This document shows positions 1 to 64,000 of a DNA stretch of 64,000 nucleotides, one piece after another. The position numbers were made by a program, and so were the translations under genes. Origin of the DNA: an uncultured Actinomycetes bacterium (GTDB lineage Bacteria; Actinomycetota; UBA4738; JBBDTT01); NCBI GenBank assembly GCA_963742735.1, contig CAVUMN010000001.1, positions 1 to 64,000 on the forward strand, written 5' to 3'. Each line of letters opens with the position of its first letter. Positions within the stretch are counted from its first letter, which is position 1. Below the pieces are notes generated by a model, which was not told the DNA's origin, ran no database searches, and saw only the letters and a program-made list of their open reading frames with translations.

Positions 1-900
1 CGCCAGGGAGACGCCGAAGCTGCCGTTCGGGTCGGCCTGGGTGGCCGCTCCCCAACCGTCCGGGCCACGGCGAGCGACCATCGTGGCGCCGCCGGTACCG
101 AAGGCCACCACGGGCCCGTCGGGCCCGATCGCGATATCCGTGCGCAGCGCGTCGCGGTCACCGGTCGCTCCGGTGAAGACCGGCTCCACCAACCCCCCGT
201 CGCCCTGCCGGGTGACCGCCATGACCCGGGTCCCGTCGTAGAACGCCACCCACGGCTGGCCGTCCTCGGTAGCGGCGATCGAGACGCCGAACACGTCGCC
301 CTCGAAGATCGTGACGAGCTCGTCCTCCTGCCCGTTGGCGAACCCGAGGCCCGCGTCGGTGGCGTACTGGACCGCGGCGTTCCCGTTGGTCCACACGACG
401 TGCCGGTCTCCCTCGCCGTCCACCGCAACATCGGTGTTGTCCGCCGCGGTCACATCGGCGAACTTCGGCGGGAGGGCGCCCTCGGGGAAGTCGGGGCGCT
501 CGGGCGGGTCGACGCCCGCGGCCTCGGCGACGGCGACGGCGGCCTCGTAGGCGCCGCGGGCCGACTCCTGGGCCACGATGTCCCGGACCCACAGGTCGTC
601 CTGGAGGCCGGCCAGCATCACCGCCGGAAGGGCCTTCGGGTCGGCGGGGATCGGGGCCGGCGGGATGCGTTCCAGCTCGTCGACCCGGAAGTACGAGATG
701 TTCGGGGACCCCTGGGCGTCCACGGCAAGCCCGAGTCCCACTCCCGCGTTCTCGCGGACGTCGACCGCCTGCGGAAGGAACCGCGGCCCCTCCGGGGCCG
801 TGTCCTGCGGCGCGAACTCCGCGATCGGCGGCGCGCAGGCGGCCGCCAGCACACTCAGGGCGACCGCGAGCAGGATCAGCTTCCTGGGCACGGCGGGCAT
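1..900 (-). CDS. Lipoprotein, partial (runs off window start), unknown function
   Basis: Manually translated open frame missing from the ORF track: [29 protein letters not shown]..., with lipobox LAAAC. Alternative leaderless GTG start at 891 lies 7 nt after TACAAT. Confidence 0.8.
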
Positions 901-926
901 TGTACCCACAGGGGAAGCGGTCGCCG

Positions 927-3803
927 TCAGCCGGCTGCGGGTCGGCGGGCGGCTCGCTTCGGTGTGCCGAGGACCTCCGAGAGGAACAGGCCGGTGTGCG
1001 AGCGGGGTTCGGCCACGATCGCCTCCGGCGGACCGGCCGCCACCAGCTCCCCGCCCTGATCCCCGCCCTCCGGGCCGAGGTCGATCGACCCAGTCCGCGG
1101 TCTTGATCACGTCGAGGTTGTGCTCGATGACGACGACGGTGTTGCCCGACGCGACCAGCCGCTGCAGCACCTAGAGCAGCTTGCGGACGTCGTCGAAGTG
1201 CAGGCCGGTGGTCGGCTCGTCCAGGATGTAGACGGTGTGGCCGGTCGCCCGCTTGGCGAGCTCGCTGGCGAGCTTGACCCGCTGGGCCTCGCCGCCCGAC
1301 AGCGTCGGCGCCGGCTGCCCCAGGCGGACGTAGCCGAGCCCCACGTCCGACAGGGTCTGCATGTGCCGGGCGATGGGCGGGATGTTCGGAAGAACTCCAG
1401 CGCCTCGTCGATGCTCATCGCCAGCACCTCGGCGATCGAGCGGCCCTTGTACTTCACCTCGAGGGTCTCCCGGTTGTAGCGCTTGCCCTTGCACACCTCG
1501 CACGTCACGTAGACGTCGGGCAGGAAGTGCATCTCGATCTTGATCTGGCCGTCGCCGGCGCAGTTCTCGCACCGGCCGCCTCGGACGTTGAACGAGAACC
1601 GGCCCGGCTTGTAGCCGCGAACCCGGGCCTCGGGGACCTGCGCGAACAGCTTGCGGATGTGGTCGAAGACGCCGGTGTAGGTCGCGGGGTTCGATCGCGG
1701 GGTCCGCCCGATCGGCGACTGGTCGATGTGGATGACCTTGTCGATCGTCTCCCAGCCGGCGAGCTTCCGGTGCTTGCCCGGCGGACCGCGCGCGAGCGGT
1801 ACACCTTCGCCTGCAGCGCCCGGTGCAGGATCTCCTCGACGAGCGTCGACTTCCCGGACCCGCTCACCCCCGTGACGCACACGAAGCACGCCAGCGGGAA
1901 CGTCACGTCGATCCCCTGCAGGTTGTGCTCCTCGGCGCCGTGAACCGTCGAGCCACCGCTCGGTGGGCTTGCGGCGAACCTCGGGCGTGGGGATCGTCGC
2001 GGCGCCCGGCGAGGTACATCCCGGTGAGCGACCCGGGGCGGGCGAGCACGCCCTCGAGTCACCCGCGACGATGATCTCGCCGCCGTGCTCGCCCGCGCCC
2101 GGCCCGATGTCCACGACGTGGTCGGCGGCCCGAATCGTGGCCTCGTCGTGCTCGACGACGATCAGCGTGTTGCCCAGGTCGCGCAGGCGGATCAGCGTGT
2201 CGAGCAGCCGCTGGTTGTCGCGCTGGTGCAGCCCGATCGACGGCTCGTCCAGGATGTAGAGCACCCCGACGAGGCCCGACCCGATCTGCGTGGCCAGCCG
2301 GATGCGCTGGGCCTCGCCGCCGGCGAGCGTGGCGCTCGGCCGCTCGATCGTCAGGTAGTCGAGGCCGACGTCGACCAGGAAGCCGAGGCGCGAGCGGATC
2401 TCCTTGAGGACCCGCTCGGCGATCGCATCTCGCGGTCGTCGAGCTCGATCGACTCCAGGAACGCGAGCGACTCGCTTCACCGACTGCCGGGTCAGCTCCC
2501 AGATGTTCAACCCGCCGACCGTCACCGCCAGCGACTCGGGCTTCAGTCGCGCGCCCTCGCACGCGCGGCACGGGACCTCGCGCATGAACTGCTCGATCCG
2601 GCTCCCGCGCGTGGTCCGAGTCGGTCTCGGTGTAGCGGCGCTCGAGGACGGGATCACGCCCTCGTAGGTGGTGTGGTACTGACCGCTGCCGCCCGTAGCG
2701 GTTCCGGTACTTGACGAAGACCTCCTCGTCGCCGGCGCCGTACAGGACGATGTCCCGGCCGCTTGGAGAGCTTCCGCCACGGCGTGGCAACGTCGAACCC
2801 GAACGTGCTCGCCGACCGCTTCGAGCATCCGGTGCCAGTACTGGACGCGGTTGAGCCCCCCACGGCGCGATCGCGCCCTCCTCGATCGAAAGGTCCGGGT
2901 CGGGGACGATCAGGTCCGCGTCGACCTCGAGGCGGGTGCCCAGCCCGTCGCAGGTCGTGCAGGCGCCGTACGGCGAGTTGAACGAGAAGTTCCGCGGGCG
3001 CGGGCTCCTCGAAGGACGAGCCCGTCGTAGACGCAGGCGAACTGCTGCGAGAACTGGAGGATCTCCTCGGCCCCGTCGTGCCGTCTCGACGGCGATCGAC
3101 GACGATCCCGCCCTCGGAGAGCCCCAGCGCGGTCTCGATCGAGTCGGCCACGCGACGGCGGATGTCGGGCTTCGCGACCAGGCGGTCGACGACGACCTCG
3201 ATGTCGTGCTTGTAGTACCGGGCCAGCTGGATCTTCTCGGCAGCTCGCGGACCTGGCCGTCGACTCGAGCCCGGGCGAAGCCCTGGCGGGCCAGGTCCTG
3301 CAGCAGCGTTCGTACTCGCCCTTGCGGCCGCGGATGATCGGCGCCAGGACCTGGAACCGGGTCCCCTCCGGCAGCTGCAGGATCTGGTCCACGATCTGGT
3401 CGGCGGTCTGCCGCTCGATCGGCCGGCCGCACTTGGGGCAGTGCGGCTTGCCGATCCGCGCGTACAGCAGGCGGAGGTAGTCGTAGATCTCGGTGATCGT
3501 CCCGACGGTCGAGCGCGGGTTCTGCGACGTCGACTTCTGGTCGATCGAGATCGCCGGCGACAGGCCCTCGATGAAGTCGACGTCGGGCTTCTCCATCTGC
3601 CCGAGGAACTGGCGCGCGTACGACGACAACGACTCGACGTAGCGGCGTTGTCCCTCCGCGTAGATCGTGTCGAACGCGAGCGAGGACTTCCCCGACCCGG
3701 ATAGCCCCGTGAACACGATGAGTCGGTCCCGGGGAAGTTCGAGATGGACGTTCTTCAGGTTGTGCTCACGGGCCCCGCGGATGACGATCGATCCACCGGC
3801 CAC
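927..3803 (-). CDS. uvrA: Excinuclease ABC subunit A, interrupted by multiple frameshifts and an in-frame TAG (1171-1173); probably sequencing errors
   Basis: Fragments across several frames: [85 protein letters not shown]-terminus ...[11 protein letters not shown]...* ends at 927. Confidence 0.95.
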
Positions 3804-3816
3804 GGACCCATTCTAG

Positions 3817-4260
3817 TTACACGCGAGGAATTCGCCCCCGCCGCCATCTGAGGACTCCGACGAGCCCCGCCGCGGCTCCGGCGAGCCCGATCGACAGCGG
3901 GATCCGGAGCCAGCCCCAGGACGGGGGCAGCGGCGGGTCGGCCCGGACCGAGATCCACAGGGCCAGCTTGGCCGCGGCCACGTACCCGAGCGTGAGCGCC
4001 GCCGCCACGGCGCCGGCGGTCCCCGCGGGACGGCCGGCGTGGAGCCTCCGGACGAGCCAGATGGTGACGGCGATCAACGCCAGACCGCCGAGGAGGCCGC
4101 CGGCGGCCGCGGCCGGCTCGACCCAGGGGTCCCCGAACGCCCCGAACCGCGGGCGGTCCGGGCCCGCCGCCGGAGTCAGCGCGTACCCCGCTCCGGCCAC
4201 GATCGAGGCCGCGCCCATGGTCAGCCCCCCGAGCTCGATCAACCGCCCTCCGCGCCGCAT
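3817..4260 (-). CDS. Hypothetical membrane protein (about 4 TM segments)
   Basis: 147-aa ORF with four hydrophobic stretches that fills the gap between uvrA and the aminotransferase. Confidence 0.6.
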   Translation of the reverse strand: MRRGGRLIELGGLTMGAASIVAGAGYALTPAAGPDRPRFGAFGDPWVEPAAAAGGLLGGLALIAVTIWLVRRLHAGRPAGTAGAVAAALTLGYVAAAKLALWISVRADPPLPPSWGWLRIPLSIGLAGAAAGLVGVLRWRRGRIPRV

Positions 4261-4293
4261 CCACGCAGGCTACGGCGTGCGAGGATGCCGGGG

Positions 4294-5433
4294 ATGGACC
4301 TCTCCGCGTACCGCGAGGAGTTCCCCGTCCTCGAGCGCAAGGCGTACCTGATCAGCGCGTCCCTGGGGCCGGTCTCCCGTCGCTCGCGGGCGCTGCTGGA
4401 GGAGTACGTCGCGGCCTGGGCCGAGATGGGTTCCCCGGAGCCGGTGTGGTTCGAGCGGATCTTCCCGATGCTCCGGCGCGTCAAGGAGTCCTTCGCCGGG
4501 CTGATCGCGGCCGATACCGACGAGCTGGCGATCACCACGAACGTGTCCCACGCGCTGTCCTCGATCGCGTCGTGCGTGGACTTCTCGGGCGAGCGCAACC
4601 GGGTCGTCCTCTCCGAGCTGGACTTCCCGACCGAGGCTCACGTCTGGCGGGCGCAGGAGCGCCGGGGAGCCGAGGTCGTGGTCCTTCCGAGCCCGGACGG
4701 GCTGACGATCCCGCTCGAGTCCTACGCCGCGGCCATCGACGAGCGGACCGCGCTCGTCTGTGTGAACCGCGTCCTGTACCGGTCGAGCGCCCTGCTGGAC
4801 GCGGGGGCGATCTGCGAGCTGGCCCGGGCGGCGGGGGCGCTCTCGGTCGTGGACGACTTCCACGGCGCGGGGATCGTCCCCGTCGACGTCCACGCCCTGG
4901 GGTGCGACCTCTACACCACCGGGGTCCTGAAGTGGCTGTGCGGCGGCCCGGGCCTGGCGATCCTGTACGCGCGCCGCGAGCTGATCCCCCGGCTGGAGCC
5001 GACCGTCACCGGCTGGTGGGGACAGAAGGAGCCGTTCGCGTTCGACCTCCAGGTCGACTACCACCCCACCGCTCGCCGCCTCGAGACCGGCACCCACCCG
5101 GCGCCGGTCGCGTTCATCGCCCAGGGCGGGCTCGAGATCATCCTGGAGGCCGGCCCGGACCGGATCCGGCGGCGCCAGCGAGAGCTCACCGAGTACGTGA
5201 TCGGCCGGGCGGACGCGGTCGGGCTCCCGGTGCGCACCCCGCGCGACCCGGCCGCGCGCGGCGGAGTCGTGAACCTCGGGACCGGGCCCGAGGCCGGCAA
5301 GCTCGCCGAGGCCCTCTACGAGCGGGACGTGTGCGTCGACAGCCGCGGCGACGGCATCCGCGTCGCCCCCCATCTCTTCAACACCGAGGACGACGTCGAC
5401 CGCCTGTTCGCGGGGCTGGCCGACCTGCGGTAG
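4294..5433 (+). CDS. PLP-dependent class V aminotransferase (kynureninase/cysteine desulfurase-like)
   Basis: REEFPVL, ELDFPT, VDDFHGAG, GVLKWLCGGPG (PLP Lys), RRLETGT. Confidence 0.85.
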   Translation: MDLSAYREEFPVLERKAYLISASLGPVSRRSRALLEEYVAAWAEMGSPEPVWFERIFPMLRRVKESFAGLIAADTDELAITTNVSHALSSIASCVDFSGERNRVVLSELDFPTEAHVWRAQERRGAEVVVLPSPDGLTIPLESYAAAIDERTALVCVNRVLYRSSALLDAGAICELARAAGALSVVDDFHGAGIVPVDVHALGCDLYTTGVLKWLCGGPGLAILYARRELIPRLEPTVTGWWGQKEPFAFDLQVDYHPTARRLETGTHPAPVAFIAQGGLEIILEAGPDRIRRRQRELTEYVIGRADAVGLPVRTPRDPAARGGVVNLGTGPEAGKLAEALYERDVCVDSRGDGIRVAPHLFNTEDDVDRLFAGLADLR

Positions 5434-5436
5434 GAG

Positions 5437-6468
5437 TCAGGGGTCGGCGCGGGCCACGTGGCCGCCGCGCATGACGAACCGAACCCGCCCCAGGGCCTCG
5501 AGGTCCTCGCGGGGATCGTCGGCCAGGCCGATCAGGTCGGCCGGGGAACCCGGGGCCAGGGCGTGCGCGGTGAGCGATCGAAGGACCTCGTCCGGCGACA
5601 GGCCGGCGGCGAGCAGGTGTTGCGCCTCCCGCACGTGCAGGCCCGGGGGAATGGGTCCGTTGCCCAGGTCCGTGCCGTAGGCGACCTCTCCCCCGGCGGC
5701 GGCGAACCGGCGCAGGTTGTCGATCGCGGCGCGGTACTGGGGCGTGTCCTGCCCGTACGAGTGGATGTCCAGGGTCGAGACGATGCGCACCCCCCGAGCG
5801 AGCGCGTCGATCGTGGCATCGGAGAGCGGCTCCCACGGGCAGTGGGCCAGCTCGTCGATGCCGGCGCCCATCGCCCGCTCGGTCTGCCCGCGTCCCTGCA
5901 CGTGGGCGGTGACGGGGAGGCCACGGCCTCGCGCGGCGTCGCAGATCGCCAGCAGGACTGCGTCGGAGGGCGTGGGACCGGCGTCCGCGTTGATCGAGAC
6001 CTTGATCGCGGCCGCGCCTCTCGACGCGAGGTTCTCCACGGCGTGACGCGCCCGATCCGGGTCCGACACCTCGAGGGCCGTGCCCTCGGGCGCCCACCGG
6101 GCCTTCGAGGGATACCCGCCGGGGGCGGTGAGCATGGGTCCGGTGGCGACGATGCGCGGCCCATTGAACGCCGGCCCTTCGCTCGCGTCGGCCAGCGAGA
6201 AGATGTCGTCCGCGGGCCATCCCAGGTCGCGGACCGCGGTGACCCCGCCGGCCAGGATCGCGCCGGGGTCCGAGAGGGCCACGTGCACGTGGCGGTCGGC
6301 GCCGCCGGGCATCAGGAACCAGGGGCCGGCGAGCTGCTCGGTCGCCTCGATGGTCTCGGACGAGGGCCCGACGTGGGCGATCCGGTCCCCCTCGACCACC
6401 ACGAGCGCGTCCTGGATCGTCGGGCCCGTCCGGGTCCAGGCGACCGGAACGCGGATCAGCAGGCTCAC
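5437..6468 (-). CDS. Metal-dependent amidohydrolase family protein
   Basis: PGGADRHVH, GVTAVRDLG, AH...AH, YGTDLG motifs. Confidence 0.85.
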   Translation of the reverse strand: MSLLIRVPVAWTRTGPTIQDALVVVEGDRIAHVGPSSETIEATEQLAGPWFLMPGGADRHVHVALSDPGAILAGGVTAVRDLGWPADDIFSLADASEGPAFNGPRIVATGPMLTAPGGYPSKARWAPEGTALEVSDPDRARHAVENLASRGAAAIKVSINADAGPTPSDAVLLAICDAARGRGLPVTAHVQGRGQTERAMGAGIDELAHCPWEPLSDATIDALARGVRIVSTLDIHSYGQDTPQYRAAIDNLRRFAAAGGEVAYGTDLGNGPIPPGLHVREAQHLLAAGLSPDEVLRSLTAHALAPGSPADLIGLADDPREDLEALGRVRFVMRGGHVARADP

Positions 6469-6488
6469 GTCCGCGAACGATAAGGTGA

Positions 6489-7562
6489 ATGGGTGTTCCG
6501 GGGAGACCGCCGCCCATGAACCGGGACGAAGCGCTCGCCGTCCTCGGGATGGCGGAGTTCGCCTCCCAGGCTCTGGACCGCGCCGACGCCGAGCCGTGGC
6601 TCGAGCGGCTGGCCGTCGAGGAAGACCGCCTGCATGAGGGCCTCCGCTTCTTCATCGCCGCCGACGAGGGGGTCATGGCTCTCCGCCTGGCCGTCGCCCT
6701 GTTCCCGTACTGGCGCGACCGCGGGCTGACGGGTGACGGCCGGAACTGGCTGGCCGAGGCCCTCGAGGTCCCCGGGGCCGAGGTCGCGTGCGAGGTCCGG
6801 GCGAAGGCCCTCGCCGCCTCGGCGGTTCTCGCCTTTCGCCAGGGGCACGACGACCGGGCGCAGTCGCTGAACGAGGAGGCGCTGGAGGTCGCCCGCGACT
6901 GCCACGACCGGCCCGCCGAGGCCAACGCGCTCCTCGGCCTGGCGCGCGTCGCGTTCCGCGCCGGCGACCACACGGCGGTGCGCACCCACTGCGAGGCCAG
7001 TCTGCGGATCGCGGAGGAGGTCGGGGACCTCGAGTCCCAGGCCTATCCCCTCCACCTGCTGGCGGAGTCCTGGCGCCTCCAGGGCGACCTCGGGAGGGCC
7101 CGCGATCTGTACGGGGCGAGCCTCGACGTGGCCCGCGCCATCGGGGACGACCGGATGATCAGCCTGGAGCTCCACAACCTGGCGTACGTGGAGCTGCACG
7201 ACGGCGCCGTCGACGTGGCGGCGCAGGGGTTCCGCGACAGCCTGGTGATCGCCCGCCGGCGGGGCGACGTGAGCCACGTCGCCTACTGCGTGCTCGGCCT
7301 GGGGGTGGTGGTCGCGGAGCTCGGTGGATGGGACCGGGCGGCCGAGCTCCTCGGCAAGGCCGACAGCCTGCTGGAGCGGGTCGGCGAGACGCTCGACCCC
7401 GCGGAGGCCGCCGAGCGGGAGCGGGTGGTGGCGAAGGCGTGCGAGATGCTCGGACAGGCGGAGTTCGATGCGGCGCGTGAGCGGGGGGCCGGCCTCACCC
7501 TGGCCGACGCCCTGGGCCGGTCGTTCCGCGACATGGCCCTGATCCCGGCACCCGAGGACTAG
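6489..7562 (+). CDS. Tetratricopeptide-repeat protein (resembles the C-terminal sensor part of ATP-binding regulators)
   Basis: Repeated helical units such as ANALLGLARVA, LHLLAESWRLQGD, LHNLAYVEL. Start may be 6516. Confidence 0.75.
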   Translation: MGVPGRPPPMNRDEALAVLGMAEFASQALDRADAEPWLERLAVEEDRLHEGLRFFIAADEGVMALRLAVALFPYWRDRGLTGDGRNWLAEALEVPGAEVACEVRAKALAASAVLAFRQGHDDRAQSLNEEALEVARDCHDRPAEANALLGLARVAFRAGDHTAVRTHCEASLRIAEEVGDLESQAYPLHLLAESWRLQGDLGRARDLYGASLDVARAIGDDRMISLELHNLAYVELHDGAVDVAAQGFRDSLVIARRRGDVSHVAYCVLGLGVVVAELGGWDRAAELLGKADSLLERVGETLDPAEAAERERVVAKACEMLGQAEFDAARERGAGLTLADALGRSFRDMALIPAPED

Positions 7563-7593
7563 CTCCCGAAACCCGGCCCGCTCTACACTGCGG

Positions 7594-7683
7594 CGATCCG
7601 GTGGGCTGGAGATGCCCGGATACGTTCGTACTGCTTTCTCTCTGTCCGAACGAGCCGGGCTCCTCGAGCCCATCGGCGGATCG
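7594..7683 (+). other. Long imperfect hairpin in the 5' leader of the Tat lipoprotein gene (candidate cis-regulatory RNA)
   Basis: Nested pairings CGATCCG/CGGATCG, GTGGGCT/AGCCCAT, GCCCGG/CCGGGC, CGTTCG/CGAACG. A TACACT -10-like hexamer sits at 7584-7589. Confidence 0.5.
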
Positions 7684-7703
7684 ACGGCGGAGGGAGTGCG
7701 CGG

Positions 7704-8111
7704 ATGGACAGGATGTCCCGGCGCCGGTTCCTGGCCCTCGGCGGCGCATCGGTCGCGGCCCTGCTCGCCGCCTGCAAGGGCAAGTCGCTGAACCAGGTGC
7801 TCATCACGCCTCGCCCGTCGCCCGCGACCGGGCAGGCGTATCGGCTGGACCCGAACTACGGCTCGGACCCTACGGCCTGTCCCGCCGGAGGCTGCGTGGG
7901 GTGCGCGGCGTGCCGGTCCCACGCGGCGAACCGGATCCTCCCCTCCGCCCAGGCCGGCCGGGCCCACCCCGGCTGCAAGTGCCTTGCGCTCCCGGACCCC
8001 TCGATCGACGCGGCGACCTACGCGGCCCTGTTCACCCCCAGCGTCAACAACCCGACCGGCGGCGCCGTCGATCGCCGGTGGGGGTGGGTGACCGCGGTGC
8101 TTGCCGGGTAG
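7704..8111 (+). CDS. Small Tat-exported Cys/His-rich lipoprotein
   Basis: SRRRFL twin-arginine motif, lipobox LLAAC, C-x4-C-x2-C-x2-C-x2-H and HPGCKC. GGAGGGAG RBS upstream. Confidence 0.8.
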   Translation: MDRMSRRRFLALGGASVAALLAACKGKSLNQVLITPRPSPATGQAYRLDPNYGSDPTACPAGGCVGCAACRSHAANRILPSAQAGRAHPGCKCLALPDPSIDAATYAALFTPSVNNPTGGAVDRRWGWVTAVLAG

Positions 8112-8132
8112 AAGCACCCCGCAGGCCGCTCG

Positions 8133-10160
8133 TCAGCGAAGCCCGACCCGCTCCATCGCCTCGAGCTCGCGGCGGAGGTCCTTGACCTCGTCGCGCAGGC
8201 GGGCGGCGTACTCGAACCGGAGGTCCCGCGCCGCGTCGTGCATCTCGTCCTCGAGCGCCTTCACCAGCCGCTCCATGTCCTCGCGGCCCATGACCGAGTG
8301 GTCGGTCCGCTCGCGCCGCGCCCGCCGGCGTTCGGGCCGGGCCGAGCCGCTGGACAGCCGGTCGCTCTCCATCGACAGCAGGATGTCGGAGACCTTCTTG
8401 CGGATGGTCGTCGGGTCGATCCCGTGCTCCTGGTTGTGGGCGAGCTGGATCTGGCGGCGGCGCTGGGTCTCGGAGATGGCCCGTTTCATCGAGTCGGTGA
8501 CCTCGTCCGCGTACATGATCACGGTGCCGTCGACGTTGCGGGCCGCCCGTCCGATCGTCTGGATCAGCGACGTGTCGCTACGCAGGAACCCCTCCTTGTC
8601 GGCGTCGAGGATCGCCACGAGCGAGACCTCGGGGAGGTCGAGGCCCTCCCGAAGGAGGTTGATCCCGACCAGCACGTCGAACTCCCCAAGCCGCAGGTCG
8701 CGAAGGATCTCGATGCGCTGGACCAGGTCGACCTCGGAGTGCAGGTACCGGACACGCAGGCCCATCTCGAGCAGGTAGTCGGTGAGGTCCTCGGCCATCT
8801 TCTTGGTGAGGGTCGTGACCAGGATCCGCTGGTCGGCCTCGGCCCGTTTGCGGATCTCCTCGATCAGGTCGTCGACCTGCCCCTTCGTGGGGCGGACCTG
8901 GACCTCGGGATCGACCAGGCCCGTCGGCCGGACGACCTGTTCGACGATGTGGTCGCTCACCCGAAGCTCGTACGGGCCGGGGGTGGCCGACATGAACACC
9001 ACCTGCCTCACGCGCTCCTCGAACTCCGAGAACTGCAGCGGCCGGTTGTCCATGGCGCTGGGCAGGCGGAACCCGAACTCCACCAGCGTGCGCTTGCGGC
9101 TCATGTCGCCCTCGTACATGCCGTGGAGCTGGGGGACGGTGACGTGGCTCTCGTCGATGACGCACAGCCAGTCATCCGGGAAGTAGTCGAGCAGGGTGAA
9201 GGGCGGGGTCCCCGCGTCGCGGCCGTCGAGGTGCCGCGAGTAGTTCTCGATGCCGGAGCAGAACCCGACCTCGCGCATCATCTCCAGGTCGTAGTTCGTG
9301 CGCATGCGAAGGCGCTGAGCCTCCAGGAGCTTGTTGCCCGACTCGAGCTTGCCCAGCTGGACGCCGAGCTCCGCCTCGATGCTGTTGACGGCGAGCTTCA
9401 TGCGGTCTTCGCTCGTCACGTAGTGCGTGGCGGGATGGACGACGATCTCGTCCATGTCGCTCAGGACCTCGCCGGTGACGGTGTCCATCCGCAGGATGCG
9501 TTCGACCTTGTCCCCCCACAGCTCGATGCGGATCGCCGTCTCGTCGTAGGCCGGGAAGACCTCCAGCGTGTCGCCGCGAACCCGGAACCGGCCGCGGGTG
9601 AAGCTGGCCTCGTTGCGCTGGTACTGGATCGACACCAGCCGCTCGATCGCGAAGTCCATGTCCAGCGGCACGTCCTTGTGTACCCGCAGGATCGTGCCCG
9701 CGTACTCCTCGGGCGAGCCCAGGCCGTAGATGCACGAGACGCTGGCCACGATGATCACGTCCTTGCGGGTCAGCAGCCGCGCCGTTGCCGAGTGCCGGAG
9801 CCGCTCGATCTCGTCGTTGATCGAGCTGTCCTTCTCGATGTAGGTGTCGGTCTGCGGGACGTACGCCTCGGGCTGGTAGTAGTCGTAGTAGGAGACGAAA
9901 TACTCCACCGCGTTCTGCGGGAAGAACTCGCGGAACTCGTTGGCGAGCTGGGCGCCGAGCGACTTGTTGGGCGCGATCACCAGCGTCGGCTTCTGGACTT
10001 TCTCGATCATCCACGCGATCGTCGCGGTCTTGCCCGTGCCGGTGGCGCCCAGCAGGGTCGTGTACCGGTTGCCGTCCTGGACGCTCTTGGCGATGCCCTC
10101 GATCGCCTCGGGCTGATGGCCCGCGGGCTTGTACTCGTTGAGGACCCGGAACGGCGGCAT
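8133..10160 (-). CDS. uvrB: Excinuclease ABC subunit B
   Basis: [54 protein letters not shown]-terminal UVR domain ([10 protein letters not shown]). Confidence 0.98.
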
Positions 10161-10170
10161 GACTTACACG

Positions 10171-10192
10171 ATTGTAGTGCGCGCCCCGGACA
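10171..10192 (-). promoter_or_regulatory. Putative PafBC/RecA-NDp-type DNA-damage promoter of uvrB
   Basis: Minus strand reads TGTCCG-N10-TACAAT, 10 nt before the uvrB ATG. One mismatch to the mycobacterial TGTCGG-N10-TANNNT consensus. Confidence 0.55.
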
Positions 10193-10197
10193 CGGCT

Positions 10198-11370
10198 TCA
10201 GGCCGCCGGGAGCTCGTCGGCGCGGGCCACGCGGCCCTGCAGGTACGACAGCGCGAACAGGCCGGCCAGACGGTGGATCGTGCCTTCCATGTCCGAGTAG
10301 CGCCCGCCCCGGAACCCCGTGCCGGCCAGGCCTCGCTGGACGCGCTCGCAGGCCGCCCAGTCCTGGAGGTTCACCAGGTCCCAGAACTCGATCGCGTCGG
10401 CCGGGTCGAACCCGGCGGCGTCGATCTGGTCCGGGTGGAAGAGCCACTCGCACACGATGCGGGTCCGGTCGGGCGCCTCCGGCCAGACGGTGTGGGTCAG
10501 GACGTAGTCGGGGTGGGCGCTGATCCACAGGTTCGGCAGCACCGAGTAGTAGTAGACGTGGCGGAGGTCCTCCTCCGGCAGGCCGGGGATCGGAGGCCGG
10601 TCGCTGGTGCCGGTGAGGGTCATGGTCGTGCACCCGTCGGCCAGGTCCATCGGCCCGCCGAGCCACGGCCCGCGCGAAACCTCGTCCCGGCCGCTCTGGT
10701 AGGGCGTGACCTTCACCAGCTCGGGGTGGATCGAGGTGCAGTGGTAGCACTCCTGGTAGTTCTCCGAGAGCGCCTTCCAGTTGGCGGCCACCAGGTACTC
10801 CCGGCGTTCCACGCGCCGAAGCTCGGCCGGCACGAACCGGTCGAGGTGCGACGGGAAGTCGTCCAGGTAGGCCGCCAGGGTGCCCGCCCCGCCGGAGACG
10901 TTGACGAAGACCCACCCCCCCACGGCGTCGGCGGCGAGCGGCGACAGCCCGCAGGCGGCCCGGTCGAACCCGCGGGCCTCGGCCATGTGCGGCGCGGCCC
11001 GCAGGGCGCCGTCCATCCCGTACGTCCAGCCGTGGTACGGGCAGACGATGCGGTCGGCGCCGCGCACCGAGGACTCCAGGACGAGCATCGAGCCCCGGTG
11101 CTGGCAGACGTTCGAGAAGGCCCGGAGCCCTCCGTCCTGGTCCCGGCCGACCAGCACCGGCTCGTCCCCCACCGCGGCCGTGAACAGGTCGCCGGCGGCG
11201 GGCACGTCCTCCTCGCGGCCAACGCACACCCAGGCGTCCTCGAACAGGTGGGTGCGCTCCCAGGCGAGGACGTCGTGCGAGCGGTAGACCTCAGCGGGGA
11301 GCGGGCGCGCGTCGGCGCGCGGCGCGAGGGTCGGTTCCAGGAGCCGGGGATCGACCGGCGGCGAGGTCAC
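10198..11370 (-). CDS. Rieske oxygenase alpha subunit (glycine betaine/choline monooxygenase-like group)
   Basis: Rieske motif CQHRG...CPYHGW and mononuclear iron motif ENYQECYHCTSIHP. Confidence 0.9.
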   Translation of the reverse strand: MTSPPVDPRLLEPTLAPRADARPLPAEVYRSHDVLAWERTHLFEDAWVCVGREEDVPAAGDLFTAAVGDEPVLVGRDQDGGLRAFSNVCQHRGSMLVLESSVRGADRIVCPYHGWTYGMDGALRAAPHMAEARGFDRAACGLSPLAADAVGGWVFVNVSGGAGTLAAYLDDFPSHLDRFVPAELRRVERREYLVAANWKALSENYQECYHCTSIHPELVKVTPYQSGRDEVSRGPWLGGPMDLADGCTTMTLTGTSDRPPIPGLPEEDLRHVYYYSVLPNLWISAHPDYVLTHTVWPEAPDRTRIVCEWLFHPDQIDAAGFDPADAIEFWDLVNLQDWAACERVQRGLAGTGFRGGRYSDMEGTIHRLAGLFALSYLQGRVARADELPAA

Positions 11371-11374
11371 CCCG

Positions 11375-11491
11375 TCAGGCTAGCGGCGGGGGGCGTTCAG
11401 GGTCTCGAAGGGACCGGAGGTACATGACCGCGGCGATCAGGCCGCCGACCACCACGACGAAGAACGCGATCCACGACAGGGCGCCGTCCAT
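11375..11491 (-). CDS. 38-aa single-TM small protein
   Basis: MDGALSWIAFFVVVVGGLIAAVMYLRSLRDPERPPPLA*, with GC3-rich codons and a stop 4 nt before the Rieske GTG. Confidence 0.55.
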   Translation of the reverse strand: MDGALSWIAFFVVVVGGLIAAVMYLRSLRDPERPPPLA

Positions 11492-11548
11492 CGCGGCAAA
11501 CGCTACGGCCGCGGGCAAGGCAAGGTCAATGGTTCCGGCGGGTGGTTT

Positions 11549-12520
11549 TCAGCGAACCGCGGGCCAGTCGAACCCACGGATCACGGACCACGTGGTGCTC
11601 GAGGCGTGCTGCCAGGACCAGAAGCTCACGCCCGGCGCGCCGAGCTGGCGGGCGGTGCGCATGAACTCGAGAGTCTCGCGGGCCGGCGGGTGGTTCGGGC
11701 CGCCCTCGGGTCGCATGTCGTAGGCCCGTCCGACCGGGGCCACGGGAAGGCCGTACGCCCGCAGCCGGCGGATGGCGAGGTTCGCCGCGTCGGAGGGCTC
11801 CTCGAAGCCCCAGTAGACCATCGGGGCGAACGCGTCGACGTGGGGGGCCAGCTGCGCGTACGGATAGTCGCGGACGCGCGGCGGGGTCGGCCGGGGGGTG
11901 CACGCGACGACGACCGCCTGGGGCCCGACCAGCGCCCGCAGGCGCTTCGCGAAGCGTCCGGCGCGCTCGCGGGTCAGGGTCACGCCCTGCGCGGGCTCCT
12001 CGACGTCCGGGGCCAGCCCGTCGATGTGATGGCCGTCGGGGGTCGTGTAGGCGAGCTCGGCGGCGACGCGAGCGGCGTCGGCCTCAGGGTCGTCCAGATA
12101 GGGGAAGTCCCAGGCCAGCACCTTGAGGCCCTCCCGGTGCGCGACGGGCAGGATCGCGTCCAGGTGGTCTTGGGCGTAGAAGCCCATGCGGGACGAGCCG
12201 GCGCGGACCAGGACGTAGGACAGGCCCTCCCGCTTGGCGCGGGCGATGATGGCCTCGGGGTCGCCGCCCTCGATCGTCTCGAACTCCCAGATCCACATCC
12301 CGCGGCCCGACAGCAGGCAGCGGGCCACCCGTCGCCGGTCGGCCCTGGAGGTTCCCGGGACGCAGCCGGGGTCGTGGTCCTCGGCGATCGCCACACCCGC
12401 GGGGGCGGCCACCTTGGGCGCCGTGAGCGGGGCATGAACGGGCGTGAACGCGCTCACTCCGGGCAGGACCGCGAATGCCAGGGCCAGGGCCAGGATCACG
12501 AGGGCTCGGGGGAGTCGCAC
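11549..12520 (-). CDS. Secreted glycoside hydrolase-like TIM-barrel protein
   Basis: Signal peptide (RALVILALALAFAVLPG), GMWIW, IDGLAPDVEE (DGxxxDxE), APMVYW, GVSFWSWQ. Confidence 0.65.
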   Translation of the reverse strand: MRLPRALVILALALAFAVLPGVSAFTPVHAPLTAPKVAAPAGVAIAEDHDPGCVPGTSRADRRRVARCLLSGRGMWIWEFETIEGGDPEAIIARAKREGLSYVLVRAGSSRMGFYAQDHLDAILPVAHREGLKVLAWDFPYLDDPEADAARVAAELAYTTPDGHHIDGLAPDVEEPAQGVTLTRERAGRFAKRLRALVGPQAVVVACTPRPTPPRVRDYPYAQLAPHVDAFAPMVYWGFEEPSDAANLAIRRLRAYGLPVAPVGRAYDMRPEGGPNHPPARETLEFMRTARQLGAPGVSFWSWQHASSTTWSVIRGFDWPAVR

Positions 12521-12605
12521 GAGGAGGGAGTCTAAAGGCCGTAAGAGCCTCTGACAGCCCGATCCGGACAATTACGCATTGCTACGTAGGCGTGCGCCGG
12601 GGAGG

Positions 12606-12619
12606 TGGAACGTGTTTCA
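12606..12619. promoter_or_regulatory. KstR-type operator
   Basis: TGGAACGTGTTTCA fits TnnAACnnGTTnnA and lies 10 nt upstream of the thioesterase ATG. Confidence 0.55.
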
Positions 12620-12629
12620 CTCCCGTCCG

Positions 12630-13115
12630 ATGGCGGCCGAGGAATGGCGGGAGGACCCGGACGTGCCCGAGGGCGTCCGCGAGGTGCTGGAGGGCCCGGC
12701 GGAGTGGGAGCCGGCCCTGAACCGCACGCTGAAGATCCGGATGGGCCTCGGCGAGTACGGACTCGGCTACGCGTGGTTCGAGGCCGACCCCGAGATCCAC
12801 TGGGGCTCGACGCGCGTCCACGGCGGCGCCATCCCTCCCCTGATCGACATCGCCGGGGCGATCGCCGTGGCCCACACCTACCCGGACGCGATGAACGCCA
12901 TCGAGGGGACCATCGAGATGAGCGTCAACTATCTCAAGGCCGCGAAGGCGGGCCGCGTCCTGGCCACCGGCCGCATGATCCACCAGGGTCGCCGGATCGG
13001 CGTGGCCGAGGTGAACGTCGAGAACCAGGGCCGGCTCTGTGTGAAGGCGATCGTGAGCTACCAGCTCCGGCCCGAGGCGCACGGGCCGGACGGACCCGAG
13101 GGGGCGCCCGACTAG
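12630..13115 (+). CDS. PaaI-family hotdog thioesterase
   Basis: VHGGAIPPLID, TIEMSVNYLKA, HQGRRIGV. Confidence 0.85.
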   Translation: MAAEEWREDPDVPEGVREVLEGPAEWEPALNRTLKIRMGLGEYGLGYAWFEADPEIHWGSTRVHGGAIPPLIDIAGAIAVAHTYPDAMNAIEGTIEMSVNYLKAAKAGRVLATGRMIHQGRRIGVAEVNVENQGRLCVKAIVSYQLRPEAHGPDGPEGAPD

Positions 13116-13546
13116 TGGGTGGGCGAGTCCTCGGCCTCACGGAGCCGCTTGGCCACGGCCTTCAGCATCTTCACGGCCACGCTGGGCGTGTCCTGAAGCA
13201 GGGTCGCGAACTCCCGGCGGTCCAGGACCATCACCCGGGCGTCGCTGTTCGCCTCCACCGTGGCGGTCCGGGGCTTGCCGTCGAGCAATGCCATCTCCCC
13301 CACGATCTCCCCCGGCCCGAGGGTGGCCACCTTCTTCTTGCCGATCTTCACGTCGAAGTCGCCCTCGGCGATGACGAAGGCCTCGCCGCCCGGCTCGCCC
13401 TGCCGGGTGAGCGTCTCTCCGGCGGTCAGCTCGAGCGCGGAGGTGAGTGAGGCGATGTGGCGGAGCTCCTTGGTCGAGCATCCGGAGAACAGGGGGATCC
13501 TGCCGAGGATCTCGGCCTGCTGGGCCTTGGTGCGGGTGCGGGACAT
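13112..13546 (-). CDS. Stand-alone cyclic nucleotide-binding domain protein
   Basis: IPLFSG, RQGEPG, LGPGEIVGEMALLDGKPRTATV. No HTH domain. GGAGGAGG RBS. Confidence 0.9.
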   Translation of the reverse strand: MSRTRTKAQQAEILGRIPLFSGCSTKELRHIASLTSALELTAGETLTRQGEPGGEAFVIAEGDFDVKIGKKKVATLGPGEIVGEMALLDGKPRTATVEANSDARVMVLDRREFATLLQDTPSVAVKMLKAVAKRLREAEDSPTH

Positions 13547-13618
13547 GGACAGCCTCCTCCGGGGCTCGTGGGCCGAGCGGATGCTACCGGTCGGGCAAAC
13601 CGAGGGAAAGGACTGAGC

Positions 13619-14731
13619 ATGGAGGTCGGGGCCGCCGGGACCATCATGCCTCCCGCGGACGGGATGCTGAAGACCGCCCGGCGCAACGAAGAGCGGGGCT
13701 ACGACTCCATCTGGTGGCCCGATCACTTGATGGGGTGGTACCCCGAGTCGATCTGGACGCCGGACGTCACACCGCTCGCGAACTTCCAGCCGAGTCCCCA
13801 CGTCTTCTTCGACTCGGTGGCCGCGATCGCGGCCGTGGCCGTGCACACCGATCGGATCCGCCTGGGGACCAGCGTCACGGAGCCGGTCCGCCGGCATCCG
13901 GCGCAGCTCGCCCAGGAGTGGCTCACTCTCGACCACCTGTCGAAGGGGCGGGCGATCCTCGGGATCGGGCCCGGGGAGGGCGAGAACATCGTGCCGTACG
14001 GGCTCTCCTACGACCGCCCCGTCACCCGGTTCGAGGAGGCCCTGGAGATCATCCGGCTGCTGTGGGAGAACGACGAGCCGGTCGACTTCGACGGCCCCAA
14101 CTACACGCTTCGCCGGGCCGTGCTGGGACTCGGGCCGTACGAGGCGGGCCGCTACCCCCCCATCTGGATCGGCGCACACGGACCTCGAATGCTGGAGATC
14201 ACGGGTCGCTACGGCGACGGGTGGATCCCCGGGCTGACCGGCGGCCCGGAGGTCTACGGCGAGCGCCTGGCCGTCATCCGGGCCGCGGCGACCGCGGCGG
14301 GCCGTGACCCCGATGCGATCACGCCGGCCCTGTACGCGTACACCGTGGTGGCGTCCGACCACGAGGCCGCGCACGAGATCCTCCGCCATCCGCTGCTGGC
14401 CGGGAACCAGCTGGTCCTGCCGAGCGAGGCCTACGAGGAGCGGGGGTTCTCCCATCCGCTCGGGAAAGGGTTCTACGGGATCCGCGACTACGTCCCCACC
14501 CGCTACTCGAAGGACGAGGCTCTGAAGGCCATCGCCGCCATCCCCTTCGAGCTGACCCACGACTACACGCTCCACGGGACGCCGGACGACCTGGTGGCGT
14601 TGCTCCATGACTACGAGACGGCCGGCCTGCGCCACGTCGCGCTGTGGAACATGACCTTCCTGGGGGATCCCACGAAGGTCCGCGAGTCCTTCCATCTCCT
14701 GGACGAGGTCATGCTCGCCCTGAAGCGCTAG
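13619..14731 (+). CDS. Luciferase-like (LLM) oxidoreductase, probably F420-dependent (phthiodiolone ketoreductase-like)
   Basis: DSIWWPDHL, LGTSVTEPVRRHPA, LGIGPGEGENIVPYG, AHGPRML. Confidence 0.85.
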   Translation: MEVGAAGTIMPPADGMLKTARRNEERGYDSIWWPDHLMGWYPESIWTPDVTPLANFQPSPHVFFDSVAAIAAVAVHTDRIRLGTSVTEPVRRHPAQLAQEWLTLDHLSKGRAILGIGPGEGENIVPYGLSYDRPVTRFEEALEIIRLLWENDEPVDFDGPNYTLRRAVLGLGPYEAGRYPPIWIGAHGPRMLEITGRYGDGWIPGLTGGPEVYGERLAVIRAAATAAGRDPDAITPALYAYTVVASDHEAAHEILRHPLLAGNQLVLPSEAYEERGFSHPLGKGFYGIRDYVPTRYSKDEALKAIAAIPFELTHDYTLHGTPDDLVALLHDYETAGLRHVALWNMTFLGDPTKVRESFHLLDEVMLALKR

Positions 14732-14754
14732 CCGCTAGGCTTCGCGGGTCCGCC

Positions 14755-15915
14755 ATGGATCTCTCCTTCACCCCCGAGCAGGAAGCGTTCCGCGCCGAGG
14801 TGCGCGACTGGCTCGGCGCGAACGTGCCGGCCGAGCGCCTCCCCTCGCCCGGCACCACCGAGGGCTTCCAGCTGCACCGCGAGTGGGCGGAAACGCTCGG
14901 TGACGCCGGCTACGTGGCGGTCCACTGGCCGGTCGAGTTCGGGGGCCGGGGCGCCGACGTGGTCATGCAGGCGATCTTCGAGGAGGAGTACCTGCTGGCG
15001 GACGCCCCGCCGCGAGTCACGGGGCTGGGAACGCACCTGCTGGGACCGACCCTGATGGTCCACGGGACCGATGAGCAGAAGCGGACGTGGCTCCCGGACA
15101 TCCTGTCCGCGAAGACGCTGTGGTCGCAGGGGTTCTCCGAGCCGGAGGCGGGCAGCGACCTCGCGGGCCTGCGAACCCACGCCCGGCTCGACGGCGACGA
15201 CTGGGTCGTGAACGGCCAGAAGATCTGGACGTCCTACGGCGCGTTCGCCGACTGGATCTTCGCGTTGGTCCGCACCGACCTCGAGGCCCACAAGCACGCC
15301 GGGATCTCCTTCATCGGGATCGACATGCGCTCCGAGGGTGTCGACCCTCGTCCGATCTCGCAGCTCGACGGCAAGGCCGGGTTCGCGGAGGTGTTCTTCG
15401 ACGAAGTGCGGGTGCCGGCGAACCAGGTGATCGGACCCGTGAACGAGGGGTGGTCGGTGGCCATGACCACGCTCGGGTTCGAGCGGGACGCGCCCTCGGC
15501 CCCGGCGGCGCGGTTCCGCAAGGACCTCAACTCGCTGGTCACCATCGCGCGGGCGCGCGGCATGGTCGGTGACGCCGCCGTCCGTGACCGGCTGGCCGCG
15601 CTGTTCGCGCGGACCGAGGCGTACCGCGCCCACACGCTGCGGACCCTCACGCGCCTGTCGCACAAGGAGTCGATCGGCTCCGAGGCCAGCCGGACGAAGC
15701 TCCTGTGGTCCGAGCTCGAGCGCGACATCTACGAGACCGGGCTCGACCTGCTGGGGCCGTACGGAGAGATCCTCGACGGCGACGCGGGGTTCCCGAACGT
15801 CCAGTCGTGGCACAGCCACTACTGGTTCGCGCGGGCCGCCACGATCTACGCCGGCACCAGCGAGATCCAGCGCAACATCCTGGCCGAACGGGTCCTCGGG
15901 CTCCCGAAGGGATAG
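14755..15915 (+). CDS. Acyl-CoA dehydrogenase alpha subunit, FadE31-like paralog
   Basis: WSQGFSEPEAGSDLA, NGQKIWTS, TIYAGTSEIQRNI. N-terminus is nearly identical to the gene at 21660-22790. Confidence 0.9.
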   Translation: MDLSFTPEQEAFRAEVRDWLGANVPAERLPSPGTTEGFQLHREWAETLGDAGYVAVHWPVEFGGRGADVVMQAIFEEEYLLADAPPRVTGLGTHLLGPTLMVHGTDEQKRTWLPDILSAKTLWSQGFSEPEAGSDLAGLRTHARLDGDDWVVNGQKIWTSYGAFADWIFALVRTDLEAHKHAGISFIGIDMRSEGVDPRPISQLDGKAGFAEVFFDEVRVPANQVIGPVNEGWSVAMTTLGFERDAPSAPAARFRKDLNSLVTIARARGMVGDAAVRDRLAALFARTEAYRAHTLRTLTRLSHKESIGSEASRTKLLWSELERDIYETGLDLLGPYGEILDGDAGFPNVQSWHSHYWFARAATIYAGTSEIQRNILAERVLGLPKG

Positions 15916-15917
15916 CG

Positions 15918-16925
15918 ATGGAGTTCGACTTCACGGAGGAGCAGTACGCGCTGCGCGACCTGGCGCGCGACGTGTTCGCCCGGGAGTGGCCGGCCGCGCG
16001 CCTGCGCGAGCTGTGGGAGGGCAAGGAGCGCGACGGCTCCGTGTGGCGGACCCTGGCCGAGGTCGGGATCACCGGCATCACGGTCCCGGAGGCCCAGGGC
16101 GGCAACGGCGGCGACCTCCTCGACGTGGTCCTGGTCCTCGAGGAGGCGGGGCGGGCCGCGCTGGCCGAGCCGCTCATCGAGACCGTGGCCGTGGCGGCGC
16201 CGATCCTCGCGGCGCACGGTGGGGAGGCGCAGCAGGCGCGTCTCGCCGGGATCGCCTCCGGCGAGGCGGTGGTGACGGCGGTGGCGCCGGGAGCCCCCTT
16301 CGCCCTGGACGCCGACCAGGCCGACGCGGTGCTCGTCGAGGCCGGCGGCGACCTCCACCTGGTCACAGCGGGCCGGTTCACCTCGCGAGCGCTGGCCGTC
16401 GAGGACCGCGCCCGGCGACTGTTCGCAGTGGAGGCCGAAACGTCCGACGACACCCGGCTGGGCGGCCCCGAGGCTGTGGCCGAGGCCTCCCGGCTGGGGG
16501 CGGTGGCGACATCGGCGGTGCTGAACGGGGTCTCCAGCCGGCTGCTCGAGACCACCGCCGACTACGTGCGCGAGCGCCAGCAGTTCGGGCGACCGGTCGG
16601 CTCGTTCCAGGCCGTGAAGCACAAGCTGGCCGACGTGCACGCGAAGCTCGAGGCCGCTCGCGCCGCGGTCTGGTACGCGGCCTACGCCGTTGCCGGAGGG
16701 CTGCCCGACGCCGACCTGGCCACCAGCGTCGCCAAGGCCTCCGCGGCCGAGGCGGGCGCCCGCGCCAACGCCGAGGCCCTCCAGTGCCACGCCGGCATCG
16801 GGTTCACCTGGGAGCACGACCTGCACCTGTGGCTGAAGCGGGGGAAGGCGCTCGAGGCCGCCTACGGCACCGCGGCCGAGCACCGGGCGCGCCTGGCGGA
16901 GCACCTGCTCGGCACGAATGCCTGA
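15918..16925 (+). CDS. Acyl-CoA dehydrogenase beta subunit, FadE32-like paralog
   Basis: RQQFGRPVGSFQAVKHKLAD, HAGIGFTWEHDLHLW. Confidence 0.88.
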   Translation: MEFDFTEEQYALRDLARDVFAREWPAARLRELWEGKERDGSVWRTLAEVGITGITVPEAQGGNGGDLLDVVLVLEEAGRAALAEPLIETVAVAAPILAAHGGEAQQARLAGIASGEAVVTAVAPGAPFALDADQADAVLVEAGGDLHLVTAGRFTSRALAVEDRARRLFAVEAETSDDTRLGGPEAVAEASRLGAVATSAVLNGVSSRLLETTADYVRERQQFGRPVGSFQAVKHKLADVHAKLEAARAAVWYAAYAVAGGLPDADLATSVAKASAAEAGARANAEALQCHAGIGFTWEHDLHLWLKRGKALEAAYGTAAEHRARLAEHLLGTNA

Positions 16926-17679
16926 GCCCCCGCCGTACCTGGCGTCCCACAACCTCCTCGAGGGGAAGCGGGTCCTCGTCACGGCCTCCGCGGGCGCGGG
17001 GATCGGGTTCGCCACCGCGAAGCGATGCGCCGAGGAGGGCGCGACCGTGGTCCTGTCGGACTCCCACGAGCGCCGGCTGCGGGAGGCGGCCGCGGAGCTG
17101 GGAGGCCTGCTGGCGATTCCGTGCGACGTGACCTCGCAGGCCGACGTCGACCGGCTGTTCGCGGAGGCCACCGCCGACGGACCGCTGGACGTGGTCGTGA
17201 ACAATGCCGGCCTCGGCGGGACCGTGAACCTGGCGGACATGACCGACGAGGAGTGGTCGAAGGTCATCGACGTCTCGCTGAACGGGACCTTCCGCTGCAT
17301 GCGCGCGGCGCTGGGTCACATGCTGCCCCGCGAGCGCGGCTCGATCGTCAACCTTTCGTCCGTCCTGGCGTGGCGCGCGCAGGCCGGGCAGGCGCACTAC
17401 TCGGCGGCGAAGGCCGGGGTGGCCGCGCTGACCCGCGCGGCGGCGCTGGAGGCGGCGCCCCACGGCGTCCGGGTGAACGCGGTGGCGCCGTCCCTGGCCC
17501 TGACGCCGTTCCTGGCCAAGGTCATGCCCCAGGACACGCTCGACGAGCTGGTGGCCCTGGAGGCGTTCGGCCGCGCCGCCGAGACCTGGGAGGTGGCGAA
17601 CGTGATCGTGTTCCTGGCCAGCGACTACGCGAGCTACCTGACCGGCGAGGTCATCTCGGTGAGCTCCCAGCACCCGTGA
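16918..17679 (+). CDS. ipdF: SDR oxidoreductase of steroid C/D-ring (HIP) catabolism
   Basis: VTASAGAGIG, NNAGLGG, HYSAAKAG and the C-terminus ASDYASYLTGEVISVSSQHP match remembered Rv3559c features. Confidence 0.85.
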   Translation: MPEPPPYLASHNLLEGKRVLVTASAGAGIGFATAKRCAEEGATVVLSDSHERRLREAAAELGGLLAIPCDVTSQADVDRLFAEATADGPLDVVVNNAGLGGTVNLADMTDEEWSKVIDVSLNGTFRCMRAALGHMLPRERGSIVNLSSVLAWRAQAGQAHYSAAKAGVAALTRAAALEAAPHGVRVNAVAPSLALTPFLAKVMPQDTLDELVALEAFGRAAETWEVANVIVFLASDYASYLTGEVISVSSQHP

Positions 17680-17694
17680 GCCGGGCTGGAAAAA

Positions 17695-17708
17695 TGGAAC
17701 ACGTTCTA
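17695..17708. promoter_or_regulatory. KstR-type operator
   Basis: TGGAACACGTTCTA fits TnnAACnnGTTnnA and lies in the short gap before the LLM gene. Confidence 0.6.
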
Positions 17709-17722
17709 GTAGGGTGCCGCTG

Positions 17723-18850
17723 ATGGAATTCGGCATCTTCATCCAGGGCCACGTGCCCCAGCACCGCTCGGCCGAGGACCCCGGGTACGAGCACACCTCG
17801 TTCCTGAACGACGTGGCCATGGTGAAGGCCGCCGACGAGTCCGGGTTCAAGTACGTGTGGGCCTCGGAGCACCATTTCCTTGACGAGTACTCCCACCTCT
17901 CCGCCTCCGAGGTCTTCCTCGGCTACCTGGGCGGCGTGACCGAGCGCATCCATCTGGGCTCGGCGATCTGGAACATCACCCCCCCGGTCAACCACCCCGT
18001 CCGCGTGGCCGAGCGCGTGGCGATGATGGACCACCTGACCGGCGGCCGGTTCGAGTTCGGGATGGGCCGCGGCGCCGGCTCGCTCGAGGTGACCGGGTTC
18101 GACATCCCCGACACCGACGCGACCAAGCCCATGTTCGAGGAGGTCGTCAAGGAGTTCCCGAAGATGTGGCACGACGGCGAGTACTCCTTCGACGGCGAGT
18201 ACTTCAAGGTCCCACCGCGCAACGTCCTGCCCAAGCCGTTCAAGAAGCCCCACCCACCCATGTGGCAGGCGTGCGGCAACCCGCCCACGTTCGAGCTCGC
18301 GGCGCGCAAGGGCCTGGGCGCGATCGGGTTCAACTTCTCCGCTGCCCCGGCCATGAAGCCGATGGTCGACGCGTACAAGAACGCGATCGGCGAGGCGGAG
18401 CCGATCGCCGACTACGTCAACGACAACGTGATGATCACCAACAGCGTCGTGTGCCTGGAGGACGGGCAGCGGGCCCGGCAGGTCGCCGCCGAGATGGGCA
18501 GCGGGCGGCTGCAGTCGCTGGTGTTCCGCTACCACACCACGTTCCCGAAGCCGGCCCACGTCCCCGACTGGCCGGAGACCCTCCCCGAGCCGACCCTCGA
18601 CGAGGTGAACTGGCGCATCAACGAGGGGTACCTGCTGTGCGGCGACCCCGACGAGGTCCTGGAGCAGGTCCGCAAGTACGAGGACGTCGGCGCCGACCAG
18701 GTCGTGTTCGGCCTGCCCATCGACATGCCGATCGACTCCGCCATCGAGACGATCCGACTCTTCGGACAGCACATCATCCCGAAGCTCGACCCCGACCCCA
18801 TCCACCGCACCTCGAAGTTCCGGGACGCGGCGGCCGTCCCCTCCGCCTAG
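17723..18850 (+). CDS. Luciferase-like (LLM) flavin-dependent oxidoreductase
   Basis: VWASEHHF, HPVRVAERVAMMDHLTGGRFEFGMGRG, PKPFKKPHPPMW. Confidence 0.9.
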   Translation: MEFGIFIQGHVPQHRSAEDPGYEHTSFLNDVAMVKAADESGFKYVWASEHHFLDEYSHLSASEVFLGYLGGVTERIHLGSAIWNITPPVNHPVRVAERVAMMDHLTGGRFEFGMGRGAGSLEVTGFDIPDTDATKPMFEEVVKEFPKMWHDGEYSFDGEYFKVPPRNVLPKPFKKPHPPMWQACGNPPTFELAARKGLGAIGFNFSAAPAMKPMVDAYKNAIGEAEPIADYVNDNVMITNSVVCLEDGQRARQVAAEMGSGRLQSLVFRYHTTFPKPAHVPDWPETLPEPTLDEVNWRINEGYLLCGDPDEVLEQVRKYEDVGADQVVFGLPIDMPIDSAIETIRLFGQHIIPKLDPDPIHRTSKFRDAAAVPSA

Positions 18851-18855
18851 CCAGC

Positions 18856-19218
18856 GTGTCTGCCGGCGACGCGTACCTCCTTTCGTTCACGCTCGGGGCC
18901 GGCGCCGCGATCGCCCTGCTGTGGATCGTGATCATCGCCACCGGCCGCCTCCCGAAGATCGCCGCCGGCCGGGGGGACTTCGCCTGGCACGTCACGGCGG
19001 AGTTCGTGACGGCGGCCCTGCTCCTGGTCGCCGGGATCGGCCTGCTGATCGACGCCGCCTGGGCCGACCTCGCCACCGCGGTCTCCCTCGGCGCGCTCGT
19101 CTATGCCATTACGGAGTCGGCCGGGCACTACCTGCGGACGGGAACGAGGTGGCTGGCCTTCGCGGTGATCGCGGGGTGGCCGTTCGCGATCGCTGCCGCG
19201 ATCGTGCTCTTCGGCTGA
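18856..19218 (+). CDS. Hypothetical 4-TM membrane protein
   Basis: Hydrophobic 120-aa frame starting 5 nt after the LLM stop. Confidence 0.65.
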   Translation: MSAGDAYLLSFTLGAGAAIALLWIVIIATGRLPKIAAGRGDFAWHVTAEFVTAALLLVAGIGLLIDAAWADLATAVSLGALVYAITESAGHYLRTGTRWLAFAVIAGWPFAIAAAIVLFG

Positions 19219-19274
19219 CGCCTGCGCGGGTATCGTGGTGCCGACGCGCCACGACGTTCGAAGGGAGACCATCC

Positions 19275-19811
19275 ATGGCCGGTGAGTTCCTGGCCGACAT
19301 CGAGGAGATCCGCAAGCGCGCCCGGCAGGAGATCGAGAAGGGGCCGATCACCGACTCCTACACCGCCGATCGCGAGCGGGTGATCGCCGTGCTCAACGAG
19401 GTCCTGGCCACCGAGATCGTCTGCGTGCTGCGCTACAAGCGCCACTACTTCACCGCCCAGGGCATCAACGCCGGCCCGGTGGCCGAGGAGTTCCTGCAGC
19501 ACGCGAACGAGGAGCAGACGCACGCGGACATGGCCGCGGGACGGATCGTGCAGCTCGGGGGCGACCCCGACTTCTCCCCGGAGGGTCTGGCCACCCGCGC
19601 CCACTCGGAGTACGACGCGTCGCCGAACCTGCTCGACATGGTCCGCGAGGACCTGGTGGCCGAGCGGGTGGCGGTCTCCTCCTACCAGGAGATCATCCGG
19701 TGGCTCGGCAACGACGACCCGACCACCCGGCGGATGATGGAGGAGATCCTGGCCACCGAGGAGGAGCACGCGGACGACCTGGTCAACATCCTCGAGGACA
19801 TCGGTGGCTGA
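19275..19811 (+). CDS. Ferritin-like (bacterioferritin/DpsL-type) protein
   Basis: LNEVLATEIVCVLRY, EEQTHAD, EDLVAER, EEEHADDL ferroxidase-like motifs. Confidence 0.88.
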   Translation: MAGEFLADIEEIRKRARQEIEKGPITDSYTADRERVIAVLNEVLATEIVCVLRYKRHYFTAQGINAGPVAEEFLQHANEEQTHADMAAGRIVQLGGDPDFSPEGLATRAHSEYDASPNLLDMVREDLVAERVAVSSYQEIIRWLGNDDPTTRRMMEEILATEEEHADDLVNILEDIGG

Positions 19812-20709
19812 CGCGGGCGAGGTTCGCCGGGTCAGCCTGCACGGCCACGACCTCGTCTACCGCCAGGCGGGGTCGGGGCCGGTGCTCCTGCTGATCCACG
19901 GCATGGCGTCGAGCTCGCGGACGTGGCAGCGGGTGACGCCGGCCCTCGCCGAGGGATCCACGGTGCTGGCCCCCGACCTGCTGGGCCACGGCGAGTCGGC
20001 GAAGGACCACACGGACCACTCGCTGGGCGGGCTGGCGTCCTCACTCCGAGACTTCCTCGTGGCCACCGGCCACGAGCGGGCGACGATCGTCGGCCACTCG
20101 CTGGGTGGCGGCATCGCCATGCAGTTCTCGTATCAGTTCCCCGAGCGCACCGAGCGGCTGATCCTGGTCGGCAGCGGCGGGCTCGGCAAGGAGGTCGCCT
20201 TCCTCCTGCGGGCCCTGGCCGTGCCGGGGGTCGAGTACGTCCTGCCGCCGGTGTTCACGCCGAAGCTCGCGCGCGCGGGCGCGCGGATGACGTCGTGGCT
20301 CGACAAGGTCGGCCTGCCGAAGGCCGGGGCCATCGAGGAGATGTACGAGTCGTACGCGTCCCTGACGAACACAGACACCCGGCGGGCGTTCTTCCGGGTG
20401 CTGCGATCCGTGGTGGGGGCCTCCGGCCAGCTCGTCAGCGCCCGCGACCGCCTGTACCTGGCCGCGAACATGCCGACCCTGATCGCCTGGGGCGAGCGGG
20501 ACGGCATCATCCCGGTCACCCACGCCCACGAGGCCCACGCCGCGATGCCCGGCAGCCGCCTTGAGATCTTTCCGAAGGTTGGCCACTTCCCGCAGCGGGA
20601 GTGCCCCGAGGACTTCGCGAAGGTGGTCCTGGACTTCCTGGCCACGACCACGCCGGCCTCGCTCACCGGGGCCGAGCTCCGCGCCCTGCTGACCGCCCCC
20701 GCGTCCTGA
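19804..20709 (+). CDS. Alpha/beta hydrolase
   Basis: LIHG, DLLGHG, GHSLGGG, WGERD, GHFP. Confidence 0.9.
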   Translation: MADAGEVRRVSLHGHDLVYRQAGSGPVLLLIHGMASSSRTWQRVTPALAEGSTVLAPDLLGHGESAKDHTDHSLGGLASSLRDFLVATGHERATIVGHSLGGGIAMQFSYQFPERTERLILVGSGGLGKEVAFLLRALAVPGVEYVLPPVFTPKLARAGARMTSWLDKVGLPKAGAIEEMYESYASLTNTDTRRAFFRVLRSVVGASGQLVSARDRLYLAANMPTLIAWGERDGIIPVTHAHEAHAAMPGSRLEIFPKVGHFPQRECPEDFAKVVLDFLATTTPASLTGAELRALLTAPAS

Positions 20710-20715
20710 GCCGGC

Positions 20716-21657
20716 TCAGGACTCGGACGCGAGCAGCCCGGCCTTGACCCGCTCCCGGTGGCGGGCGGGGTCGCCCCACGCGCCGGCCAGGGCGAACGCC
20801 CGCTTCAGCCAGCGGTGCAGCTCGTGCTCCTCCGTGTAGCCGATGGCCCCGTGGACCTGCAGCGCCGCGCGGGCGGCGACGGTCGCCGCGTCGGAGGCCA
20901 TCGCCTTTGCCATCGAGGCGTCCCGCCCGCGGGTCGGCTCGTCGCGGGCCAGCGACCAGGCCGCCCGGTAGACGACGGGCCGGGCGAACTCCACGGCGAG
21001 ATGCGCCTCGGCCAGCAGGTGCTTCACGGCCTGGAACGAGCCAACCGGCACGCCGAACTGCTGCCGGTCCTTCGCGTACGCCGCGCCCATCTCCACGAGG
21101 CGCCGGCCGGCGCCCGCGAGCTGGGCCGCCGCCGCGAAGGCGGCCCGATCGGTGAGCCGCTCGAGCGCTCCGGCGTCGCCCAGCCGGTTGTCCTCCCCCG
21201 GCGTCCACGCCACCGAGGACAGCCGGCGGGACGGGTCGATCGAACGCTCCGGCGCGAGGGTCACGTCCTTCGAGGCCACCGCGTGGACCGCCCCCGCCGA
21301 CTCCAGGACCAGCAGGTCCGCCGCGTCGGCGTGGGAGACGAGGGCGCCCCCCGCGGAGACCCGCCGCTCGCCCGAGGCCACGCCCTCAAGCAGCTCGTCG
21401 CGGCCCGCGTCGCGGAGGGCGGACCCGCCGACGTAGTGCTCGAGCACCGGGTCGGGCAGGCAGGCGTAGCCGGTCTCCTCCAGCGCCAGCACCAGGTCGA
21501 CCTCGTCCAGCCCCTGACCGCCGTGCTCCTCACCAAGGGTGAGCCCGAGGAGGCCGATCGATCCCAGCGCGCCCCACGAGTCGCGGGTGCCGGACTCCAG
21601 GACCTTTCGGACCGTCCCCGCGAAGAGGCGCTGCTCCTCGGTGAACGCGAATCGCAC
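20716..21657 (-). CDS. fadE32: Acyl-CoA dehydrogenase beta subunit (HIP pathway)
   Basis: RSIDPSRRL, RQQFGVPVGSFQAVKH, LQVHGAIGYTEEHEL...AWGDP. Directly follows the fadE31-like gene. Confidence 0.75.
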   Translation of the reverse strand: MRFAFTEEQRLFAGTVRKVLESGTRDSWGALGSIGLLGLTLGEEHGGQGLDEVDLVLALEETGYACLPDPVLEHYVGGSALRDAGRDELLEGVASGERRVSAGGALVSHADAADLLVLESAGAVHAVASKDVTLAPERSIDPSRRLSSVAWTPGEDNRLGDAGALERLTDRAAFAAAAQLAGAGRRLVEMGAAYAKDRQQFGVPVGSFQAVKHLLAEAHLAVEFARPVVYRAAWSLARDEPTRGRDASMAKAMASDAATVAARAALQVHGAIGYTEEHELHRWLKRAFALAGAWGDPARHRERVKAGLLASES

Positions 21658-21659
21658 CG

Positions 21660-22790
21660 TCAGCTCCTCGGGAGGCCGAGGACGCGCTCGGCCACGATGT
21701 TGCGCTGGATCTCGTTGGTGCCCGCGTAGATCGGACCGGCCAGCGAGAACAGGAACCCGTCGGTCCACGGCCCGGCGAGCTCGGCCTCCTCGCCCAGCAG
21801 CCCCAGGGCGGCGGTGTGCAGCGCCACGTCCATCTCGCTCCACCACAGCTTGTTCAGGCTGGCCTCGGCGCCGACCGATCCCCCGTCCAGGACCCGGGCC
21901 ACGGTCCAGTGGGTGTTCAGGCGGTAGGCCTCCACCCGCATCCACGCGTCGGCCACCGCGTCGAGCAGCGAGATCGGGACCTCGCCGCTTCGCCGGCACA
22001 GCTCGACCAGCCGGCGGGCGGTGCCCATGAACCTCCCCGGGCTGCGCAGGATGACGCCGCGCTCGAACGAGGCCGTGGACATCGCCACCTTCCATCCCTC
22101 GTTCTCCGGCCCCAGGAGGTTCTCCGCGGGGATCTTGACGTCGTCCAGGAACACCTCGGCGAACCCGGCCTCGCCGTCGAGCTGGGCGATGGGGCGGACG
22201 GTGACGCCCGGTGCGTCCAGCGGCACCAGGAGGTACGAGAGCCCCTTGTGGCGCTCGGACGCCGGGTCGGTCCGGAAGATCCCGAACATCCAGTCGGCGA
22301 ACGCCCCCCGCGAGCACCACGTCTTCTGGCCGTTCAGGACCCAGGTGTCTCCGCGGCGCTCGGCCCGCGATGTCAGCGAGGCCAGGTCGCTCCCGGCGTT
22401 CGGCTCCGACCAGCCCTGGCACCACACCTCCTCGGCGGAGGCGATCCGGGGGAGGTAGCGGGCGCGCTGCTCGTCGGTGCCGAACTCGAGGAGCGTCGGT
22501 CCCAGCAGGAACAGCCCGTTCTGGTTCACCCGCCCTGGGGCGCCGGCGCCCCAGTACTCCTCCTCGAAGATCAGCCACTCCAGCAGGCCCAGGCCGCGGC
22601 CCCCGACGTCGGTGGGCCAGTTCACGGCGGCCCAGCCCGAGTTGGACAGCCGGCGCTCCCAGTCGCGGTGGGCGTCGAAGCCCTCGCGGGTGTCGAAGGA
22701 AGGGAGCGGCTCGGAGGGGACGTTCCCGGCCAGCCACGCCCGGGCCTCGGCTCGAAACGCCTCCTGCTCGGGGGTGAACGAGAGGTCCAC
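21660..22790 (-). CDS. fadE31: Acyl-CoA dehydrogenase alpha subunit (HIP pathway)
   Basis: FEEEYWGAGAPGR, LRSPGRF, ELAGPWTDGFLFSLAGPIYAGTNEIQRNI match remembered Rv3562 features. Confidence 0.8.
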   Translation of the reverse strand: MDLSFTPEQEAFRAEARAWLAGNVPSEPLPSFDTREGFDAHRDWERRLSNSGWAAVNWPTDVGGRGLGLLEWLIFEEEYWGAGAPGRVNQNGLFLLGPTLLEFGTDEQRARYLPRIASAEEVWCQGWSEPNAGSDLASLTSRAERRGDTWVLNGQKTWCSRGAFADWMFGIFRTDPASERHKGLSYLLVPLDAPGVTVRPIAQLDGEAGFAEVFLDDVKIPAENLLGPENEGWKVAMSTASFERGVILRSPGRFMGTARRLVELCRRSGEVPISLLDAVADAWMRVEAYRLNTHWTVARVLDGGSVGAEASLNKLWWSEMDVALHTAALGLLGEEAELAGPWTDGFLFSLAGPIYAGTNEIQRNIVAERVLGLPRS

Positions 22791-22807
22791 AGCCGGAGTC
22801 TAGCCAT

Positions 22808-22826
22808 ATCTGACGGTCCGTCAGAT
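22808..22826. promoter_or_regulatory. 19-bp palindromic operator, copy 1
   Basis: ATCTGACGG-T-CCGTCAGAT, perfect, between divergent genes. Confidence 0.85.
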
Positions 22827-22848
22827 TCCGGTACGATTGGGCTCTCCA

Positions 22849-23919
22849 ATGCCCTATCGCGTGATCCAGTGGAGCACCGGGAACGTCGGGCGCTACGCCC
22901 TGCGCGGGATCATCAACCACCCCGACATGGAGCTGGCCGGCGTGTGGGTGTCGAGCGACGCCAAGGCCGGGATGGACGCGGGCGATCTGTGCGGCCTGCC
23001 CCCCGTCGGCGTGGCGGCGACCACCGACGCCGACGCGCTGCTGGCCCTCGACGCCGACGCCGTCTGCTACAACGCCACCGCCGACGTCCGGCTCCACGAG
23101 GCGCTCGCCGACATCGCGCGCATCCTCGAGTCCGGCAAGAACGTCGTGTCGTCCTCGATCGTGTTCCTCGTCGAGCCCAAGGGCGCCGATGCCGGATTCA
23201 CCGAGCCGCTCGAGAAGGCGTGCGCGGACGGCGGCGTGTCCTTCTTCACCTCCGGGATCGATCCCGGCTTCGCCAACGACGTCCTCCCCCTCGTGCTCTC
23301 GGGCGTGTGCGAGCGGATCGACTCGGTCCGGGTCCAGGAGGTCCTGAACTACGCCACGTACGACCAGCCCACGGTCCTGTTCGACACGATGGGCTTCGCC
23401 CAGCCGCTCGACGCCACGCCGCTCCTCCTCCAGCCCGGCATCCTCACGCTGGCGTGGGGAGGCACCATCCGGGCCATCGCCGACGGGCTGGGCGTGACCC
23501 TCGACGGCATCGAGGAGTTCCACGAGCGGCTGCCCGCTCCGGAGACCTTCCAGGTCCCCAGCGGGAAGGTGGAGGAGGGGACGACGGCGGCGATGCGGTT
23601 CGAGGTCCGGGGGATGATCAACGACGAGCCGAGGATCGTGCTGGAGCACGTCACGCGGCTGCGGCCCGACCTCGCGCCCGAGTGGGACCAGCCTCCCGGC
23701 GTGGGCGGCTACCGCGTGTTCATCAAGGGCTCCCCCGACGTGACCTGCGAGCTCACCACCGCCGGCGACGACGGCGACGAGAACTCGGGCGGGCTCATCG
23801 TGACCGCCATGCGCATGGTGAACGCGATCCCGGCCGTGGTCGCCGCGCCGCCCGGCCTGCTCGGGCCCCTGGACGTGGGCATCCCCACCGGCCGCGGGCT
23901 GCTGTCGGGGGGACAATGA
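22849..23919 (+). CDS. Dihydrodipicolinate reductase-like / diaminopentanoate dehydrogenase-like NAD(P) oxidoreductase
   Basis: IQWSTGNVG, GKNVVS, SGIDPGFAND, TAMRMVNAIPAV. Confidence 0.8.
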   Translation: MPYRVIQWSTGNVGRYALRGIINHPDMELAGVWVSSDAKAGMDAGDLCGLPPVGVAATTDADALLALDADAVCYNATADVRLHEALADIARILESGKNVVSSSIVFLVEPKGADAGFTEPLEKACADGGVSFFTSGIDPGFANDVLPLVLSGVCERIDSVRVQEVLNYATYDQPTVLFDTMGFAQPLDATPLLLQPGILTLAWGGTIRAIADGLGVTLDGIEEFHERLPAPETFQVPSGKVEEGTTAAMRFEVRGMINDEPRIVLEHVTRLRPDLAPEWDQPPGVGGYRVFIKGSPDVTCELTTAGDDGDENSGGLIVTAMRMVNAIPAVVAAPPGLLGPLDVGIPTGRGLLSGGQ

Positions 23920-24323
23920 CCCCGATGATCGAGGGCTGGTTCGACGCCGAGCCCGAGCCGCACCTGATCGGCGCGCGGTGCACAACGTGCGGCTCCTACG
24001 CGTTCCCGCCGACGGCGCCGGCGTGTCCGAACCCGTCGTGTCCCGGGACCGAGCTCGAGGCCGTCCCGTTGTCGAGGCGCGGCCGGCTGTGGTCGTGGAC
24101 CGTGGCTCGGTACGCCCCTCCCCCGCCCTACGTGGCCGCCGACCCGTTCGTCCCGTTCACGCTCGCGGCCGTCGAGCTCGAGGAAGAGCGGATGGTGATC
24201 CTCGGCCAGATGGATCCCGGCGCCGACCCGAACGGCCTCGCGGTGGGCGACGAGATGGAGCTCGTAGCGGGGAGTCTGTCCGGCGAGCCGGACGCCCCGA
24301 TCTGGAACTGGCGGCCGGCGTGA
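23916..24323 (+). CDS. DUF35 Zn-ribbon/OB-fold protein
   Basis: CTTCG...FPP...CPNPSC, GRLWSWT. ATGA and GTGA overlaps with neighbours. Confidence 0.88.
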   Translation: MTPMIEGWFDAEPEPHLIGARCTTCGSYAFPPTAPACPNPSCPGTELEAVPLSRRGRLWSWTVARYAPPPPYVAADPFVPFTLAAVELEEERMVILGQMDPGADPNGLAVGDEMELVAGSLSGEPDAPIWNWRPA

Positions 24324-25507
24324 GCTCGGTGGCCGTCCTCGGCGCGGGGATGCACCCGTGGGGCAAGTGGGGCCGGAGCTTCGCGGAGTACGGCGCCCAC
24401 GCGGCGCGGGCGGCGCTCGCCGACGCCGGCGTGGCCTGGGGCGACGTTGGCTACCTGGCCGCGGGCATCACCGTCCGCAACGGCTACCCCGGCTACGTCG
24501 CGGCCTCCACGTTCGCCCAGTCGCTCGGCTGGAACGGCGCGAACATCGCGTCCTGCTACGCCGCGTGCGCGTCCGGCGCTGCGGCCCTCGACGTCGCCCG
24601 CGCCCGGATCCTGGCCGGCCTGTGCGACGTCGCGCTCGTGGTCGGCGCCGACACCACGCCGAAGGGCTTCCTGGCCCCGAACACCGGCGAGCGGACCGAC
24701 GACCCCGACTGGCTCCGGTTCCGGCTCCTCGGCGCGACCAACCCGGCGTACTTCGGCCTGTACGCGCGGCGCCGGATCGCCCGCTACGGGGCGACCGAGC
24801 GCGACTTCGCCCTGGTCAAGGTGAAGAACAGCCGGCACGGCCTGAGCAACCCGAACGCCCGCTACCGCAAGGAGGTCACCGAGGACGAGGTCCTGGCCTC
24901 CCCCATCGTGGCCGACCCCCTGCACCTGCTGGACATCTGCGCGACGAGCGACGGCGGCGCGGCGATCGTGCTCTCGAGCCTGGAGTTCGCCCGCGCCCGC
25001 GGCGTGCAGGACCCGGTGCGGCTCGCCGCGATCTCCACGGTCACCCCGAGGTACCCGAAGACCGTGCTGGACCTCCCCGACTTCGCCACCGACTCGGCGG
25101 CCATGGTCGCGCCGCCCGAGACGGCGTATCGCGCCTCTATCGCTGCGGCGGCCTACGAGGAGGCGGGCCTGGGGCCGGAGGACCTGGACGTGGCCGAGGT
25201 CTACGACCTGTCCACCGCGCTCGAGCTCGACTGGTACGAGGACATCGGTCTGTGCAAGGAGGGGGAGGCCGAGCGTCTGCTGAACGACGGCGACACGACG
25301 ATCGGGGGACGCATCCCCGTGAACCCCAGCGGCGGGCTGGCCTGCTTCGGCGAGGCCGTGCCGGCCCAGGCGATCGCGCAGGTATGCGAGCTCACGTGGC
25401 AGCTTCGGGGGACGGCGGTGGGCCGCCAGGTCGAGGCGGCGAGCACCGGGCTCGCCGTGAACCAGGGACTGTTCGGACACGGCTCGGCCGTGATCGTGAC
25501 CACCTAG
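24320..25507 (+). CDS. SCP2/thiolase-like lipid-transfer protein (Ltp family)
   Basis: GMHPWGKW, YAACASG, CATSDGGAA, AEVYD, VNPSGGL. Paired with the DUF35 gene. Confidence 0.88.
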   Translation: MSSVAVLGAGMHPWGKWGRSFAEYGAHAARAALADAGVAWGDVGYLAAGITVRNGYPGYVAASTFAQSLGWNGANIASCYAACASGAAALDVARARILAGLCDVALVVGADTTPKGFLAPNTGERTDDPDWLRFRLLGATNPAYFGLYARRRIARYGATERDFALVKVKNSRHGLSNPNARYRKEVTEDEVLASPIVADPLHLLDICATSDGGAAIVLSSLEFARARGVQDPVRLAAISTVTPRYPKTVLDLPDFATDSAAMVAPPETAYRASIAAAAYEEAGLGPEDLDVAEVYDLSTALELDWYEDIGLCKEGEAERLLNDGDTTIGGRIPVNPSGGLACFGEAVPAQAIAQVCELTWQLRGTAVGRQVEAASTGLAVNQGLFGHGSAVIVTT

Positions 25508-25519
25508 GAGGAACCTTCA

Positions 25520-26665
25520 ATGGACGCGTACCTCGTCGACATCTGCCGGACGCCGGTGGGCAAGAAGAACGGCTCGCTGAAGGACGTGCACCCCGCCGAC
25601 ATGGGCGCGCACATCCTGTCGGCCCTCATGGAGCGGACCGGCGTCGACCCGAACGCGGTGGAGGACGTGATCCTCGGGTGCGTGGACACGATCGGCCCCA
25701 ACATGGGCGACATCGCGCGGACGTCGTGGCTGGCCGCCGGCCTGCCGGAGCACGTCCCCGGGGTGACGATCGACCGGCAGTGCGGGTCGGCCCAGCAGGC
25801 CGTCCACTTCGCGGCCCAGGCCGTGATGAGCGGCACCATGGACGTGGTCGTCGCCGGCGGCGTCCAGAACATGAGCATGGTCCCCATCGGGACCAGCCGG
25901 AAGCTCGCCGAGGAGGCGGGCTTCCCCCGGACGTTCCACGACTCCACGGGATGGGTGGCGCGCTACGGCGACCAGCCGGTGACGCAGTTCCACGCGGCCG
26001 AGCTGATCGCCGAGAAGTGGAGCATCTCCCGCGAGGACATGGAGGCGTTCGCCCTGGAGAGTCACCGGCGCGCGCTCCAGGCCACGCGGGAGGGCCGTTT
26101 CGCGAGCGAGATCGTGCCCCTGGCCGGCCTCTCGCATGACGAAGGTCCCCGTGAGACGTCGATGGAGAAGATGGCGGGGCTCCCCCTGGTCCCGGGATGC
26201 GAGCTGATCACCGCCGCGGTGTCCAGCCAGATCTCAGACGCCGCCACGGCCGCGCTGGTCGTCAACGAGCGGGCGATCGAGACTCACGGCCTGACCCCGC
26301 GGGCGAGGATCCACCACATCTCCGTCCGCGCGGACGACCCGATCTACATGCTGACCGGACCCATCGCCGCCACGTTCCACGCGCTGGAGAAGACGGGAAT
26401 GTCCCTGGACGACATCGACCTCGTCGAGATCAACGAGGCCTTCGCCCCCGTCGTCCTCGCCTGGCAGAAGGAGACCGGCGCCGACCTGGACAAGGTCAAC
26501 GTGAACGGCGGCGCCATCGCCCTGGGCCACCCCATCGGGGCGACCGGGACCCGGCTGATGGCCACGCTGCTGAACGAGCTGGAGCGAACGGGCGGCCGCT
26601 ACGGCCTGCAGACGATGTGCGAGGGCGGAGGCCAGGCGAACGTCACGATCATCGAGCGTGCCTGA
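25520..26665 (+). CDS. fadA6: Thiolase of steroid C/D-ring catabolism
   Basis: IDRQCGSAQQA, RYGDQ, ARIHHISVRADDP, GHPIGATG, GLQTMCEGGG match remembered Rv3556c features. Confidence 0.88.
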   Translation: MDAYLVDICRTPVGKKNGSLKDVHPADMGAHILSALMERTGVDPNAVEDVILGCVDTIGPNMGDIARTSWLAAGLPEHVPGVTIDRQCGSAQQAVHFAAQAVMSGTMDVVVAGGVQNMSMVPIGTSRKLAEEAGFPRTFHDSTGWVARYGDQPVTQFHAAELIAEKWSISREDMEAFALESHRRALQATREGRFASEIVPLAGLSHDEGPRETSMEKMAGLPLVPGCELITAAVSSQISDAATAALVVNERAIETHGLTPRARIHHISVRADDPIYMLTGPIAATFHALEKTGMSLDDIDLVEINEAFAPVVLAWQKETGADLDKVNVNGGAIALGHPIGATGTRLMATLLNELERTGGRYGLQTMCEGGGQANVTIIERA

Positions 26666-26671
26666 ACCTGG

Positions 26672-28087
26672 TCACGAAGCGGGGACCCGCTCGGCCTCCT
26701 TCAGGAGCTCTCGCAGCGACTCGGCGAGCCCGTCGGTGACCCGGTGAACCTCTGGCAGGCGGTCGGCGCAGGCGATCGCGGCGAAGTTCATCTGATCGAT
26801 GTAGCTCCAGACCGTCACGTTCAGCCCGATGCCCTCCAGGATCGGGCCCACCGAGAACAGCGCCACCAGCTTCGCGCCGGCGATGTACAGCGGCAGGGGC
26901 GGGCCGGGGACGTTCGACACCACCAGGTTGATGGGCGGGGCGTGCCGGCTGGCCAGGCCATGCTTCGAGTAGGTGCGGACCGCCCACGCGAACGGCCGCG
27001 GCGGGGTGTGCTCGGCCCAGTCGGCCATCAGGTCGGCCCCCAGGATGTTGATGCGGTCCTTCGCCGCCCCGGTGACCCCCGAGATGGCCTTCAGCCGCTC
27101 GACCGGGTCGTCGATGTCGGTGCACAGCGACGTGAACATGTTCGTCACCCGGTTGCCTCCCAGTCGCGGGTCGGACCCGGGCTGCTCGGAGGACACCGGC
27201 ACTCCGGCCACCAGCGGCTTGTCGAGGACCTCGCCGCGCTCGTCGAGGTACCGGCGCAGCGACCCCGACACCACGGCGAGGACGACGTCGTTGAGGGACA
27301 CGCCGAACGCGTTCTTCACGGTCTTGAAGTCCTCGATGGCCAGGGACGTCGTCGCGAACACGCGCCGCTTCGAGAGCGCGCCGTTGAACGAGGTCCGCGG
27401 GGTGTCCTTCACCGGTCTCGGAGGGCGGATCGGCGCGTTCGCCTGGTGCTCCCCCAGCGCCTTCACGTTCTGGCGGGTCCGGCGTACCAGGCGCGGGATC
27501 CGTTTCGTGCGGCGGAACCGGTCACGGAACGCGTCCAGGATCAGCCGGAACGCGCCGGGGACCGGCTCCGGCCGCCACGGACGCTCGGGCGCCTCCGGCT
27601 CGGCCGGTTCCGGCTGGAGGCTGAGGACGTTCGACAGCAGCGCCGACGCGGCGACCCCGTCGGCGGCGGCGTGGTGCATCTTGGCGACGAAGCACACCCG
27701 GCCGCCCTCCAGCCCCTCGATCACCCAGATCTGCCACAGCGGCCGGTCGCGCCGCAGCTGGACGCCGGCGATGCGCCCGATCATCTCGTCCATCTCCCGC
27801 GGGCCGCCGGGGGCCCGCACGTCGACGCGCACCACGTGGTGGTCGAGCTCGAACCCGGGGTCCTCGATCCACACCGGGTGGTCCAGGCCGAACGGCACCT
27901 CGACGACGCGGCGACGGAACGGCGGAAGCAGGTGCAGCCGCTTGGACAGCTCCTCGCGGAACCGCACGAACGAGTAGCCGCCCGCCACGCCGGCGGGGTC
28001 GACGACGGAGATCTTCAGCGTGTGCATGTGCAGCGCCGGCGTCTCCATGTACAGGAAGCCGGCGTCCAATCCGGTCATGCGCTCCAC
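26672..28087 (-). CDS. Wax ester synthase/diacylglycerol acyltransferase (WS/DGAT) no. 1
   Basis: GLDAGFLYMET, RPLW, HHAAADG, SNVPGP. Confidence 0.92.
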   Translation of the reverse strand: MERMTGLDAGFLYMETPALHMHTLKISVVDPAGVAGGYSFVRFREELSKRLHLLPPFRRRVVEVPFGLDHPVWIEDPGFELDHHVVRVDVRAPGGPREMDEMIGRIAGVQLRRDRPLWQIWVIEGLEGGRVCFVAKMHHAAADGVAASALLSNVLSLQPEPAEPEAPERPWRPEPVPGAFRLILDAFRDRFRRTKRIPRLVRRTRQNVKALGEHQANAPIRPPRPVKDTPRTSFNGALSKRRVFATTSLAIEDFKTVKNAFGVSLNDVVLAVVSGSLRRYLDERGEVLDKPLVAGVPVSSEQPGSDPRLGGNRVTNMFTSLCTDIDDPVERLKAISGVTGAAKDRINILGADLMADWAEHTPPRPFAWAVRTYSKHGLASRHAPPINLVVSNVPGPPLPLYIAGAKLVALFSVGPILEGIGLNVTVWSYIDQMNFAAIACADRLPEVHRVTDGLAESLRELLKEAERVPAS

Positions 28088-28104
28088 GGTTCCGAGTGTT
28101 GCAC

Positions 28105-29241
28105 ATGATCGACGCGGACCCTCGGGAGCTCGGGCTGGACGAGGACGCGCTCGAGCGGCTCCGGCAACTGGCGCTCGAGTCGGTCGAGGTCGAGGGGCTC
28201 CCCTCGTGCCAGCTGGCCGTCGCGGTCCGGGACCGGGTGGCGATGTTCGCCGCGTTCGGCGAGGCCTCCCCGGAGAGCCGGTACGTGGTCTTCTCCGTCA
28301 CCAAGGCGCTGACGGCGGGCGCCCTGTGGCTGCTGTTCGGCGACGGGTCGCTCACGCCGTCCACGCTCGTGGCCGACATCGTCCCGGAGTTCGTGGAGAA
28401 CGGGAAGGGCGCGGTGACGATCGAGCACGTGATGACGCACACGGCCGGGTTCCCCCGGGCGCCGATGCGTCCGCTGGAGGGCGGCGACCCCGCGGCGCGC
28501 CTGGAGCGCCTGCGGAGCTGGCGGCTCGACTGGGAGCCAGGGACCCGGACCGAGTACCACCCGAGCTCCGCGGACTGGGTGCTCGCCGAGGTCGCGGAGC
28601 GCGTGTCGGGGGTCCCCCTCGCCGAGCTGATCGCCTCGCGGATCACCGGGCCGCTCGGGCTGCCGGGACTCCGGCTGGGGGCCCCGCCCGGCGAGCAGGA
28701 CCGCGTCCTGGACGGCCGGACCATCGGCGAGATGAGCGAACAGACACGGGTGGCGCTCGACGCGGTCGGCGCGTCGGCGACGCTGGCCGAGACCGGGCGC
28801 GAGCAGCTGATGCGGTTCAACGACCCCGAGGTGCGCGCGGTGGGCGTCCCCGGGGCCGGCGCCATCGGCACCGCCGCCGAGGTCGCCCGGTACTTCCAGG
28901 CCCTGCGGCGAAACGACGGCGCGGTATGGGACACCGACGTGCTCGCCGACGCGACCGGCGTCGTCCGCAACGCCCTGATCGACCCCTGGACGCAGGTGCC
29001 GGCGAACCGGACCCTCGGGCTCCGCGTCGCCGGCGACGACGGGAGCGCGGTCCTGCGGGGGTTCGGGCGGGGGGTCGGGCCGCGGGCGTTCGGGTCCTCG
29101 GGGGTCGGCGGCCAGGTGGCGTGGGCCGACCCCGACTCGGGACTCTCCTTCTGCTACCTCACGAACGGGCTGGACGAGGATCCCGTCCGTTCGTTCCAGC
29201 GGCAGGCCGGGCTGTGCGCGGCGGCGGCGGCGTGCGCGTGA
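28105..29241 (+). CDS. Beta-lactamase-fold serine hydrolase (family VIII esterase-like)
   Basis: FSVTK (SxxK), MTHTAG, WEPGTRTEYH, AWADPDSGLSFCYLTNG. Confidence 0.88.
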   Translation: MIDADPRELGLDEDALERLRQLALESVEVEGLPSCQLAVAVRDRVAMFAAFGEASPESRYVVFSVTKALTAGALWLLFGDGSLTPSTLVADIVPEFVENGKGAVTIEHVMTHTAGFPRAPMRPLEGGDPAARLERLRSWRLDWEPGTRTEYHPSSADWVLAEVAERVSGVPLAELIASRITGPLGLPGLRLGAPPGEQDRVLDGRTIGEMSEQTRVALDAVGASATLAETGREQLMRFNDPEVRAVGVPGAGAIGTAAEVARYFQALRRNDGAVWDTDVLADATGVVRNALIDPWTQVPANRTLGLRVAGDDGSAVLRGFGRGVGPRAFGSSGVGGQVAWADPDSGLSFCYLTNGLDEDPVRSFQRQAGLCAAAAACA

Positions 29242-30412
29242 CGAGCCCCGACTCGCGAAGGGCGTCCTCGACGAACCGGGTCACGGTGGAGGACCACAGG
29301 AACGTGAGGTGGCTCCCCTCGTACCAGGAGATCTTGGGCCGTCCCCAGTGCTCCCACAGGCGCTGGGCCTGGGGCGGTGTCGACATGCGGTCGCCGAGCC
29401 CCGCGTAGACGTACCGGCGGTCCTCCGGGACCAGCGGCGGGCGGGCCAGGGGCGAGATGACGGTATGGACCTCCTTGGCCACCGCGCCGAGCGTGCCGTC
29501 CGGGTCGGCCTGACGCCGGAGCGTGACCGTCGAGTGATGCTCGAACAGCTTCGGGATGTCGCACAGCGGCGCGCCGGCCAGAACCATCTCCAGCCCGGGC
29601 TCGATCGTGACCAGGAGCGACCCGACGTAGGCCCCGAGGCTCATGCCGTGTACGCCGACGGTCTCGCCGCCCTGCCCGCGGATCCAGCCGATCGCCCCGC
29701 GGATGTCCACCATGGCCTGGGCCATGCCCAGGACGAAGTTCTGGAGCTCGTAGGACATCAGCTCCTGTCCGCCCAGGCGGCCCACCTTGCGCGGCCCGTG
29801 GATCGGCAGGACCGGGAACAGCAGGTTCAGGCCGAGCTCCTGGTGCAGGCGGCGGGCGCGGAACGCGAAGAACTCCGTGAGGGCCATCCCCGTCCCGAAG
29901 CCGTGGATGCACACCAGCCAGGGCTTGGTGGGGTCGCCTCGGAGCGCGTAGGCGTACGAGGTGCGGTTCGCCTCGTACGTCAGCCAGCGATCTCGGCCGG
30001 GCTCGCCCTCGTGGGGCGTGTACGCGCTCGGCCACGACAGCCGCTCGTACCCGAGGCCCGAGGTCCACTTTCGCTCGATCGTGGGGACGACGGGCTCTGG
30101 GTCGCGGTGGTAGGTCTCGGGGCGCGCGACGAACCCCCGCTCCCGATACAGCACGGCCGCCTCGCGCAGCTCGCGGGCGACCGCGGCGTAGTCCGCCTCC
30201 GCGGGGTAGCGGCGCGGGCTCTTCATCCACCCCAGCATCAGCTCGTCCAGGGCGACCTGCGCGGTGAGGCCGAGCGTGAGCCTCGGGGACGGCGGGTGCC
30301 CGTCGATCACCGGCAGCTTCTGGCGCAGCCAGGAGCCGAAGGCGAAGCCGGCGGTCTTCTGGGGGACGAACACCAGCCCGGCGCCGGGGACGTTGGCCAC
30401 CCGCCGAGCCAT
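29159..30412 (-). CDS. Alpha/beta hydrolase (Rv2627c-like)
   Basis: LVCIHGFG, LPIHGPR, GMSLG nucleophile elbow, DRM...H. Start uncertain (30412 or 30457). Confidence 0.8.
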   Translation of the reverse strand: MARRVANVPGAGLVFVPQKTAGFAFGSWLRQKLPVIDGHPPSPRLTLGLTAQVALDELMLGWMKSPRRYPAEADYAAVARELREAAVLYRERGFVARPETYHRDPEPVVPTIERKWTSGLGYERLSWPSAYTPHEGEPGRDRWLTYEANRTSYAYALRGDPTKPWLVCIHGFGTGMALTEFFAFRARRLHQELGLNLLFPVLPIHGPRKVGRLGGQELMSYELQNFVLGMAQAMVDIRGAIGWIRGQGGETVGVHGMSLGAYVGSLLVTIEPGLEMVLAGAPLCDIPKLFEHHSTVTLRRQADPDGTLGAVAKEVHTVISPLARPPLVPEDRRYVYAGLGDRMSTPPQAQRLWEHWGRPKISWYEGSHLTFLWSSTVTRFVEDALRESGLVTRTPPPPRTARPAAGTNGRDPRPARS

Positions 30413-30474
30413 CCGGCGGACGGCGCTCGATCGAGGCGCTGGCGTCCTGTCGGCCAAGGTGTTCTCGTCGGTGG

Positions 30475-30493
30475 ATCTGACGGTCCGTCATAC
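30475..30493. promoter_or_regulatory. 19-bp palindromic operator, copy 2
   Basis: ATCTGACGG-T-CCGTCATAC between the divergent hydrolase and fadD19-like genes. Confidence 0.8.
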
Positions 30494-30544
30494 TATGCCA
30501 CCGGGTCCCCGCCCACGCGTGGAGCCGGGCTCGGCGAGGTGGGG

Positions 30545-32152
30545 ATGACCTTCAATCTGGCGGATCTGTTCGAGGCGGTGTCGGACGCGATCCCCGACCG
30601 CCTGGCCCTCGTCGCCGGAGACCGCCGGCTCACGTATTCGGAGCTCGACGAGCGCGCCAACCGCCTGGCGCACGTCCTGTCCGGGGCCGGGATCGGTCCC
30701 GGAGACCACGTCGGGCTGCAGCTCATGAACGGGACCGAGTACCTCGAGGGGATGCTCGCCGCCTTCAAGCTCCGCGCGGTGCCGGTGAACGTGAACTACC
30801 GCTACGTCGAGGGCGAGCTCCGGCACCTGTTCGAGGACGCCGAGCTCTCCGCGCTCGTCTATCACCGGTCCTTCGGCCCCCGTGTGGCCTCGGTGGCGCC
30901 GGACGTCCCCGGCCTGAAGACGTTCGTGGTCGTGGACGACGGTTCGGACGAGGTGCCCGCCGGCGGATCGATCGAGTACGAGGCGGCCCTGGGCGACGTG
31001 CCGGCCGATCGCCCCCCGGGCGCCGGGCGGTCCTCCGACGACCTCTACATGGTCTACACGGGCGGAACGACCGGCATGCCGAAGGGCGTGGTGTGGCGCC
31101 ACGAGGACATCTTCAAGGCGGCGATGGGCGGCGGCGACATCACCCAGGGCGGCAACCACGTGACCGGTCCGGAGGAGCTCGCCGAACGCGTCACCGCGCA
31201 GCAGGGCGTGGCGGCCCTGGCCACCCCGCCGCTCATGCACTCGAGCGCCCACTGGCTGGCGTTCCATCAGCTGTTCACCGGCGGAGCCCTCGTCCTGGTG
31301 CCGCTCGGGAAGTTCGATCCCGCGCAGATCTGGGAGCTCGTCACCGGCGAGCGCGTGTTCATCCTGGTCGTGGTGGGCGACGCGATGGCGCGGCCGCTGA
31401 TCGAGGAGCTCCGGGCGAACGGCGACCGCTACGCGACCGACTCGCTGTGGGTCATCGGCTCGGGAGGCGCGATCCTGTCCAACGGCGCCAAGGAGCACCT
31501 GCTGGAGCTTCTCCCCAACCGAATGATCGCCGACGGCTTCGGGTCCTCGGAGACCGGGGTCCTCGGCAGCCGGAGTGGCGGGGGCGGCGCGACGTTCGTG
31601 GTCAACGACCAGACCGCGGTGCTGGACGACGACGGGCGGCCGGTGCCGGCGGGGTCGGGGACGGTGGGCCGGCTGGCCCGCCGCGGCCACATCCCGTTGC
31701 GCTACCACGGCGACCCCGAGAAGACCGCGCGAACGTTCCTCGAGTCGGACGGCGTCCGGTGGGTGCTTCCCGGCGACATGGCCACGGTCGAGCCGGACGG
31801 CACGATCGCGCTGCTCGGGCGGGGCTCGCTGTCGATCAACACCGGCGGGGAGAAGGTGTTCCCCGAGGAGGTGGAGATGGTGCTTCGCGACCACCCGGAC
31901 GTGGCGGACGCGGTGGTGGTCGGCGTCCCCGACGAGCGATGGGGCGAGCGCGTCGTCGCCGTCGTGGCCCCGAGGGCGAGCGACGGGCTCTCCCTGGAGT
32001 CGCTGCAGGCGGCGTGCCGCGAGCGGCTCGCCGGCTACAAGGTCCCCCGGGGTCTGGTCGAGGTCGACGCGATCGTTCGCTCCCCAGCAGGCAAGGCCGA
32101 CTACGCGTGGGCCAAGGCCCGCGCGATCGAGGACCTGGGGGTGAGCCCATGA
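30545..32152 (+). CDS. fadD19: Acyl-CoA synthetase, steroid side-chain type
   Basis: FNLADLFE, VNVNYRYVEGEL, YTGGTTGMPKGVVWRHEDI, INTGGEKVFPEEVE, RSPAGKADY. Confidence 0.78.
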   Translation: MTFNLADLFEAVSDAIPDRLALVAGDRRLTYSELDERANRLAHVLSGAGIGPGDHVGLQLMNGTEYLEGMLAAFKLRAVPVNVNYRYVEGELRHLFEDAELSALVYHRSFGPRVASVAPDVPGLKTFVVVDDGSDEVPAGGSIEYEAALGDVPADRPPGAGRSSDDLYMVYTGGTTGMPKGVVWRHEDIFKAAMGGGDITQGGNHVTGPEELAERVTAQQGVAALATPPLMHSSAHWLAFHQLFTGGALVLVPLGKFDPAQIWELVTGERVFILVVVGDAMARPLIEELRANGDRYATDSLWVIGSGGAILSNGAKEHLLELLPNRMIADGFGSSETGVLGSRSGGGGATFVVNDQTAVLDDDGRPVPAGSGTVGRLARRGHIPLRYHGDPEKTARTFLESDGVRWVLPGDMATVEPDGTIALLGRGSLSINTGGEKVFPEEVEMVLRDHPDVADAVVVGVPDERWGERVVAVVAPRASDGLSLESLQAACRERLAGYKVPRGLVEVDAIVRSPAGKADYAWAKARAIEDLGVSP

Positions 32153-33643
32153 AGCGACTGTCGGGGCTCGACGCGACGTTCCTGTACATGGAGACGCCGA
32201 CCTCCCCCATGCACGTCATGGGCGTCCTGCTGCTCGACACGAAGACCGCGCCCGAGGGCTACTCGTTCGACAAGGTCCGGGAGATGCTCCTGTCTCGGAT
32301 CCACCTGATGCCGGCGTTCCGGCGACGGCTGGTGCCGGTCCCACTCGGCCTGGCCCATCCCGTGTGGATCGAAGACGCGGAGTTCGACCTGGACAACCAC
32401 CTGCACCGGATCGGGGTGCCACCGCCCGGCGACCTTCGGGCGCTGGAGGGCGTGGTGGGCGACATCGCCGGCCAGACCCTCGACCGCGGCAAGCCGCTGT
32501 GGGACATGTGGGTGGTCGAGGGCCTGAGGGACGGCCGGGCCGCGGTCATCACGAAGATGCACCACTCGACCATCGACGGGACGTCCGGAGCGGACGTGAT
32601 GGTCCACCTGTTGGACATCACCCCGGAGGTCTCGGTCCCCGAGCCGCCCGACGGGCCGTTCACCGGCGAGCGCCGCCCGTCCGACCTTCGGCTGCTGGGG
32701 GGCGCGCTGGCCGCGCAGGCCGGGACACCCGTCCGCGCCGTGAAGGCCGTCGGCAAGCTGGCCGGCAACGCCGTGCGCACCGCCAGGGGCTACCTGCAGA
32801 AGGAGATGCGGGAGGCGTCACCGCCGCCGTTCTCGGCGCCGCGGACGAAGTTCAGCGGCGCGCTGTCCTCGCACCGCGCCGTCGCGTTCGGCGGCGCCTC
32901 GCTGGACGACCTCAAGGAGATCAAGGCCGCCTTCGACGGCAAGGTCAACGACGTGGTCCTGGCCATCGCCACGCATGCCATGCGCGGCTACCTCGAGTGG
33001 GCCGGCGAGCTTCCCGACCGCCCGCTGGTGGCGAGCTGTCCGATCTCGGTGCGCAAGGAGGCCGCCGAGGGCGAGCCCGCGAACGACTCGGCCAACCAGG
33101 TCTCCAACATGCTCGTCCCCCTCCCGGTGCAGATGAAGGACCCGGTGAAGCGGCTGAAGACGATCATCGAGAGCACCAAGCGGTCGAAGGAGCTCGCGAA
33201 CGCCATCGGGGCCGAGACGCTCATGGACTGGGCGGAGTTCCTGGCGCCACGTCTGTTCACCACGGGGATGCGCCTGTACTCGGCCACCCGAATGGGCAAC
33301 CTCCATCCGCCCGCCCTGAACCTCATCGTCTCGAACGTGCCCGGCCCGCCCATTCCCCTGTACTCGGCCGGGGCCCGGATCGTCGCGATCTACCCGATGG
33401 GACCGCTCCTCCCCGGCGCCGGCATCAACGTCACCGTCCTGTCGAACATGGGAAACGTCGACTTCGGCGTGATCGCCGACCGCGAGACGGTGCCGGAGAT
33501 CTGGCGCATCGCGGACGGGCTGAAGGAGGGCGTCGACGTCCTGCTCGCGGCCGCGCGCGCGCCGAAGCGGAAGCCGGCGGCCAGGGCGAAGCCGAGGGCC
33601 CGCGAAGCCCGGCGGCGGAAGAGGGCGCGCGGCCGGCGCGTGA
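32149..33643 (+). CDS. WS/DGAT no. 2 (as written, reads through in frame into the next gene up to 34356)
   Basis: GLDATFLYMET, HHSTIDG, SNVPGP. Removing one base near 33600 gives a TGA stop at 33641-33643. Confidence 0.85.
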
Positions 33644-34356
33644 GCGCGACACCCGCCGGCGTCGTGGTCGAGGGCCGGACCCTCCAGTTCCCCATCGAGG
33701 TCCGCGACGCGTCCTCGTGGGGGGCGGTCTTCTCGGTCCCCGCCGAGGCCGCCCAGCGTCTGGTCGAGCCCTCCGGCCTGCGGGTGGTGCACACGGGTCC
33801 CGGCCGGACGGCGGTCACCCTCGTCTTCGCGGACTACCGCGACGGCGACCTGGACGCCTATCACGAGTTCGGCGTGAGCTTCCTGGTCCATCCGCACGGC
33901 GGCGCGTCCAGGCTCGACCTTCTCCGCAACCGCGCGGGCGTGTACATCCACCGCCTCCCGGTGAACGAGACGTTCACGATGCACGCCGGGCGGACGATCT
34001 GGGGCTACCCGAAGACCCTGGCCGACATCGACATCCGCGCCGACGGCGCCACGACCACCTGCGAGCTGGCGACCGACGGAGCGATGCAGGTCCGGCTGGC
34101 CGTGGCGTCGCGGGGCCGGGTGCCGATGCCCCGCCAGAGCCCGCCCACCTACACGTTCCTCGACGGCGTCCTTCGCCGGACCGAATGGGAGGTCGCCACG
34201 CGCGCGTACGCGGGACGGCGGGGCTCAGTCGAGCTCGGGACGGGGGAGATCGCCGACGAGCTCCGTGGGCTCGGGCTGCCCCGCAAGCCGCTGCTGGTCC
34301 TGAGCCAGCCCGAGTTCCGGGTGCGGTTCGGGCCGTCGGAGGTCGTCAGGGCCTGA
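33640..34356 (+). CDS. Acetoacetate decarboxylase-like family protein (separate gene or fused domain)
   Basis: DYRDGDLDAYHEFGV, LPVN, GRTIWGYPK. GTG start at 33640. Confidence 0.75.
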   Translation: MSATPAGVVVEGRTLQFPIEVRDASSWGAVFSVPAEAAQRLVEPSGLRVVHTGPGRTAVTLVFADYRDGDLDAYHEFGVSFLVHPHGGASRLDLLRNRAGVYIHRLPVNETFTMHAGRTIWGYPKTLADIDIRADGATTTCELATDGAMQVRLAVASRGRVPMPRQSPPTYTFLDGVLRRTEWEVATRAYAGRRGSVELGTGEIADELRGLGLPRKPLLVLSQPEFRVRFGPSEVVRA

Positions 34357-35407
34357 CAGGCGGGACAGGGTCGCCTCGGCCTCGGCCACGATCCGCGCGA
34401 CGAGCTCCCCCACCGACGGGAGGTCCTCGATCATCCCCACCACCTGGCCGCTGGCCATCACGCCGAGGTCGGTCCGTCCCTCGACCATGGCCGCACGCAG
34501 GAGCATCGGGGTGTTCGCCGCCATGATCACCTGGCCCCACGTGAGGTCCTGGGTCTTCCGCATGGCCCGGCCCTCGCGAAGCATCTGCCGCAGCGGGATC
34601 CCCGAGAGCTTGCGGAACGCGAACGCGTTGCGGATCGCTCGGAGGAACCCACCGGCGCCGCTCTCCCGCTCCAGCCGCTCGATGAGCTGCGTGAGCAGCA
34701 CCCGGTGGGGCACGCCGTCCACCCTACGGGTGACCACCGTGTCGGTCACGCCCCGGTCCAGGTAGTAGGTCTTCACCGCCTCGGGGACGGGGCTCTCCCG
34801 GGTCAGCAGGAAGCGAGTTCCCATCGCCACGCCGCTCGCGCCGTAGGCGAGCGCCGCGACCAGGCCGCGGCCGTCGAAGAAGCCGCCGGCGGCGATGACC
34901 GGCACGTCCACGGCGTCGACCACCTGCGGCAGCAGCAGGGTGGTGGCGACGGGGCCGGTGTGGCCGCCCGCCCTCGCCGCCCTGGACCAGGACCGCGTCG
35001 ACGCCCATCGCCGCGACCTTCTCGGCGTGCCGCCGGGCGCCGATCGAGGGGATCACCAGGACCCCGCCCCCGCGGAGGCGGTCGATCACGTCCTGCCGGG
35101 GCGCCATGGCGAACGACGCCACCCGGACACCCCGTTCGATCATCAGGTCCGCCCGGCCGGCGATGTCGGGCTGGTCGGCCCGCAGGTTCACCCCGAACGG
35201 GCGGTCGGTGCGGGCGCGCACCTGATCGATCGCCTCCCGGAGCTCGTCGAGGCTCATCGTCGCCGCGCCGAGGATGCCGAACCCGCCCGCGGCGCTGGTG
35301 GCCGCGGTCAGCGAGGGGCCGGCCACCCACCCCATCCCGGTCTGGACGATGGGGTGTTCCACCCCGAGCAGCTGGCACAGCGGCGTGCGCAGCGCGGGAT
35401 GGCTCAC
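34225..35407 (-). CDS. ipdC: Nitronate monooxygenase-like enoyl-CoA reductase of the HIP pathway; one frameshift near 34968
   Basis: HPIVQTGMGWVAG, FGVNLRAD, QGGEGG(fs)HTG, IAAGGFFDGRG, AANTPMLL, GVMASGQV. Follows ipdB. Confidence 0.88.
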
Positions 35408-36153
35408 GCGGGCACCTCGGCGTCGCGGAGGCCGTCCGGGTCCAGGACCTGCCGGATCAGCCGGAGCTCCTTCCGGTCGGGCCCGCGCGTCTCCGGCACG
35501 TCGCCGGGGATCTCCAGCTCGAAGCCGGTCGCCGCGACGACGTCCTCGACGGTGACGCCGGGGTGGACCGACGCCAGCCGCATCAGGCCCGACCGCGGGT
35601 CGAAGTCCATGACGGCCAGGTTCGAGACCACGCGGCGGATCTCGTGGAAGCCGTACAGCGGCGGCTCGGCGCGGTCGTTGCCGATGCCCGAGACGAAGTC
35701 GACGTGCTCGACGAACACGCGGGGCCCGTGGTTGGGGACCCAGTAGCTCGTCGTGTGGTTCGCGGTGTTCCCGGGCGCGCCGCGCGATCCGAGCAGCTGG
35801 ACCTTCGGGTGCGCCCAGTCGCCGATGCAGGAGATGTTCTGGTTGCCGAAGCGGTCGATCTGGGTGGCCCCCATGATCACGTGCCGGCGACCCGCCCACA
35901 CCAGGTCGAACACCGACCGGAACGGCAGCCACGACTCGACGACCTTGTCGTCGTCCTTCGCGCCGATGGGCAGGTCGTTGGCGACCAGGTAGGCCTCGCC
36001 GTCGCTCACCAGCAGGTCGGGCTCGAACGTGGCCCGGGCCAGCCGGGCGCCGAGCATCGAGACCGTGCCCATGGCGCTGGCCAGGATCTCGCCGTCGCCG
36101 CGGAACGCCTCGGCGCAGGCGACCACGCAGACCTCGGCCCGGGTCGGGCTCAT
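35404..36153 (-). CDS. ipdB: COCHEA-CoA hydrolase beta subunit (CoA-transferase fold)
   Basis: TRAEVCVVACAE, SDGEA, ESWLPFR, QIDRFGNQNISCIG, GSRGAPGNT. Confidence 0.92.
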   Translation of the reverse strand: MSPTRAEVCVVACAEAFRGDGEILASAMGTVSMLGARLARATFEPDLLVSDGEAYLVANDLPIGAKDDDKVVESWLPFRSVFDLVWAGRRHVIMGATQIDRFGNQNISCIGDWAHPKVQLLGSRGAPGNTANHTTSYWVPNHGPRVFVEHVDFVSGIGNDRAEPPLYGFHEIRRVVSNLAVMDFDPRSGLMRLASVHPGVTVEDVVAATGFELEIPGDVPETRGPDRKELRLIRQVLDPDGLRDAEVPA

Positions 36154-36995
36154 CCGGCCTCCACCTCCCTGCGGTAGTCGTCCTCGGTCCCGTCCAGGTA
36201 CCGGGCCCGGAACGCCGACCACGCCTCGGGGTCGCGGGCCGACTCCGCGTACGTCGCCTGGAAGGCCTCGTCGCGCCCGTAGTCCGGCACGCACGAGGTG
36301 AAGTGGGCCCCGTTCGGCGTCTCCACCACGGCGTCGGTCATCGCCCGGTTCACGCGCAGGGTCTGCACCGGGCCCTCCTTGGCGAAGTCGGCGGTGTCGA
36401 CGACGCGCTCGCACGACACGAACCGTCGCTCCGCGGCCATCAGGAACAGGTCGTCGAAGTAGGGGTCGGGGCCGAGGATCTGGCCGTTGCCGCCGGCGTC
36501 GGCCCGATGGACGTGGACGAAGGCGGCGTCCAGGCGAAGCGGCGGGACGGCGACGACCTCCTCCTCGGAGTACGGCGAGCCGACCATCTTCAGGTCGGGG
36601 TTGACCTTCAGGATGTCGGAGCCGAGCCCGGCCCGGGTGGGCATGAACGGCAGCCGGTGCGCCGCCGCCAGCAGCGCCAGGTAGAACATCCCCTCGTCGA
36701 GCTCGCGGGCCTGGATCTCCCCCCGCTCCCGCGCGGCCCGAAAGTGCGGCTCGAGCGGGATCGAGTCCAGCGAGACGAACCCGAACACGACCTTGCGCAC
36801 CTTCCCGGCCGCGCACAACAGGCCCACGTCGGGACCTCCGTAGGACGCCACCGTCAGGTCCTTCACCGGCGAGCGCAGGATCTCGCGGACCAGGGACATC
36901 GGCTTGCGCCGCGACCCCCATCCGCCGACGCCGATCGCCATGCCGTCGCGAAGCTCCGACACGACCTCGGCGGCCGTCGCCCGCTTGTCGGCCAC
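36150..36995 (-). CDS. ipdA: COCHEA-CoA hydrolase alpha subunit
   Basis: GGWGSRRKPM, GFVSLDS, DEGM, DPYFDDLF, GAHFT. Confidence 0.92.
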   Translation of the reverse strand: MADKRATAAEVVSELRDGMAIGVGGWGSRRKPMSLVREILRSPVKDLTVASYGGPDVGLLCAAGKVRKVVFGFVSLDSIPLEPHFRAARERGEIQARELDEGMFYLALLAAAHRLPFMPTRAGLGSDILKVNPDLKMVGSPYSEEEVVAVPPLRLDAAFVHVHRADAGGNGQILGPDPYFDDLFLMAAERRFVSCERVVDTADFAKEGPVQTLRVNRAMTDAVVETPNGAHFTSCVPDYGRDEAFQATYAESARDPEAWSAFRARYLDGTEDDYRREVEAG

Positions 36996-37001
36996 GCCCG
37001 G

Positions 37002-37760
37002 CTAGTCCCCGAAGGAGGGGTCTCGCTTCTCCACGAACGCGCGCCGGGCCTCTTCGGGCACGTCGGTGAGGCTCAGCTCGAAGGTGAACCCCTGCTCGTA
37101 GCGGTAGCTCCGGCGGACGTCGACGGGGTCGATCCCGTTCAGCGCCTCCTTGGCGGCACGAAGCAGGCGCGGGTGATACGCGGCCAGCGCCTCGGCGACC
37201 GCCCGCGCCTCGGTGAGGAGGTCGTCCCGGCCAACGACCTTCGCGACCGAGCCCCACGAGTGGAGCTGGGTGGCCGTTGCCGTTGCCCCCGTGTAGAACA
37301 TGTAGCGAACCTCGTGTGCTGGAACCAGCCGCGCCAGATGGGTGGCAGCCCCGAGCGCACCCCGCGCCAGCTCCGGGAGACCAAACGTTGCATCCTCTGC
37401 CGCGATGACGATGTCGGCGTTGCCGGCCAGCCCGATCCCGCCGCCCAGGCAGAAGCCGTGGACCGCCGCGATCACCGGGACCTCGCACTCGTAGACCGCC
37501 GCGAACGCGGCGGCACAGCCCCGGTTGACCGCGATGATCTCCTCGTTCGACGGGTCGGCATCGAGGGCCTTGATGTCCACGCCGGCGCAGAACCCGCGCC
37601 CTTCGGCGCGCAGGATCACCACGTGCACGTCGGGATCGGCGCCCGCCGCGCGAAGCACGTCGGCCAGCTCGAGCCAGCCCTTCGAGGAGAGCGCGTTGAC
37701 CGGCGGGACGTCGATGACGACGTCGGCGATGTGCTCGGAGGTGTTGGAGGAGATGCCCAT
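37002..37760 (-). CDS. echA20: HIEC-CoA hydrolase (crotonase family)
   Basis: PPVNAL, GFCAGVDIK, NRGC, GALGAATHL, SYRYEQGFTFEL. First gene of echA20-ipdABC. Confidence 0.92.
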   Translation of the reverse strand: MGISSNTSEHIADVVIDVPPVNALSSKGWLELADVLRAAGADPDVHVVILRAEGRGFCAGVDIKALDADPSNEEIIAVNRGCAAAFAAVYECEVPVIAAVHGFCLGGGIGLAGNADIVIAAEDATFGLPELARGALGAATHLARLVPAHEVRYMFYTGATATATQLHSWGSVAKVVGRDDLLTEARAVAEALAAYHPRLLRAAKEALNGIDPVDVRRSYRYEQGFTFELSLTDVPEEARRAFVEKRDPSFGD

Positions 37761-37767
37761 CGTCAGT

Positions 37768-37786
37768 TCCTGACGGTGCGTCAGAT
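37768..37786. promoter_or_regulatory. 19-bp palindromic operator, copy 3
   Basis: TCCTGACGG-T-GCGTCAGAT, 7 nt upstream of the echA20 start. Confidence 0.8.
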
Positions 37787-37838
37787 TCCTGCCGGAACAG
37801 TACACCGTGCCGGAGGGCCGGGCTGTTAGCCTTCGCGG

Positions 37839-38618
37839 ATGCTGCTCAAGGATCGCGTGGCCATCGTCTCGGGTATCGGCCCCGGCTTGGGCAAGGAGAT
37901 CGCGCTGGCCCTGGCCCGGGAGGGCGCCGACGTCGCCCTGGGCGCGCGTACCGAGGACCGCCTGCGGGAAGTGGCCGGCGAGGTCGAGGCCCTCGGCCGG
38001 CGAACGATCTGGGCGCCCACCGACGTGACGGACCCGGCGCAGCGGCAGGCCCTGGTGGACGCCACCGTCGACGCGTTCGGCCGCGTGGACGTCCTGGTGA
38101 ACAACGCGTTCGTCCAGCCGCCCTTCAAGCGGATCGAGTACGAGACCGAGGACATGTTCCGCCGGGCGTTCGAGGTCAACGTCCTGGGCGGGCTGGGGAT
38201 GGCCCGGGCCGTCATCCCGGCGATGCAGGCCCAGGGCGGCGGGTCGATCGTGTTCATCAACACAATGTCGATCCGGACCTCGGAGATCAAGACCGGCGCG
38301 TACGCGGCGTCGAAGAGCGCGCTGTTCGGCGCGGCGCGGGTCCTGGCCCGCGAGCACGGCCGCGACGGGATCCGGGTGAACAGCGTGATGCCCGGCTACG
38401 TCATGGGCCCGAACCTCGAGTGGTACTTCAACCACCTGGCAGAGAAGGAGGGCGTCACGCCCCAGGACGTCTACGACCGGGTCGCCGAGCAGACCGCGCT
38501 CCGCCACCTGCCCACCTCGGCCGAGGTGGCCGACGCCGTGGTGTTCTTCGCCAGCGACCTGTCGAGGGTGATCACCGGCCAGTCGCTCGACGTGAACGGA
38601 GGCCACTGGTTCGACTGA
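37839..38618 (+). CDS. SDR oxidoreductase
   Basis: SGIGPGLG, LVNNAF, YAASK, GQSLDVNGG. Confidence 0.9.
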   Translation: MLLKDRVAIVSGIGPGLGKEIALALAREGADVALGARTEDRLREVAGEVEALGRRTIWAPTDVTDPAQRQALVDATVDAFGRVDVLVNNAFVQPPFKRIEYETEDMFRRAFEVNVLGGLGMARAVIPAMQAQGGGSIVFINTMSIRTSEIKTGAYAASKSALFGAARVLAREHGRDGIRVNSVMPGYVMGPNLEWYFNHLAEKEGVTPQDVYDRVAEQTALRHLPTSAEVADAVVFFASDLSRVITGQSLDVNGGHWFD

Positions 38619-38661
38619 ACCGCCGATCGCGGTCCGAGTGGCTGCCAATACACTCTCCGCC

Positions 38662-41600
38662 ATGCAGGCGTGTCCGAACTGCGGGGAGCAGAACCCGGAT
38701 CGCGCGAAGTTCTGCCTCGAGTGCGGGACGACGTTCGCCGACGCCGCGACCGGACCCCGGCGCGAGGTCCGCAAGACCGTCACCGTCCTGTTCTCCGACC
38801 TGGCCGGGTCGACCGCCCTCGGCGAGCGCCTGGACCCTGAGTCCCTCCGGCGGGTCATGGACCGCTACTTCGAGCGGATGTCGGCCGTGGTGGAATCCCA
38901 CGGCGGCGTCGTGGAGAAGTTCATCGGCGACGCGGTCATGGCCGTCTTCGGGATCCCGGTCCTCCACGAGGACGACGCCCTGCGCGCCGTGCGCGCGGCC
39001 GCCGGGATGCGTGCGGCGCTCGTCGCCCTGAACGAGGAGCTCGCGACCGACTTCGAAGTCGGCATCGAGGTGCGGACCGGAGTGAACACCGGCGAGGTGG
39101 TCACCGGCCAGGGCGGCGACCAAAGGCTGGTCACCGGCGACGCGGTGAACGTTGCCGCCCGGCTGGAACAGGCCGCCGCCGCCGGCGACATCCTGGTCGG
39201 CGAGTCCACCTATCGCCTCGTCCGCGACGCCGTCGTCGCCGAGCCCGTCGAACCTCTCACCCTGAAGGGCAAGGCCGACCCCGTTCCCGCGTACCGGATC
39301 GTCGAGGTGGAGGCCGGTGCGGAGGGGCTGTCCCGGCGGCTCGACTCGCCCATGGTCGGTCGGGACCACGAGCGGTCCCTGCTGGCCCAGGCGTTTGACC
39401 GTGCCGTCGAGGAGCGAACGTCTCATCTGTTCACGGTCCTCGGATCGGCCGGGGTGGGGAAGTCGCGCCTGGTGGCCGATTTCCTGGACCAAGTCGAGGC
39501 CCGAGCCCAGGTCATCCGGGGACGGTGCCTGCCGTACGGCGAGGGCATCACGTTCTGGCCGATCCGCGAGGTGGTCTCCCGCGCGGCCGGTATCGCCGAG
39601 GAGGACCCTCCCGACCGCGCCATCGCCCTGCTCCGAGAGCTGTTGTCGGAGGAACCCGAATCGATCGCGAACGACGTGGCGGCGCTGCTGGGGTTCGCGC
39701 CGGGGGTCGTCGCCCCCGAGGAGGGCTCCCGCGCCGTGCGCCGCCTGTTCGAGACCCTCGCGCGGCGCCGGCCGCTGGTCGTGTTGTTCGACGACATCCA
39801 CTGGGCGGAGACGGCGTTCCTCGACCTGGTGGAGCACGTGGCCGACCTCTCACGCGACGCCCCGATCCTGCTCCTGTGCGTGGCGCGGCCGGAGCTGTTG
39901 GAGCTCCGGCCCGGGTGGGGTGGGGGGAAGCTGAACGCGACCTCGATCCTGCTGCAGCCGCTGTCCCCCACGGAGTGCCGGACCCTGATGGAGAACCTCC
40001 TGGGCGGCTCCGGCCTGGACGCCGCGACTGCCCAGCGGATCGTCGAGGCGGCCGAGGGCAACGCCCTGTTCGTCGAGCAGATGCTCGCCGCGCTCGTCGA
40101 CGACGGCGTTCTCGAGCGCCGGAACGGCGGCTGGGCCATGCGGGAGGGCGTCGAGTCGGTCCCGGTGCCCGAGTCCATCCAGGCGCTCCTGGCGGCTCGG
40201 CTCGATCGTCTCGGTGAGGCCGAGCGCTCGGTGGTCGAGCGAGCCTCCATCGTCGGCCGAGTCTTCTACCGCTCCGCCGTGGCCGAGCTCTCACCCGAAC
40301 GTCTCCGCCCGAGCGTGGGCGCCGACCTGGTGACGCTGGTCCGGAAGGACCTCATCCGGCCCCAGGGCGCGGAGTTCGCCGACGAGGAGACGTACCGGTT
40401 CCTCCACATGCTGATCCGGGATGCAGCGTACGAGTCGCTGCCGAAGGAGGTCCGCGCAGATCTGCACGAGCGGTTCGCGCGGTGGCTCGAGTCGGTGGCG
40501 GGCTCCCGGGAACGGGAGTTCGAGGAGATCGTCGCGTACCACCTGGAGCAGGCCTGCCTGTACCGGCGGGAGATCGGCGCCTCCGATGCGGCCCTCGAGG
40601 AGCTGGCGCGCGCCACGGCCGGGCGCCTGTTCGCAGTGGCGGAACAGGCCCGCGATCGTGGAGATCCCTCGGCGGCGATCAACCTCTTCGGCCGCGCCCT
40701 CGCGCTGCTTCCCTCGGGCGAGGATCCTCCTCCCCGCTCCCTGCTCGTGTACGGCGAGGTGCTGGAAACTGCCGGCCACCCCCAGCGCGCAGAGGAGGTA
40801 CTCCTTCAGGCCGAAGGGGCGGCCGGGCGGGCAAAGGATGAACCGCTGGGCGCCCTGGCCCACGCCCTGGCGCGAGTGACGACGCTGTCCCTCGACCCGA
40901 CGGTGCCGTTCGCGGAGGTCCTGATCGACCTGACACGGGCGGTCGAGCTCCTCCGCTCCGGAGGTACGGGGGGTCAGCTGGCTCAGGCCCTCCATCTGGT
41001 GGGGCTCCTCGAGTTCTGGCTGGGCCGGTCGGAGGTGTCGCGGACGAGGAACCTGGAGGCACTCGCGCTGGCCCAGGCCGCAGGCGACGAGCGCGAGGTC
41101 GCGCGATCGCGCGAGGCGCTGTGCCTGGGCATGGTGTTCGGCGCCACCCCGGCCTCGACGTGCATCCTGGAGGCCCGTGAGGCCGTCGAGGCGTCGGCCG
41201 GCCGCGTCAGCGAGGCCCAGGCACACGGTGCGCTCGCGATGGGGCTGGCGATGAGCGGAGCGATCGACGAGGGCCGCGCGCATCTGGACCGGAGCCGAAC
41301 CCTGCTCGCGGAATTCGGTCAGCGGATGCACCTGTCGGCCGGACACACCGTGGGCGAGTTCGCGTTGATCGTCGGCCATCCGACCCTGGTCCTTGAGGTG
41401 CTCGAACCGGGACTCAGGGACCTGGAATCCGTCCGCGAGACCGGGTTCGCCTCGACCACGGCGGCGCACCTCGCGCGCGCGTACGTCGACGTCGGGCGCC
41501 TGGAGGAAGCGGAAGCAACGGCCCGGAAGAGCGCCGCCTGGGCCGCCGAGGACGACGCCCACCCCCAGTGCTCCTGGCGCGCGGCGCTCGCCCGCGTGCA

Positions 41601-41853
41601 CGCCCGCCGCGGGGAGCACGAGCAGGCGGCGCGCCTCGCCGCCGAGGCCGTCGCGCTCGCGGAGAACATCGACTACCGGAACACCCGCGCGATGGTGTTC
41701 CTGGCCGCCGCGGAGGTCGCGGAGCTGCGCGGGGACCGTGAGGAGGCCGCCGGCTGGGTTCGCCGGGCCATCGAGGAGTACGAGCTCCGCGAGAACCAGG
41801 TCTCCGCCGCCAGGGCCAGGGAGCGGCTGGCGGGGCTCGAGCGGTCGGCTTAG
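38662..41853 (+). CDS. Class III adenylate/guanylate cyclase with N-terminal zinc ribbon, STAND-type ATPase and TPR region
   Basis: CPNC...CLEC, LFSDLAGST, EKFIGDA, GDAVNVAARLE, Walker A GSAGVGKS, Walker B LFDDIHW. Confidence 0.92.
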   Translation: MQACPNCGEQNPDRAKFCLECGTTFADAATGPRREVRKTVTVLFSDLAGSTALGERLDPESLRRVMDRYFERMSAVVESHGGVVEKFIGDAVMAVFGIPVLHEDDALRAVRAAAGMRAALVALNEELATDFEVGIEVRTGVNTGEVVTGQGGDQRLVTGDAVNVAARLEQAAAAGDILVGESTYRLVRDAVVAEPVEPLTLKGKADPVPAYRIVEVEAGAEGLSRRLDSPMVGRDHERSLLAQAFDRAVEERTSHLFTVLGSAGVGKSRLVADFLDQVEARAQVIRGRCLPYGEGITFWPIREVVSRAAGIAEEDPPDRAIALLRELLSEEPESIANDVAALLGFAPGVVAPEEGSRAVRRLFETLARRRPLVVLFDDIHWAETAFLDLVEHVADLSRDAPILLLCVARPELLELRPGWGGGKLNATSILLQPLSPTECRTLMENLLGGSGLDAATAQRIVEAAEGNALFVEQMLAALVDDGVLERRNGGWAMREGVESVPVPESIQALLAARLDRLGEAERSVVERASIVGRVFYRSAVAELSPERLRPSVGADLVTLVRKDLIRPQGAEFADEETYRFLHMLIRDAAYESLPKEVRADLHERFARWLESVAGSREREFEEIVAYHLEQACLYRREIGASDAALEELARATAGRLFAVAEQARDRGDPSAAINLFGRALALLPSGEDPPPRSLLVYGEVLETAGHPQRAEEVLLQAEGAAGRAKDEPLGALAHALARVTTLSLDPTVPFAEVLIDLTRAVELLRSGGTGGQLAQALHLVGLLEFWLGRSEVSRTRNLEALALAQAAGDEREVARSREALCLGMVFGATPASTCILEAREAVEASAGRVSEAQAHGALAMGLAMSGAIDEGRAHLDRSRTLLAEFGQRMHLSAGHTVGEFALIVGHPTLVLEVLEPGLRDLESVRETGFASTTAAHLARAYVDVGRLEEAEATARKSAAWAAEDDAHPQCSWRAALARVHARRGEHEQAARLAAEAVALAENIDYRNTRAMVFLAAAEVAELRGDREEAAGWVRRAIEEYELRENQVSAARARERLAGLERSA

Positions 41854-42977
41854 CTCGCGCCGCTGTCGACGCTCACGAAGGGCGTGTCGGAGTCCAGCTC
41901 CGAGCGGGCGATGACCTCCTCCAGATAGCGCGGGTCGAAGAACGTGATCTCGAGCTGCTTGGCGCGGCGGAAGTAGAGCTGCATGTCGATGTCCCGGGTG
42001 AAGCCGATGCCGCCGAACACCTGCTGACCGACCTTGGTGGAGCGGCGGAACACGTCGCACGCGTAGAGCTTGGCCATCGCGGCCAGCGGGCCCATGGGCA
42101 GCCCCGACGCGCGCCGCCAGGCCGCCTCGTAGACGAGCACCCGGCCGCCCTCGAACTCGGTGGCGATGTCGGCGAGCGGGTGGGCGATCCCCTGGAAGGA
42201 CCCGATCGGCCGGTCGAACTGGATGCGCTCCTTCGCATATTCCACGGACATCTCGTGGGCCCGCTCGGCGCCGCCGATGGCGTACGCGGCGATGGCGATG
42301 AGGCCGTCGGCCATCGCCTCCTCCAGGATGATCCGGCCGTCGCCCGGGAGGCGGTCCCCGGGCGCATCGGCCAGGTCGAGCTGGTAGTCGGCCTCCGAGC
42401 CCATGGAGGGCGTCTGGGTCAGCGTCACGCCGTCCGCGCGCGGATCCAGCAGGTACGCGGCCATGACCTCGCCCTCGCGGGCCAGGACGATGATCGCGTC
42501 GGCGGAGCTGGCGTACGGCACCATGATCTTGGTGCCGGTGAGTGTTCCGCCTCGGGCCTCCAGCCGGACTCCCTCGGGGCCGGAGCTGGACTCGGGCTCG
42601 TGCCAGGCGACGGTGACGATCGCCTCCCCCGCCGCGATCCTCGGCAGCCACTCGGTCTTCTGCGCGTCAGTCCCCCCGGCCGCGATCAGCCCGGCCGCGA
42701 TGACGGCGCTGACGAGGTGGGGCGAGGGCGCGATCGCCCGGCCGAGCTCCTCGTAGACGACGGCGAGCTCCAGCGGGCCGAGCCCGGCGCCCCCGTGCTC
42801 CTCCCCGACGACCAGGCCGACCAGCCCGGTCTTCGCCAGCTCGTCCCAGAGCTCGGTGCGATAGCCCCTGGGGTCGTCCTCCAGCGCGCGAACGATGTCG
42901 ACGGTCGAATGCTTCGCGCACAGCTCGCGCACGGTCTGACGGAGGAGCTCCTGCTCTTCGGTGAAGTCGAGGTCCAC
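41850..42977 (-). CDS. Acyl-CoA dehydrogenase beta subunit (FadE27/28-like)
   Basis: DLDFTEEQ, ERIQFDRPIGSFQ, QVFGGIGFT. Confidence 0.85.
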   Translation of the reverse strand: MDLDFTEEQELLRQTVRELCAKHSTVDIVRALEDDPRGYRTELWDELAKTGLVGLVVGEEHGGAGLGPLELAVVYEELGRAIAPSPHLVSAVIAAGLIAAGGTDAQKTEWLPRIAAGEAIVTVAWHEPESSSGPEGVRLEARGGTLTGTKIMVPYASSADAIIVLAREGEVMAAYLLDPRADGVTLTQTPSMGSEADYQLDLADAPGDRLPGDGRIILEEAMADGLIAIAAYAIGGAERAHEMSVEYAKERIQFDRPIGSFQGIAHPLADIATEFEGGRVLVYEAAWRRASGLPMGPLAAMAKLYACDVFRRSTKVGQQVFGGIGFTRDIDMQLYFRRAKQLEITFFDPRYLEEVIARSELDSDTPFVSVDSGAS

Positions 42978-42988
42978 GTCGTCTCCTT

Positions 42989-43462
42989 CTAGGGTTGCCA
43001 GTCGTCGCCCGAGCGCGCCCAGGGGCTGGGGCCGTCGCCGGCGAGGATCGCGATGCGCGCCCAGCACTCGACGGCCGTCTCGCCGTTCGCGCTGACGGCG
43101 AGATCCACCTCGGCCCAGGTGCAGCCGGTCTGGTCTGTCTCGACCTTGCTCACGGTGCCGTTGAAGGTCATGCGGTCGCCGGCACAGATCGACCGACGCA
43201 TCCGGAACCGCAGCCGGCCGAGCCGTCCGATGGGCCCGGTCCAGTCGGTGAGGTAGCGCTCGAACCAGCCGGCGAGGTTCGGGGTGTTCAGGAAGATGTC
43301 CTTGGTCCCGACCTTCTCGCGGGCCCAGGCGTGGTCGTGGTGCTGGGGCTGCCAGTCCCGGCTCGCCGACGCGCCCATGATCACGACCCGCGGGGTGACG
43401 TCGACCGTCAGCTCTGGGAGCTTCTCCCCCACCCGCGCGTCCGGCCCGATCGTGTTGATCAC
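42989..43462 (-). CDS. MaoC-like hydratase (ChsH1-like)
   Basis: RDWQPQHHD hydratase motif, DIFLNT, RYLTDWTGP. Confidence 0.8.
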   Translation of the reverse strand: MINTIGPDARVGEKLPELTVDVTPRVVIMGASASRDWQPQHHDHAWAREKVGTKDIFLNTPNLAGWFERYLTDWTGPIGRLGRLRFRMRRSICAGDRMTFNGTVSKVETDQTGCTWAEVDLAVSANGETAVECWARIAILAGDGPSPWARSGDDWQP

Positions 43463-43971
43463 GAGGAGGCCTCCCCGCGGACATAGCTGAACATCTCGTA
43501 GGTCTCCACGCCGACGATCTCGTCGTTCTGGTTGCGATAGGTGACGTCGATCGTCCAGTTGCGGCCCCTGCCGACGCGGCTCTCGCGGAACTCGCCGATC
43601 TCGCGGACGGACTCCGTGGTCCGAACGCGGTCGCCGGGCCGGACCGGTGCGTAAAACGCGATCTCGTTGCGATACACGATGCCGTCGGGGAGGCCGAACG
43701 CCTCCTTCATGCGGAAGTGGAGCTCCAGCGGGCGGACAGCCTCTGCGGCGTCCGGCTTCCACACCAGCGGCCGCATCCAGACCGACAGCATCGACGGCGG
43801 AGCCACCGGTCCACCCGAGAGGTGCTGGGCCTGCTGGGGGTCCCAATACAGCGGGTTCGCGTTCTCCGTGGCCTCCAGCCAGTGCAGGATCGCGCCGGGC
43901 TCGCAGGCGATGTCCCCCAGCGGGTTCTCCAGCTCGACGCCGGTCCACTTCGCGACCAGGTCGTCGGTCAC
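43459..43971 (-). CDS. MaoC-like hydratase partner (ChsH2 N-terminal-like, no DUF35)
   Basis: ILHWLEA..NANPLYWD, VAPPSMLSVW, PVRPGD, TYRNQNDEIV. Confidence 0.8.
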   Translation of the reverse strand: MTDDLVAKWTGVELENPLGDIACEPGAILHWLEATENANPLYWDPQQAQHLSGGPVAPPSMLSVWMRPLVWKPDAAEAVRPLELHFRMKEAFGLPDGIVYRNEIAFYAPVRPGDRVRTTESVREIGEFRESRVGRGRNWTIDVTYRNQNDEIVGVETYEMFSYVRGEASS

Positions 43972-45011
43972 GGGCGATCCCCTCGTGCGAGGACCTCGCC
44001 GACCTGACGGAAGTGGCCGTGGTCGGGGTGTTCGGCCTCGACGATCGCGCCGCGGGCGACGAACTGCGGATCGTCGCCGACCTCGCCGATCGAACGCACC
44101 GGCGCGACGCACGTGTCGAGCGGGGCGAGCACGTCCACCCACGCGTCGCGGTCCCGGATCGCGAACGCCTCCGCCAGCCGCGTACGGAGCTCGTCCTGGC
44201 GCGCGTCGTCGTACTGCGCGTCCGCGAGCTCCTCGAACCCGAGGGCCCGGCACAGGTTCGCGAAGAACTTGCCCTCGATCGCGCCCACCGAGATCCACCG
44301 GCCGTCCGCGCACCGATACACGTCGTAACAGGCGTACTTCCCGGTGAGCAGGCTCGTCCCCGGGCCGGTCTCGACCCCGGTCGCGAGGTGCTCGTCGACG
44401 AACAAGGCCATCAGGTGCAGCACGCCCTCGGCGGTGGAGACGTCCAGGTACGCGCCCTCGCCGGCGGCCTCCCGCCGGAACAGCGCGGCCGCGATCGACA
44501 GCGCCGCGTGCAGGCCGCCCCCCGCGCCGTCGGCCAGCGTGGCGCCGGGGATCGCGGGGCCCCCGTCCTCGCGGCGTCCCTGGGTCCCCAGGAACCCCCC
44601 GACGGCCAGGTAGTTGAGGTCGTGTCCGGCCCACGCCGCGTACGGGCCGTCCTGCCCGTATCCCGTGATGGCGGCGTAGACGATGCGCGGGTTGGTCTCG
44701 CGGCACGCCTCGTAGCCGATCCCGAGGCGGTCGGCGACGCCGGGCCGGTAGGACTCGACCACGACGTCGGCCTCACCCACGAGCCGGTGGAACTCCGTCT
44801 TCCCCTCCTCCGACTTCAGGTCGAGGTCGACGGTTCGGGTTCCCCGGCCCGCGCCGTAGGCATAGAAGGGCGGCTCGATGCGGCCGGCGCCCTTCGGGGG
44901 CAGCACCTTGACGATCGAGGCGCCCAGGTCCCGGAGCGCCGCCGTGCATCGCGCGCCCGGCCCGACCGCGGAGAGGTCCAGGACGGTCACGCCGTCGAGC
45001 GGTCCCGGCAT
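43968..45011 (-). CDS. Family III CoA-transferase, alpha-methylacyl-CoA racemase-like
   Basis: ESYRPGVADRLG, TGYGQDGPY, AGHDLNYLA, LADGAGGG (racemase-type His/Asp). Confidence 0.82.
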   Translation of the reverse strand: MPGPLDGVTVLDLSAVGPGARCTAALRDLGASIVKVLPPKGAGRIEPPFYAYGAGRGTRTVDLDLKSEEGKTEFHRLVGEADVVVESYRPGVADRLGIGYEACRETNPRIVYAAITGYGQDGPYAAWAGHDLNYLAVGGFLGTQGRREDGGPAIPGATLADGAGGGLHAALSIAAALFRREAAGEGAYLDVSTAEGVLHLMALFVDEHLATGVETGPGTSLLTGKYACYDVYRCADGRWISVGAIEGKFFANLCRALGFEELADAQYDDARQDELRTRLAEAFAIRDRDAWVDVLAPLDTCVAPVRSIGEVGDDPQFVARGAIVEAEHPDHGHFRQVGEVLARGDRP

Positions 45012-45018
45012 CGGCCCG

Positions 45019-46201
45019 TCAGCTCTGGACGGGGAGGCCCAGGCCGCGCCGGGCGATGATGTTGCGCTGCACCTCGGACGTCCCCGCGCCGACGGTGTCG
45101 ATCACGCTGTAGCGGTAGATGTGCTCGAAGCGGCCGTCGACGGGCGCGTGCGGCGCTCCGCGGCGAAGGGCTCCCTGCGCGCCGGTGATCGTCAGGAACT
45201 CGTCGGCGACGCGCTGGCCGATCGTGGTCGTCCACAGCTTGAACATCGCCGACTCCAGGTTGGGGACCTCGCCGGCGGCGGCCTTCGTGATCACCCGCAT
45301 GCAGTGCATCCGGGCCACCTCCACCTGCGTGGCCAGCCAGGCGGTGGTCCGGCGCACGTGCGGATCGTCCTTCAGCGCCGTGCCGTCCCGCTGCGCGGTC
45401 CGCACGTAGTCGCGGTACGCCTCGTACTTCTTCACGTAGGCCGCGATCGTGAACAGCGTGAAGCGCTCGAAGTCCAGGGCCTCGGAGACGTAGTAGAAGC
45501 CCTTGTCCACCTCGCCAACGACGTAGTCGTCGGGGATGAACACGTTCTCCAGGAACACCTCGTTCGTGATCTCGTTGTCGCCGATCGTGTCCATGGCCTG
45601 GACGGTGATCCCCTCGGCGCTTCATCGGGACCAGGAAGAGCGTGATGCCCTTGTGTTTGGGGGCGTCGGGGTCGGTGCGGGCGGCCAGCCAGTACCAGTC
45701 GGCGAAGTGGGCCGACGTGGTGAACCGCTTCTGCCCGGTCAGGCTCCAGCCGCCCTCGACCTTCGTCGCTCGGCATTTCAATGCGGCCAGGTCGGAGCCG
45801 GCGTCCGGTTCGGAGTACCCGATGGCGAACTCGACCTCGGCGTTGAGGATCTTGGTCAGGAACTCCTGCTTCAGCCGCTCGTTGCCGTGGCGGATGATCG
45901 TCTTGCCGACGATGCCCACGCCCTTGCCGATCAGCGGCGCGCCGACCGCGGCGAGCTCCTCGTTCAGCAGGTACTCATAGACGCCGGGCTGCTCGTGGCC
46001 GCCGTACTCCTTCGGCCAGGACATACCGATGTAGCCGCGCTCGGCCATCTTCTTCATGAACCCGCGCCGCTCGGGGGTGTCGACGAGCTGGGCCATGCCC
46101 TCGCGGGTGGGATCCATGACCTCGGGCGAGTACGTCTCGCGAAGGAACTCGCGGACCTCTTTCTGGAAGCGCTTCTCGTCCTCGGTCCAGTCGAAGTTCA
46201 C
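45019..46201 (-). CDS. Acyl-CoA dehydrogenase alpha subunit (FadE26/29-like); one frameshift near 45620
   Basis: FAIGYSEPDAGSDLA, GQKRFTT, ARTDPDAPKHKGI, then (after frameshift) TNEVF, LDFER, GAGTSEVQRNII. Confidence 0.85.
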
Positions 46202-46213
46202 ACCGCCAAGAAT

Positions 46214-46232
46214 ATCTGACGGACCGTCAGAT
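46214..46232. promoter_or_regulatory. 19-bp palindromic operator, copy 4
   Basis: ATCTGACGG-A-CCGTCAGAT, perfect, 12 nt upstream of the ACAD GTG. Confidence 0.85.
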
Positions 46233-46307
46233 TTCAGGCGACCGGGTTGCCTCGAAGGAGCCTCGAGGGAGTCTGATAGGCGCGTCACCGCCGGAGGGGA
46301 GCCGGAC

Positions 46308-46628
46308 ATGCCCAAGTACCTGTTCAAGGGTCGGTACTCCGTGGAGGGCGCGCGGGGGCTGCAGGCTGAGGGAGGTACCGCCCGGAGAGAGGCCGTTCGG
46401 GCCGTCGTCGAGGGCGCCGGGGGCACGCTCGAGGCCTACTACTTCGCCTTCGGGGACGTCGACGTGTACGCGATCGCCGACCTTCCCGACAACGCCGCGG
46501 CCACCGCCGTCAGCCTGACGATCGGAACCAGCGGGGCGGCCGGCGTCGAGACCGTCGCGCTCCTCGCGCCCGAAGAGGTCGACGCGGCCGTGAAGATCCA
46601 CCCCAACTACCGCCCGCCCGGCGACTGA
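46308..46628 (+). CDS. GYD-domain protein
   Basis: MPKYLFKGRYSVEG...GGTLEAYYFAFGDVD...YRPPG. GGAGGGGA RBS. Confidence 0.85.
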   Translation: MPKYLFKGRYSVEGARGLQAEGGTARREAVRAVVEGAGGTLEAYYFAFGDVDVYAIADLPDNAAATAVSLTIGTSGAAGVETVALLAPEEVDAAVKIHPNYRPPGD

Positions 46629-47302
46629 CCCCGGCATGCACCAGCGCTCCCACGCCGGCCATCACCGCCGACGCGGCGGCCTGTTTCGTTCACTGATGGC
46701 GCGGCTGCGCTGGACCGGACGGCGCCGGCGCAACGGGCGGATGTGGGGCCGGGTCAGCGGGAAGTGGCGGTAGCCGCCGCGGTAGGAAGACGCCGACCGG
46801 AGTCGAAACGCCGCTTCGCGCCCGGATACGGCAGACCGCCTGGACTCGATCGTTCACCGCATGGTGAGGGCGACTACGCGGAGGTTAGCTGCAGCTGGCC
46901 TTGTGTCGTATACGACGGATCCCGCAGCTAGAGCTCGGTCGCTGGATCGAGGACGATGAGGTTGCCGGGACGACATCCTCACTGATATGAGCTTGCCGAT
47001 CGCCGGCGGGACTGCTCGCCCTCGGCGCGACGCGGCCACGCGAGTCGGCAACCCGGGCGTGGTCAGGGTAGACCGTGGACCATCTGGACCGAGCGGAAGA
47101 CGCCGGCCGCAGCGACTTGACGCATGGTCGGCAGAGCGGAGTAGGATGACGGTACCGGACGTCCACCGTGGAGGTCGAGAACGCGCATCCGTACATGTGA
47201 TCCCAGCTAGGCCCAGGGGCGCGTCCTCGCCGGCGAGCTCGATCCGGGACGAGGCGCCTCGAGGCACCTCGACGCCGCGAGGGCCGGAATCGGTGCGCGC
47301 GG
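46629..47302. other. About 670-bp apparently non-coding, hairpin-rich region (candidate ncRNA or relic element)
   Basis: No ORF with host-like codon pattern, several nested stems, and GGAAGACGCCG repeated twice. Confidence 0.4.
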
Positions 47303-47896
47303 CTAGTCGGAGGTGGCGGTGAGGCTGCTCGCGCGCCACCGGCAGAACTGAACCACCTCTCCCGCCAGGGTCTGGAGCTGGAACGCCACCTTGTCGTCGA
47401 CGCACACGCCGGTCTCGTCGAACGTCGGGAGGGTCGAGTTGATGGCCGCGCCGAGGGGTGTGACCCAGCCGCGAAGCGCGTGCACGATCGCGCGCATGGC
47501 CTCGATCGTCGTCACGATCCCCTGCCAGCCCGCGCCGGTGGCGATGATCCCGACCGCCCTGCCGGACAGATACGGGTTGGGGTCCTCGCGCATGTCCTCG
47601 GTGTAGTCGAGGGCGTTCTTCACCATGCCGCTCACGCTGCCGTGGTAGCCGGGTGAGGCGACGATGAGGCCGTCGGCGCGGCGGAGCTCCTCGACGAGCT
47701 GGACCGCCTCGGGCGCGCGCTCGGGGCGCTCCGGGGCGTAGTGCGGAAGCCGTTCCAGGAAGTTGCCGTCGAACCGAGCGGTGGTGGCGCCGTCCTGCTC
47801 GGCGGCCTCGAGGGCGAAGCGCAGGGCCTTCTCGGTGGAGGAGTTGTCGCGGGTGGTTCCGCCGATGCCGACGATGTGCGGGGCCCGCTCGTTCAT
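47303..47896 (-). CDS. NADPH-dependent FMN reductase
   Basis: GIGGTTR..SST, ASPGYHGSVSGMVKNALDY, HALRGW. Confidence 0.9.
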   Translation of the reverse strand: MNERAPHIVGIGGTTRDNSSTEKALRFALEAAEQDGATTARFDGNFLERLPHYAPERPERAPEAVQLVEELRRADGLIVASPGYHGSVSGMVKNALDYTEDMREDPNPYLSGRAVGIIATGAGWQGIVTTIEAMRAIVHALRGWVTPLGAAINSTLPTFDETGVCVDDKVAFQLQTLAGEVVQFCRWRASSLTATSD

Positions 47897-47898
47897 GG

Positions 47899-49131
47899 CT
47901 ACGCCATCTCGAAGAGCTCGAGCTCCAGGAACAGCCGGTGGTCGAGCTTGTCGCGCTTCGCCTGCAGGTAGCGCAGGTTCTCGGGGGTCGGCTCGGTCTG
48001 CAGCGGCACGCACTCGCTGACGATCACGCCGAGCTCCTCGAGCCCGCGGCACTTGGCCGGGTTGTTGGTGAGCAGCCGAACCGACTGGATCTCGAGGTCG
48101 CGCACGATCTGCGCGGCCGCCTCGTAGGTGCGGATGTCGGCCGGCAGCCCCAGCGCCAGGTTCGCGTCGACCGTGTCGAGGCCCTCGTCCTGGAGCTCGT
48201 AGGCGCGCAGCTTGTCGAGGATGCCGATCCCCCGTCCCTCGTGGCCCTTCACGTACACGATGACGCCCCGGCCGATCGCCGCGATCTCGCGCATGGCCTC
48301 GTGGAGCTGGGCGCGGCAGTCGCAGCGCAGGCTGCCGAAGACGTCGCCGGTCAGGCACTCCGAGTGGATCCGGGTGAGCACGTCCTCCCCGCCCTCCGCC
48401 GGTCCGAACACCAGGGCGATGTGCTCCCGGTTGTCGGTGCCCGACCGATAGCCGAGGCCGCGGAACTCGCCGAAGGGCGTGGGGATGCGCGCCTCGGCGA
48501 TGCGTTCGATCAGGACCTCGCTGCGCTGCCGGTACGCGATGAGGTCGGCGATCGTGACCAACAGGAGGCCGTGGGTCTTCGCCACCTCGACCAGATCCGG
48601 CAGGCGGGCCATGGAACCGTCGGCGTTCATGACCTCGCAGATCACCCCGGCCGGCTCGAACCCTGCCAGGCGGGCCAGGTCCGTCGCGGCCTCGGTGTGG
48701 CCGGCGCGCTCCAGCACGCCCCCCGGCCGCGCCGCGAGGGGGAAGACGTGGCCCGGCGTGCGGAACTCGTCGCCCCGGGCGTCGGGGGAGACCGCCCGGG
48801 CGATGCACCGCGCGCGGTCGTGCGCGGAGATGCCGGTGTTCACGGGGGTGTGGAGGTCGATGGAGACGGTGAAGGCCGTCCCCTTCGGGTCCCGGCTTCC
48901 GGCGACCATGGGTCGCAGGCCGAGGTCGGCGGCGCGGCGACCGGTGATCGGAAGGCACACCAGTCCCCGGCCGTGGGTGACCATGAAGTTGATGGCGTCG
49001 GGGGTGACCATCTCCGCGGCCATCACGAAGTCGCCCTCGTTCTCACGGTCCGGGTCGTCCACGACGATGACGATCTCGCCGCGGCGGATGGCGTCGATGG
49101 CATCCTGGATGCGGGCGAATGGGTGGGTCAC
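47899..49131 (-). CDS. ribBA: Bifunctional DHBP synthase / GTP cyclohydrolase II
   Basis: DDPDRENEGD, TAFTVSID, PGHVFPL, RAGHTEA, RIHSECLTGDVFGSLRCDC, EGRGIG, LLTNNP. Confidence 0.95.
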   Translation of the reverse strand: MTHPFARIQDAIDAIRRGEIVIVVDDPDRENEGDFVMAAEMVTPDAINFMVTHGRGLVCLPITGRRAADLGLRPMVAGSRDPKGTAFTVSIDLHTPVNTGISAHDRARCIARAVSPDARGDEFRTPGHVFPLAARPGGVLERAGHTEAATDLARLAGFEPAGVICEVMNADGSMARLPDLVEVAKTHGLLLVTIADLIAYRQRSEVLIERIAEARIPTPFGEFRGLGYRSGTDNREHIALVFGPAEGGEDVLTRIHSECLTGDVFGSLRCDCRAQLHEAMREIAAIGRGVIVYVKGHEGRGIGILDKLRAYELQDEGLDTVDANLALGLPADIRTYEAAAQIVRDLEIQSVRLLTNNPAKCRGLEELGVIVSECVPLQTEPTPENLRYLQAKRDKLDHRLFLELELFEMA

Positions 49132-49157
49132 GCGGCGCTCCCCCCGTCTCACGTGGT

Positions 49158-49194
49158 GTTCGCTATAGCGAACAGCCAATCACAATGACAAACG
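49158..49194. promoter_or_regulatory. Tandem IclR-type operator, copy A
   Basis: Perfect palindrome GTTCGCTATAGCGAAC plus a degenerate repeat 20 bp away. 29/36 identical to 55675-55710. Confidence 0.7.
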
Positions 49195-49243
49195 AAGGGT
49201 ACGTCGGTATGATGCGCTCCGTCAAGCCCCGAGGAGAGCCTCG

Positions 49244-50044
49244 ATGGACGTCCTGAAGGTGTTCGATCTGACCGGCCGCGCCGCCGTCGTCACGGGCGGC
49301 GGGAGCGGCATCGGGCGCGCCACGGCGCAGGTCCTGGCCGGCGCCGGTGCCGGCGTGGTGGTCGGCGACATCGTCGAGACCGGTGCCAAGGAGACGGTCC
49401 GCATGATCGAGGAGGCCGGCGGCAAGGCGGTCCCCCACCTGGTCGACGTGACGGAGCGGTCCCAGGTCGAGGAGCTCGTCGACCGGGCCGTGCAGGAGTA
49501 CGGGCGGCTCGACGCCATGGCGAACGTTGCCGGCGTGGCCGCCGACGGCTCGATCATGGACACCACCGAGGAGTTCCTGGACCGATCGTTCGCCATCAAC
49601 CTCAAGGGCGTGCTCTTCGGCTGCCAGGCCGCGGTCCGGGTCATGCAGGGACAGGAGACGGGCGGCTCGATCGTCAACGTCTCTTCCACCGCCATCGACG
49701 CCCCCGCGAGGAACTACGGCGTCTACGCCATGGCCAAGGCCGCGGTCGCGCAGCTGACGAAGACGCTGGCCCTGGAGGTCGGCAGGAACAACATCCGCGT
49801 GAACACGATCGCCCCGGGCATGACCATCACCCCGTTCACCAGCCGGCACCTGAACGAGCCGGACGGCTCGATGAACCAGGAGAAGTACGACGCGTTCGTC
49901 GAGCAGATGAAGAAGCTCTCGCCGCTGAAGCGCGTGGGCGAGCCCGAGGACCAGGCCTACCTCATCCTGTACCTGGTCAGCGACGCCGCGAAGTTCTCGA
50001 CGGGCACGATCTGGCGCGCCAACGGCGGCCAGGCCATGCTCTAG
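49244..50044 (+). CDS. SDR oxidoreductase
   Basis: TGGGSGIG, NVAG, YAMAK. Confidence 0.9.
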   Translation: MDVLKVFDLTGRAAVVTGGGSGIGRATAQVLAGAGAGVVVGDIVETGAKETVRMIEEAGGKAVPHLVDVTERSQVEELVDRAVQEYGRLDAMANVAGVAADGSIMDTTEEFLDRSFAINLKGVLFGCQAAVRVMQGQETGGSIVNVSSTAIDAPARNYGVYAMAKAAVAQLTKTLALEVGRNNIRVNTIAPGMTITPFTSRHLNEPDGSMNQEKYDAFVEQMKKLSPLKRVGEPEDQAYLILYLVSDAAKFSTGTIWRANGGQAML

Positions 50045-50115
50045 AGTCGTCCCGGATAGGTTGCGACAGGAAGGTTCACTTCCGAGGCAATCGAGCGCGA
50101 GCCTCCGGGTTTGCC

Positions 50116-50146
50116 AAGAGGCAGGGGCCACGGCTCCTGCCTCTTT
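50116..50146 (+). terminator. Intrinsic terminator-like hairpin
   Basis: AAGAGGCAGGGGC-CACG-GCTCCTGCCTCTT followed by T, downstream of the SDR. Confidence 0.7.
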
Positions 50147-50176
50147 CCGTTGGCCGGGGGGGTACCGTCGGCAGTC

Positions 50177-50917
50177 ATGAAGCGCGCCCTGCGGGTCTCG
50201 GCGGTGGTGCTCGGGCTGTCGGTCCTGGTCCTGGGCGCGGAGGTGCTCCTGGCCGTGAACCGGCGATACCAGCCCACGTCGCCCGCGCTGGACCTCGACG
50301 CCGCGTTCGGTCCGGCCGGTGGCGAGCCGCTGAGGTTCGTGGTGCTCGGCGACTCGACCGGCGCGGGCGTCGGCGCGGGCGACGCGAGCCACGCGTTCCC
50401 CACCCTGCTGGCGGAGCGCCTGGCGGCCGGGGGGCGCCGGGTCGAGCTGCGCGTGTTCGCCGTCTCGGGCGCTCGGGTCCGCGACGTGCGGATCCACCAG
50501 GTCCCGCGGGCGGTCGACGCGCGCCCCGACCTGGTCTTCGTCGCGATCGGGGGCAACGACGCGACGCATCTCACGGGCCTGAAGGGACTCCGTGAGGACA
50601 TGGGGGCCGCCCTGGACGCCCTCGTCGCGACCGGCGCGACCGTGGTCGTGTCCGGCCCCGGCGCGATGAACACGCCGAACTTCCTGCCGCCGCTGCGGCA
50701 GCTGATCGGCTGGCGGGGGCGGAGCGTGGAGGCCGCGATCGAGCGCGCCGCCGAGGAACGGGGTCTGGCGACCGTCCAGCTCCGGGAGCGCACCGGAGAG
50801 CTGTTCACGGGCGACCCCGAGACCTTCTTCAGCGACGACTTCCACCCGGGTCCCGCCGGCTACGCCGCCTGGGCGGAAGCCATCGGGCCCGTGCTCGAGC
50901 GCGCCCTGAAGACCTAG
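50177..50917 (+). CDS. SGNH/GDSL hydrolase with N-terminal anchor
   Basis: LGDSTGAG, VSGA, GGND, DDFHP. Confidence 0.9.
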   Translation: MKRALRVSAVVLGLSVLVLGAEVLLAVNRRYQPTSPALDLDAAFGPAGGEPLRFVVLGDSTGAGVGAGDASHAFPTLLAERLAAGGRRVELRVFAVSGARVRDVRIHQVPRAVDARPDLVFVAIGGNDATHLTGLKGLREDMGAALDALVATGATVVVSGPGAMNTPNFLPPLRQLIGWRGRSVEAAIERAAEERGLATVQLRERTGELFTGDPETFFSDDFHPGPAGYAAWAEAIGPVLERALKT

Positions 50918-50968
50918 AGCCTCCGCGGTCGGTTCGCCCGGGCCCTCGGGGGGAACAATGCCCCCGCG

Positions 50969-51835
50969 ATGCGATGGAAGCGCGGGCGCGGGCGTTCGAT
51001 GATCGAGGACCGCCGGGGTCAGGGCGGCGGCTTCCCCGGGCTCGGCCGTTCCGGAGGCGGGCTCGGGATCCCGCTCCCCCGCGGCAAGGGCGGCATCGGC
51101 GGGATCGTGATCCTGCTGATCGTCCTGTTCGTGCTCTATCGCAGCGGGGCCTTCGGCGGGGGCGGGCCGGCCAGCGGGCTGCAGGGCGCGCCCGATCCGA
51201 ACGACTCGCTGGCGGACTTCGTCGGCTTCGTCGTGGAGGACGTCCAGACCGAATGGCAGCGGCTCTTCCCGGAGGACGGCCGGACCTATCAGGTGACGAA
51301 GCTCGTCCTGTTCGAGCAGGGCACGGAGACGGGGTGTGGCTTCGCCTCGTCCGACGTCGGGCCGTTCTACTGCCCGGCCGACCGGAAGGTGTACATCGAC
51401 CTCGGGTTCTTCCAGGAGCTCAACCAGCGCTTCGACGCGCCGGGCGACTTCGCCCAGGCGTACGTGATCGCCCACGAGTTCGGCCACCACGTCCAGACGC
51501 TGTTCGGCACCGAGCCGCGGGTCCGCGAGGAGCAGCAGCGCCGTCCCAACGAGGCCAACGAGCTGTCGGTTCGGATGGAGCTCCAGGCCGACTGCTACTC
51601 GGGCGTGTGGGCGCACAGCGCGTACGAGGAGAACCTGCTCGAGACGGGCGACCTCCAGGAGGGCCTCGACGCCGCCGCGGCCGTCGGCGACGACCGGATC
51701 CAGCGCTCGGCGGGCCAGCGGGTCGACCGCGAGTCCTGGACCCACGGCTCCAGCGAGCAGCGGATGCAGTGGTTCACCGAGGGCTACGAGTCCGGTGACC
51801 CCGGCGCCTGCGACACCTTCAGCGCCAGCATCTAA
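50969..51835 (+). CDS. Neutral zinc metallopeptidase (YpfJ-like)
   Basis: EDRRG, GPFYCPAD, AHEFGHHVQ, ELQADC, WTHGSSEQR. Confidence 0.92.
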   Translation: MRWKRGRGRSMIEDRRGQGGGFPGLGRSGGGLGIPLPRGKGGIGGIVILLIVLFVLYRSGAFGGGGPASGLQGAPDPNDSLADFVGFVVEDVQTEWQRLFPEDGRTYQVTKLVLFEQGTETGCGFASSDVGPFYCPADRKVYIDLGFFQELNQRFDAPGDFAQAYVIAHEFGHHVQTLFGTEPRVREEQQRRPNEANELSVRMELQADCYSGVWAHSAYEENLLETGDLQEGLDAAAAVGDDRIQRSAGQRVDRESWTHGSSEQRMQWFTEGYESGDPGACDTFSASI

Positions 51836-51841
51836 CCGGTC

Positions 51842-52711
51842 CTAGGCCGGCGGCTTTCCGTGGATGGCCTTCGTGACCCGCTCGCTCGCAGTCAGCAGGC
51901 GCTCGGCGTGGCGTTCGACGGTCTTGCCATCCACCGGGCCCTGGAAGCCGATGAGGAACAGGCCGAGCGCGACCGCGCCCTCGGGACCGAAGGCCGGAGC
52001 GCCGATGTGGCTGAGCCGGTAGGTCGCCTTCGGGTCGACGTCGATCAGGGCGTAATCCTCCTTGCGCAGGCCCTTGATCCCCTCCTCCACCGTGGGGCCG
52101 TTGTCGTCCTCGCGGCGGAGCGCCCGCAGGAGCAGTTGCGCGTCGCCCTCGAGGCCGACCGAGTAGCCGCGATCCCGAACCGCCGCCACCGCGCGCGCGA
52201 ACCGGTCGGCCGCCTCCTTCCCGATGGGTCCGAGGCGCTTCAGCCACGTCTCGATCTCCTTCGGGGGCCGCCACGCCACGAACACCGCGCCGATCGGGGG
52301 CAGCAGTGGGAGGCGCTGTCCGGGCAGGACGGTGATCTCGAACGGCCTCGGCGCGCCGGTTCGGGCGAGGATCACGATCTCGTCGCCGATCGCCGCGCTG
52401 GCCACGCCGTCGAGCCCCAGGTCTTCGCTCAGGGCGTTGAGCTCGGGGATCGCGGCGTCCACCGCGGGCTGGGACTGTCGCGCCGCCGATCCGAGGGCCA
52501 CCAGCGCGGGACCGAGCCCGAACGTCTTGGCCTCAGGATCGCGCGCCAGGTATCCGGCGTCGCTCAGCGCCCACAGGATCGCGTGCAGCGTGGCCTTGTT
52601 GAGCTTCGTGTCGCGGGCGATCTCGGAGAGCGAGAACCGGTCCCCGGGCCGCGACGCGAGCAGGTTCAGCACCGCGATCGAACGCTCGATGGCCGGCGCG
52701 CGCCTGGGCAT
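51842..52711 (-). CDS. IclR-family transcriptional regulator
   Basis: APAIERSIAVL, SLSEIAR..LNKAT, LGPALVALG, VRDRGYS. Confidence 0.9.
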   Translation of the reverse strand: MPRRAPAIERSIAVLNLLASRPGDRFSLSEIARDTKLNKATLHAILWALSDAGYLARDPEAKTFGLGPALVALGSAARQSQPAVDAAIPELNALSEDLGLDGVASAAIGDEIVILARTGAPRPFEITVLPGQRLPLLPPIGAVFVAWRPPKEIETWLKRLGPIGKEAADRFARAVAAVRDRGYSVGLEGDAQLLLRALRREDDNGPTVEEGIKGLRKEDYALIDVDPKATYRLSHIGAPAFGPEGAVALGLFLIGFQGPVDGKTVERHAERLLTASERVTKAIHGKPPA

Positions 52712-52713
52712 CG

Positions 52714-53688
52714 CTAGGCCTCCGCCTTCACGCCGGCCAACGCGGCGACGCGCGGCCCCGCCGCGGCGGCGATCGCACGGTGGCCGTCGTCGTCGGGGTG
52801 CAGCCCATCGTGCAGCTGCGCCTCGGTGATCAGCCCCGCGCCGCCCAGGAGCTCGAGGTGGGCGTCCCCCGCCTCGATCCGGGCCTGGACGACGTTCTCG
52901 ATCGCGGCGCGCAGGCCCCGGAGCGTGGCGCCCAGGCGGTTCGGCGTCTCCTCGGCGTCGGGACGCAGGACCGGGCTCACCACCAGGATCGGCGCCTCCG
53001 GGTGTCCCTGGCGGACGATCTCCAGGAAGGCGACCGTACCCTCGAGCACCATCCCCACGCTGTGGGGCGTGCGCGTCCAGCAGTTCGTCCCGTGGCAGAT
53101 GGTGACCACGTCCGCGTCGAGCTCCGCGACGTGCTCTGCCGAGACGATCTCTCCGCGGGCCGATCCGTTGTAGCCCATGTTGACGGCGTCCAGACGGTGC
53201 TCACGACTGACTCGGCTGACCCAGCCCAGCGCCGGCTCGGACGCGCTCCAGCCCGCGGCGATGCTGTCCCCGTAGACCACCCAGCGCGGCCCGGTCGGCG
53301 CCGGCTCGAGCGATCCGCCGATCCCCTCCACGCTCGTGATCTCCGGACGAAGCACCTCCGGCAGGTACACGACGTCACCCATGGGCACGCGGACGACGCC
53401 CTCGCCCACCATCGCCTCAGCCTCCCCCAGCTTCTCCACGCCCCTCCAGGACGAGAACGCCGGCGTAACGGGTCGCGAGTGCGGGTCCGGTTTCCCGTTC
53501 GCGTTCCGGTAGGCGATCTCCACCTGGGACGCGTCGCCCTGGAGCTCGAGGCGAACGCCGACCGGCGCCTGGGCCTGGTACCAGGTGTCGACGGGCAGGC
53601 GCATGAAATCGTCCGGCTTCGCGCGCGGGTACGGCACCTTCGCGGCGCCGGGCCACGCGATGCCGCGGAGGAAGGGTCCGGGATCCAC
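52714..53688 (-). CDS. SGNH/GDSL hydrolase
   Basis: YGDSI, NMGYNG, GTN, DGLHP. Confidence 0.88.
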   Translation of the reverse strand: MDPGPFLRGIAWPGAAKVPYPRAKPDDFMRLPVDTWYQAQAPVGVRLELQGDASQVEIAYRNANGKPDPHSRPVTPAFSSWRGVEKLGEAEAMVGEGVVRVPMGDVVYLPEVLRPEITSVEGIGGSLEPAPTGPRWVVYGDSIAAGWSASEPALGWVSRVSREHRLDAVNMGYNGSARGEIVSAEHVAELDADVVTICHGTNCWTRTPHSVGMVLEGTVAFLEIVRQGHPEAPILVVSPVLRPDAEETPNRLGATLRGLRAAIENVVQARIEAGDAHLELLGGAGLITEAQLHDGLHPDDDGHRAIAAAAGPRVAALAGVKAEA

Positions 53689-53698
53689 GTTCAGCCGC

Positions 53699-54496
53699 TC
53701 ACGGGGACAGGGGGAAGGGGAACTTCGCCGTGGCGCCCCCGTCCACCACGAGCGTCTGCCCGGTCACGTGCGAGGCCAGGTCGGAAATCAGGAACAGGAT
53801 CGCGGCGGCGATCTCCGAGGTCTCCGCCACGCGCCCGAGCGGAACCTGCTTCGACTGGACCTCCCGGCCACGTTCGCCGATCAGCTCCTGCACCCGGGGC
53901 GTCCACACCACGCCCGGGGCCACGGCATTGACGCGGATGTTGCTCGGCCCGAGCTCGACGCCGAGCGAACGGACCCACGAGATCAGCGCGGCCTTCGCCG
54001 CGCCGTAGAACGCATGGCGCGGCGCGGCGGTGATCCCGCTGATCGACGCCACGAACACCATCGCGCCCCCGCCGTCCTCGGCCATGGCCCGCCCCGCGGC
54101 CTGGGAGAACAGCACCGCGTGACGAAGGACCATCCCGTAGGTCCAGTCCCAGTCGTCGTCGCTGGTGTCGAGCGAGTCGACGTAGCGGGCCATCCCGACG
54201 ATGTCCACGAGCGCGTCGATCCGTTCGAGCTGCGAGCGCGCCTCGGCCACCGCCCGCTCGACGTCCTCCCGCTCCCGCGCGTCGCCGCTCCACCCGATCC
54301 CCCCGATCTCCTCGGCGATCTCCTTGGCCAGGTTCTCGTCGACGTCGATGCAGAACACCTTCGCGCCGACCGAGGCCAGCGCGTGCGCGGTCTGCCGCCC
54401 GATCCCGTTGCCGGCGCCGACGACCACGACGCCTCGCCCGTCCAGGCGCAGCAGGTCGGGGTACGAGGGGACGGGGCTGTCGTCGACGCTCGTCAT
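53699..54496 (-). CDS. SDR oxidoreductase
   Basis: GAGNGIG, YGAAK, GQTLVVDGG. Confidence 0.9.
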   Translation of the reverse strand: MTSVDDSPVPSYPDLLRLDGRGVVVVGAGNGIGRQTAHALASVGAKVFCIDVDENLAKEIAEEIGGIGWSGDAREREDVERAVAEARSQLERIDALVDIVGMARYVDSLDTSDDDWDWTYGMVLRHAVLFSQAAGRAMAEDGGGAMVFVASISGITAAPRHAFYGAAKAALISWVRSLGVELGPSNIRVNAVAPGVVWTPRVQELIGERGREVQSKQVPLGRVAETSEIAAAILFLISDLASHVTGQTLVVDGGATAKFPFPLSP

Positions 54497-54517
54497 CGAG
54501 GCGCCCTCCCGGGCTGT

Positions 54518-55659
54518 CTACTTGGCGGTGACGGTCGCGGTGGTCTCGACGTCGCGCTTGTCGAGTTCGGGGATCACGTGCTTCCCGAGCAGCTCGAGCG
54601 TGCGCATGATCGATTCGTGGGACAGCGAGCCGAACTGCACGTAGCAGATCAGCTGCTCCACCCCGAGGCTCTCGTACCGAAGGATCTTCTCCATGCACTG
54701 ATCGGGGTCGCCCACGATGATCATGTCGGCCTGGTGGAAGACCTGGACGTCGAGATCGCCGGACGCGTGCTTGCGCAGGAGCGGGAAGATCTGGTCCTTC
54801 TCCTCCTGCGACAGGTGGGGGAACTCCCACTCGAGGGTGAACTCGGCGAGGTTCTTGTACCACCACCACACGGACTCCCAGATGCCGTTCTCCTCGCACT
54901 GGGCCAGCGAGTCGGCGCAGTGGACCAGCGTGTACGCGGCCACCCGGTTGTTGTGCACGCGGGTGATCGGCTTGGCGGTCTCCTGCGCGGCCGCGGTAGT
55001 CGCGTGATGTGCTGGGCCATCTTCTCGAGCGGCTGCATGATCGCGAAGGACAGCAGGCCCAGGCCGAGCGAGCCGGCGACGGCGCTCGAGCCCTGCGAGG
55101 TCGCGGCCATCCACGCCGGCGGATGCGGGTCCTGCACCGGCTTGGGCGTGACCATGCGCCGCGGGAAGTCGAACGTCGGCGAGTGGTACTCGAAGTACTC
55201 CGACTCCCACATGCCGCAGATGATCTCCAGGGCCTCCTGCCACTGCTCGCGGCTCTTCTCGCGGTCGACGCCGAACGCGATCTGCTCCATGGGGGTCGAG
55301 CGGCCGGTGCCCCACTCGACGCGGCCGCCGGACAGGATGTCGACGGTGGCGACCTTCTCCGCGACGCGCGCGGGGTGGATGAACTGGAACGGCAGCAGCG
55401 TCACGCCGAAGCCCAGGCGGATCTGCTCGGTGACCTGGCTGAGCGCGCCGAGGACGACCTCGCTCGCCGGCGAGTGCGAGCGGCCCTCGCGGAAGTGGTG
55501 CTCCACGGACCAGACGGTCTTGAACCCCATCTGGTCGGCCAGGCGGATCTGCTCGAAGGCCTCCTTGTAGGCCTTCTGCTCCGCCTCGCGCTGCCCGTAC
55601 GGGTGGGGCTTGCCCCACGGCTTCGGCACGTCGATCTCGTAGAGGACGTCCAGCTTCAT
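54518..55659 (-). CDS. Luciferase-like (LLM) flavin-dependent oxidoreductase; frameshift near 55000
   Basis: VWSVEHHF, HPARVAEKVATVDILSGGRVEWGTGR, PKPVQDPHPP. C-terminal half (IVGDPD...GKHVIP) is in another frame. Confidence 0.85.
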
Positions 55660-55674
55660 CCGTCCGCCTCCTCT

Positions 55675-55710
55675 TTCGCTATCGCAAACGACCGGTCACA
55701 ATGGCAAACG
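55675..55710. promoter_or_regulatory. Tandem IclR-type operator, copy B
   Basis: TTCGCTATCGCAAACGACCGGTCACAATGGCAAACG, 15 nt upstream of the LLM ATG. Confidence 0.7.
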
Positions 55711-55757
55711 CCAGTATCCCCAGGGGGCCCCGGGCCTGTCAAGGCGGATCCCGGTGC

Positions 55758-56420
55758 CTAGAGGCTCGGAGCCGGACGGCCGGTGACCCCCGAGAAGAGG
55801 ATCGTGGTTACGCTGCGGCGCATGTCGTCGGTCTTGATCCCCCAGAACTCGAAGCCGTAGCGATGGGCGGCGACGTGGACGAGCAAGGACACGAGCGCGG
55901 CGGCCTGGGCCATCGGCTCGGGGCCGCGGCGGGTCCGGCGCTGGGCGCTCTCGATGGCCCGGCGGAGGCTCTCCGTGACCTCGTTGAGCAGGTGGGTGCG
56001 CACGTTCTGGAACCGCATGTCGCCCTCCGCGGTGGAGAGGTCCACCACGCGCAGCACGGCGCGGTGCCGCTCCCACAGGTCCAGGATCGCGTCGACCAGG
56101 TCCTCCGACGCGCTGTATCCGTTGCGGCCCCGCCAGTCGGCGTCGTCGATGATCGCGGTGAGCTTCGGCGCCTCGTCGGCCAGCGCGCGAGCCAGGACCA
56201 GGACGGCCGCCTCCACGTCCTCGAAGTACTGGTAGAAGGTCGCCGGCGAGGTCCCCGCGCACTCCGCGATGTCGACGACCGACAGGTCCCGGTAGGACGT
56301 CTTCTCCAGGAGCTCGGCGGTGCAGGCCAGGAGGCGCTCACGCGTTGCCCGGCCCCGCTTTCCGGGCACCCGCCCGTCGACGGCGGGGAGGTCCTCGGGG
56401 ACGGGGCGCAGGTCGGCCAT
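55758..56420 (-). CDS. TetR-family transcriptional regulator
   Basis: RATRERLL...SVVDIAECAGTSPATFYQYFED (HTH). Confidence 0.92.
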   Translation of the reverse strand: MADLRPVPEDLPAVDGRVPGKRGRATRERLLACTAELLEKTSYRDLSVVDIAECAGTSPATFYQYFEDVEAAVLVLARALADEAPKLTAIIDDADWRGRNGYSASEDLVDAILDLWERHRAVLRVVDLSTAEGDMRFQNVRTHLLNEVTESLRRAIESAQRRTRRGPEPMAQAAALVSLLVHVAAHRYGFEFWGIKTDDMRRSVTTILFSGVTGRPAPSL

Positions 56421-57052
56421 CAGATCTCCTCCAACCACTCGCGGATCACGTCGTCGGTGGTCACCACCGTTGCCAGCAGCGACAGCGTGTTGTCGATGAT
56501 CGTCTCGGCGTACTCCTCGGGGACACCCGCCACGGCGTCGCGTGGCAGTACGAACTCGTAGCCGAGGTTCACGGCGTCCATGACGAAGTTCGTGATCCCC
56601 ACGTTCACCGAGACGCCCGCCCCGATGATCGTCCTCACCCCGAGGTTGCGCAGGACCGCGTCGAGGTCGGTCCCCGCCATCGGCCCGATGCCGTGGTACC
56701 GCGACAGCACGATGTCCGTGGGCTGGAGGGCGACCTCGTCCACGAGCTGCACGGCCTCGCTGTCGGGGGTGAGGGCCACCTCGGAGTTGACGGCCGCGGT
56801 GAACAGCCGCGCGTTCGTGTTCGAGCCGGCCCCGTCGAGCCGCCGCATGGCCACGCAGTGGATGACGGCGGCGCCGGCCACCCGGGCCGCGCGAGCCAGG
56901 CGGCCGCAGTTCTCGAGCATCCCCTGCTGCGCGATCTTCGCCAGCTCCGGGAAGACCGCCGGCTCCCCCACCACGCCCTTCTGGATCTCCTGTGTGACGA
57001 GCGCCGTGTGCACCGGAAGGATCAGCCCGCGCAGGTCGTCGTGCCCGCTCAC
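56420..57052 (-). CDS. Isochorismatase-fold hydrolase lacking the catalytic Cys
   Basis: ALVTQEIQ, LRNLGVRT, GVSVNVGI, DAVNLGY...DAVAG. Confidence 0.82.
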   Translation of the reverse strand: MSGHDDLRGLILPVHTALVTQEIQKGVVGEPAVFPELAKIAQQGMLENCGRLARAARVAGAAVIHCVAMRRLDGAGSNTNARLFTAAVNSEVALTPDSEAVQLVDEVALQPTDIVLSRYHGIGPMAGTDLDAVLRNLGVRTIIGAGVSVNVGITNFVMDAVNLGYEFVLPRDAVAGVPEEYAETIIDNTLSLLATVVTTDDVIREWLEEI

Positions 57053-58041
57053 GGTTTCACCTTCGGCAGCACGGTCTCCTGGAACAGCCGCAGCCCCTCC
57101 CAGCCCCACTCGGGCGGCATTCCGGAGATCAGCGGGTTCAGGACCACGTTGCCCATCGGGCCGAGCGACTCGATGAACGCCACGGCGTCGTCGGGGGTCA
57201 GCACCTTGAACAGGCCCTCCTCGCGGAGCTCGGCCGGCGACTGCGCGTACGACGAGACCTGCGAGCGGACGTCAGGCGACTGCAGGGCGCGGTAGGACTC
57301 CACCTCGTACCAGAAGTACGGCTCGAACCGCGCCCAGTCGCGTTCGGGGTCCTCGGAGACGTACAGGTACCCGACCTCCTGGGGCAGGATCACCAGCCCG
57401 CCTCCCCAGCCGTCCGCGGCGCACGCCTCCTTGTAGACCCGCTCCAGCTCCGGATCCGCGATGGCGGGGAGGAATCCCACCCGAAGCCGGGCCGCGCGCT
57501 TCGCCGCCGCGGCGCTGGATCCGCCCATGAGGATCATCGGCTCGGGCGAGCTCACCGGCCGTGGCGTGACCTTCACGGTGCGTCCCCGGTACTCGAACGG
57601 CTCGCCGGTCCACGCCTGCCGGCAGACCGAGATCGCCGCTTCCACGAGCTTGCCGCGGCCTTTGGGCTCGACGCCCTGCATCGCCAGCTCGAACTCGACG
57701 TAGCCGGCGCCGGCGATGAGCCACAGCCGGCCGGGTCCGGCGGTGATGTCCACCACCGCGATCTGCTCCGCAACGCGGACGGGGTCGTGGAACGGGAACA
57801 CCAGCGCCGCGATCATGATCCGAACCGTCTCGGTCACCGCGCCGACCGCGGCGGCGAAGGTCAGGGGGGATGGCAGCCAGCCGTCGTCCATCCCGTGGTG
57901 CTCCGTGAGCGTGATGATGTCGGCGACGCGGTGCTCGTCCGCCCACGCGGCCTGCTCCAGGCAGGCTCGGTAGAGGTCGGCGTGCGAGGCCTCGGCGAAC
58001 GGCGCGGTGCGCAGGTCGTAGCGGATCGCGATGAACGGCAT
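57049..58041 (-). CDS. Luciferase-like (LLM) oxidoreductase
   Basis: RYDLR, LTEHHG.DDGWLPSP, HDPVRVAEQ, GAGY, GGSS.AAAKRAAR. Confidence 0.88.
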   Translation of the reverse strand: MPFIAIRYDLRTAPFAEASHADLYRACLEQAAWADEHRVADIITLTEHHGMDDGWLPSPLTFAAAVGAVTETVRIMIAALVFPFHDPVRVAEQIAVVDITAGPGRLWLIAGAGYVEFELAMQGVEPKGRGKLVEAAISVCRQAWTGEPFEYRGRTVKVTPRPVSSPEPMILMGGSSAAAAKRAARLRVGFLPAIADPELERVYKEACAADGWGGGLVILPQEVGYLYVSEDPERDWARFEPYFWYEVESYRALQSPDVRSQVSSYAQSPAELREEGLFKVLTPDDAVAFIESLGPMGNVVLNPLISGMPPEWGWEGLRLFQETVLPKVKP

Positions 58042-58057
58042 CCCGGACTCCAGTGAA

Positions 58058-58076
58058 ACCTGACGGTGCGTCAGAT
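58058..58076. promoter_or_regulatory. 19-bp palindromic operator, copy 5
   Basis: ACCTGACGG-T-GCGTCAGAT upstream of the LLM-isochorismatase-tetR operon. Confidence 0.8.
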
Positions 58077-59002
58077 CATTTCACGGCCACGGGGTGGACG
58101 GGACTGCCGAGCCCCCGCACGAACGGCAGCGGCGAGGCGTCGAGCAGGAACCCGTACTGCCAGTCGGCCGCGCAGTCCGCGGCCAGCGCCTCGAGGTCGA
58201 AGTTCTGGCCCTGGGTCAGCCCCATCTCGATGAGGTCCAGGATGTGCAGCGGAAGCACCAACGAGCGGTCCTCGAGGGGCCACACCTCGAACGCAACGGT
58301 GTCGGTGGCCACCGCGGAGACGTCGCGGTCGTGGAACCAGGCGGCGCAGGCCATGCCTGGCCCCGGCGAGTCCCCGGTCGAGTACTCCTTGATCCGTCCC
58401 TCGTGCACGAGCTGCATGTGGCCCGTCCGGATCAGGATCGCGTCGCCCGGCTCGACGGGGACGCCTCCGATCCGCTCGGCCGCGTCGAGGTCCTCCGGGG
58501 TGATCGGATAGCCGGGGGCGAGCCGGGGCAGCTCCTTGGCCCGGGCGACGTCCAGCAGGATCCCCCGGGTGATCAGCGTGCCGGCCTTGTCGATCCCGCA
58601 GCGCGCGGCCCCCGCCTCGGTGATCGAGTCGGCCGGGTGGCCGTTGTACAGCCGCCCTCCCTGTGAGACGTGGGCCAGCGCGTCCCAGTGCGTGGCGCAC
58701 TGCAACGGCATCGAGACCTCGTCGTCGCTGAAGCGGACGCCGTCGGGGTTGCGTCCAAGGGGCTGGTTCACCGAGAGCATCGTGCGCACGGGGTTCTTGC
58801 GACCGATCTGGGTGGGGGCGATCCCGTCCTCGGTCAGCGGGACGGTCAGGGAGATCCGACGGCCCGTGCTCACCGCGGCCACGCCGCGGCGGACGACCTC
58901 GTCGGTGATCAGGTTCAGGGTGCCGGTCTCGTCCTCGGCCCCCCAGCGCCCCCAGTTGCTGACACGGCCGGCCAGGTCCAGGAAGGCCTCGGGGAACGTC
59001 AC
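58076..59002 (-). CDS. Cyclase family (kynurenine formamidase-like) metal hydrolase
   Basis: SNWGRWG..DE.GTLN, QCATHWDALAH, GDAILIRTG, GSPVHPVA. Confidence 0.88.
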   Translation of the reverse strand: MTFPEAFLDLAGRVSNWGRWGAEDETGTLNLITDEVVRRGVAAVSTGRRISLTVPLTEDGIAPTQIGRKNPVRTMLSVNQPLGRNPDGVRFSDDEVSMPLQCATHWDALAHVSQGGRLYNGHPADSITEAGAARCGIDKAGTLITRGILLDVARAKELPRLAPGYPITPEDLDAAERIGGVPVEPGDAILIRTGHMQLVHEGRIKEYSTGDSPGPGMACAAWFHDRDVSAVATDTVAFEVWPLEDRSLVLPLHILDLIEMGLTQGQNFDLEALAADCAADWQYGFLLDASPLPFVRGLGSPVHPVAVK

Positions 59003-60438
59003 CCAGCCGCGGCCTTCTTGCGGGGGCGTGAGCGGACGGTCACGGGCGGGTCGAGCAGCTCGGCCAGGGCGTCGGGGATGAACCCGGCCAGGTCCCACAG
59101 CCCGGGGACCGTCTCGCGGCACGCGATGAGCCCCCAGAACAGCGTGTTCATGAACGACACGACGGTGATGTTCAGGCCCACTCCGTCGAACACCGGGCCC
59201 AGCGGGTACAGCCCGGTCAGCCGCGCGCCGGCGAAGTACAGCGGGATGGGTGGCCCGGGGACGTTCGAGATGATCAGGTTGACGGCCACGGGGTGCCGCT
59301 CGGCGAGGCGCAGGCCGGTGTAGACGCGCGCGGCGAGCGAGAAGGTGGTCGGCGCCGCGAACTCCATCCAGTTCTGCAGGAGGTCCGCGCCGATCGCGTG
59401 GTGCTCCTCCTTGGCGCCCCTGTTCGCCTCGTGGATGGCCCTGAGCCGCTTGATGGGGTCGTCGACGTCCGTGTACAGCGAGGAGAACAGGGCCGAGACG
59501 CGGTTGCTCCCCTTCCCCTCCTCGTCGTCGTCCCCGCGGACGGAGACGGGCACCGCGGCGATGAGGGGCTTGTCCGGGATCTCGTCGTAGCGCGCCAGAT
59601 GCCGCCGGAGGGCGCCGGCGCAGATGGCCTGGATCACGTCGTTGACCGTGGTCCCCTCGCGGTTCTTGATCGCCTTGACGTCGTCCAGCGAGATCTGGAT
59701 CAGGGCGATCTCGCGGTGCGGCGTGATCGGCGAGTTGTAGATCGTGCGCGGCGCCGTGAGGGGCGCGGCCATGCCCGGGCCCTCGTGCTCGCGCCGGGTC
59801 CGCGCGAACCGCCGGACGGCCGCGAACGTCTGCGGGACGACCTTCACGAACTGCCACGGGCGCGTGGCCCGGTCCACCAGCGCCCGCGCCGCCAGCTCGA
59901 CGTCCGAGGGGACCCGGTCGGCCCGCCACGGCTTCGCCGGGTCGGGTTCGGCCGTGGGCGCGGACTCCAGGTCGAAGAAGTGCACCATCATGTTCGCGCC
60001 GGAGACGCCGTCGATCGTGGAATGGTGCATCTTCGCGATGACCGCAACCCGGCCGTGGGCGAGCCCCTCGACCACGACGAGCTCCCACAGCGGGCGGCTG
60101 CGGTCGAGCGGCCGGCCGGCGATGTCGTCGGCCAGCTCGGCGAGCTCGCGATCCGACCCGGGCGGCGGAGCCCCCACCCGGCGCACGTGGTTGTCCAGGT
60201 CGAAGTCGGGGTCCTCCACCCATACCGGATGACTGAGGTTGAAGGGGACCTTGGCCAGACGCCGGCGAAGCGGAGCGGCCAGATGCAGCCGGCTGCGGAT
60301 CATCTCCTTGACCCGGTCGAAGGAATAGCCGCCCGGCATCGTGGACGGGTCGAACTCGATGATCGCCAGCACGTGCATGTGCTGGTTTGGACGTTCGAAG
60401 TACAGGAACGTCGCGTCCAGTCCGCTCAGTCGCTCCAC
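58999..60438 (-). CDS. WS/DGAT no. 3
   Basis: GLDATFLY, RPLWE, HHSTIDG, SNVPGP. Confidence 0.92.
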   Translation of the reverse strand: MERLSGLDATFLYFERPNQHMHVLAIIEFDPSTMPGGYSFDRVKEMIRSRLHLAAPLRRRLAKVPFNLSHPVWVEDPDFDLDNHVRRVGAPPPGSDRELAELADDIAGRPLDRSRPLWELVVVEGLAHGRVAVIAKMHHSTIDGVSGANMMVHFFDLESAPTAEPDPAKPWRADRVPSDVELAARALVDRATRPWQFVKVVPQTFAAVRRFARTRREHEGPGMAAPLTAPRTIYNSPITPHREIALIQISLDDVKAIKNREGTTVNDVIQAICAGALRRHLARYDEIPDKPLIAAVPVSVRGDDDEEGKGSNRVSALFSSLYTDVDDPIKRLRAIHEANRGAKEEHHAIGADLLQNWMEFAAPTTFSLAARVYTGLRLAERHPVAVNLIISNVPGPPIPLYFAGARLTGLYPLGPVFDGVGLNITVVSFMNTLFWGLIACRETVPGLWDLAGFIPDALAELLDPPVTVRSRPRKKAAAG

Positions 60439-60490
60439 GGGCCTCTCCAGCGTTTGTCGGAAGCTCGACCGTACCCGCAAACTGGAGGGC

Positions 60491-61798
60491 GTGTCACACG
60501 CGTTCCTCGTCGAGAGCATCGTCGCGCTGGTCCTCACGGCCAACGCGCTGCGACCCATCCCCGCAACGCCCATTTCGCCGGTCCTGTTCTTCCTGTCCTG
60601 GCTGACCTCCGAGCTCGCGGTTCAGTCGCTGGTCGTCCAGGCGGCGCTCACCGTCGTGTTCGTCACGAACGGCGCGCTCGATCGGCGCGGCGGGCGGATC
60701 GCGCTGGGGTTGTCCCTCGCCGTCCTCGCCGGGCTGGGCATCCTCATCTGGGAGGCCATGCGCGCGCGGGCGGTGACCGAACGCGCCCTCCGCGAGGGCC
60801 TCGGCGAGGACTATCTGTCGAAGATCCCCCCCGACCGTTCGCAGAACTACGACCTTCGGGTCCCGTGGCGCCAGCTGATCATGCCGTTCCGCCAGGTCCA
60901 TCCCGACGTCGAGCGCATCGCGAACCTGTCCTACGGGCCGTACGGGAAGCGGAACCTCCTCGACGTGTTCGTCCACAAGGACCGGCCGAAGGGTTCGCCC
61001 ATCCTCATCCAGATCCACGGCAGCGGATGGACCGTCTCGAAGAAGGAGCACCAGGGCAAGCCGATCATGCTTCACCTCGCCTCGCGCGGATGGGTGTGCG
61101 TCGCGCCCAACTATCGGCTGTCGCCCAAGGCGACGTGGCCCGATCACCTGGTGGACGTGAAGCGGGTGGTGGCCTGGGTCCGCGACCACGCGCACGAGTT
61201 CGGCGGCGACCCCGACTTCATCGCCGTGACCGGTGGCTCGGCCGGCGGTCATCTCGCCGCGATGCTCGCCCTGACCCCGGGACAGCCCGAGTACCAGCCC
61301 GGCTTCGAGGACGCCGACACCCACATCGACGCCTGTGTGCCGATCTACCCGCCGACCGACCTCGCCCACCGGACCCGGCCCTCGACCTGGGGTCAGATGC
61401 GGTTCCTCCTGGAGCCCATCGTCATGAAGGCCCGGTACAAGGACGACCCGGACCGGTTCCGCAACGCCTCGCCGCTCTACCTGGTGAAGGAGGACGCCCC
61501 GCCGTTCTTCGTCATCCACGGCAAGCACGACCTGTTGGTGCCGGTGTGGACCGCCCGAGCCTTCGTCGAGAAGCTTCGTGAGGCCTCGCTGCGGCCGGTC
61601 GTGTACGCCGAGCTCGCGGGAACCCAGCACGCCTTCGACGTGTTCCCCTCCATCCGAACGGCCCACATGGTCCGGGCCGTCGAACGGTTCCTGGACTACC
61701 TCCTCGCGACGCGGGGCGAACCCGTTCCCGGCCACGGCGCCGACATCCCCGAGCGGCGGGCCGGCGCCGAGTCCCCTAGCGGCGCTCGTCCGGCCTGA
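60491..61798 (+). CDS. Membrane-anchored alpha/beta hydrolase (HSL-like esterase, LipM/LipO-like)
   Basis: N-terminal TM segments, IHGSGW, NYRLSP, GGSAGG, HGKHD, QHAFD. Confidence 0.88.
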   Translation: MSHAFLVESIVALVLTANALRPIPATPISPVLFFLSWLTSELAVQSLVVQAALTVVFVTNGALDRRGGRIALGLSLAVLAGLGILIWEAMRARAVTERALREGLGEDYLSKIPPDRSQNYDLRVPWRQLIMPFRQVHPDVERIANLSYGPYGKRNLLDVFVHKDRPKGSPILIQIHGSGWTVSKKEHQGKPIMLHLASRGWVCVAPNYRLSPKATWPDHLVDVKRVVAWVRDHAHEFGGDPDFIAVTGGSAGGHLAAMLALTPGQPEYQPGFEDADTHIDACVPIYPPTDLAHRTRPSTWGQMRFLLEPIVMKARYKDDPDRFRNASPLYLVKEDAPPFFVIHGKHDLLVPVWTARAFVEKLREASLRPVVYAELAGTQHAFDVFPSIRTAHMVRAVERFLDYLLATRGEPVPGHGADIPERRAGAESPSGARPA

Positions 61799-63365
61799 CG
61801 CTGAACCCGAGCGCCTCCAGGTCCCACGTTTCCTCGGTCACGCCGCGGTCGCGTAGCAGGTGCTTCATCACCCGCAGGGTGGCCGTCTTCGGGAGCTCGG
61901 GCAGGACTTCCACGTAGCGCGGGATCGCGAAGTAGGGCAGCGTGGCCTTGAAGTACTCGAACACTTCGTCCGGCCGGAACTCGGCGCCGGGCTCCAGCAC
62001 CAGGCAGGCCTTGATGTCGTCCTCGGTGAGGGCCGAGGGCACCGCGTGGACGGCCGCCTCGGCGACCCTGGGGTGGGCCACGATCGCCCGTTCGAGCTCC
62101 ACGGAGGAGACGTTCTCGCCGCGGCGGCGCAGGGCGTCCTTCTTGCGGTCCACGAACGTGAGGACGCCGTCCCCGGACATCCGGCCGAGGTCGCCGGTGT
62201 GGTGCCACAGGTTGCGCCACGCCTCGAGGGTGGCCTCGGGCTTGCCCCAGTACCCCAGATAGACGGCGTTCGGGATGCGGGGGCGAACGACGATCTCGCC
62301 CGGCTCCCCCGCTGGGACCTCGCCGTCCTCCTCGTCGACGACGCGCACGTCCAGGTACGGCGCCGGCCGGCCGACGCTCGCCGGGTCGACGCCCTCGGAG
62401 AGCGCGCTGTATGCGATCGCGCCGGTCTCGGTCTGGCCGTACAGCTGGGACAGCACCCGGGCGCCGAACCGCTCCTCGAACCGCCGTTGGTCGTCGACCG
62501 CGAACGGGATCATCAGCGCGACCCGGAGCCGGCCGGCGCGGTCCAGGTCCGAGGGCTCCGTCGCCAGCAGGGCCATGCCCATCATTCCCACGCCCAGGAA
62601 GACGCTTGCGCCGGTCTCCGCGAACCGCTCGCGAAGGCCTCCGACCGAGAAGACCGGGTCGACGATCGCCTGCAGCCCGTAGACCAGCGTGCCCATCATC
62701 GTGCCCTGCGCCCACGCGTGGAACAGCGGCAGGCAGGTCAGCACGACGTCGTCGTCGCGGTACTCGACCATCCGCGAGCTGACGGTCGAGCCGGTGAGGT
62801 ACCAGCCGTGCGGGAGCATGCAACCCTTGGGCATCCCCGTGGTTCCGGACGTGTAGAGGATGGACAGGAGGGTCTCCGGCGACAGGTCCGCCTCCGGGAG
62901 CTTCGCGTCGGCCGAGGCGAGCTCCGCGAAGGGGGTGTTCTCGATCCCCTCGACCGAGCCGTCGTCGAGGGTGACCGCCCGGACCAGGTCCGGAAGCTCG
63001 GCCATCAGCGGGGCCACGGCCCCCACCCCGGCCGCGTCGGTGACCAGGGTCGAGGCCTGCGAGTCGCGGAGCTGGTAGCGGAGGAACTCACCCTTCAGGA
63101 ACACGTTCAGGGGGACGAAGACCGCCCCGAGCTTGGCGCACGCGAAGAACAGCTCGGCCATCTCGATGCGGTTCCCGGAGATCACGGCCACCCGGTCGCC
63201 CGGCCGCACGCCGAGGGCGGCCAGACCGGCGGCGGCGGACCCCGACCGCGCGTCCGTCTCTTCGAAGGTGCGCCGGTCCTCGCCGGACCATAGATATGGG
63301 GCATCCCCGAGCGCGGCGGCCTGCGAGCGCAGGGCCTCGCCCACGGTCCGCCAGGCTGGCTCCAT
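61776..63365 (-). CDS. AMP-forming acyl-CoA ligase (CaiC-like)
   Basis: YTSGTTGMPKG, LPLFH, YGQTE, HTGDLG, DRKKDALRRRGENVSS. Confidence 0.9.
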   Translation of the reverse strand: MEPAWRTVGEALRSQAAALGDAPYLWSGEDRRTFEETDARSGSAAAGLAALGVRPGDRVAVISGNRIEMAELFFACAKLGAVFVPLNVFLKGEFLRYQLRDSQASTLVTDAAGVGAVAPLMAELPDLVRAVTLDDGSVEGIENTPFAELASADAKLPEADLSPETLLSILYTSGTTGMPKGCMLPHGWYLTGSTVSSRMVEYRDDDVVLTCLPLFHAWAQGTMMGTLVYGLQAIVDPVFSVGGLRERFAETGASVFLGVGMMGMALLATEPSDLDRAGRLRVALMIPFAVDDQRRFEERFGARVLSQLYGQTETGAIAYSALSEGVDPASVGRPAPYLDVRVVDEEDGEVPAGEPGEIVVRPRIPNAVYLGYWGKPEATLEAWRNLWHHTGDLGRMSGDGVLTFVDRKKDALRRRGENVSSVELERAIVAHPRVAEAAVHAVPSALTEDDIKACLVLEPGAEFRPDEVFEYFKATLPYFAIPRYVEVLPELPKTATLRVMKHLLRDRGVTEETWDLEALGFSVRPDERR

Positions 63366-63381
63366 GGGTCCGTACGATACG

Positions 63382-63400
63382 ATCTGACGCACCGTCAGAT
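63382..63400. promoter_or_regulatory. 19-bp palindromic operator, copy 6
   Basis: ATCTGACGC-A-CCGTCAGAT between two divergent CoA ligase genes. Confidence 0.85.
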
Positions 63401-63418
63401 ATTCACCTCGGGAGTCCT

Positions 63419-64000
63419 GTGACCCAGCGCGTCGACGTTTCGGGTAGACCGCTCGCGCTGCGAGAGCTCGACCTCGAGCGCCTCCTGCACCCGAAGGTGA
63501 TCGCGGTGATCGGCGCGTCGGACTCGCCCGGCAGCCAGAGCGCCCTGAACTACCGGTTGCTCACCGGCTGGTCCCAGTCCCAGGGCCGCCGGGTCGTCCC
63601 GGTCAACCCCAACCGGGCGTCCGTGGCCGGCGAGCGCTGCTACGCCTCCCTGGCGGAGGTCCCCGACGACGTCGACGTTGCGGTGTGCCTGACCCAGGAC
63701 GCCGCCGGCGCCCTGCGGTCCGCGATCGAGGCCGGCGTGCCCTACGCCGTGATCTTCACCGCCGGGTTCGCCGAGACCGGCCCGGAGGGAGCCGCGCGGC
63801 AGGCCGAGCTCGAGTCGCTCATCGCCGGAGGTGACGTTCGCGTCCTGGGGCCGAACACGCCGCTGAACTCGTTCCAGCCGTTCCGAGAGGACCTGTCGGG
63901 GAGGCGGATCGCCCTCATCACCCAGTCGGGGCACCAGGGGCGGCCGATCTACCAGGGACAGGACCTCGGGATCCCCATGGAGGGATGGGCTCCCACCGGC
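63419..64000 (+). CDS. ADP-forming acyl-CoA synthetase (acetate-CoA ligase family), partial
   Basis: Manual translation: IAVIGASD, PVNP, FTAGFAETG, RVLGPN, ITQSGHQG. GGAG RBS. Open to window end. Confidence 0.88.
   Translation, partial: MTQRVDVSGRPLALRELDLERLLHPKVIAVIGASDSPGSQSALNYRLLTGWSQSQGRRVVPVNPNRASVAGERCYASLAEVPDDVDVAVCLTQDAAGALRSAIEAGVPYAVIFTAGFAETGPEGAARQAELESLIAGGDVRVLGPNTPLNSFQPFREDLSGRRIALITQSGHQGRPIYQGQDLGIPMEGWAPTG

Follow-up and report, generated by a model that had tools for sequence, protein, structure and literature searches.

The closest described system is the KstR2 regulon, in which, in the available text of two reports, a TetR repressor controls the C/D-ring (HIP) genes echA20, ipdABC and fadA6 separately from KstR (PMC5380842, PMC4810484). 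A TetR repressor separate from KstR is likewise predicted for these genes in the window, the whole 64,000-nucleotide stretch of an uncultured Actinomycetes genome analysed here, and a FadD3-like ligase appears to belong to the predicted regulon of genome G027. The two systems differ in operator (a 19-bp palindrome of consensus ATCTGACG-N3-CGTCAGAT here, AnCAAGnnCTTGnT for KstR2) and in the C-terminal domain of the regulator (PF19352 here, PF17932 in KstR2). Moreover, the present regulon is wider, extending to LLM oxidoreductases, a cyclase, an isochorismatase, amidohydrolases and a WS/DGAT, and is present in Streptomyces. A Streptomyces homologue of the window TetR (locus L120; 45% identity, identical recognition segment) adjoins kbpA and afsK, the position given for SCO4421 in the available text of PMC3878966 and PMC5640586; on gene order rather than a direct comparison of sequences, SCO4421/SAV3818 is taken to be its counterpart in Streptomyces. 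The same text describes SCO4421 as up-regulated in sporulation, with a mutant that has no phenotype, and SAV3818 as stimulating avermectin by a mechanism not established, and gives neither operator nor targets for them. SCO442x is not mentioned in the main text, as available, of a DAP-seq atlas of 789 S. coelicolor transcription factors (bioRxiv 10.64898/2026.06.06.730586). A preliminary description of this DNA had not recognised the motif as characterised, and we likewise found no paper describing it in the open literature (most subscription journals lay outside the search).

A second comparison is with the E. coli chromosome organisers SlmA (SBS sites) and MatP (matS sites), each credited, in the available text of PMC3116907, with roughly two dozen sequence-specific palindromes (23 for matS). 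In that account SlmA is TetR-related, with sites mainly in coding regions and no gene regulation, and its sites are absent from Ter, to which matS is confined.

The window holds six copies of the operator:

22808..22826, perfect palindrome, between an acyl-CoA dehydrogenase pair (minus) and a dehydrogenase/OB-fold/thiolase/fadA6-type operon (plus)
30475..30493, two mismatches, between a hydrolase-like ORF (minus) and a fadD19-type ligase with WS/DGAT (plus)
37768..37786, between echA20-ipdA-ipdB-ipdC (minus) and an SDR gene (plus)
46214..46232, perfect palindrome, 12 nt upstream of an ACAD/CoA-transferase/MaoC/MaoC/ACAD operon (minus)
58058..58076, 16 nt upstream of an LLM oxidoreductase-isochorismatase-TetR run (minus)
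63382..63400, between an acyl-CoA ligase gene (minus) and an acetate-CoA-ligase-family gene (plus)

All six positions given in the preliminary description were confirmed, with 0 matches in 100 dinucleotide shuffles, as were its two perfect palindromes (9-1-9, at 22808 and 46214; the 63382 copy has perfect 8-bp arms) and its placement of five sites between divergent genes and none within a CDS, all six being intergenic. Among the 25 arm/spacer classes listed, the 19-bp motif takes the top four places and is the strongest gapped palindrome genome-wide. A TAnnnT hexamer falls inside the search span at three of the six, and at 22808 it starts 5 nt past the site on both strands. The 30475 operator is conserved in the sister genome G001, that at 37768 in G001, G027 and G115, that at 46214 in G001, G027 and G012, and that at 63382 in G001, with G027 also carrying a site upstream of the homologue of the plus-strand gene. 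The 58058 site, which abuts the stop codon of a cyclase gene and has minus-strand genes on both sides, is inferred to be the autoregulatory site of the TetR operon.

The genes that these sites would control, and the candidate regulator, are as follows:

20716..22790, minus, two-gene acyl-CoA dehydrogenase, predicted target
22849..26665, plus, DAP-dehydrogenase-like, ChsH2-type OB-fold, lipid-transfer-type thiolase and fadA6-type thiolase genes, predicted target
30545..34356, plus, fadD19-type acyl-CoA ligase and WS/DGAT, predicted target
34225..37760, minus, echA20, ipdA, ipdB and ipdC, predicted target
41850..46201, minus, ACAD, CaiB-type CoA transferase, two MaoC-like dehydratases and ACAD, predicted target
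55758..56420, minus, TetR_N plus TetR_C_38 (PF19352), candidate cognate repressor, EthR-like fold, SCO4421/SAV3818 family by gene order
56420..58041, minus, isochorismatase-family and LLM oxidoreductase genes, adjoining TetR and preceding it
61776-63365, minus, acyl-CoA ligase, predicted target
63419 on (region to 64000), plus, acetate-CoA-ligase-family gene, start only in the window, predicted target

Several of the gene labels first proposed stand, whereas fadE31/32 is a tentative one. IpdA matches solved IpdA at E 4e-100, and the echA20-type hydratase, fadA6-type thiolase, WS/DGAT and fadD19-type ligase lie above family cut-offs, with PRK family numbers that we take to be those of fadA6, echA20 and fadD19. 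The operon at 41850-46201 had been called igr-like. It is not the igr operon: the genes for ChsH2 and FadE26 are found at C1 81.5-83.7 kb, and no solved protein matches the 41850 ACAD at E<1e-40. Both ipdC and the first ACAD listed for this operon are broken by frameshifts in the source assembly and whole in G001. The isochorismatase and LLM oxidoreductase genes are inferred from their position to be co-transcribed with TetR.

That the 19-bp palindrome serves the TetR at 55758-56420 as operator is very probable on several lines of evidence. This TetR is present in 19 of 200 sampled Actinomycetota genomes, and the motif occurs in 18 of those 19 versus 4 of 181 TetR-less genomes (one copy in each of the four), counts that span related genomes, so are not independent across kin, and that place G006 among the genomes with neither. 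G235 has the TetR and lacks the exact motif. Three of 150 genomes of the class have the motif, and two of these carry the TetR; G012, the third motif-bearing genome, breaks off within the operon, and G006 is again counted among those with neither. Around 80 TetR homologues, 132 sites were found in 64 loci, 118 of them near a start and none in CDS (30 permuted matrices: median 0 sites, maximum 13), and promoters of acyl-CoA catabolic genes retain the motif across the phylum. The SPATFYQY recognition segment is invariant in 13 aligned TetR sequences, one of them from Streptomyces, and the TetR operon is headed by a site in G000, G001, G027 and G012 and, overall, in 26 of 74 evaluable loci. Because the TetR travels with the cluster, another cluster-linked regulator, for example the IclR at 51842-52711, may bind the operator instead. 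A probable operator and a predicted regulon are hereby assigned to a widespread, unexplained regulator family, SCO4421/SAV3818.

EthR of Mycobacterium is a TetR protein with a hydrophobic ligand. It provides the closest solved fold (PDB 1t56, 5nz0; TM 0.74-0.75, ~20% identity) and is too distant for its ligand or operator to be transferred to the window TetR. An Arg-rich loop at residues ~158-167, present in the eight closest TetR sequences, is a candidate new interface.

Outside the window the motif follows a different pattern. Scanned with a matrix built from the six window sites, the genome yields 28 matches scoring over 20 bits (mean 0.4 and maximum 7 for 20 permuted matrices). The expected tie to lipid-gene promoters holds for the six in the window but not for the 22 outside the cluster, which are mostly off such promoters: 14 lie in CDS, all in one frame that reads xLTxRQx, five over stop codons and three in intergenic DNA, as called by a codon-based gene caller tuned on G000, an assembly with frameshifts. 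Host genes of the dispersed copies include those for Lon, RNase PH, pyrimidine phosphorylase, sensor kinases, proline dehydrogenase and a glycosylase-like ORF. Sites with 0, 1, 2 and 3 mismatches number 11, 9, 8 and 6 against permuted medians of 0, 0, 0 and 3, so the excess ends at two mismatches. Exact 15-mers in CDS number 10 versus 0.33 in 30 synonymous shuffles. The in-CDS copies keep rare codons (CGT 5%, GAT 9%), and their free central triplet varies.

In both genus members the Lon and pyrimidine phosphorylase sites have 0 mismatches, versus 7-12 and 5-11, respectively, in 11 other genomes, a comparison made without the G006 loci L266, L284 and L303 and in which L277/L278 do not span the Lon site. 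At three aligned in-CDS sites residues have been replaced without indels, and those replaced in Lon are steady in relatives. Four dispersed sites are common to the source genome and G001 and some others have turned over, in a comparison that leaves out the sites at C4 464717, 1105919 and 1110087. The dispersed pattern is seen in two genomes and two metagenome contigs; in other TetR-bearing genomes 1 of 36 sites is in CDS. Near-perfect in-CDS copies are a new finding, and the other TetR-bearing genomes examined have almost none. An origin as insertion scars, MITEs or REP elements was rejected on the absence of indels at the three aligned sites and of extended repeat flanks, the single flank-repeat exception being one tandem duplication in G001. 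Assembly artefact was also rejected, as the sites recur in the independent G001 assembly and on contigs L157 and L167. Twelve further motif matches are on viral contigs of mixed G+C, none called at a promoter, and give no indication for or against a phage element.

The dispersed sites lie on C1, C3 and C4, span more than 1 Mb on C4 alone and are mildly clustered. Searching with the parS consensus located a canonical parS pair at C4 413852/413891, next to parB and dnaA; this pair is separate and the nearest 19-bp site is 48 kb from dnaA, so parS identity was rejected, and no site lies closer than 48 kb to oriC/dnaA. The GC skew, which is weak, peaks at C3 859 kb, with three dispersed sites at most 40 kb away, which would speak against a SlmA-like exclusion from the terminus; terminus and contig order are putative, the one dif-like match (C4 163646) not being credible. 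MatP/matS identity was rejected because the sites occupy three contigs rather than one macrodomain. Like SlmA, the protein considered here has a TetR fold and most of its predicted dispersed sites (14 of 22) in CDS. Unlike SlmA or matS sites, the dispersed sites appear to occur both close to the inferred terminus and on either arm, avoiding the oriC region, and, unlike SlmA, the window TetR retains an ordinary predicted catabolic regulon. The layout fits no known chromosome organiser.

We consider the following overall model reasonably likely, judging from the sequence comparisons. A TetR dimer would occupy both ATCTGACG half-sites, which cover the -35/-10 region in short and frequently leaderless promoters. 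It would keep its own operon silent together with acyl-CoA catabolic operons, the steroid C/D-ring set echA20-ipdABC and fadA6 among them, until a hydrophobic metabolite of the pathway (probably a CoA thioester) released it. It would thereby take KstR2's role, with the side-chain genes staying under KstR. In this genus the same TetR would also occupy the ~22 near-perfect sites across the chromosome, which would be kept through that occupancy and not through regulation of their host genes. That the dispersed sites are selected for binding, rather than for host-gene control, is itself probable. What the binding would serve is more tentative. Our leading guess, ahead of a titration reservoir, is a nucleoid-associated role; a chromosome-level purpose is possible but not probable, and the specific proposal that a pathway-specific TetR is being co-opted as a sequence-specific chromosome-binding protein is somewhat unlikely. 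Under co-option, point substitutions would have created the operator in about twenty unrelated genes, with altered amino acids as the price, and site positions would turn over like those of SlmA- or matS-type sites. If true, the TetR would represent a still-existing intermediate stage linking a transcription factor to a SlmA- or RefZ-like nucleoid factor. The dispersed sites bear on the origin of TetR-fold chromosome factors such as SlmA from transcription factors, and also on whether bacteria ever select decoy sites one by one. They offer a natural comparison between a genus with both the regulon and protein-altering dispersed sites and lineages with the regulon only.

Rather unlikely, in our judgement, is a titration reservoir in which ~22 high-affinity decoys would take up most of a repressor of low copy number, making induction of the catabolic cluster sharper or better buffered, with no chromosome role. 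The dispersed copies do match the operator optimum without promoter signs, their positions turn over with counts of similar magnitude (22 in the 3.08 Mb source genome, 10 in 2.2 Mb of G001), and their layout resembles no known organiser. Each decoy would, however, bring a small gain, yet steady Lon residues were replaced, and the same regulon works in other lineages without such sites. It is clearly unlikely that the TetR is a global regulator in this genus, acting on host or neighbouring genes through roadblocks or internal promoters. Two sites are suitably placed for this, one at codon 5 of an ABC permease gene (C1 119201) and one, with TAnnnT, 22 nt upstream of an acetyltransferase-like ORF (C3 279423), and the four sites common to G001 would also fit; but the host genes have no common theme, the majority of sites lie mid-gene or where convergent genes end, sites are gained and lost between the two genomes, and 21 of the 22 have no nearby -10 hexamer (TAnnnT near 1/22, versus 60/132 promoter sites and a 5% background). 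Distinctly improbable is that a second protein, short-patch conversion or biased DNA uptake makes the dispersed copies, their likeness to the operator being borrowed. A sequence-writing process would suit the RNase PH site, where 7 of 16 motif positions are unlike between the sister genomes (1 mismatch in one, 7 in the other), and the few excess intermediates with 3-4 mismatches. Against it, the arms persist and the central triplet drifts, as under continuing selection on binding, the absence of indels means that the sites are not insertion scars, and uptake sequences are far denser than ~7 copies per Mb; against a second protein, the genome has only one TetR of this family.

The binding model leaves KstR in place. 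The preliminary description had proposed one new repressor for both side-chain and C/D-ring genes, replacing KstR and KstR2, and this now appears very improbable. The motif does stand ahead of ipdAB, echA20, a fadA6-type thiolase and a fadD19-type ligase, and the cluster lacks a KstR2 box, but a KstR homologue exists (C1 114715, E 1e-28 versus solved KstR), together with eight KstR-type boxes in the source genome (consensus TnnAACnnGTTnnA, as in PMC5348764). Six are outside the window (C1 90297, 90333, 94484, 101688, 106591 and 114673), heading the side-chain cluster and the homologue's own promoter; two are in the window and belong to this separate KstR regulon:

12606..12619, KstR box before a thioesterase gene
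17695..17708, KstR box before an LLM oxidoreductase gene

The ChsH2/FadE26/ltp3-4/echA19 cluster and a second fadD19-type ligase have KstR boxes, and the 19-bp motif is absent from both. As first described, an exact-match search finds no KstR or KstR2 box at the six promoters, and identity of the motif with either was rejected. The KstR2 pattern AnCAAGnnCTTGnT, as given in the preliminary description, has one exact match genome-wide (C4 421963) and none in the cluster. A phmmer search of the window TetR against solved KstR2 gave no match, and the only strong PF17932 protein (C4 1516646, analysed without G006 loci) sits in an unrelated operon and matches three other solved TetRs ahead of KstR2. 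Operator and regulator family thus both agree with the earlier view that the repressor is not KstR2. From its placement, the 19-bp operator occupies KstR2's apparent place at echA20-ipdABC and fadA6, with the same C/D-ring targets also seen in G027 and G115, and C/D-ring genes outside mycolic-acid bacteria would be under a non-orthologous replacement of KstR2. The reading as a steroid regulon stands in part: the ipdAB, echA20 and fadA6 targets favour it, but in a genome 89% complete KshA (KshA_C) was not found and HsaC gave a weak match only (TIGR03213, 21.9 bits), and the regulon occurs in Streptomyces, of which 55 of 57 lack steroid pathways in the available text of PMC4810484.

The chance that the in-CDS copies arise as a side effect of codon usage and a frequent helix-start peptide, L-T-x-R-Q, is negligible. 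All 14 do share its frame, but the motif codons occur in 10 of 20 LTxRQ peptides (0.33 expected with the protein held fixed), and orthologues in other genera lack the peptide. One Streptomyces genome, which might have favoured it, has 7 in-frame in-CDS 15-mers among 20 sites, all scoring 8-18 of 35 bits.

The six copies of the 19-bp operator that the preliminary description had reported at 22808, 30475, 37768, 46214, 58058 and 63382 of the window, the opening 64 kb of contig C1 of the source genome G000 (3.08 Mb, 71% G+C, 89% complete), were all confirmed, with no match in 100 shuffles, and the motif is the outlier among the gapped palindromes of this genome. As described, five of the six lie in gaps flanked by divergent genes; the sixth, at 58058, occupies a tandem gap, 16 nt ahead of an LLM-isochorismatase-TetR run. 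The matching promoters of the sister genome of the same genus (G001), and of three relatives that represent two further families of the order (G027, G012 and G115), bear the same motif. The regulon behind it is real and old. Flavin-supply genes (FMN reductase and ribBA, 47303-49131) are part of the cluster in G000, G001 and G027, and in two other genomes (loci L331 and L341) a gene that we read as ribD-like has an operator some 300 nt ahead of it. Single frameshifts split ipdC (~34900), an acyl-CoA dehydrogenase (~45620) and an LLM oxidoreductase (~55000) in the window, with homologues unbroken in G001 or G027; because two of the broken genes are intact in G001, the frameshifts are probably assembly errors.

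The candidate reader of the motif is the window TetR (P0001; 55758-56420, minus strand), which carries TetR_N and TetR_C_38 domains, has homologues labeled Actinomycetota and is predicted to adopt a TetR fold nearest to EthR. Among 200 genomes sampled across the phylum this TetR occurs in 19, and the strict motif is found in 18 of these 19 versus 4 of the 181 others, with a single copy in each of the four, counts in which kin are not independent. Among 150 genomes of the class, three have the motif and two of the three the TetR; the contig of the third breaks off within the operon. A matrix trained on the six window sites alone, applied to the best 80 of 591 homologue loci (mostly Acidimicrobiia, one Frankiales and 23 Streptomyces), detected 132 sites distributed over 64 loci, versus a median of 0 for permuted matrices; 118 of the sites are close to a start and no site falls in a called CDS. 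Most of the genes that follow the sites encode acyl-CoA dehydrogenases, thiolases, ligases or amidohydrolases or belong to the TetR operon, which is itself headed by a site in no more than 26 of the 74 loci that could be evaluated. Since the window cluster also encodes an IclR, the pairing of motif with TetR is that of a candidate. The promoter sites very probably serve a standard ligand-released TetR repressor, with a C/D-ring fragment or some other acyl-CoA, cyclic or fatty, as its possible inducer. An Arg-rich loop at residues ~158-167 of P0001 is common to the eight closest sequences, P0001-P0008; in its place, more distantly related members of the family have a loop of G-x-H-P-R-D type. 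G000 also has, on contig C4 (818-918 kb), another large cluster for acyl-CoA catabolism, which lacks a promoter site and has its own TetR at C4 837837; homologues of this cluster in other genomes bear the operator.

A single repressor for both steroid pathway arms, as initially proposed, is contradicted by a KstR homologue at C1 114715 (E 1e-28 against the solved KstR) and by KstR-type boxes, located with the consensus given in the accessible part of PMC5348764:

C1 114673: KstR-type box, promoter of the KstR homologue
C1 90297, 90333, 94484, 101688 and 106591: KstR-type boxes, side-chain genes
Window 12606-12619 and 17695-17708: KstR-type boxes, separate KstR regulon

Furthermore, the true side-chain cluster at C1 77-107 kb (ChsH2, FadE26, ltp2/3/4-type thiolases, an EchA19-like hydratase and a second fadD19-type ligase) contains no 19-bp site. 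The candidate new TetR therefore takes the place of KstR2, not that of KstR. No KstR2 box occurs in the catabolic cluster of the window; the sole strong PF17932 protein of G000 is not convincing as a KstR2 orthologue. The steroid label holds only in part: IpdA is a clear orthologue (pathway in the available portion of PMC5380842), but KshA was not found and HsaC is a weak match only in this 89% complete genome, and steroid pathways are absent from 55 of 57 Streptomyces genomes, according to the part of PMC4810484 seen.

Outside the window, G000 has 22 more sites above 20 bits: 14 within CDS, five overlapping a stop codon and three intergenic. All 14 in-CDS sites, two of them read by eye in frameshifted genes, share one frame, x-L-T-x-R/H-Q-x, in hosts that by our reading of the translations include Lon, RNase PH, pyrimidine-nucleoside phosphorylase, two sensor kinases, proline dehydrogenase and an adenylate-cyclase-like protein. 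With proteins fixed and codons resampled, 10 exact 15-mers are observed in CDS versus 0.33 expected, and the excess stops at two mismatches. A nearby TAnnnT accompanies 1 of the 22 dispersed sites versus 60 of the 132 promoter sites of relatives. Lon reads DLTLRQI, with a perfect motif, in both G000 and G001; in 11 other genomes of the order the segment varies (DAALRVI is one example), with 7-12 mismatches but without gaps; pyrimidine-nucleoside phosphorylase repeats the pattern (0 mismatches in the genus versus 5-11 in 11 genomes). The RNase PH site is confined to G000 (1 mismatch, versus 7 in G001 and 7-12 in 17 others). We interpret the dispersed sites as selected for their DNA and not for protein, with the host gene irrelevant, the pattern expected of sites retained for occupancy.

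Dispersal is not general to the TetR family. Exact copies number 17 in G001 and 0-3 in the other 29 of 30 relatives. In G001 (61% complete) the dispersed sites number 10: four common to G000, one in a gene unmatched there and five where G000 has none; one more G000 site is missing from G001. The seven sites of G027 (same TetR, ≤2 mismatches) are all on its cluster contig, and of 36 strict sites examined across 11 other genomes with the TetR, one is in CDS. Two Acidimicrobiales genomes have 1 of 14 examined (22 in total) and 0 of 7 examined (14 in total) in CDS, and one Streptomyces genome 7 of 20 examined (21 in total), all low-scoring. Metagenomes gave 79 sites in 71 loci, six called in CDS; one of these lies at the same codons in a 90% relative of a G000 gene, and a contig-edge match is 97% identical to another in-CDS site of G000. 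Loci L148 and L178, on contigs not close to G000, have perfect copies in frame (DLTVRQI), one within a gene resembling ribosomal protein S2 and one within a different gene; these are due either to chance or to dispersal in a second lineage. In G001 (L033; contig C186, 2960 and 4537), two perfect operators stand on either side of tandemly duplicated genes for small membrane-protein-like products, and one of the operators overlaps the upstream gene's stop codon.

For such occupancy, a chromosome-level role is tentatively entertained. Known parallels, as far as the accessible text of PMC3116907 goes, are SlmA, TetR-related with sites mainly in coding regions, and matS, with 23 sites, but the layout here matches neither. 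The nearest site is 48 kb from dnaA and a canonical parS pair (C4 414-418 kb), and three sites lie within 40 kb of the GC skew peak (C3 859 kb). The window would be near the terminus if the C3 end joins the C1 start (uvrC to uvrA). The sites show mild clumping: 12 gaps are <50 kb (P about 0.002), and the largest void measures 543 kb (P 0.19). Titration is a somewhat fainter possibility, gene-by-gene control is unlikely, and another binder or process is unlikelier still. Skew and gene order (C3 ~859 kb, C4 ~416 kb) also suggest very unequal replichores, about 0.8 versus 2.2 Mb of assembled DNA, which may reflect missing DNA, inversion or misassembly.

The Streptomyces homologue of the window TetR adjoins kbpA and afsK and, by gene position, occupies the place of SCO4421, which the portion of PMC3878966 available describes as induced in sporulation, its mutant without phenotype. 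By numbering from afsK-av (SAV3816), SAV3818 would be the S. avermitilis counterpart (PMC5640586 and PMC3897704, both in part). No description of the operator was found in the literature searched; the main text of the 2026 S. coelicolor DAP-seq atlas (bioRxiv 10.64898/2026.06.06.730586) is without SCO442x, and its supplements may contain the motif. The spread of this operator into proteins is specific to the genus.

The ends of contig C2 of G000 (about 1-13 kb and 205-224 kb) hold fragmented ORFs, along with genes that seem out of place in this genome, some of them proteobacterial in appearance; these ends are possibly low-quality or chimeric, and C2 carries no operator site. A tRNA-SeC is called at C4 787839-787933.
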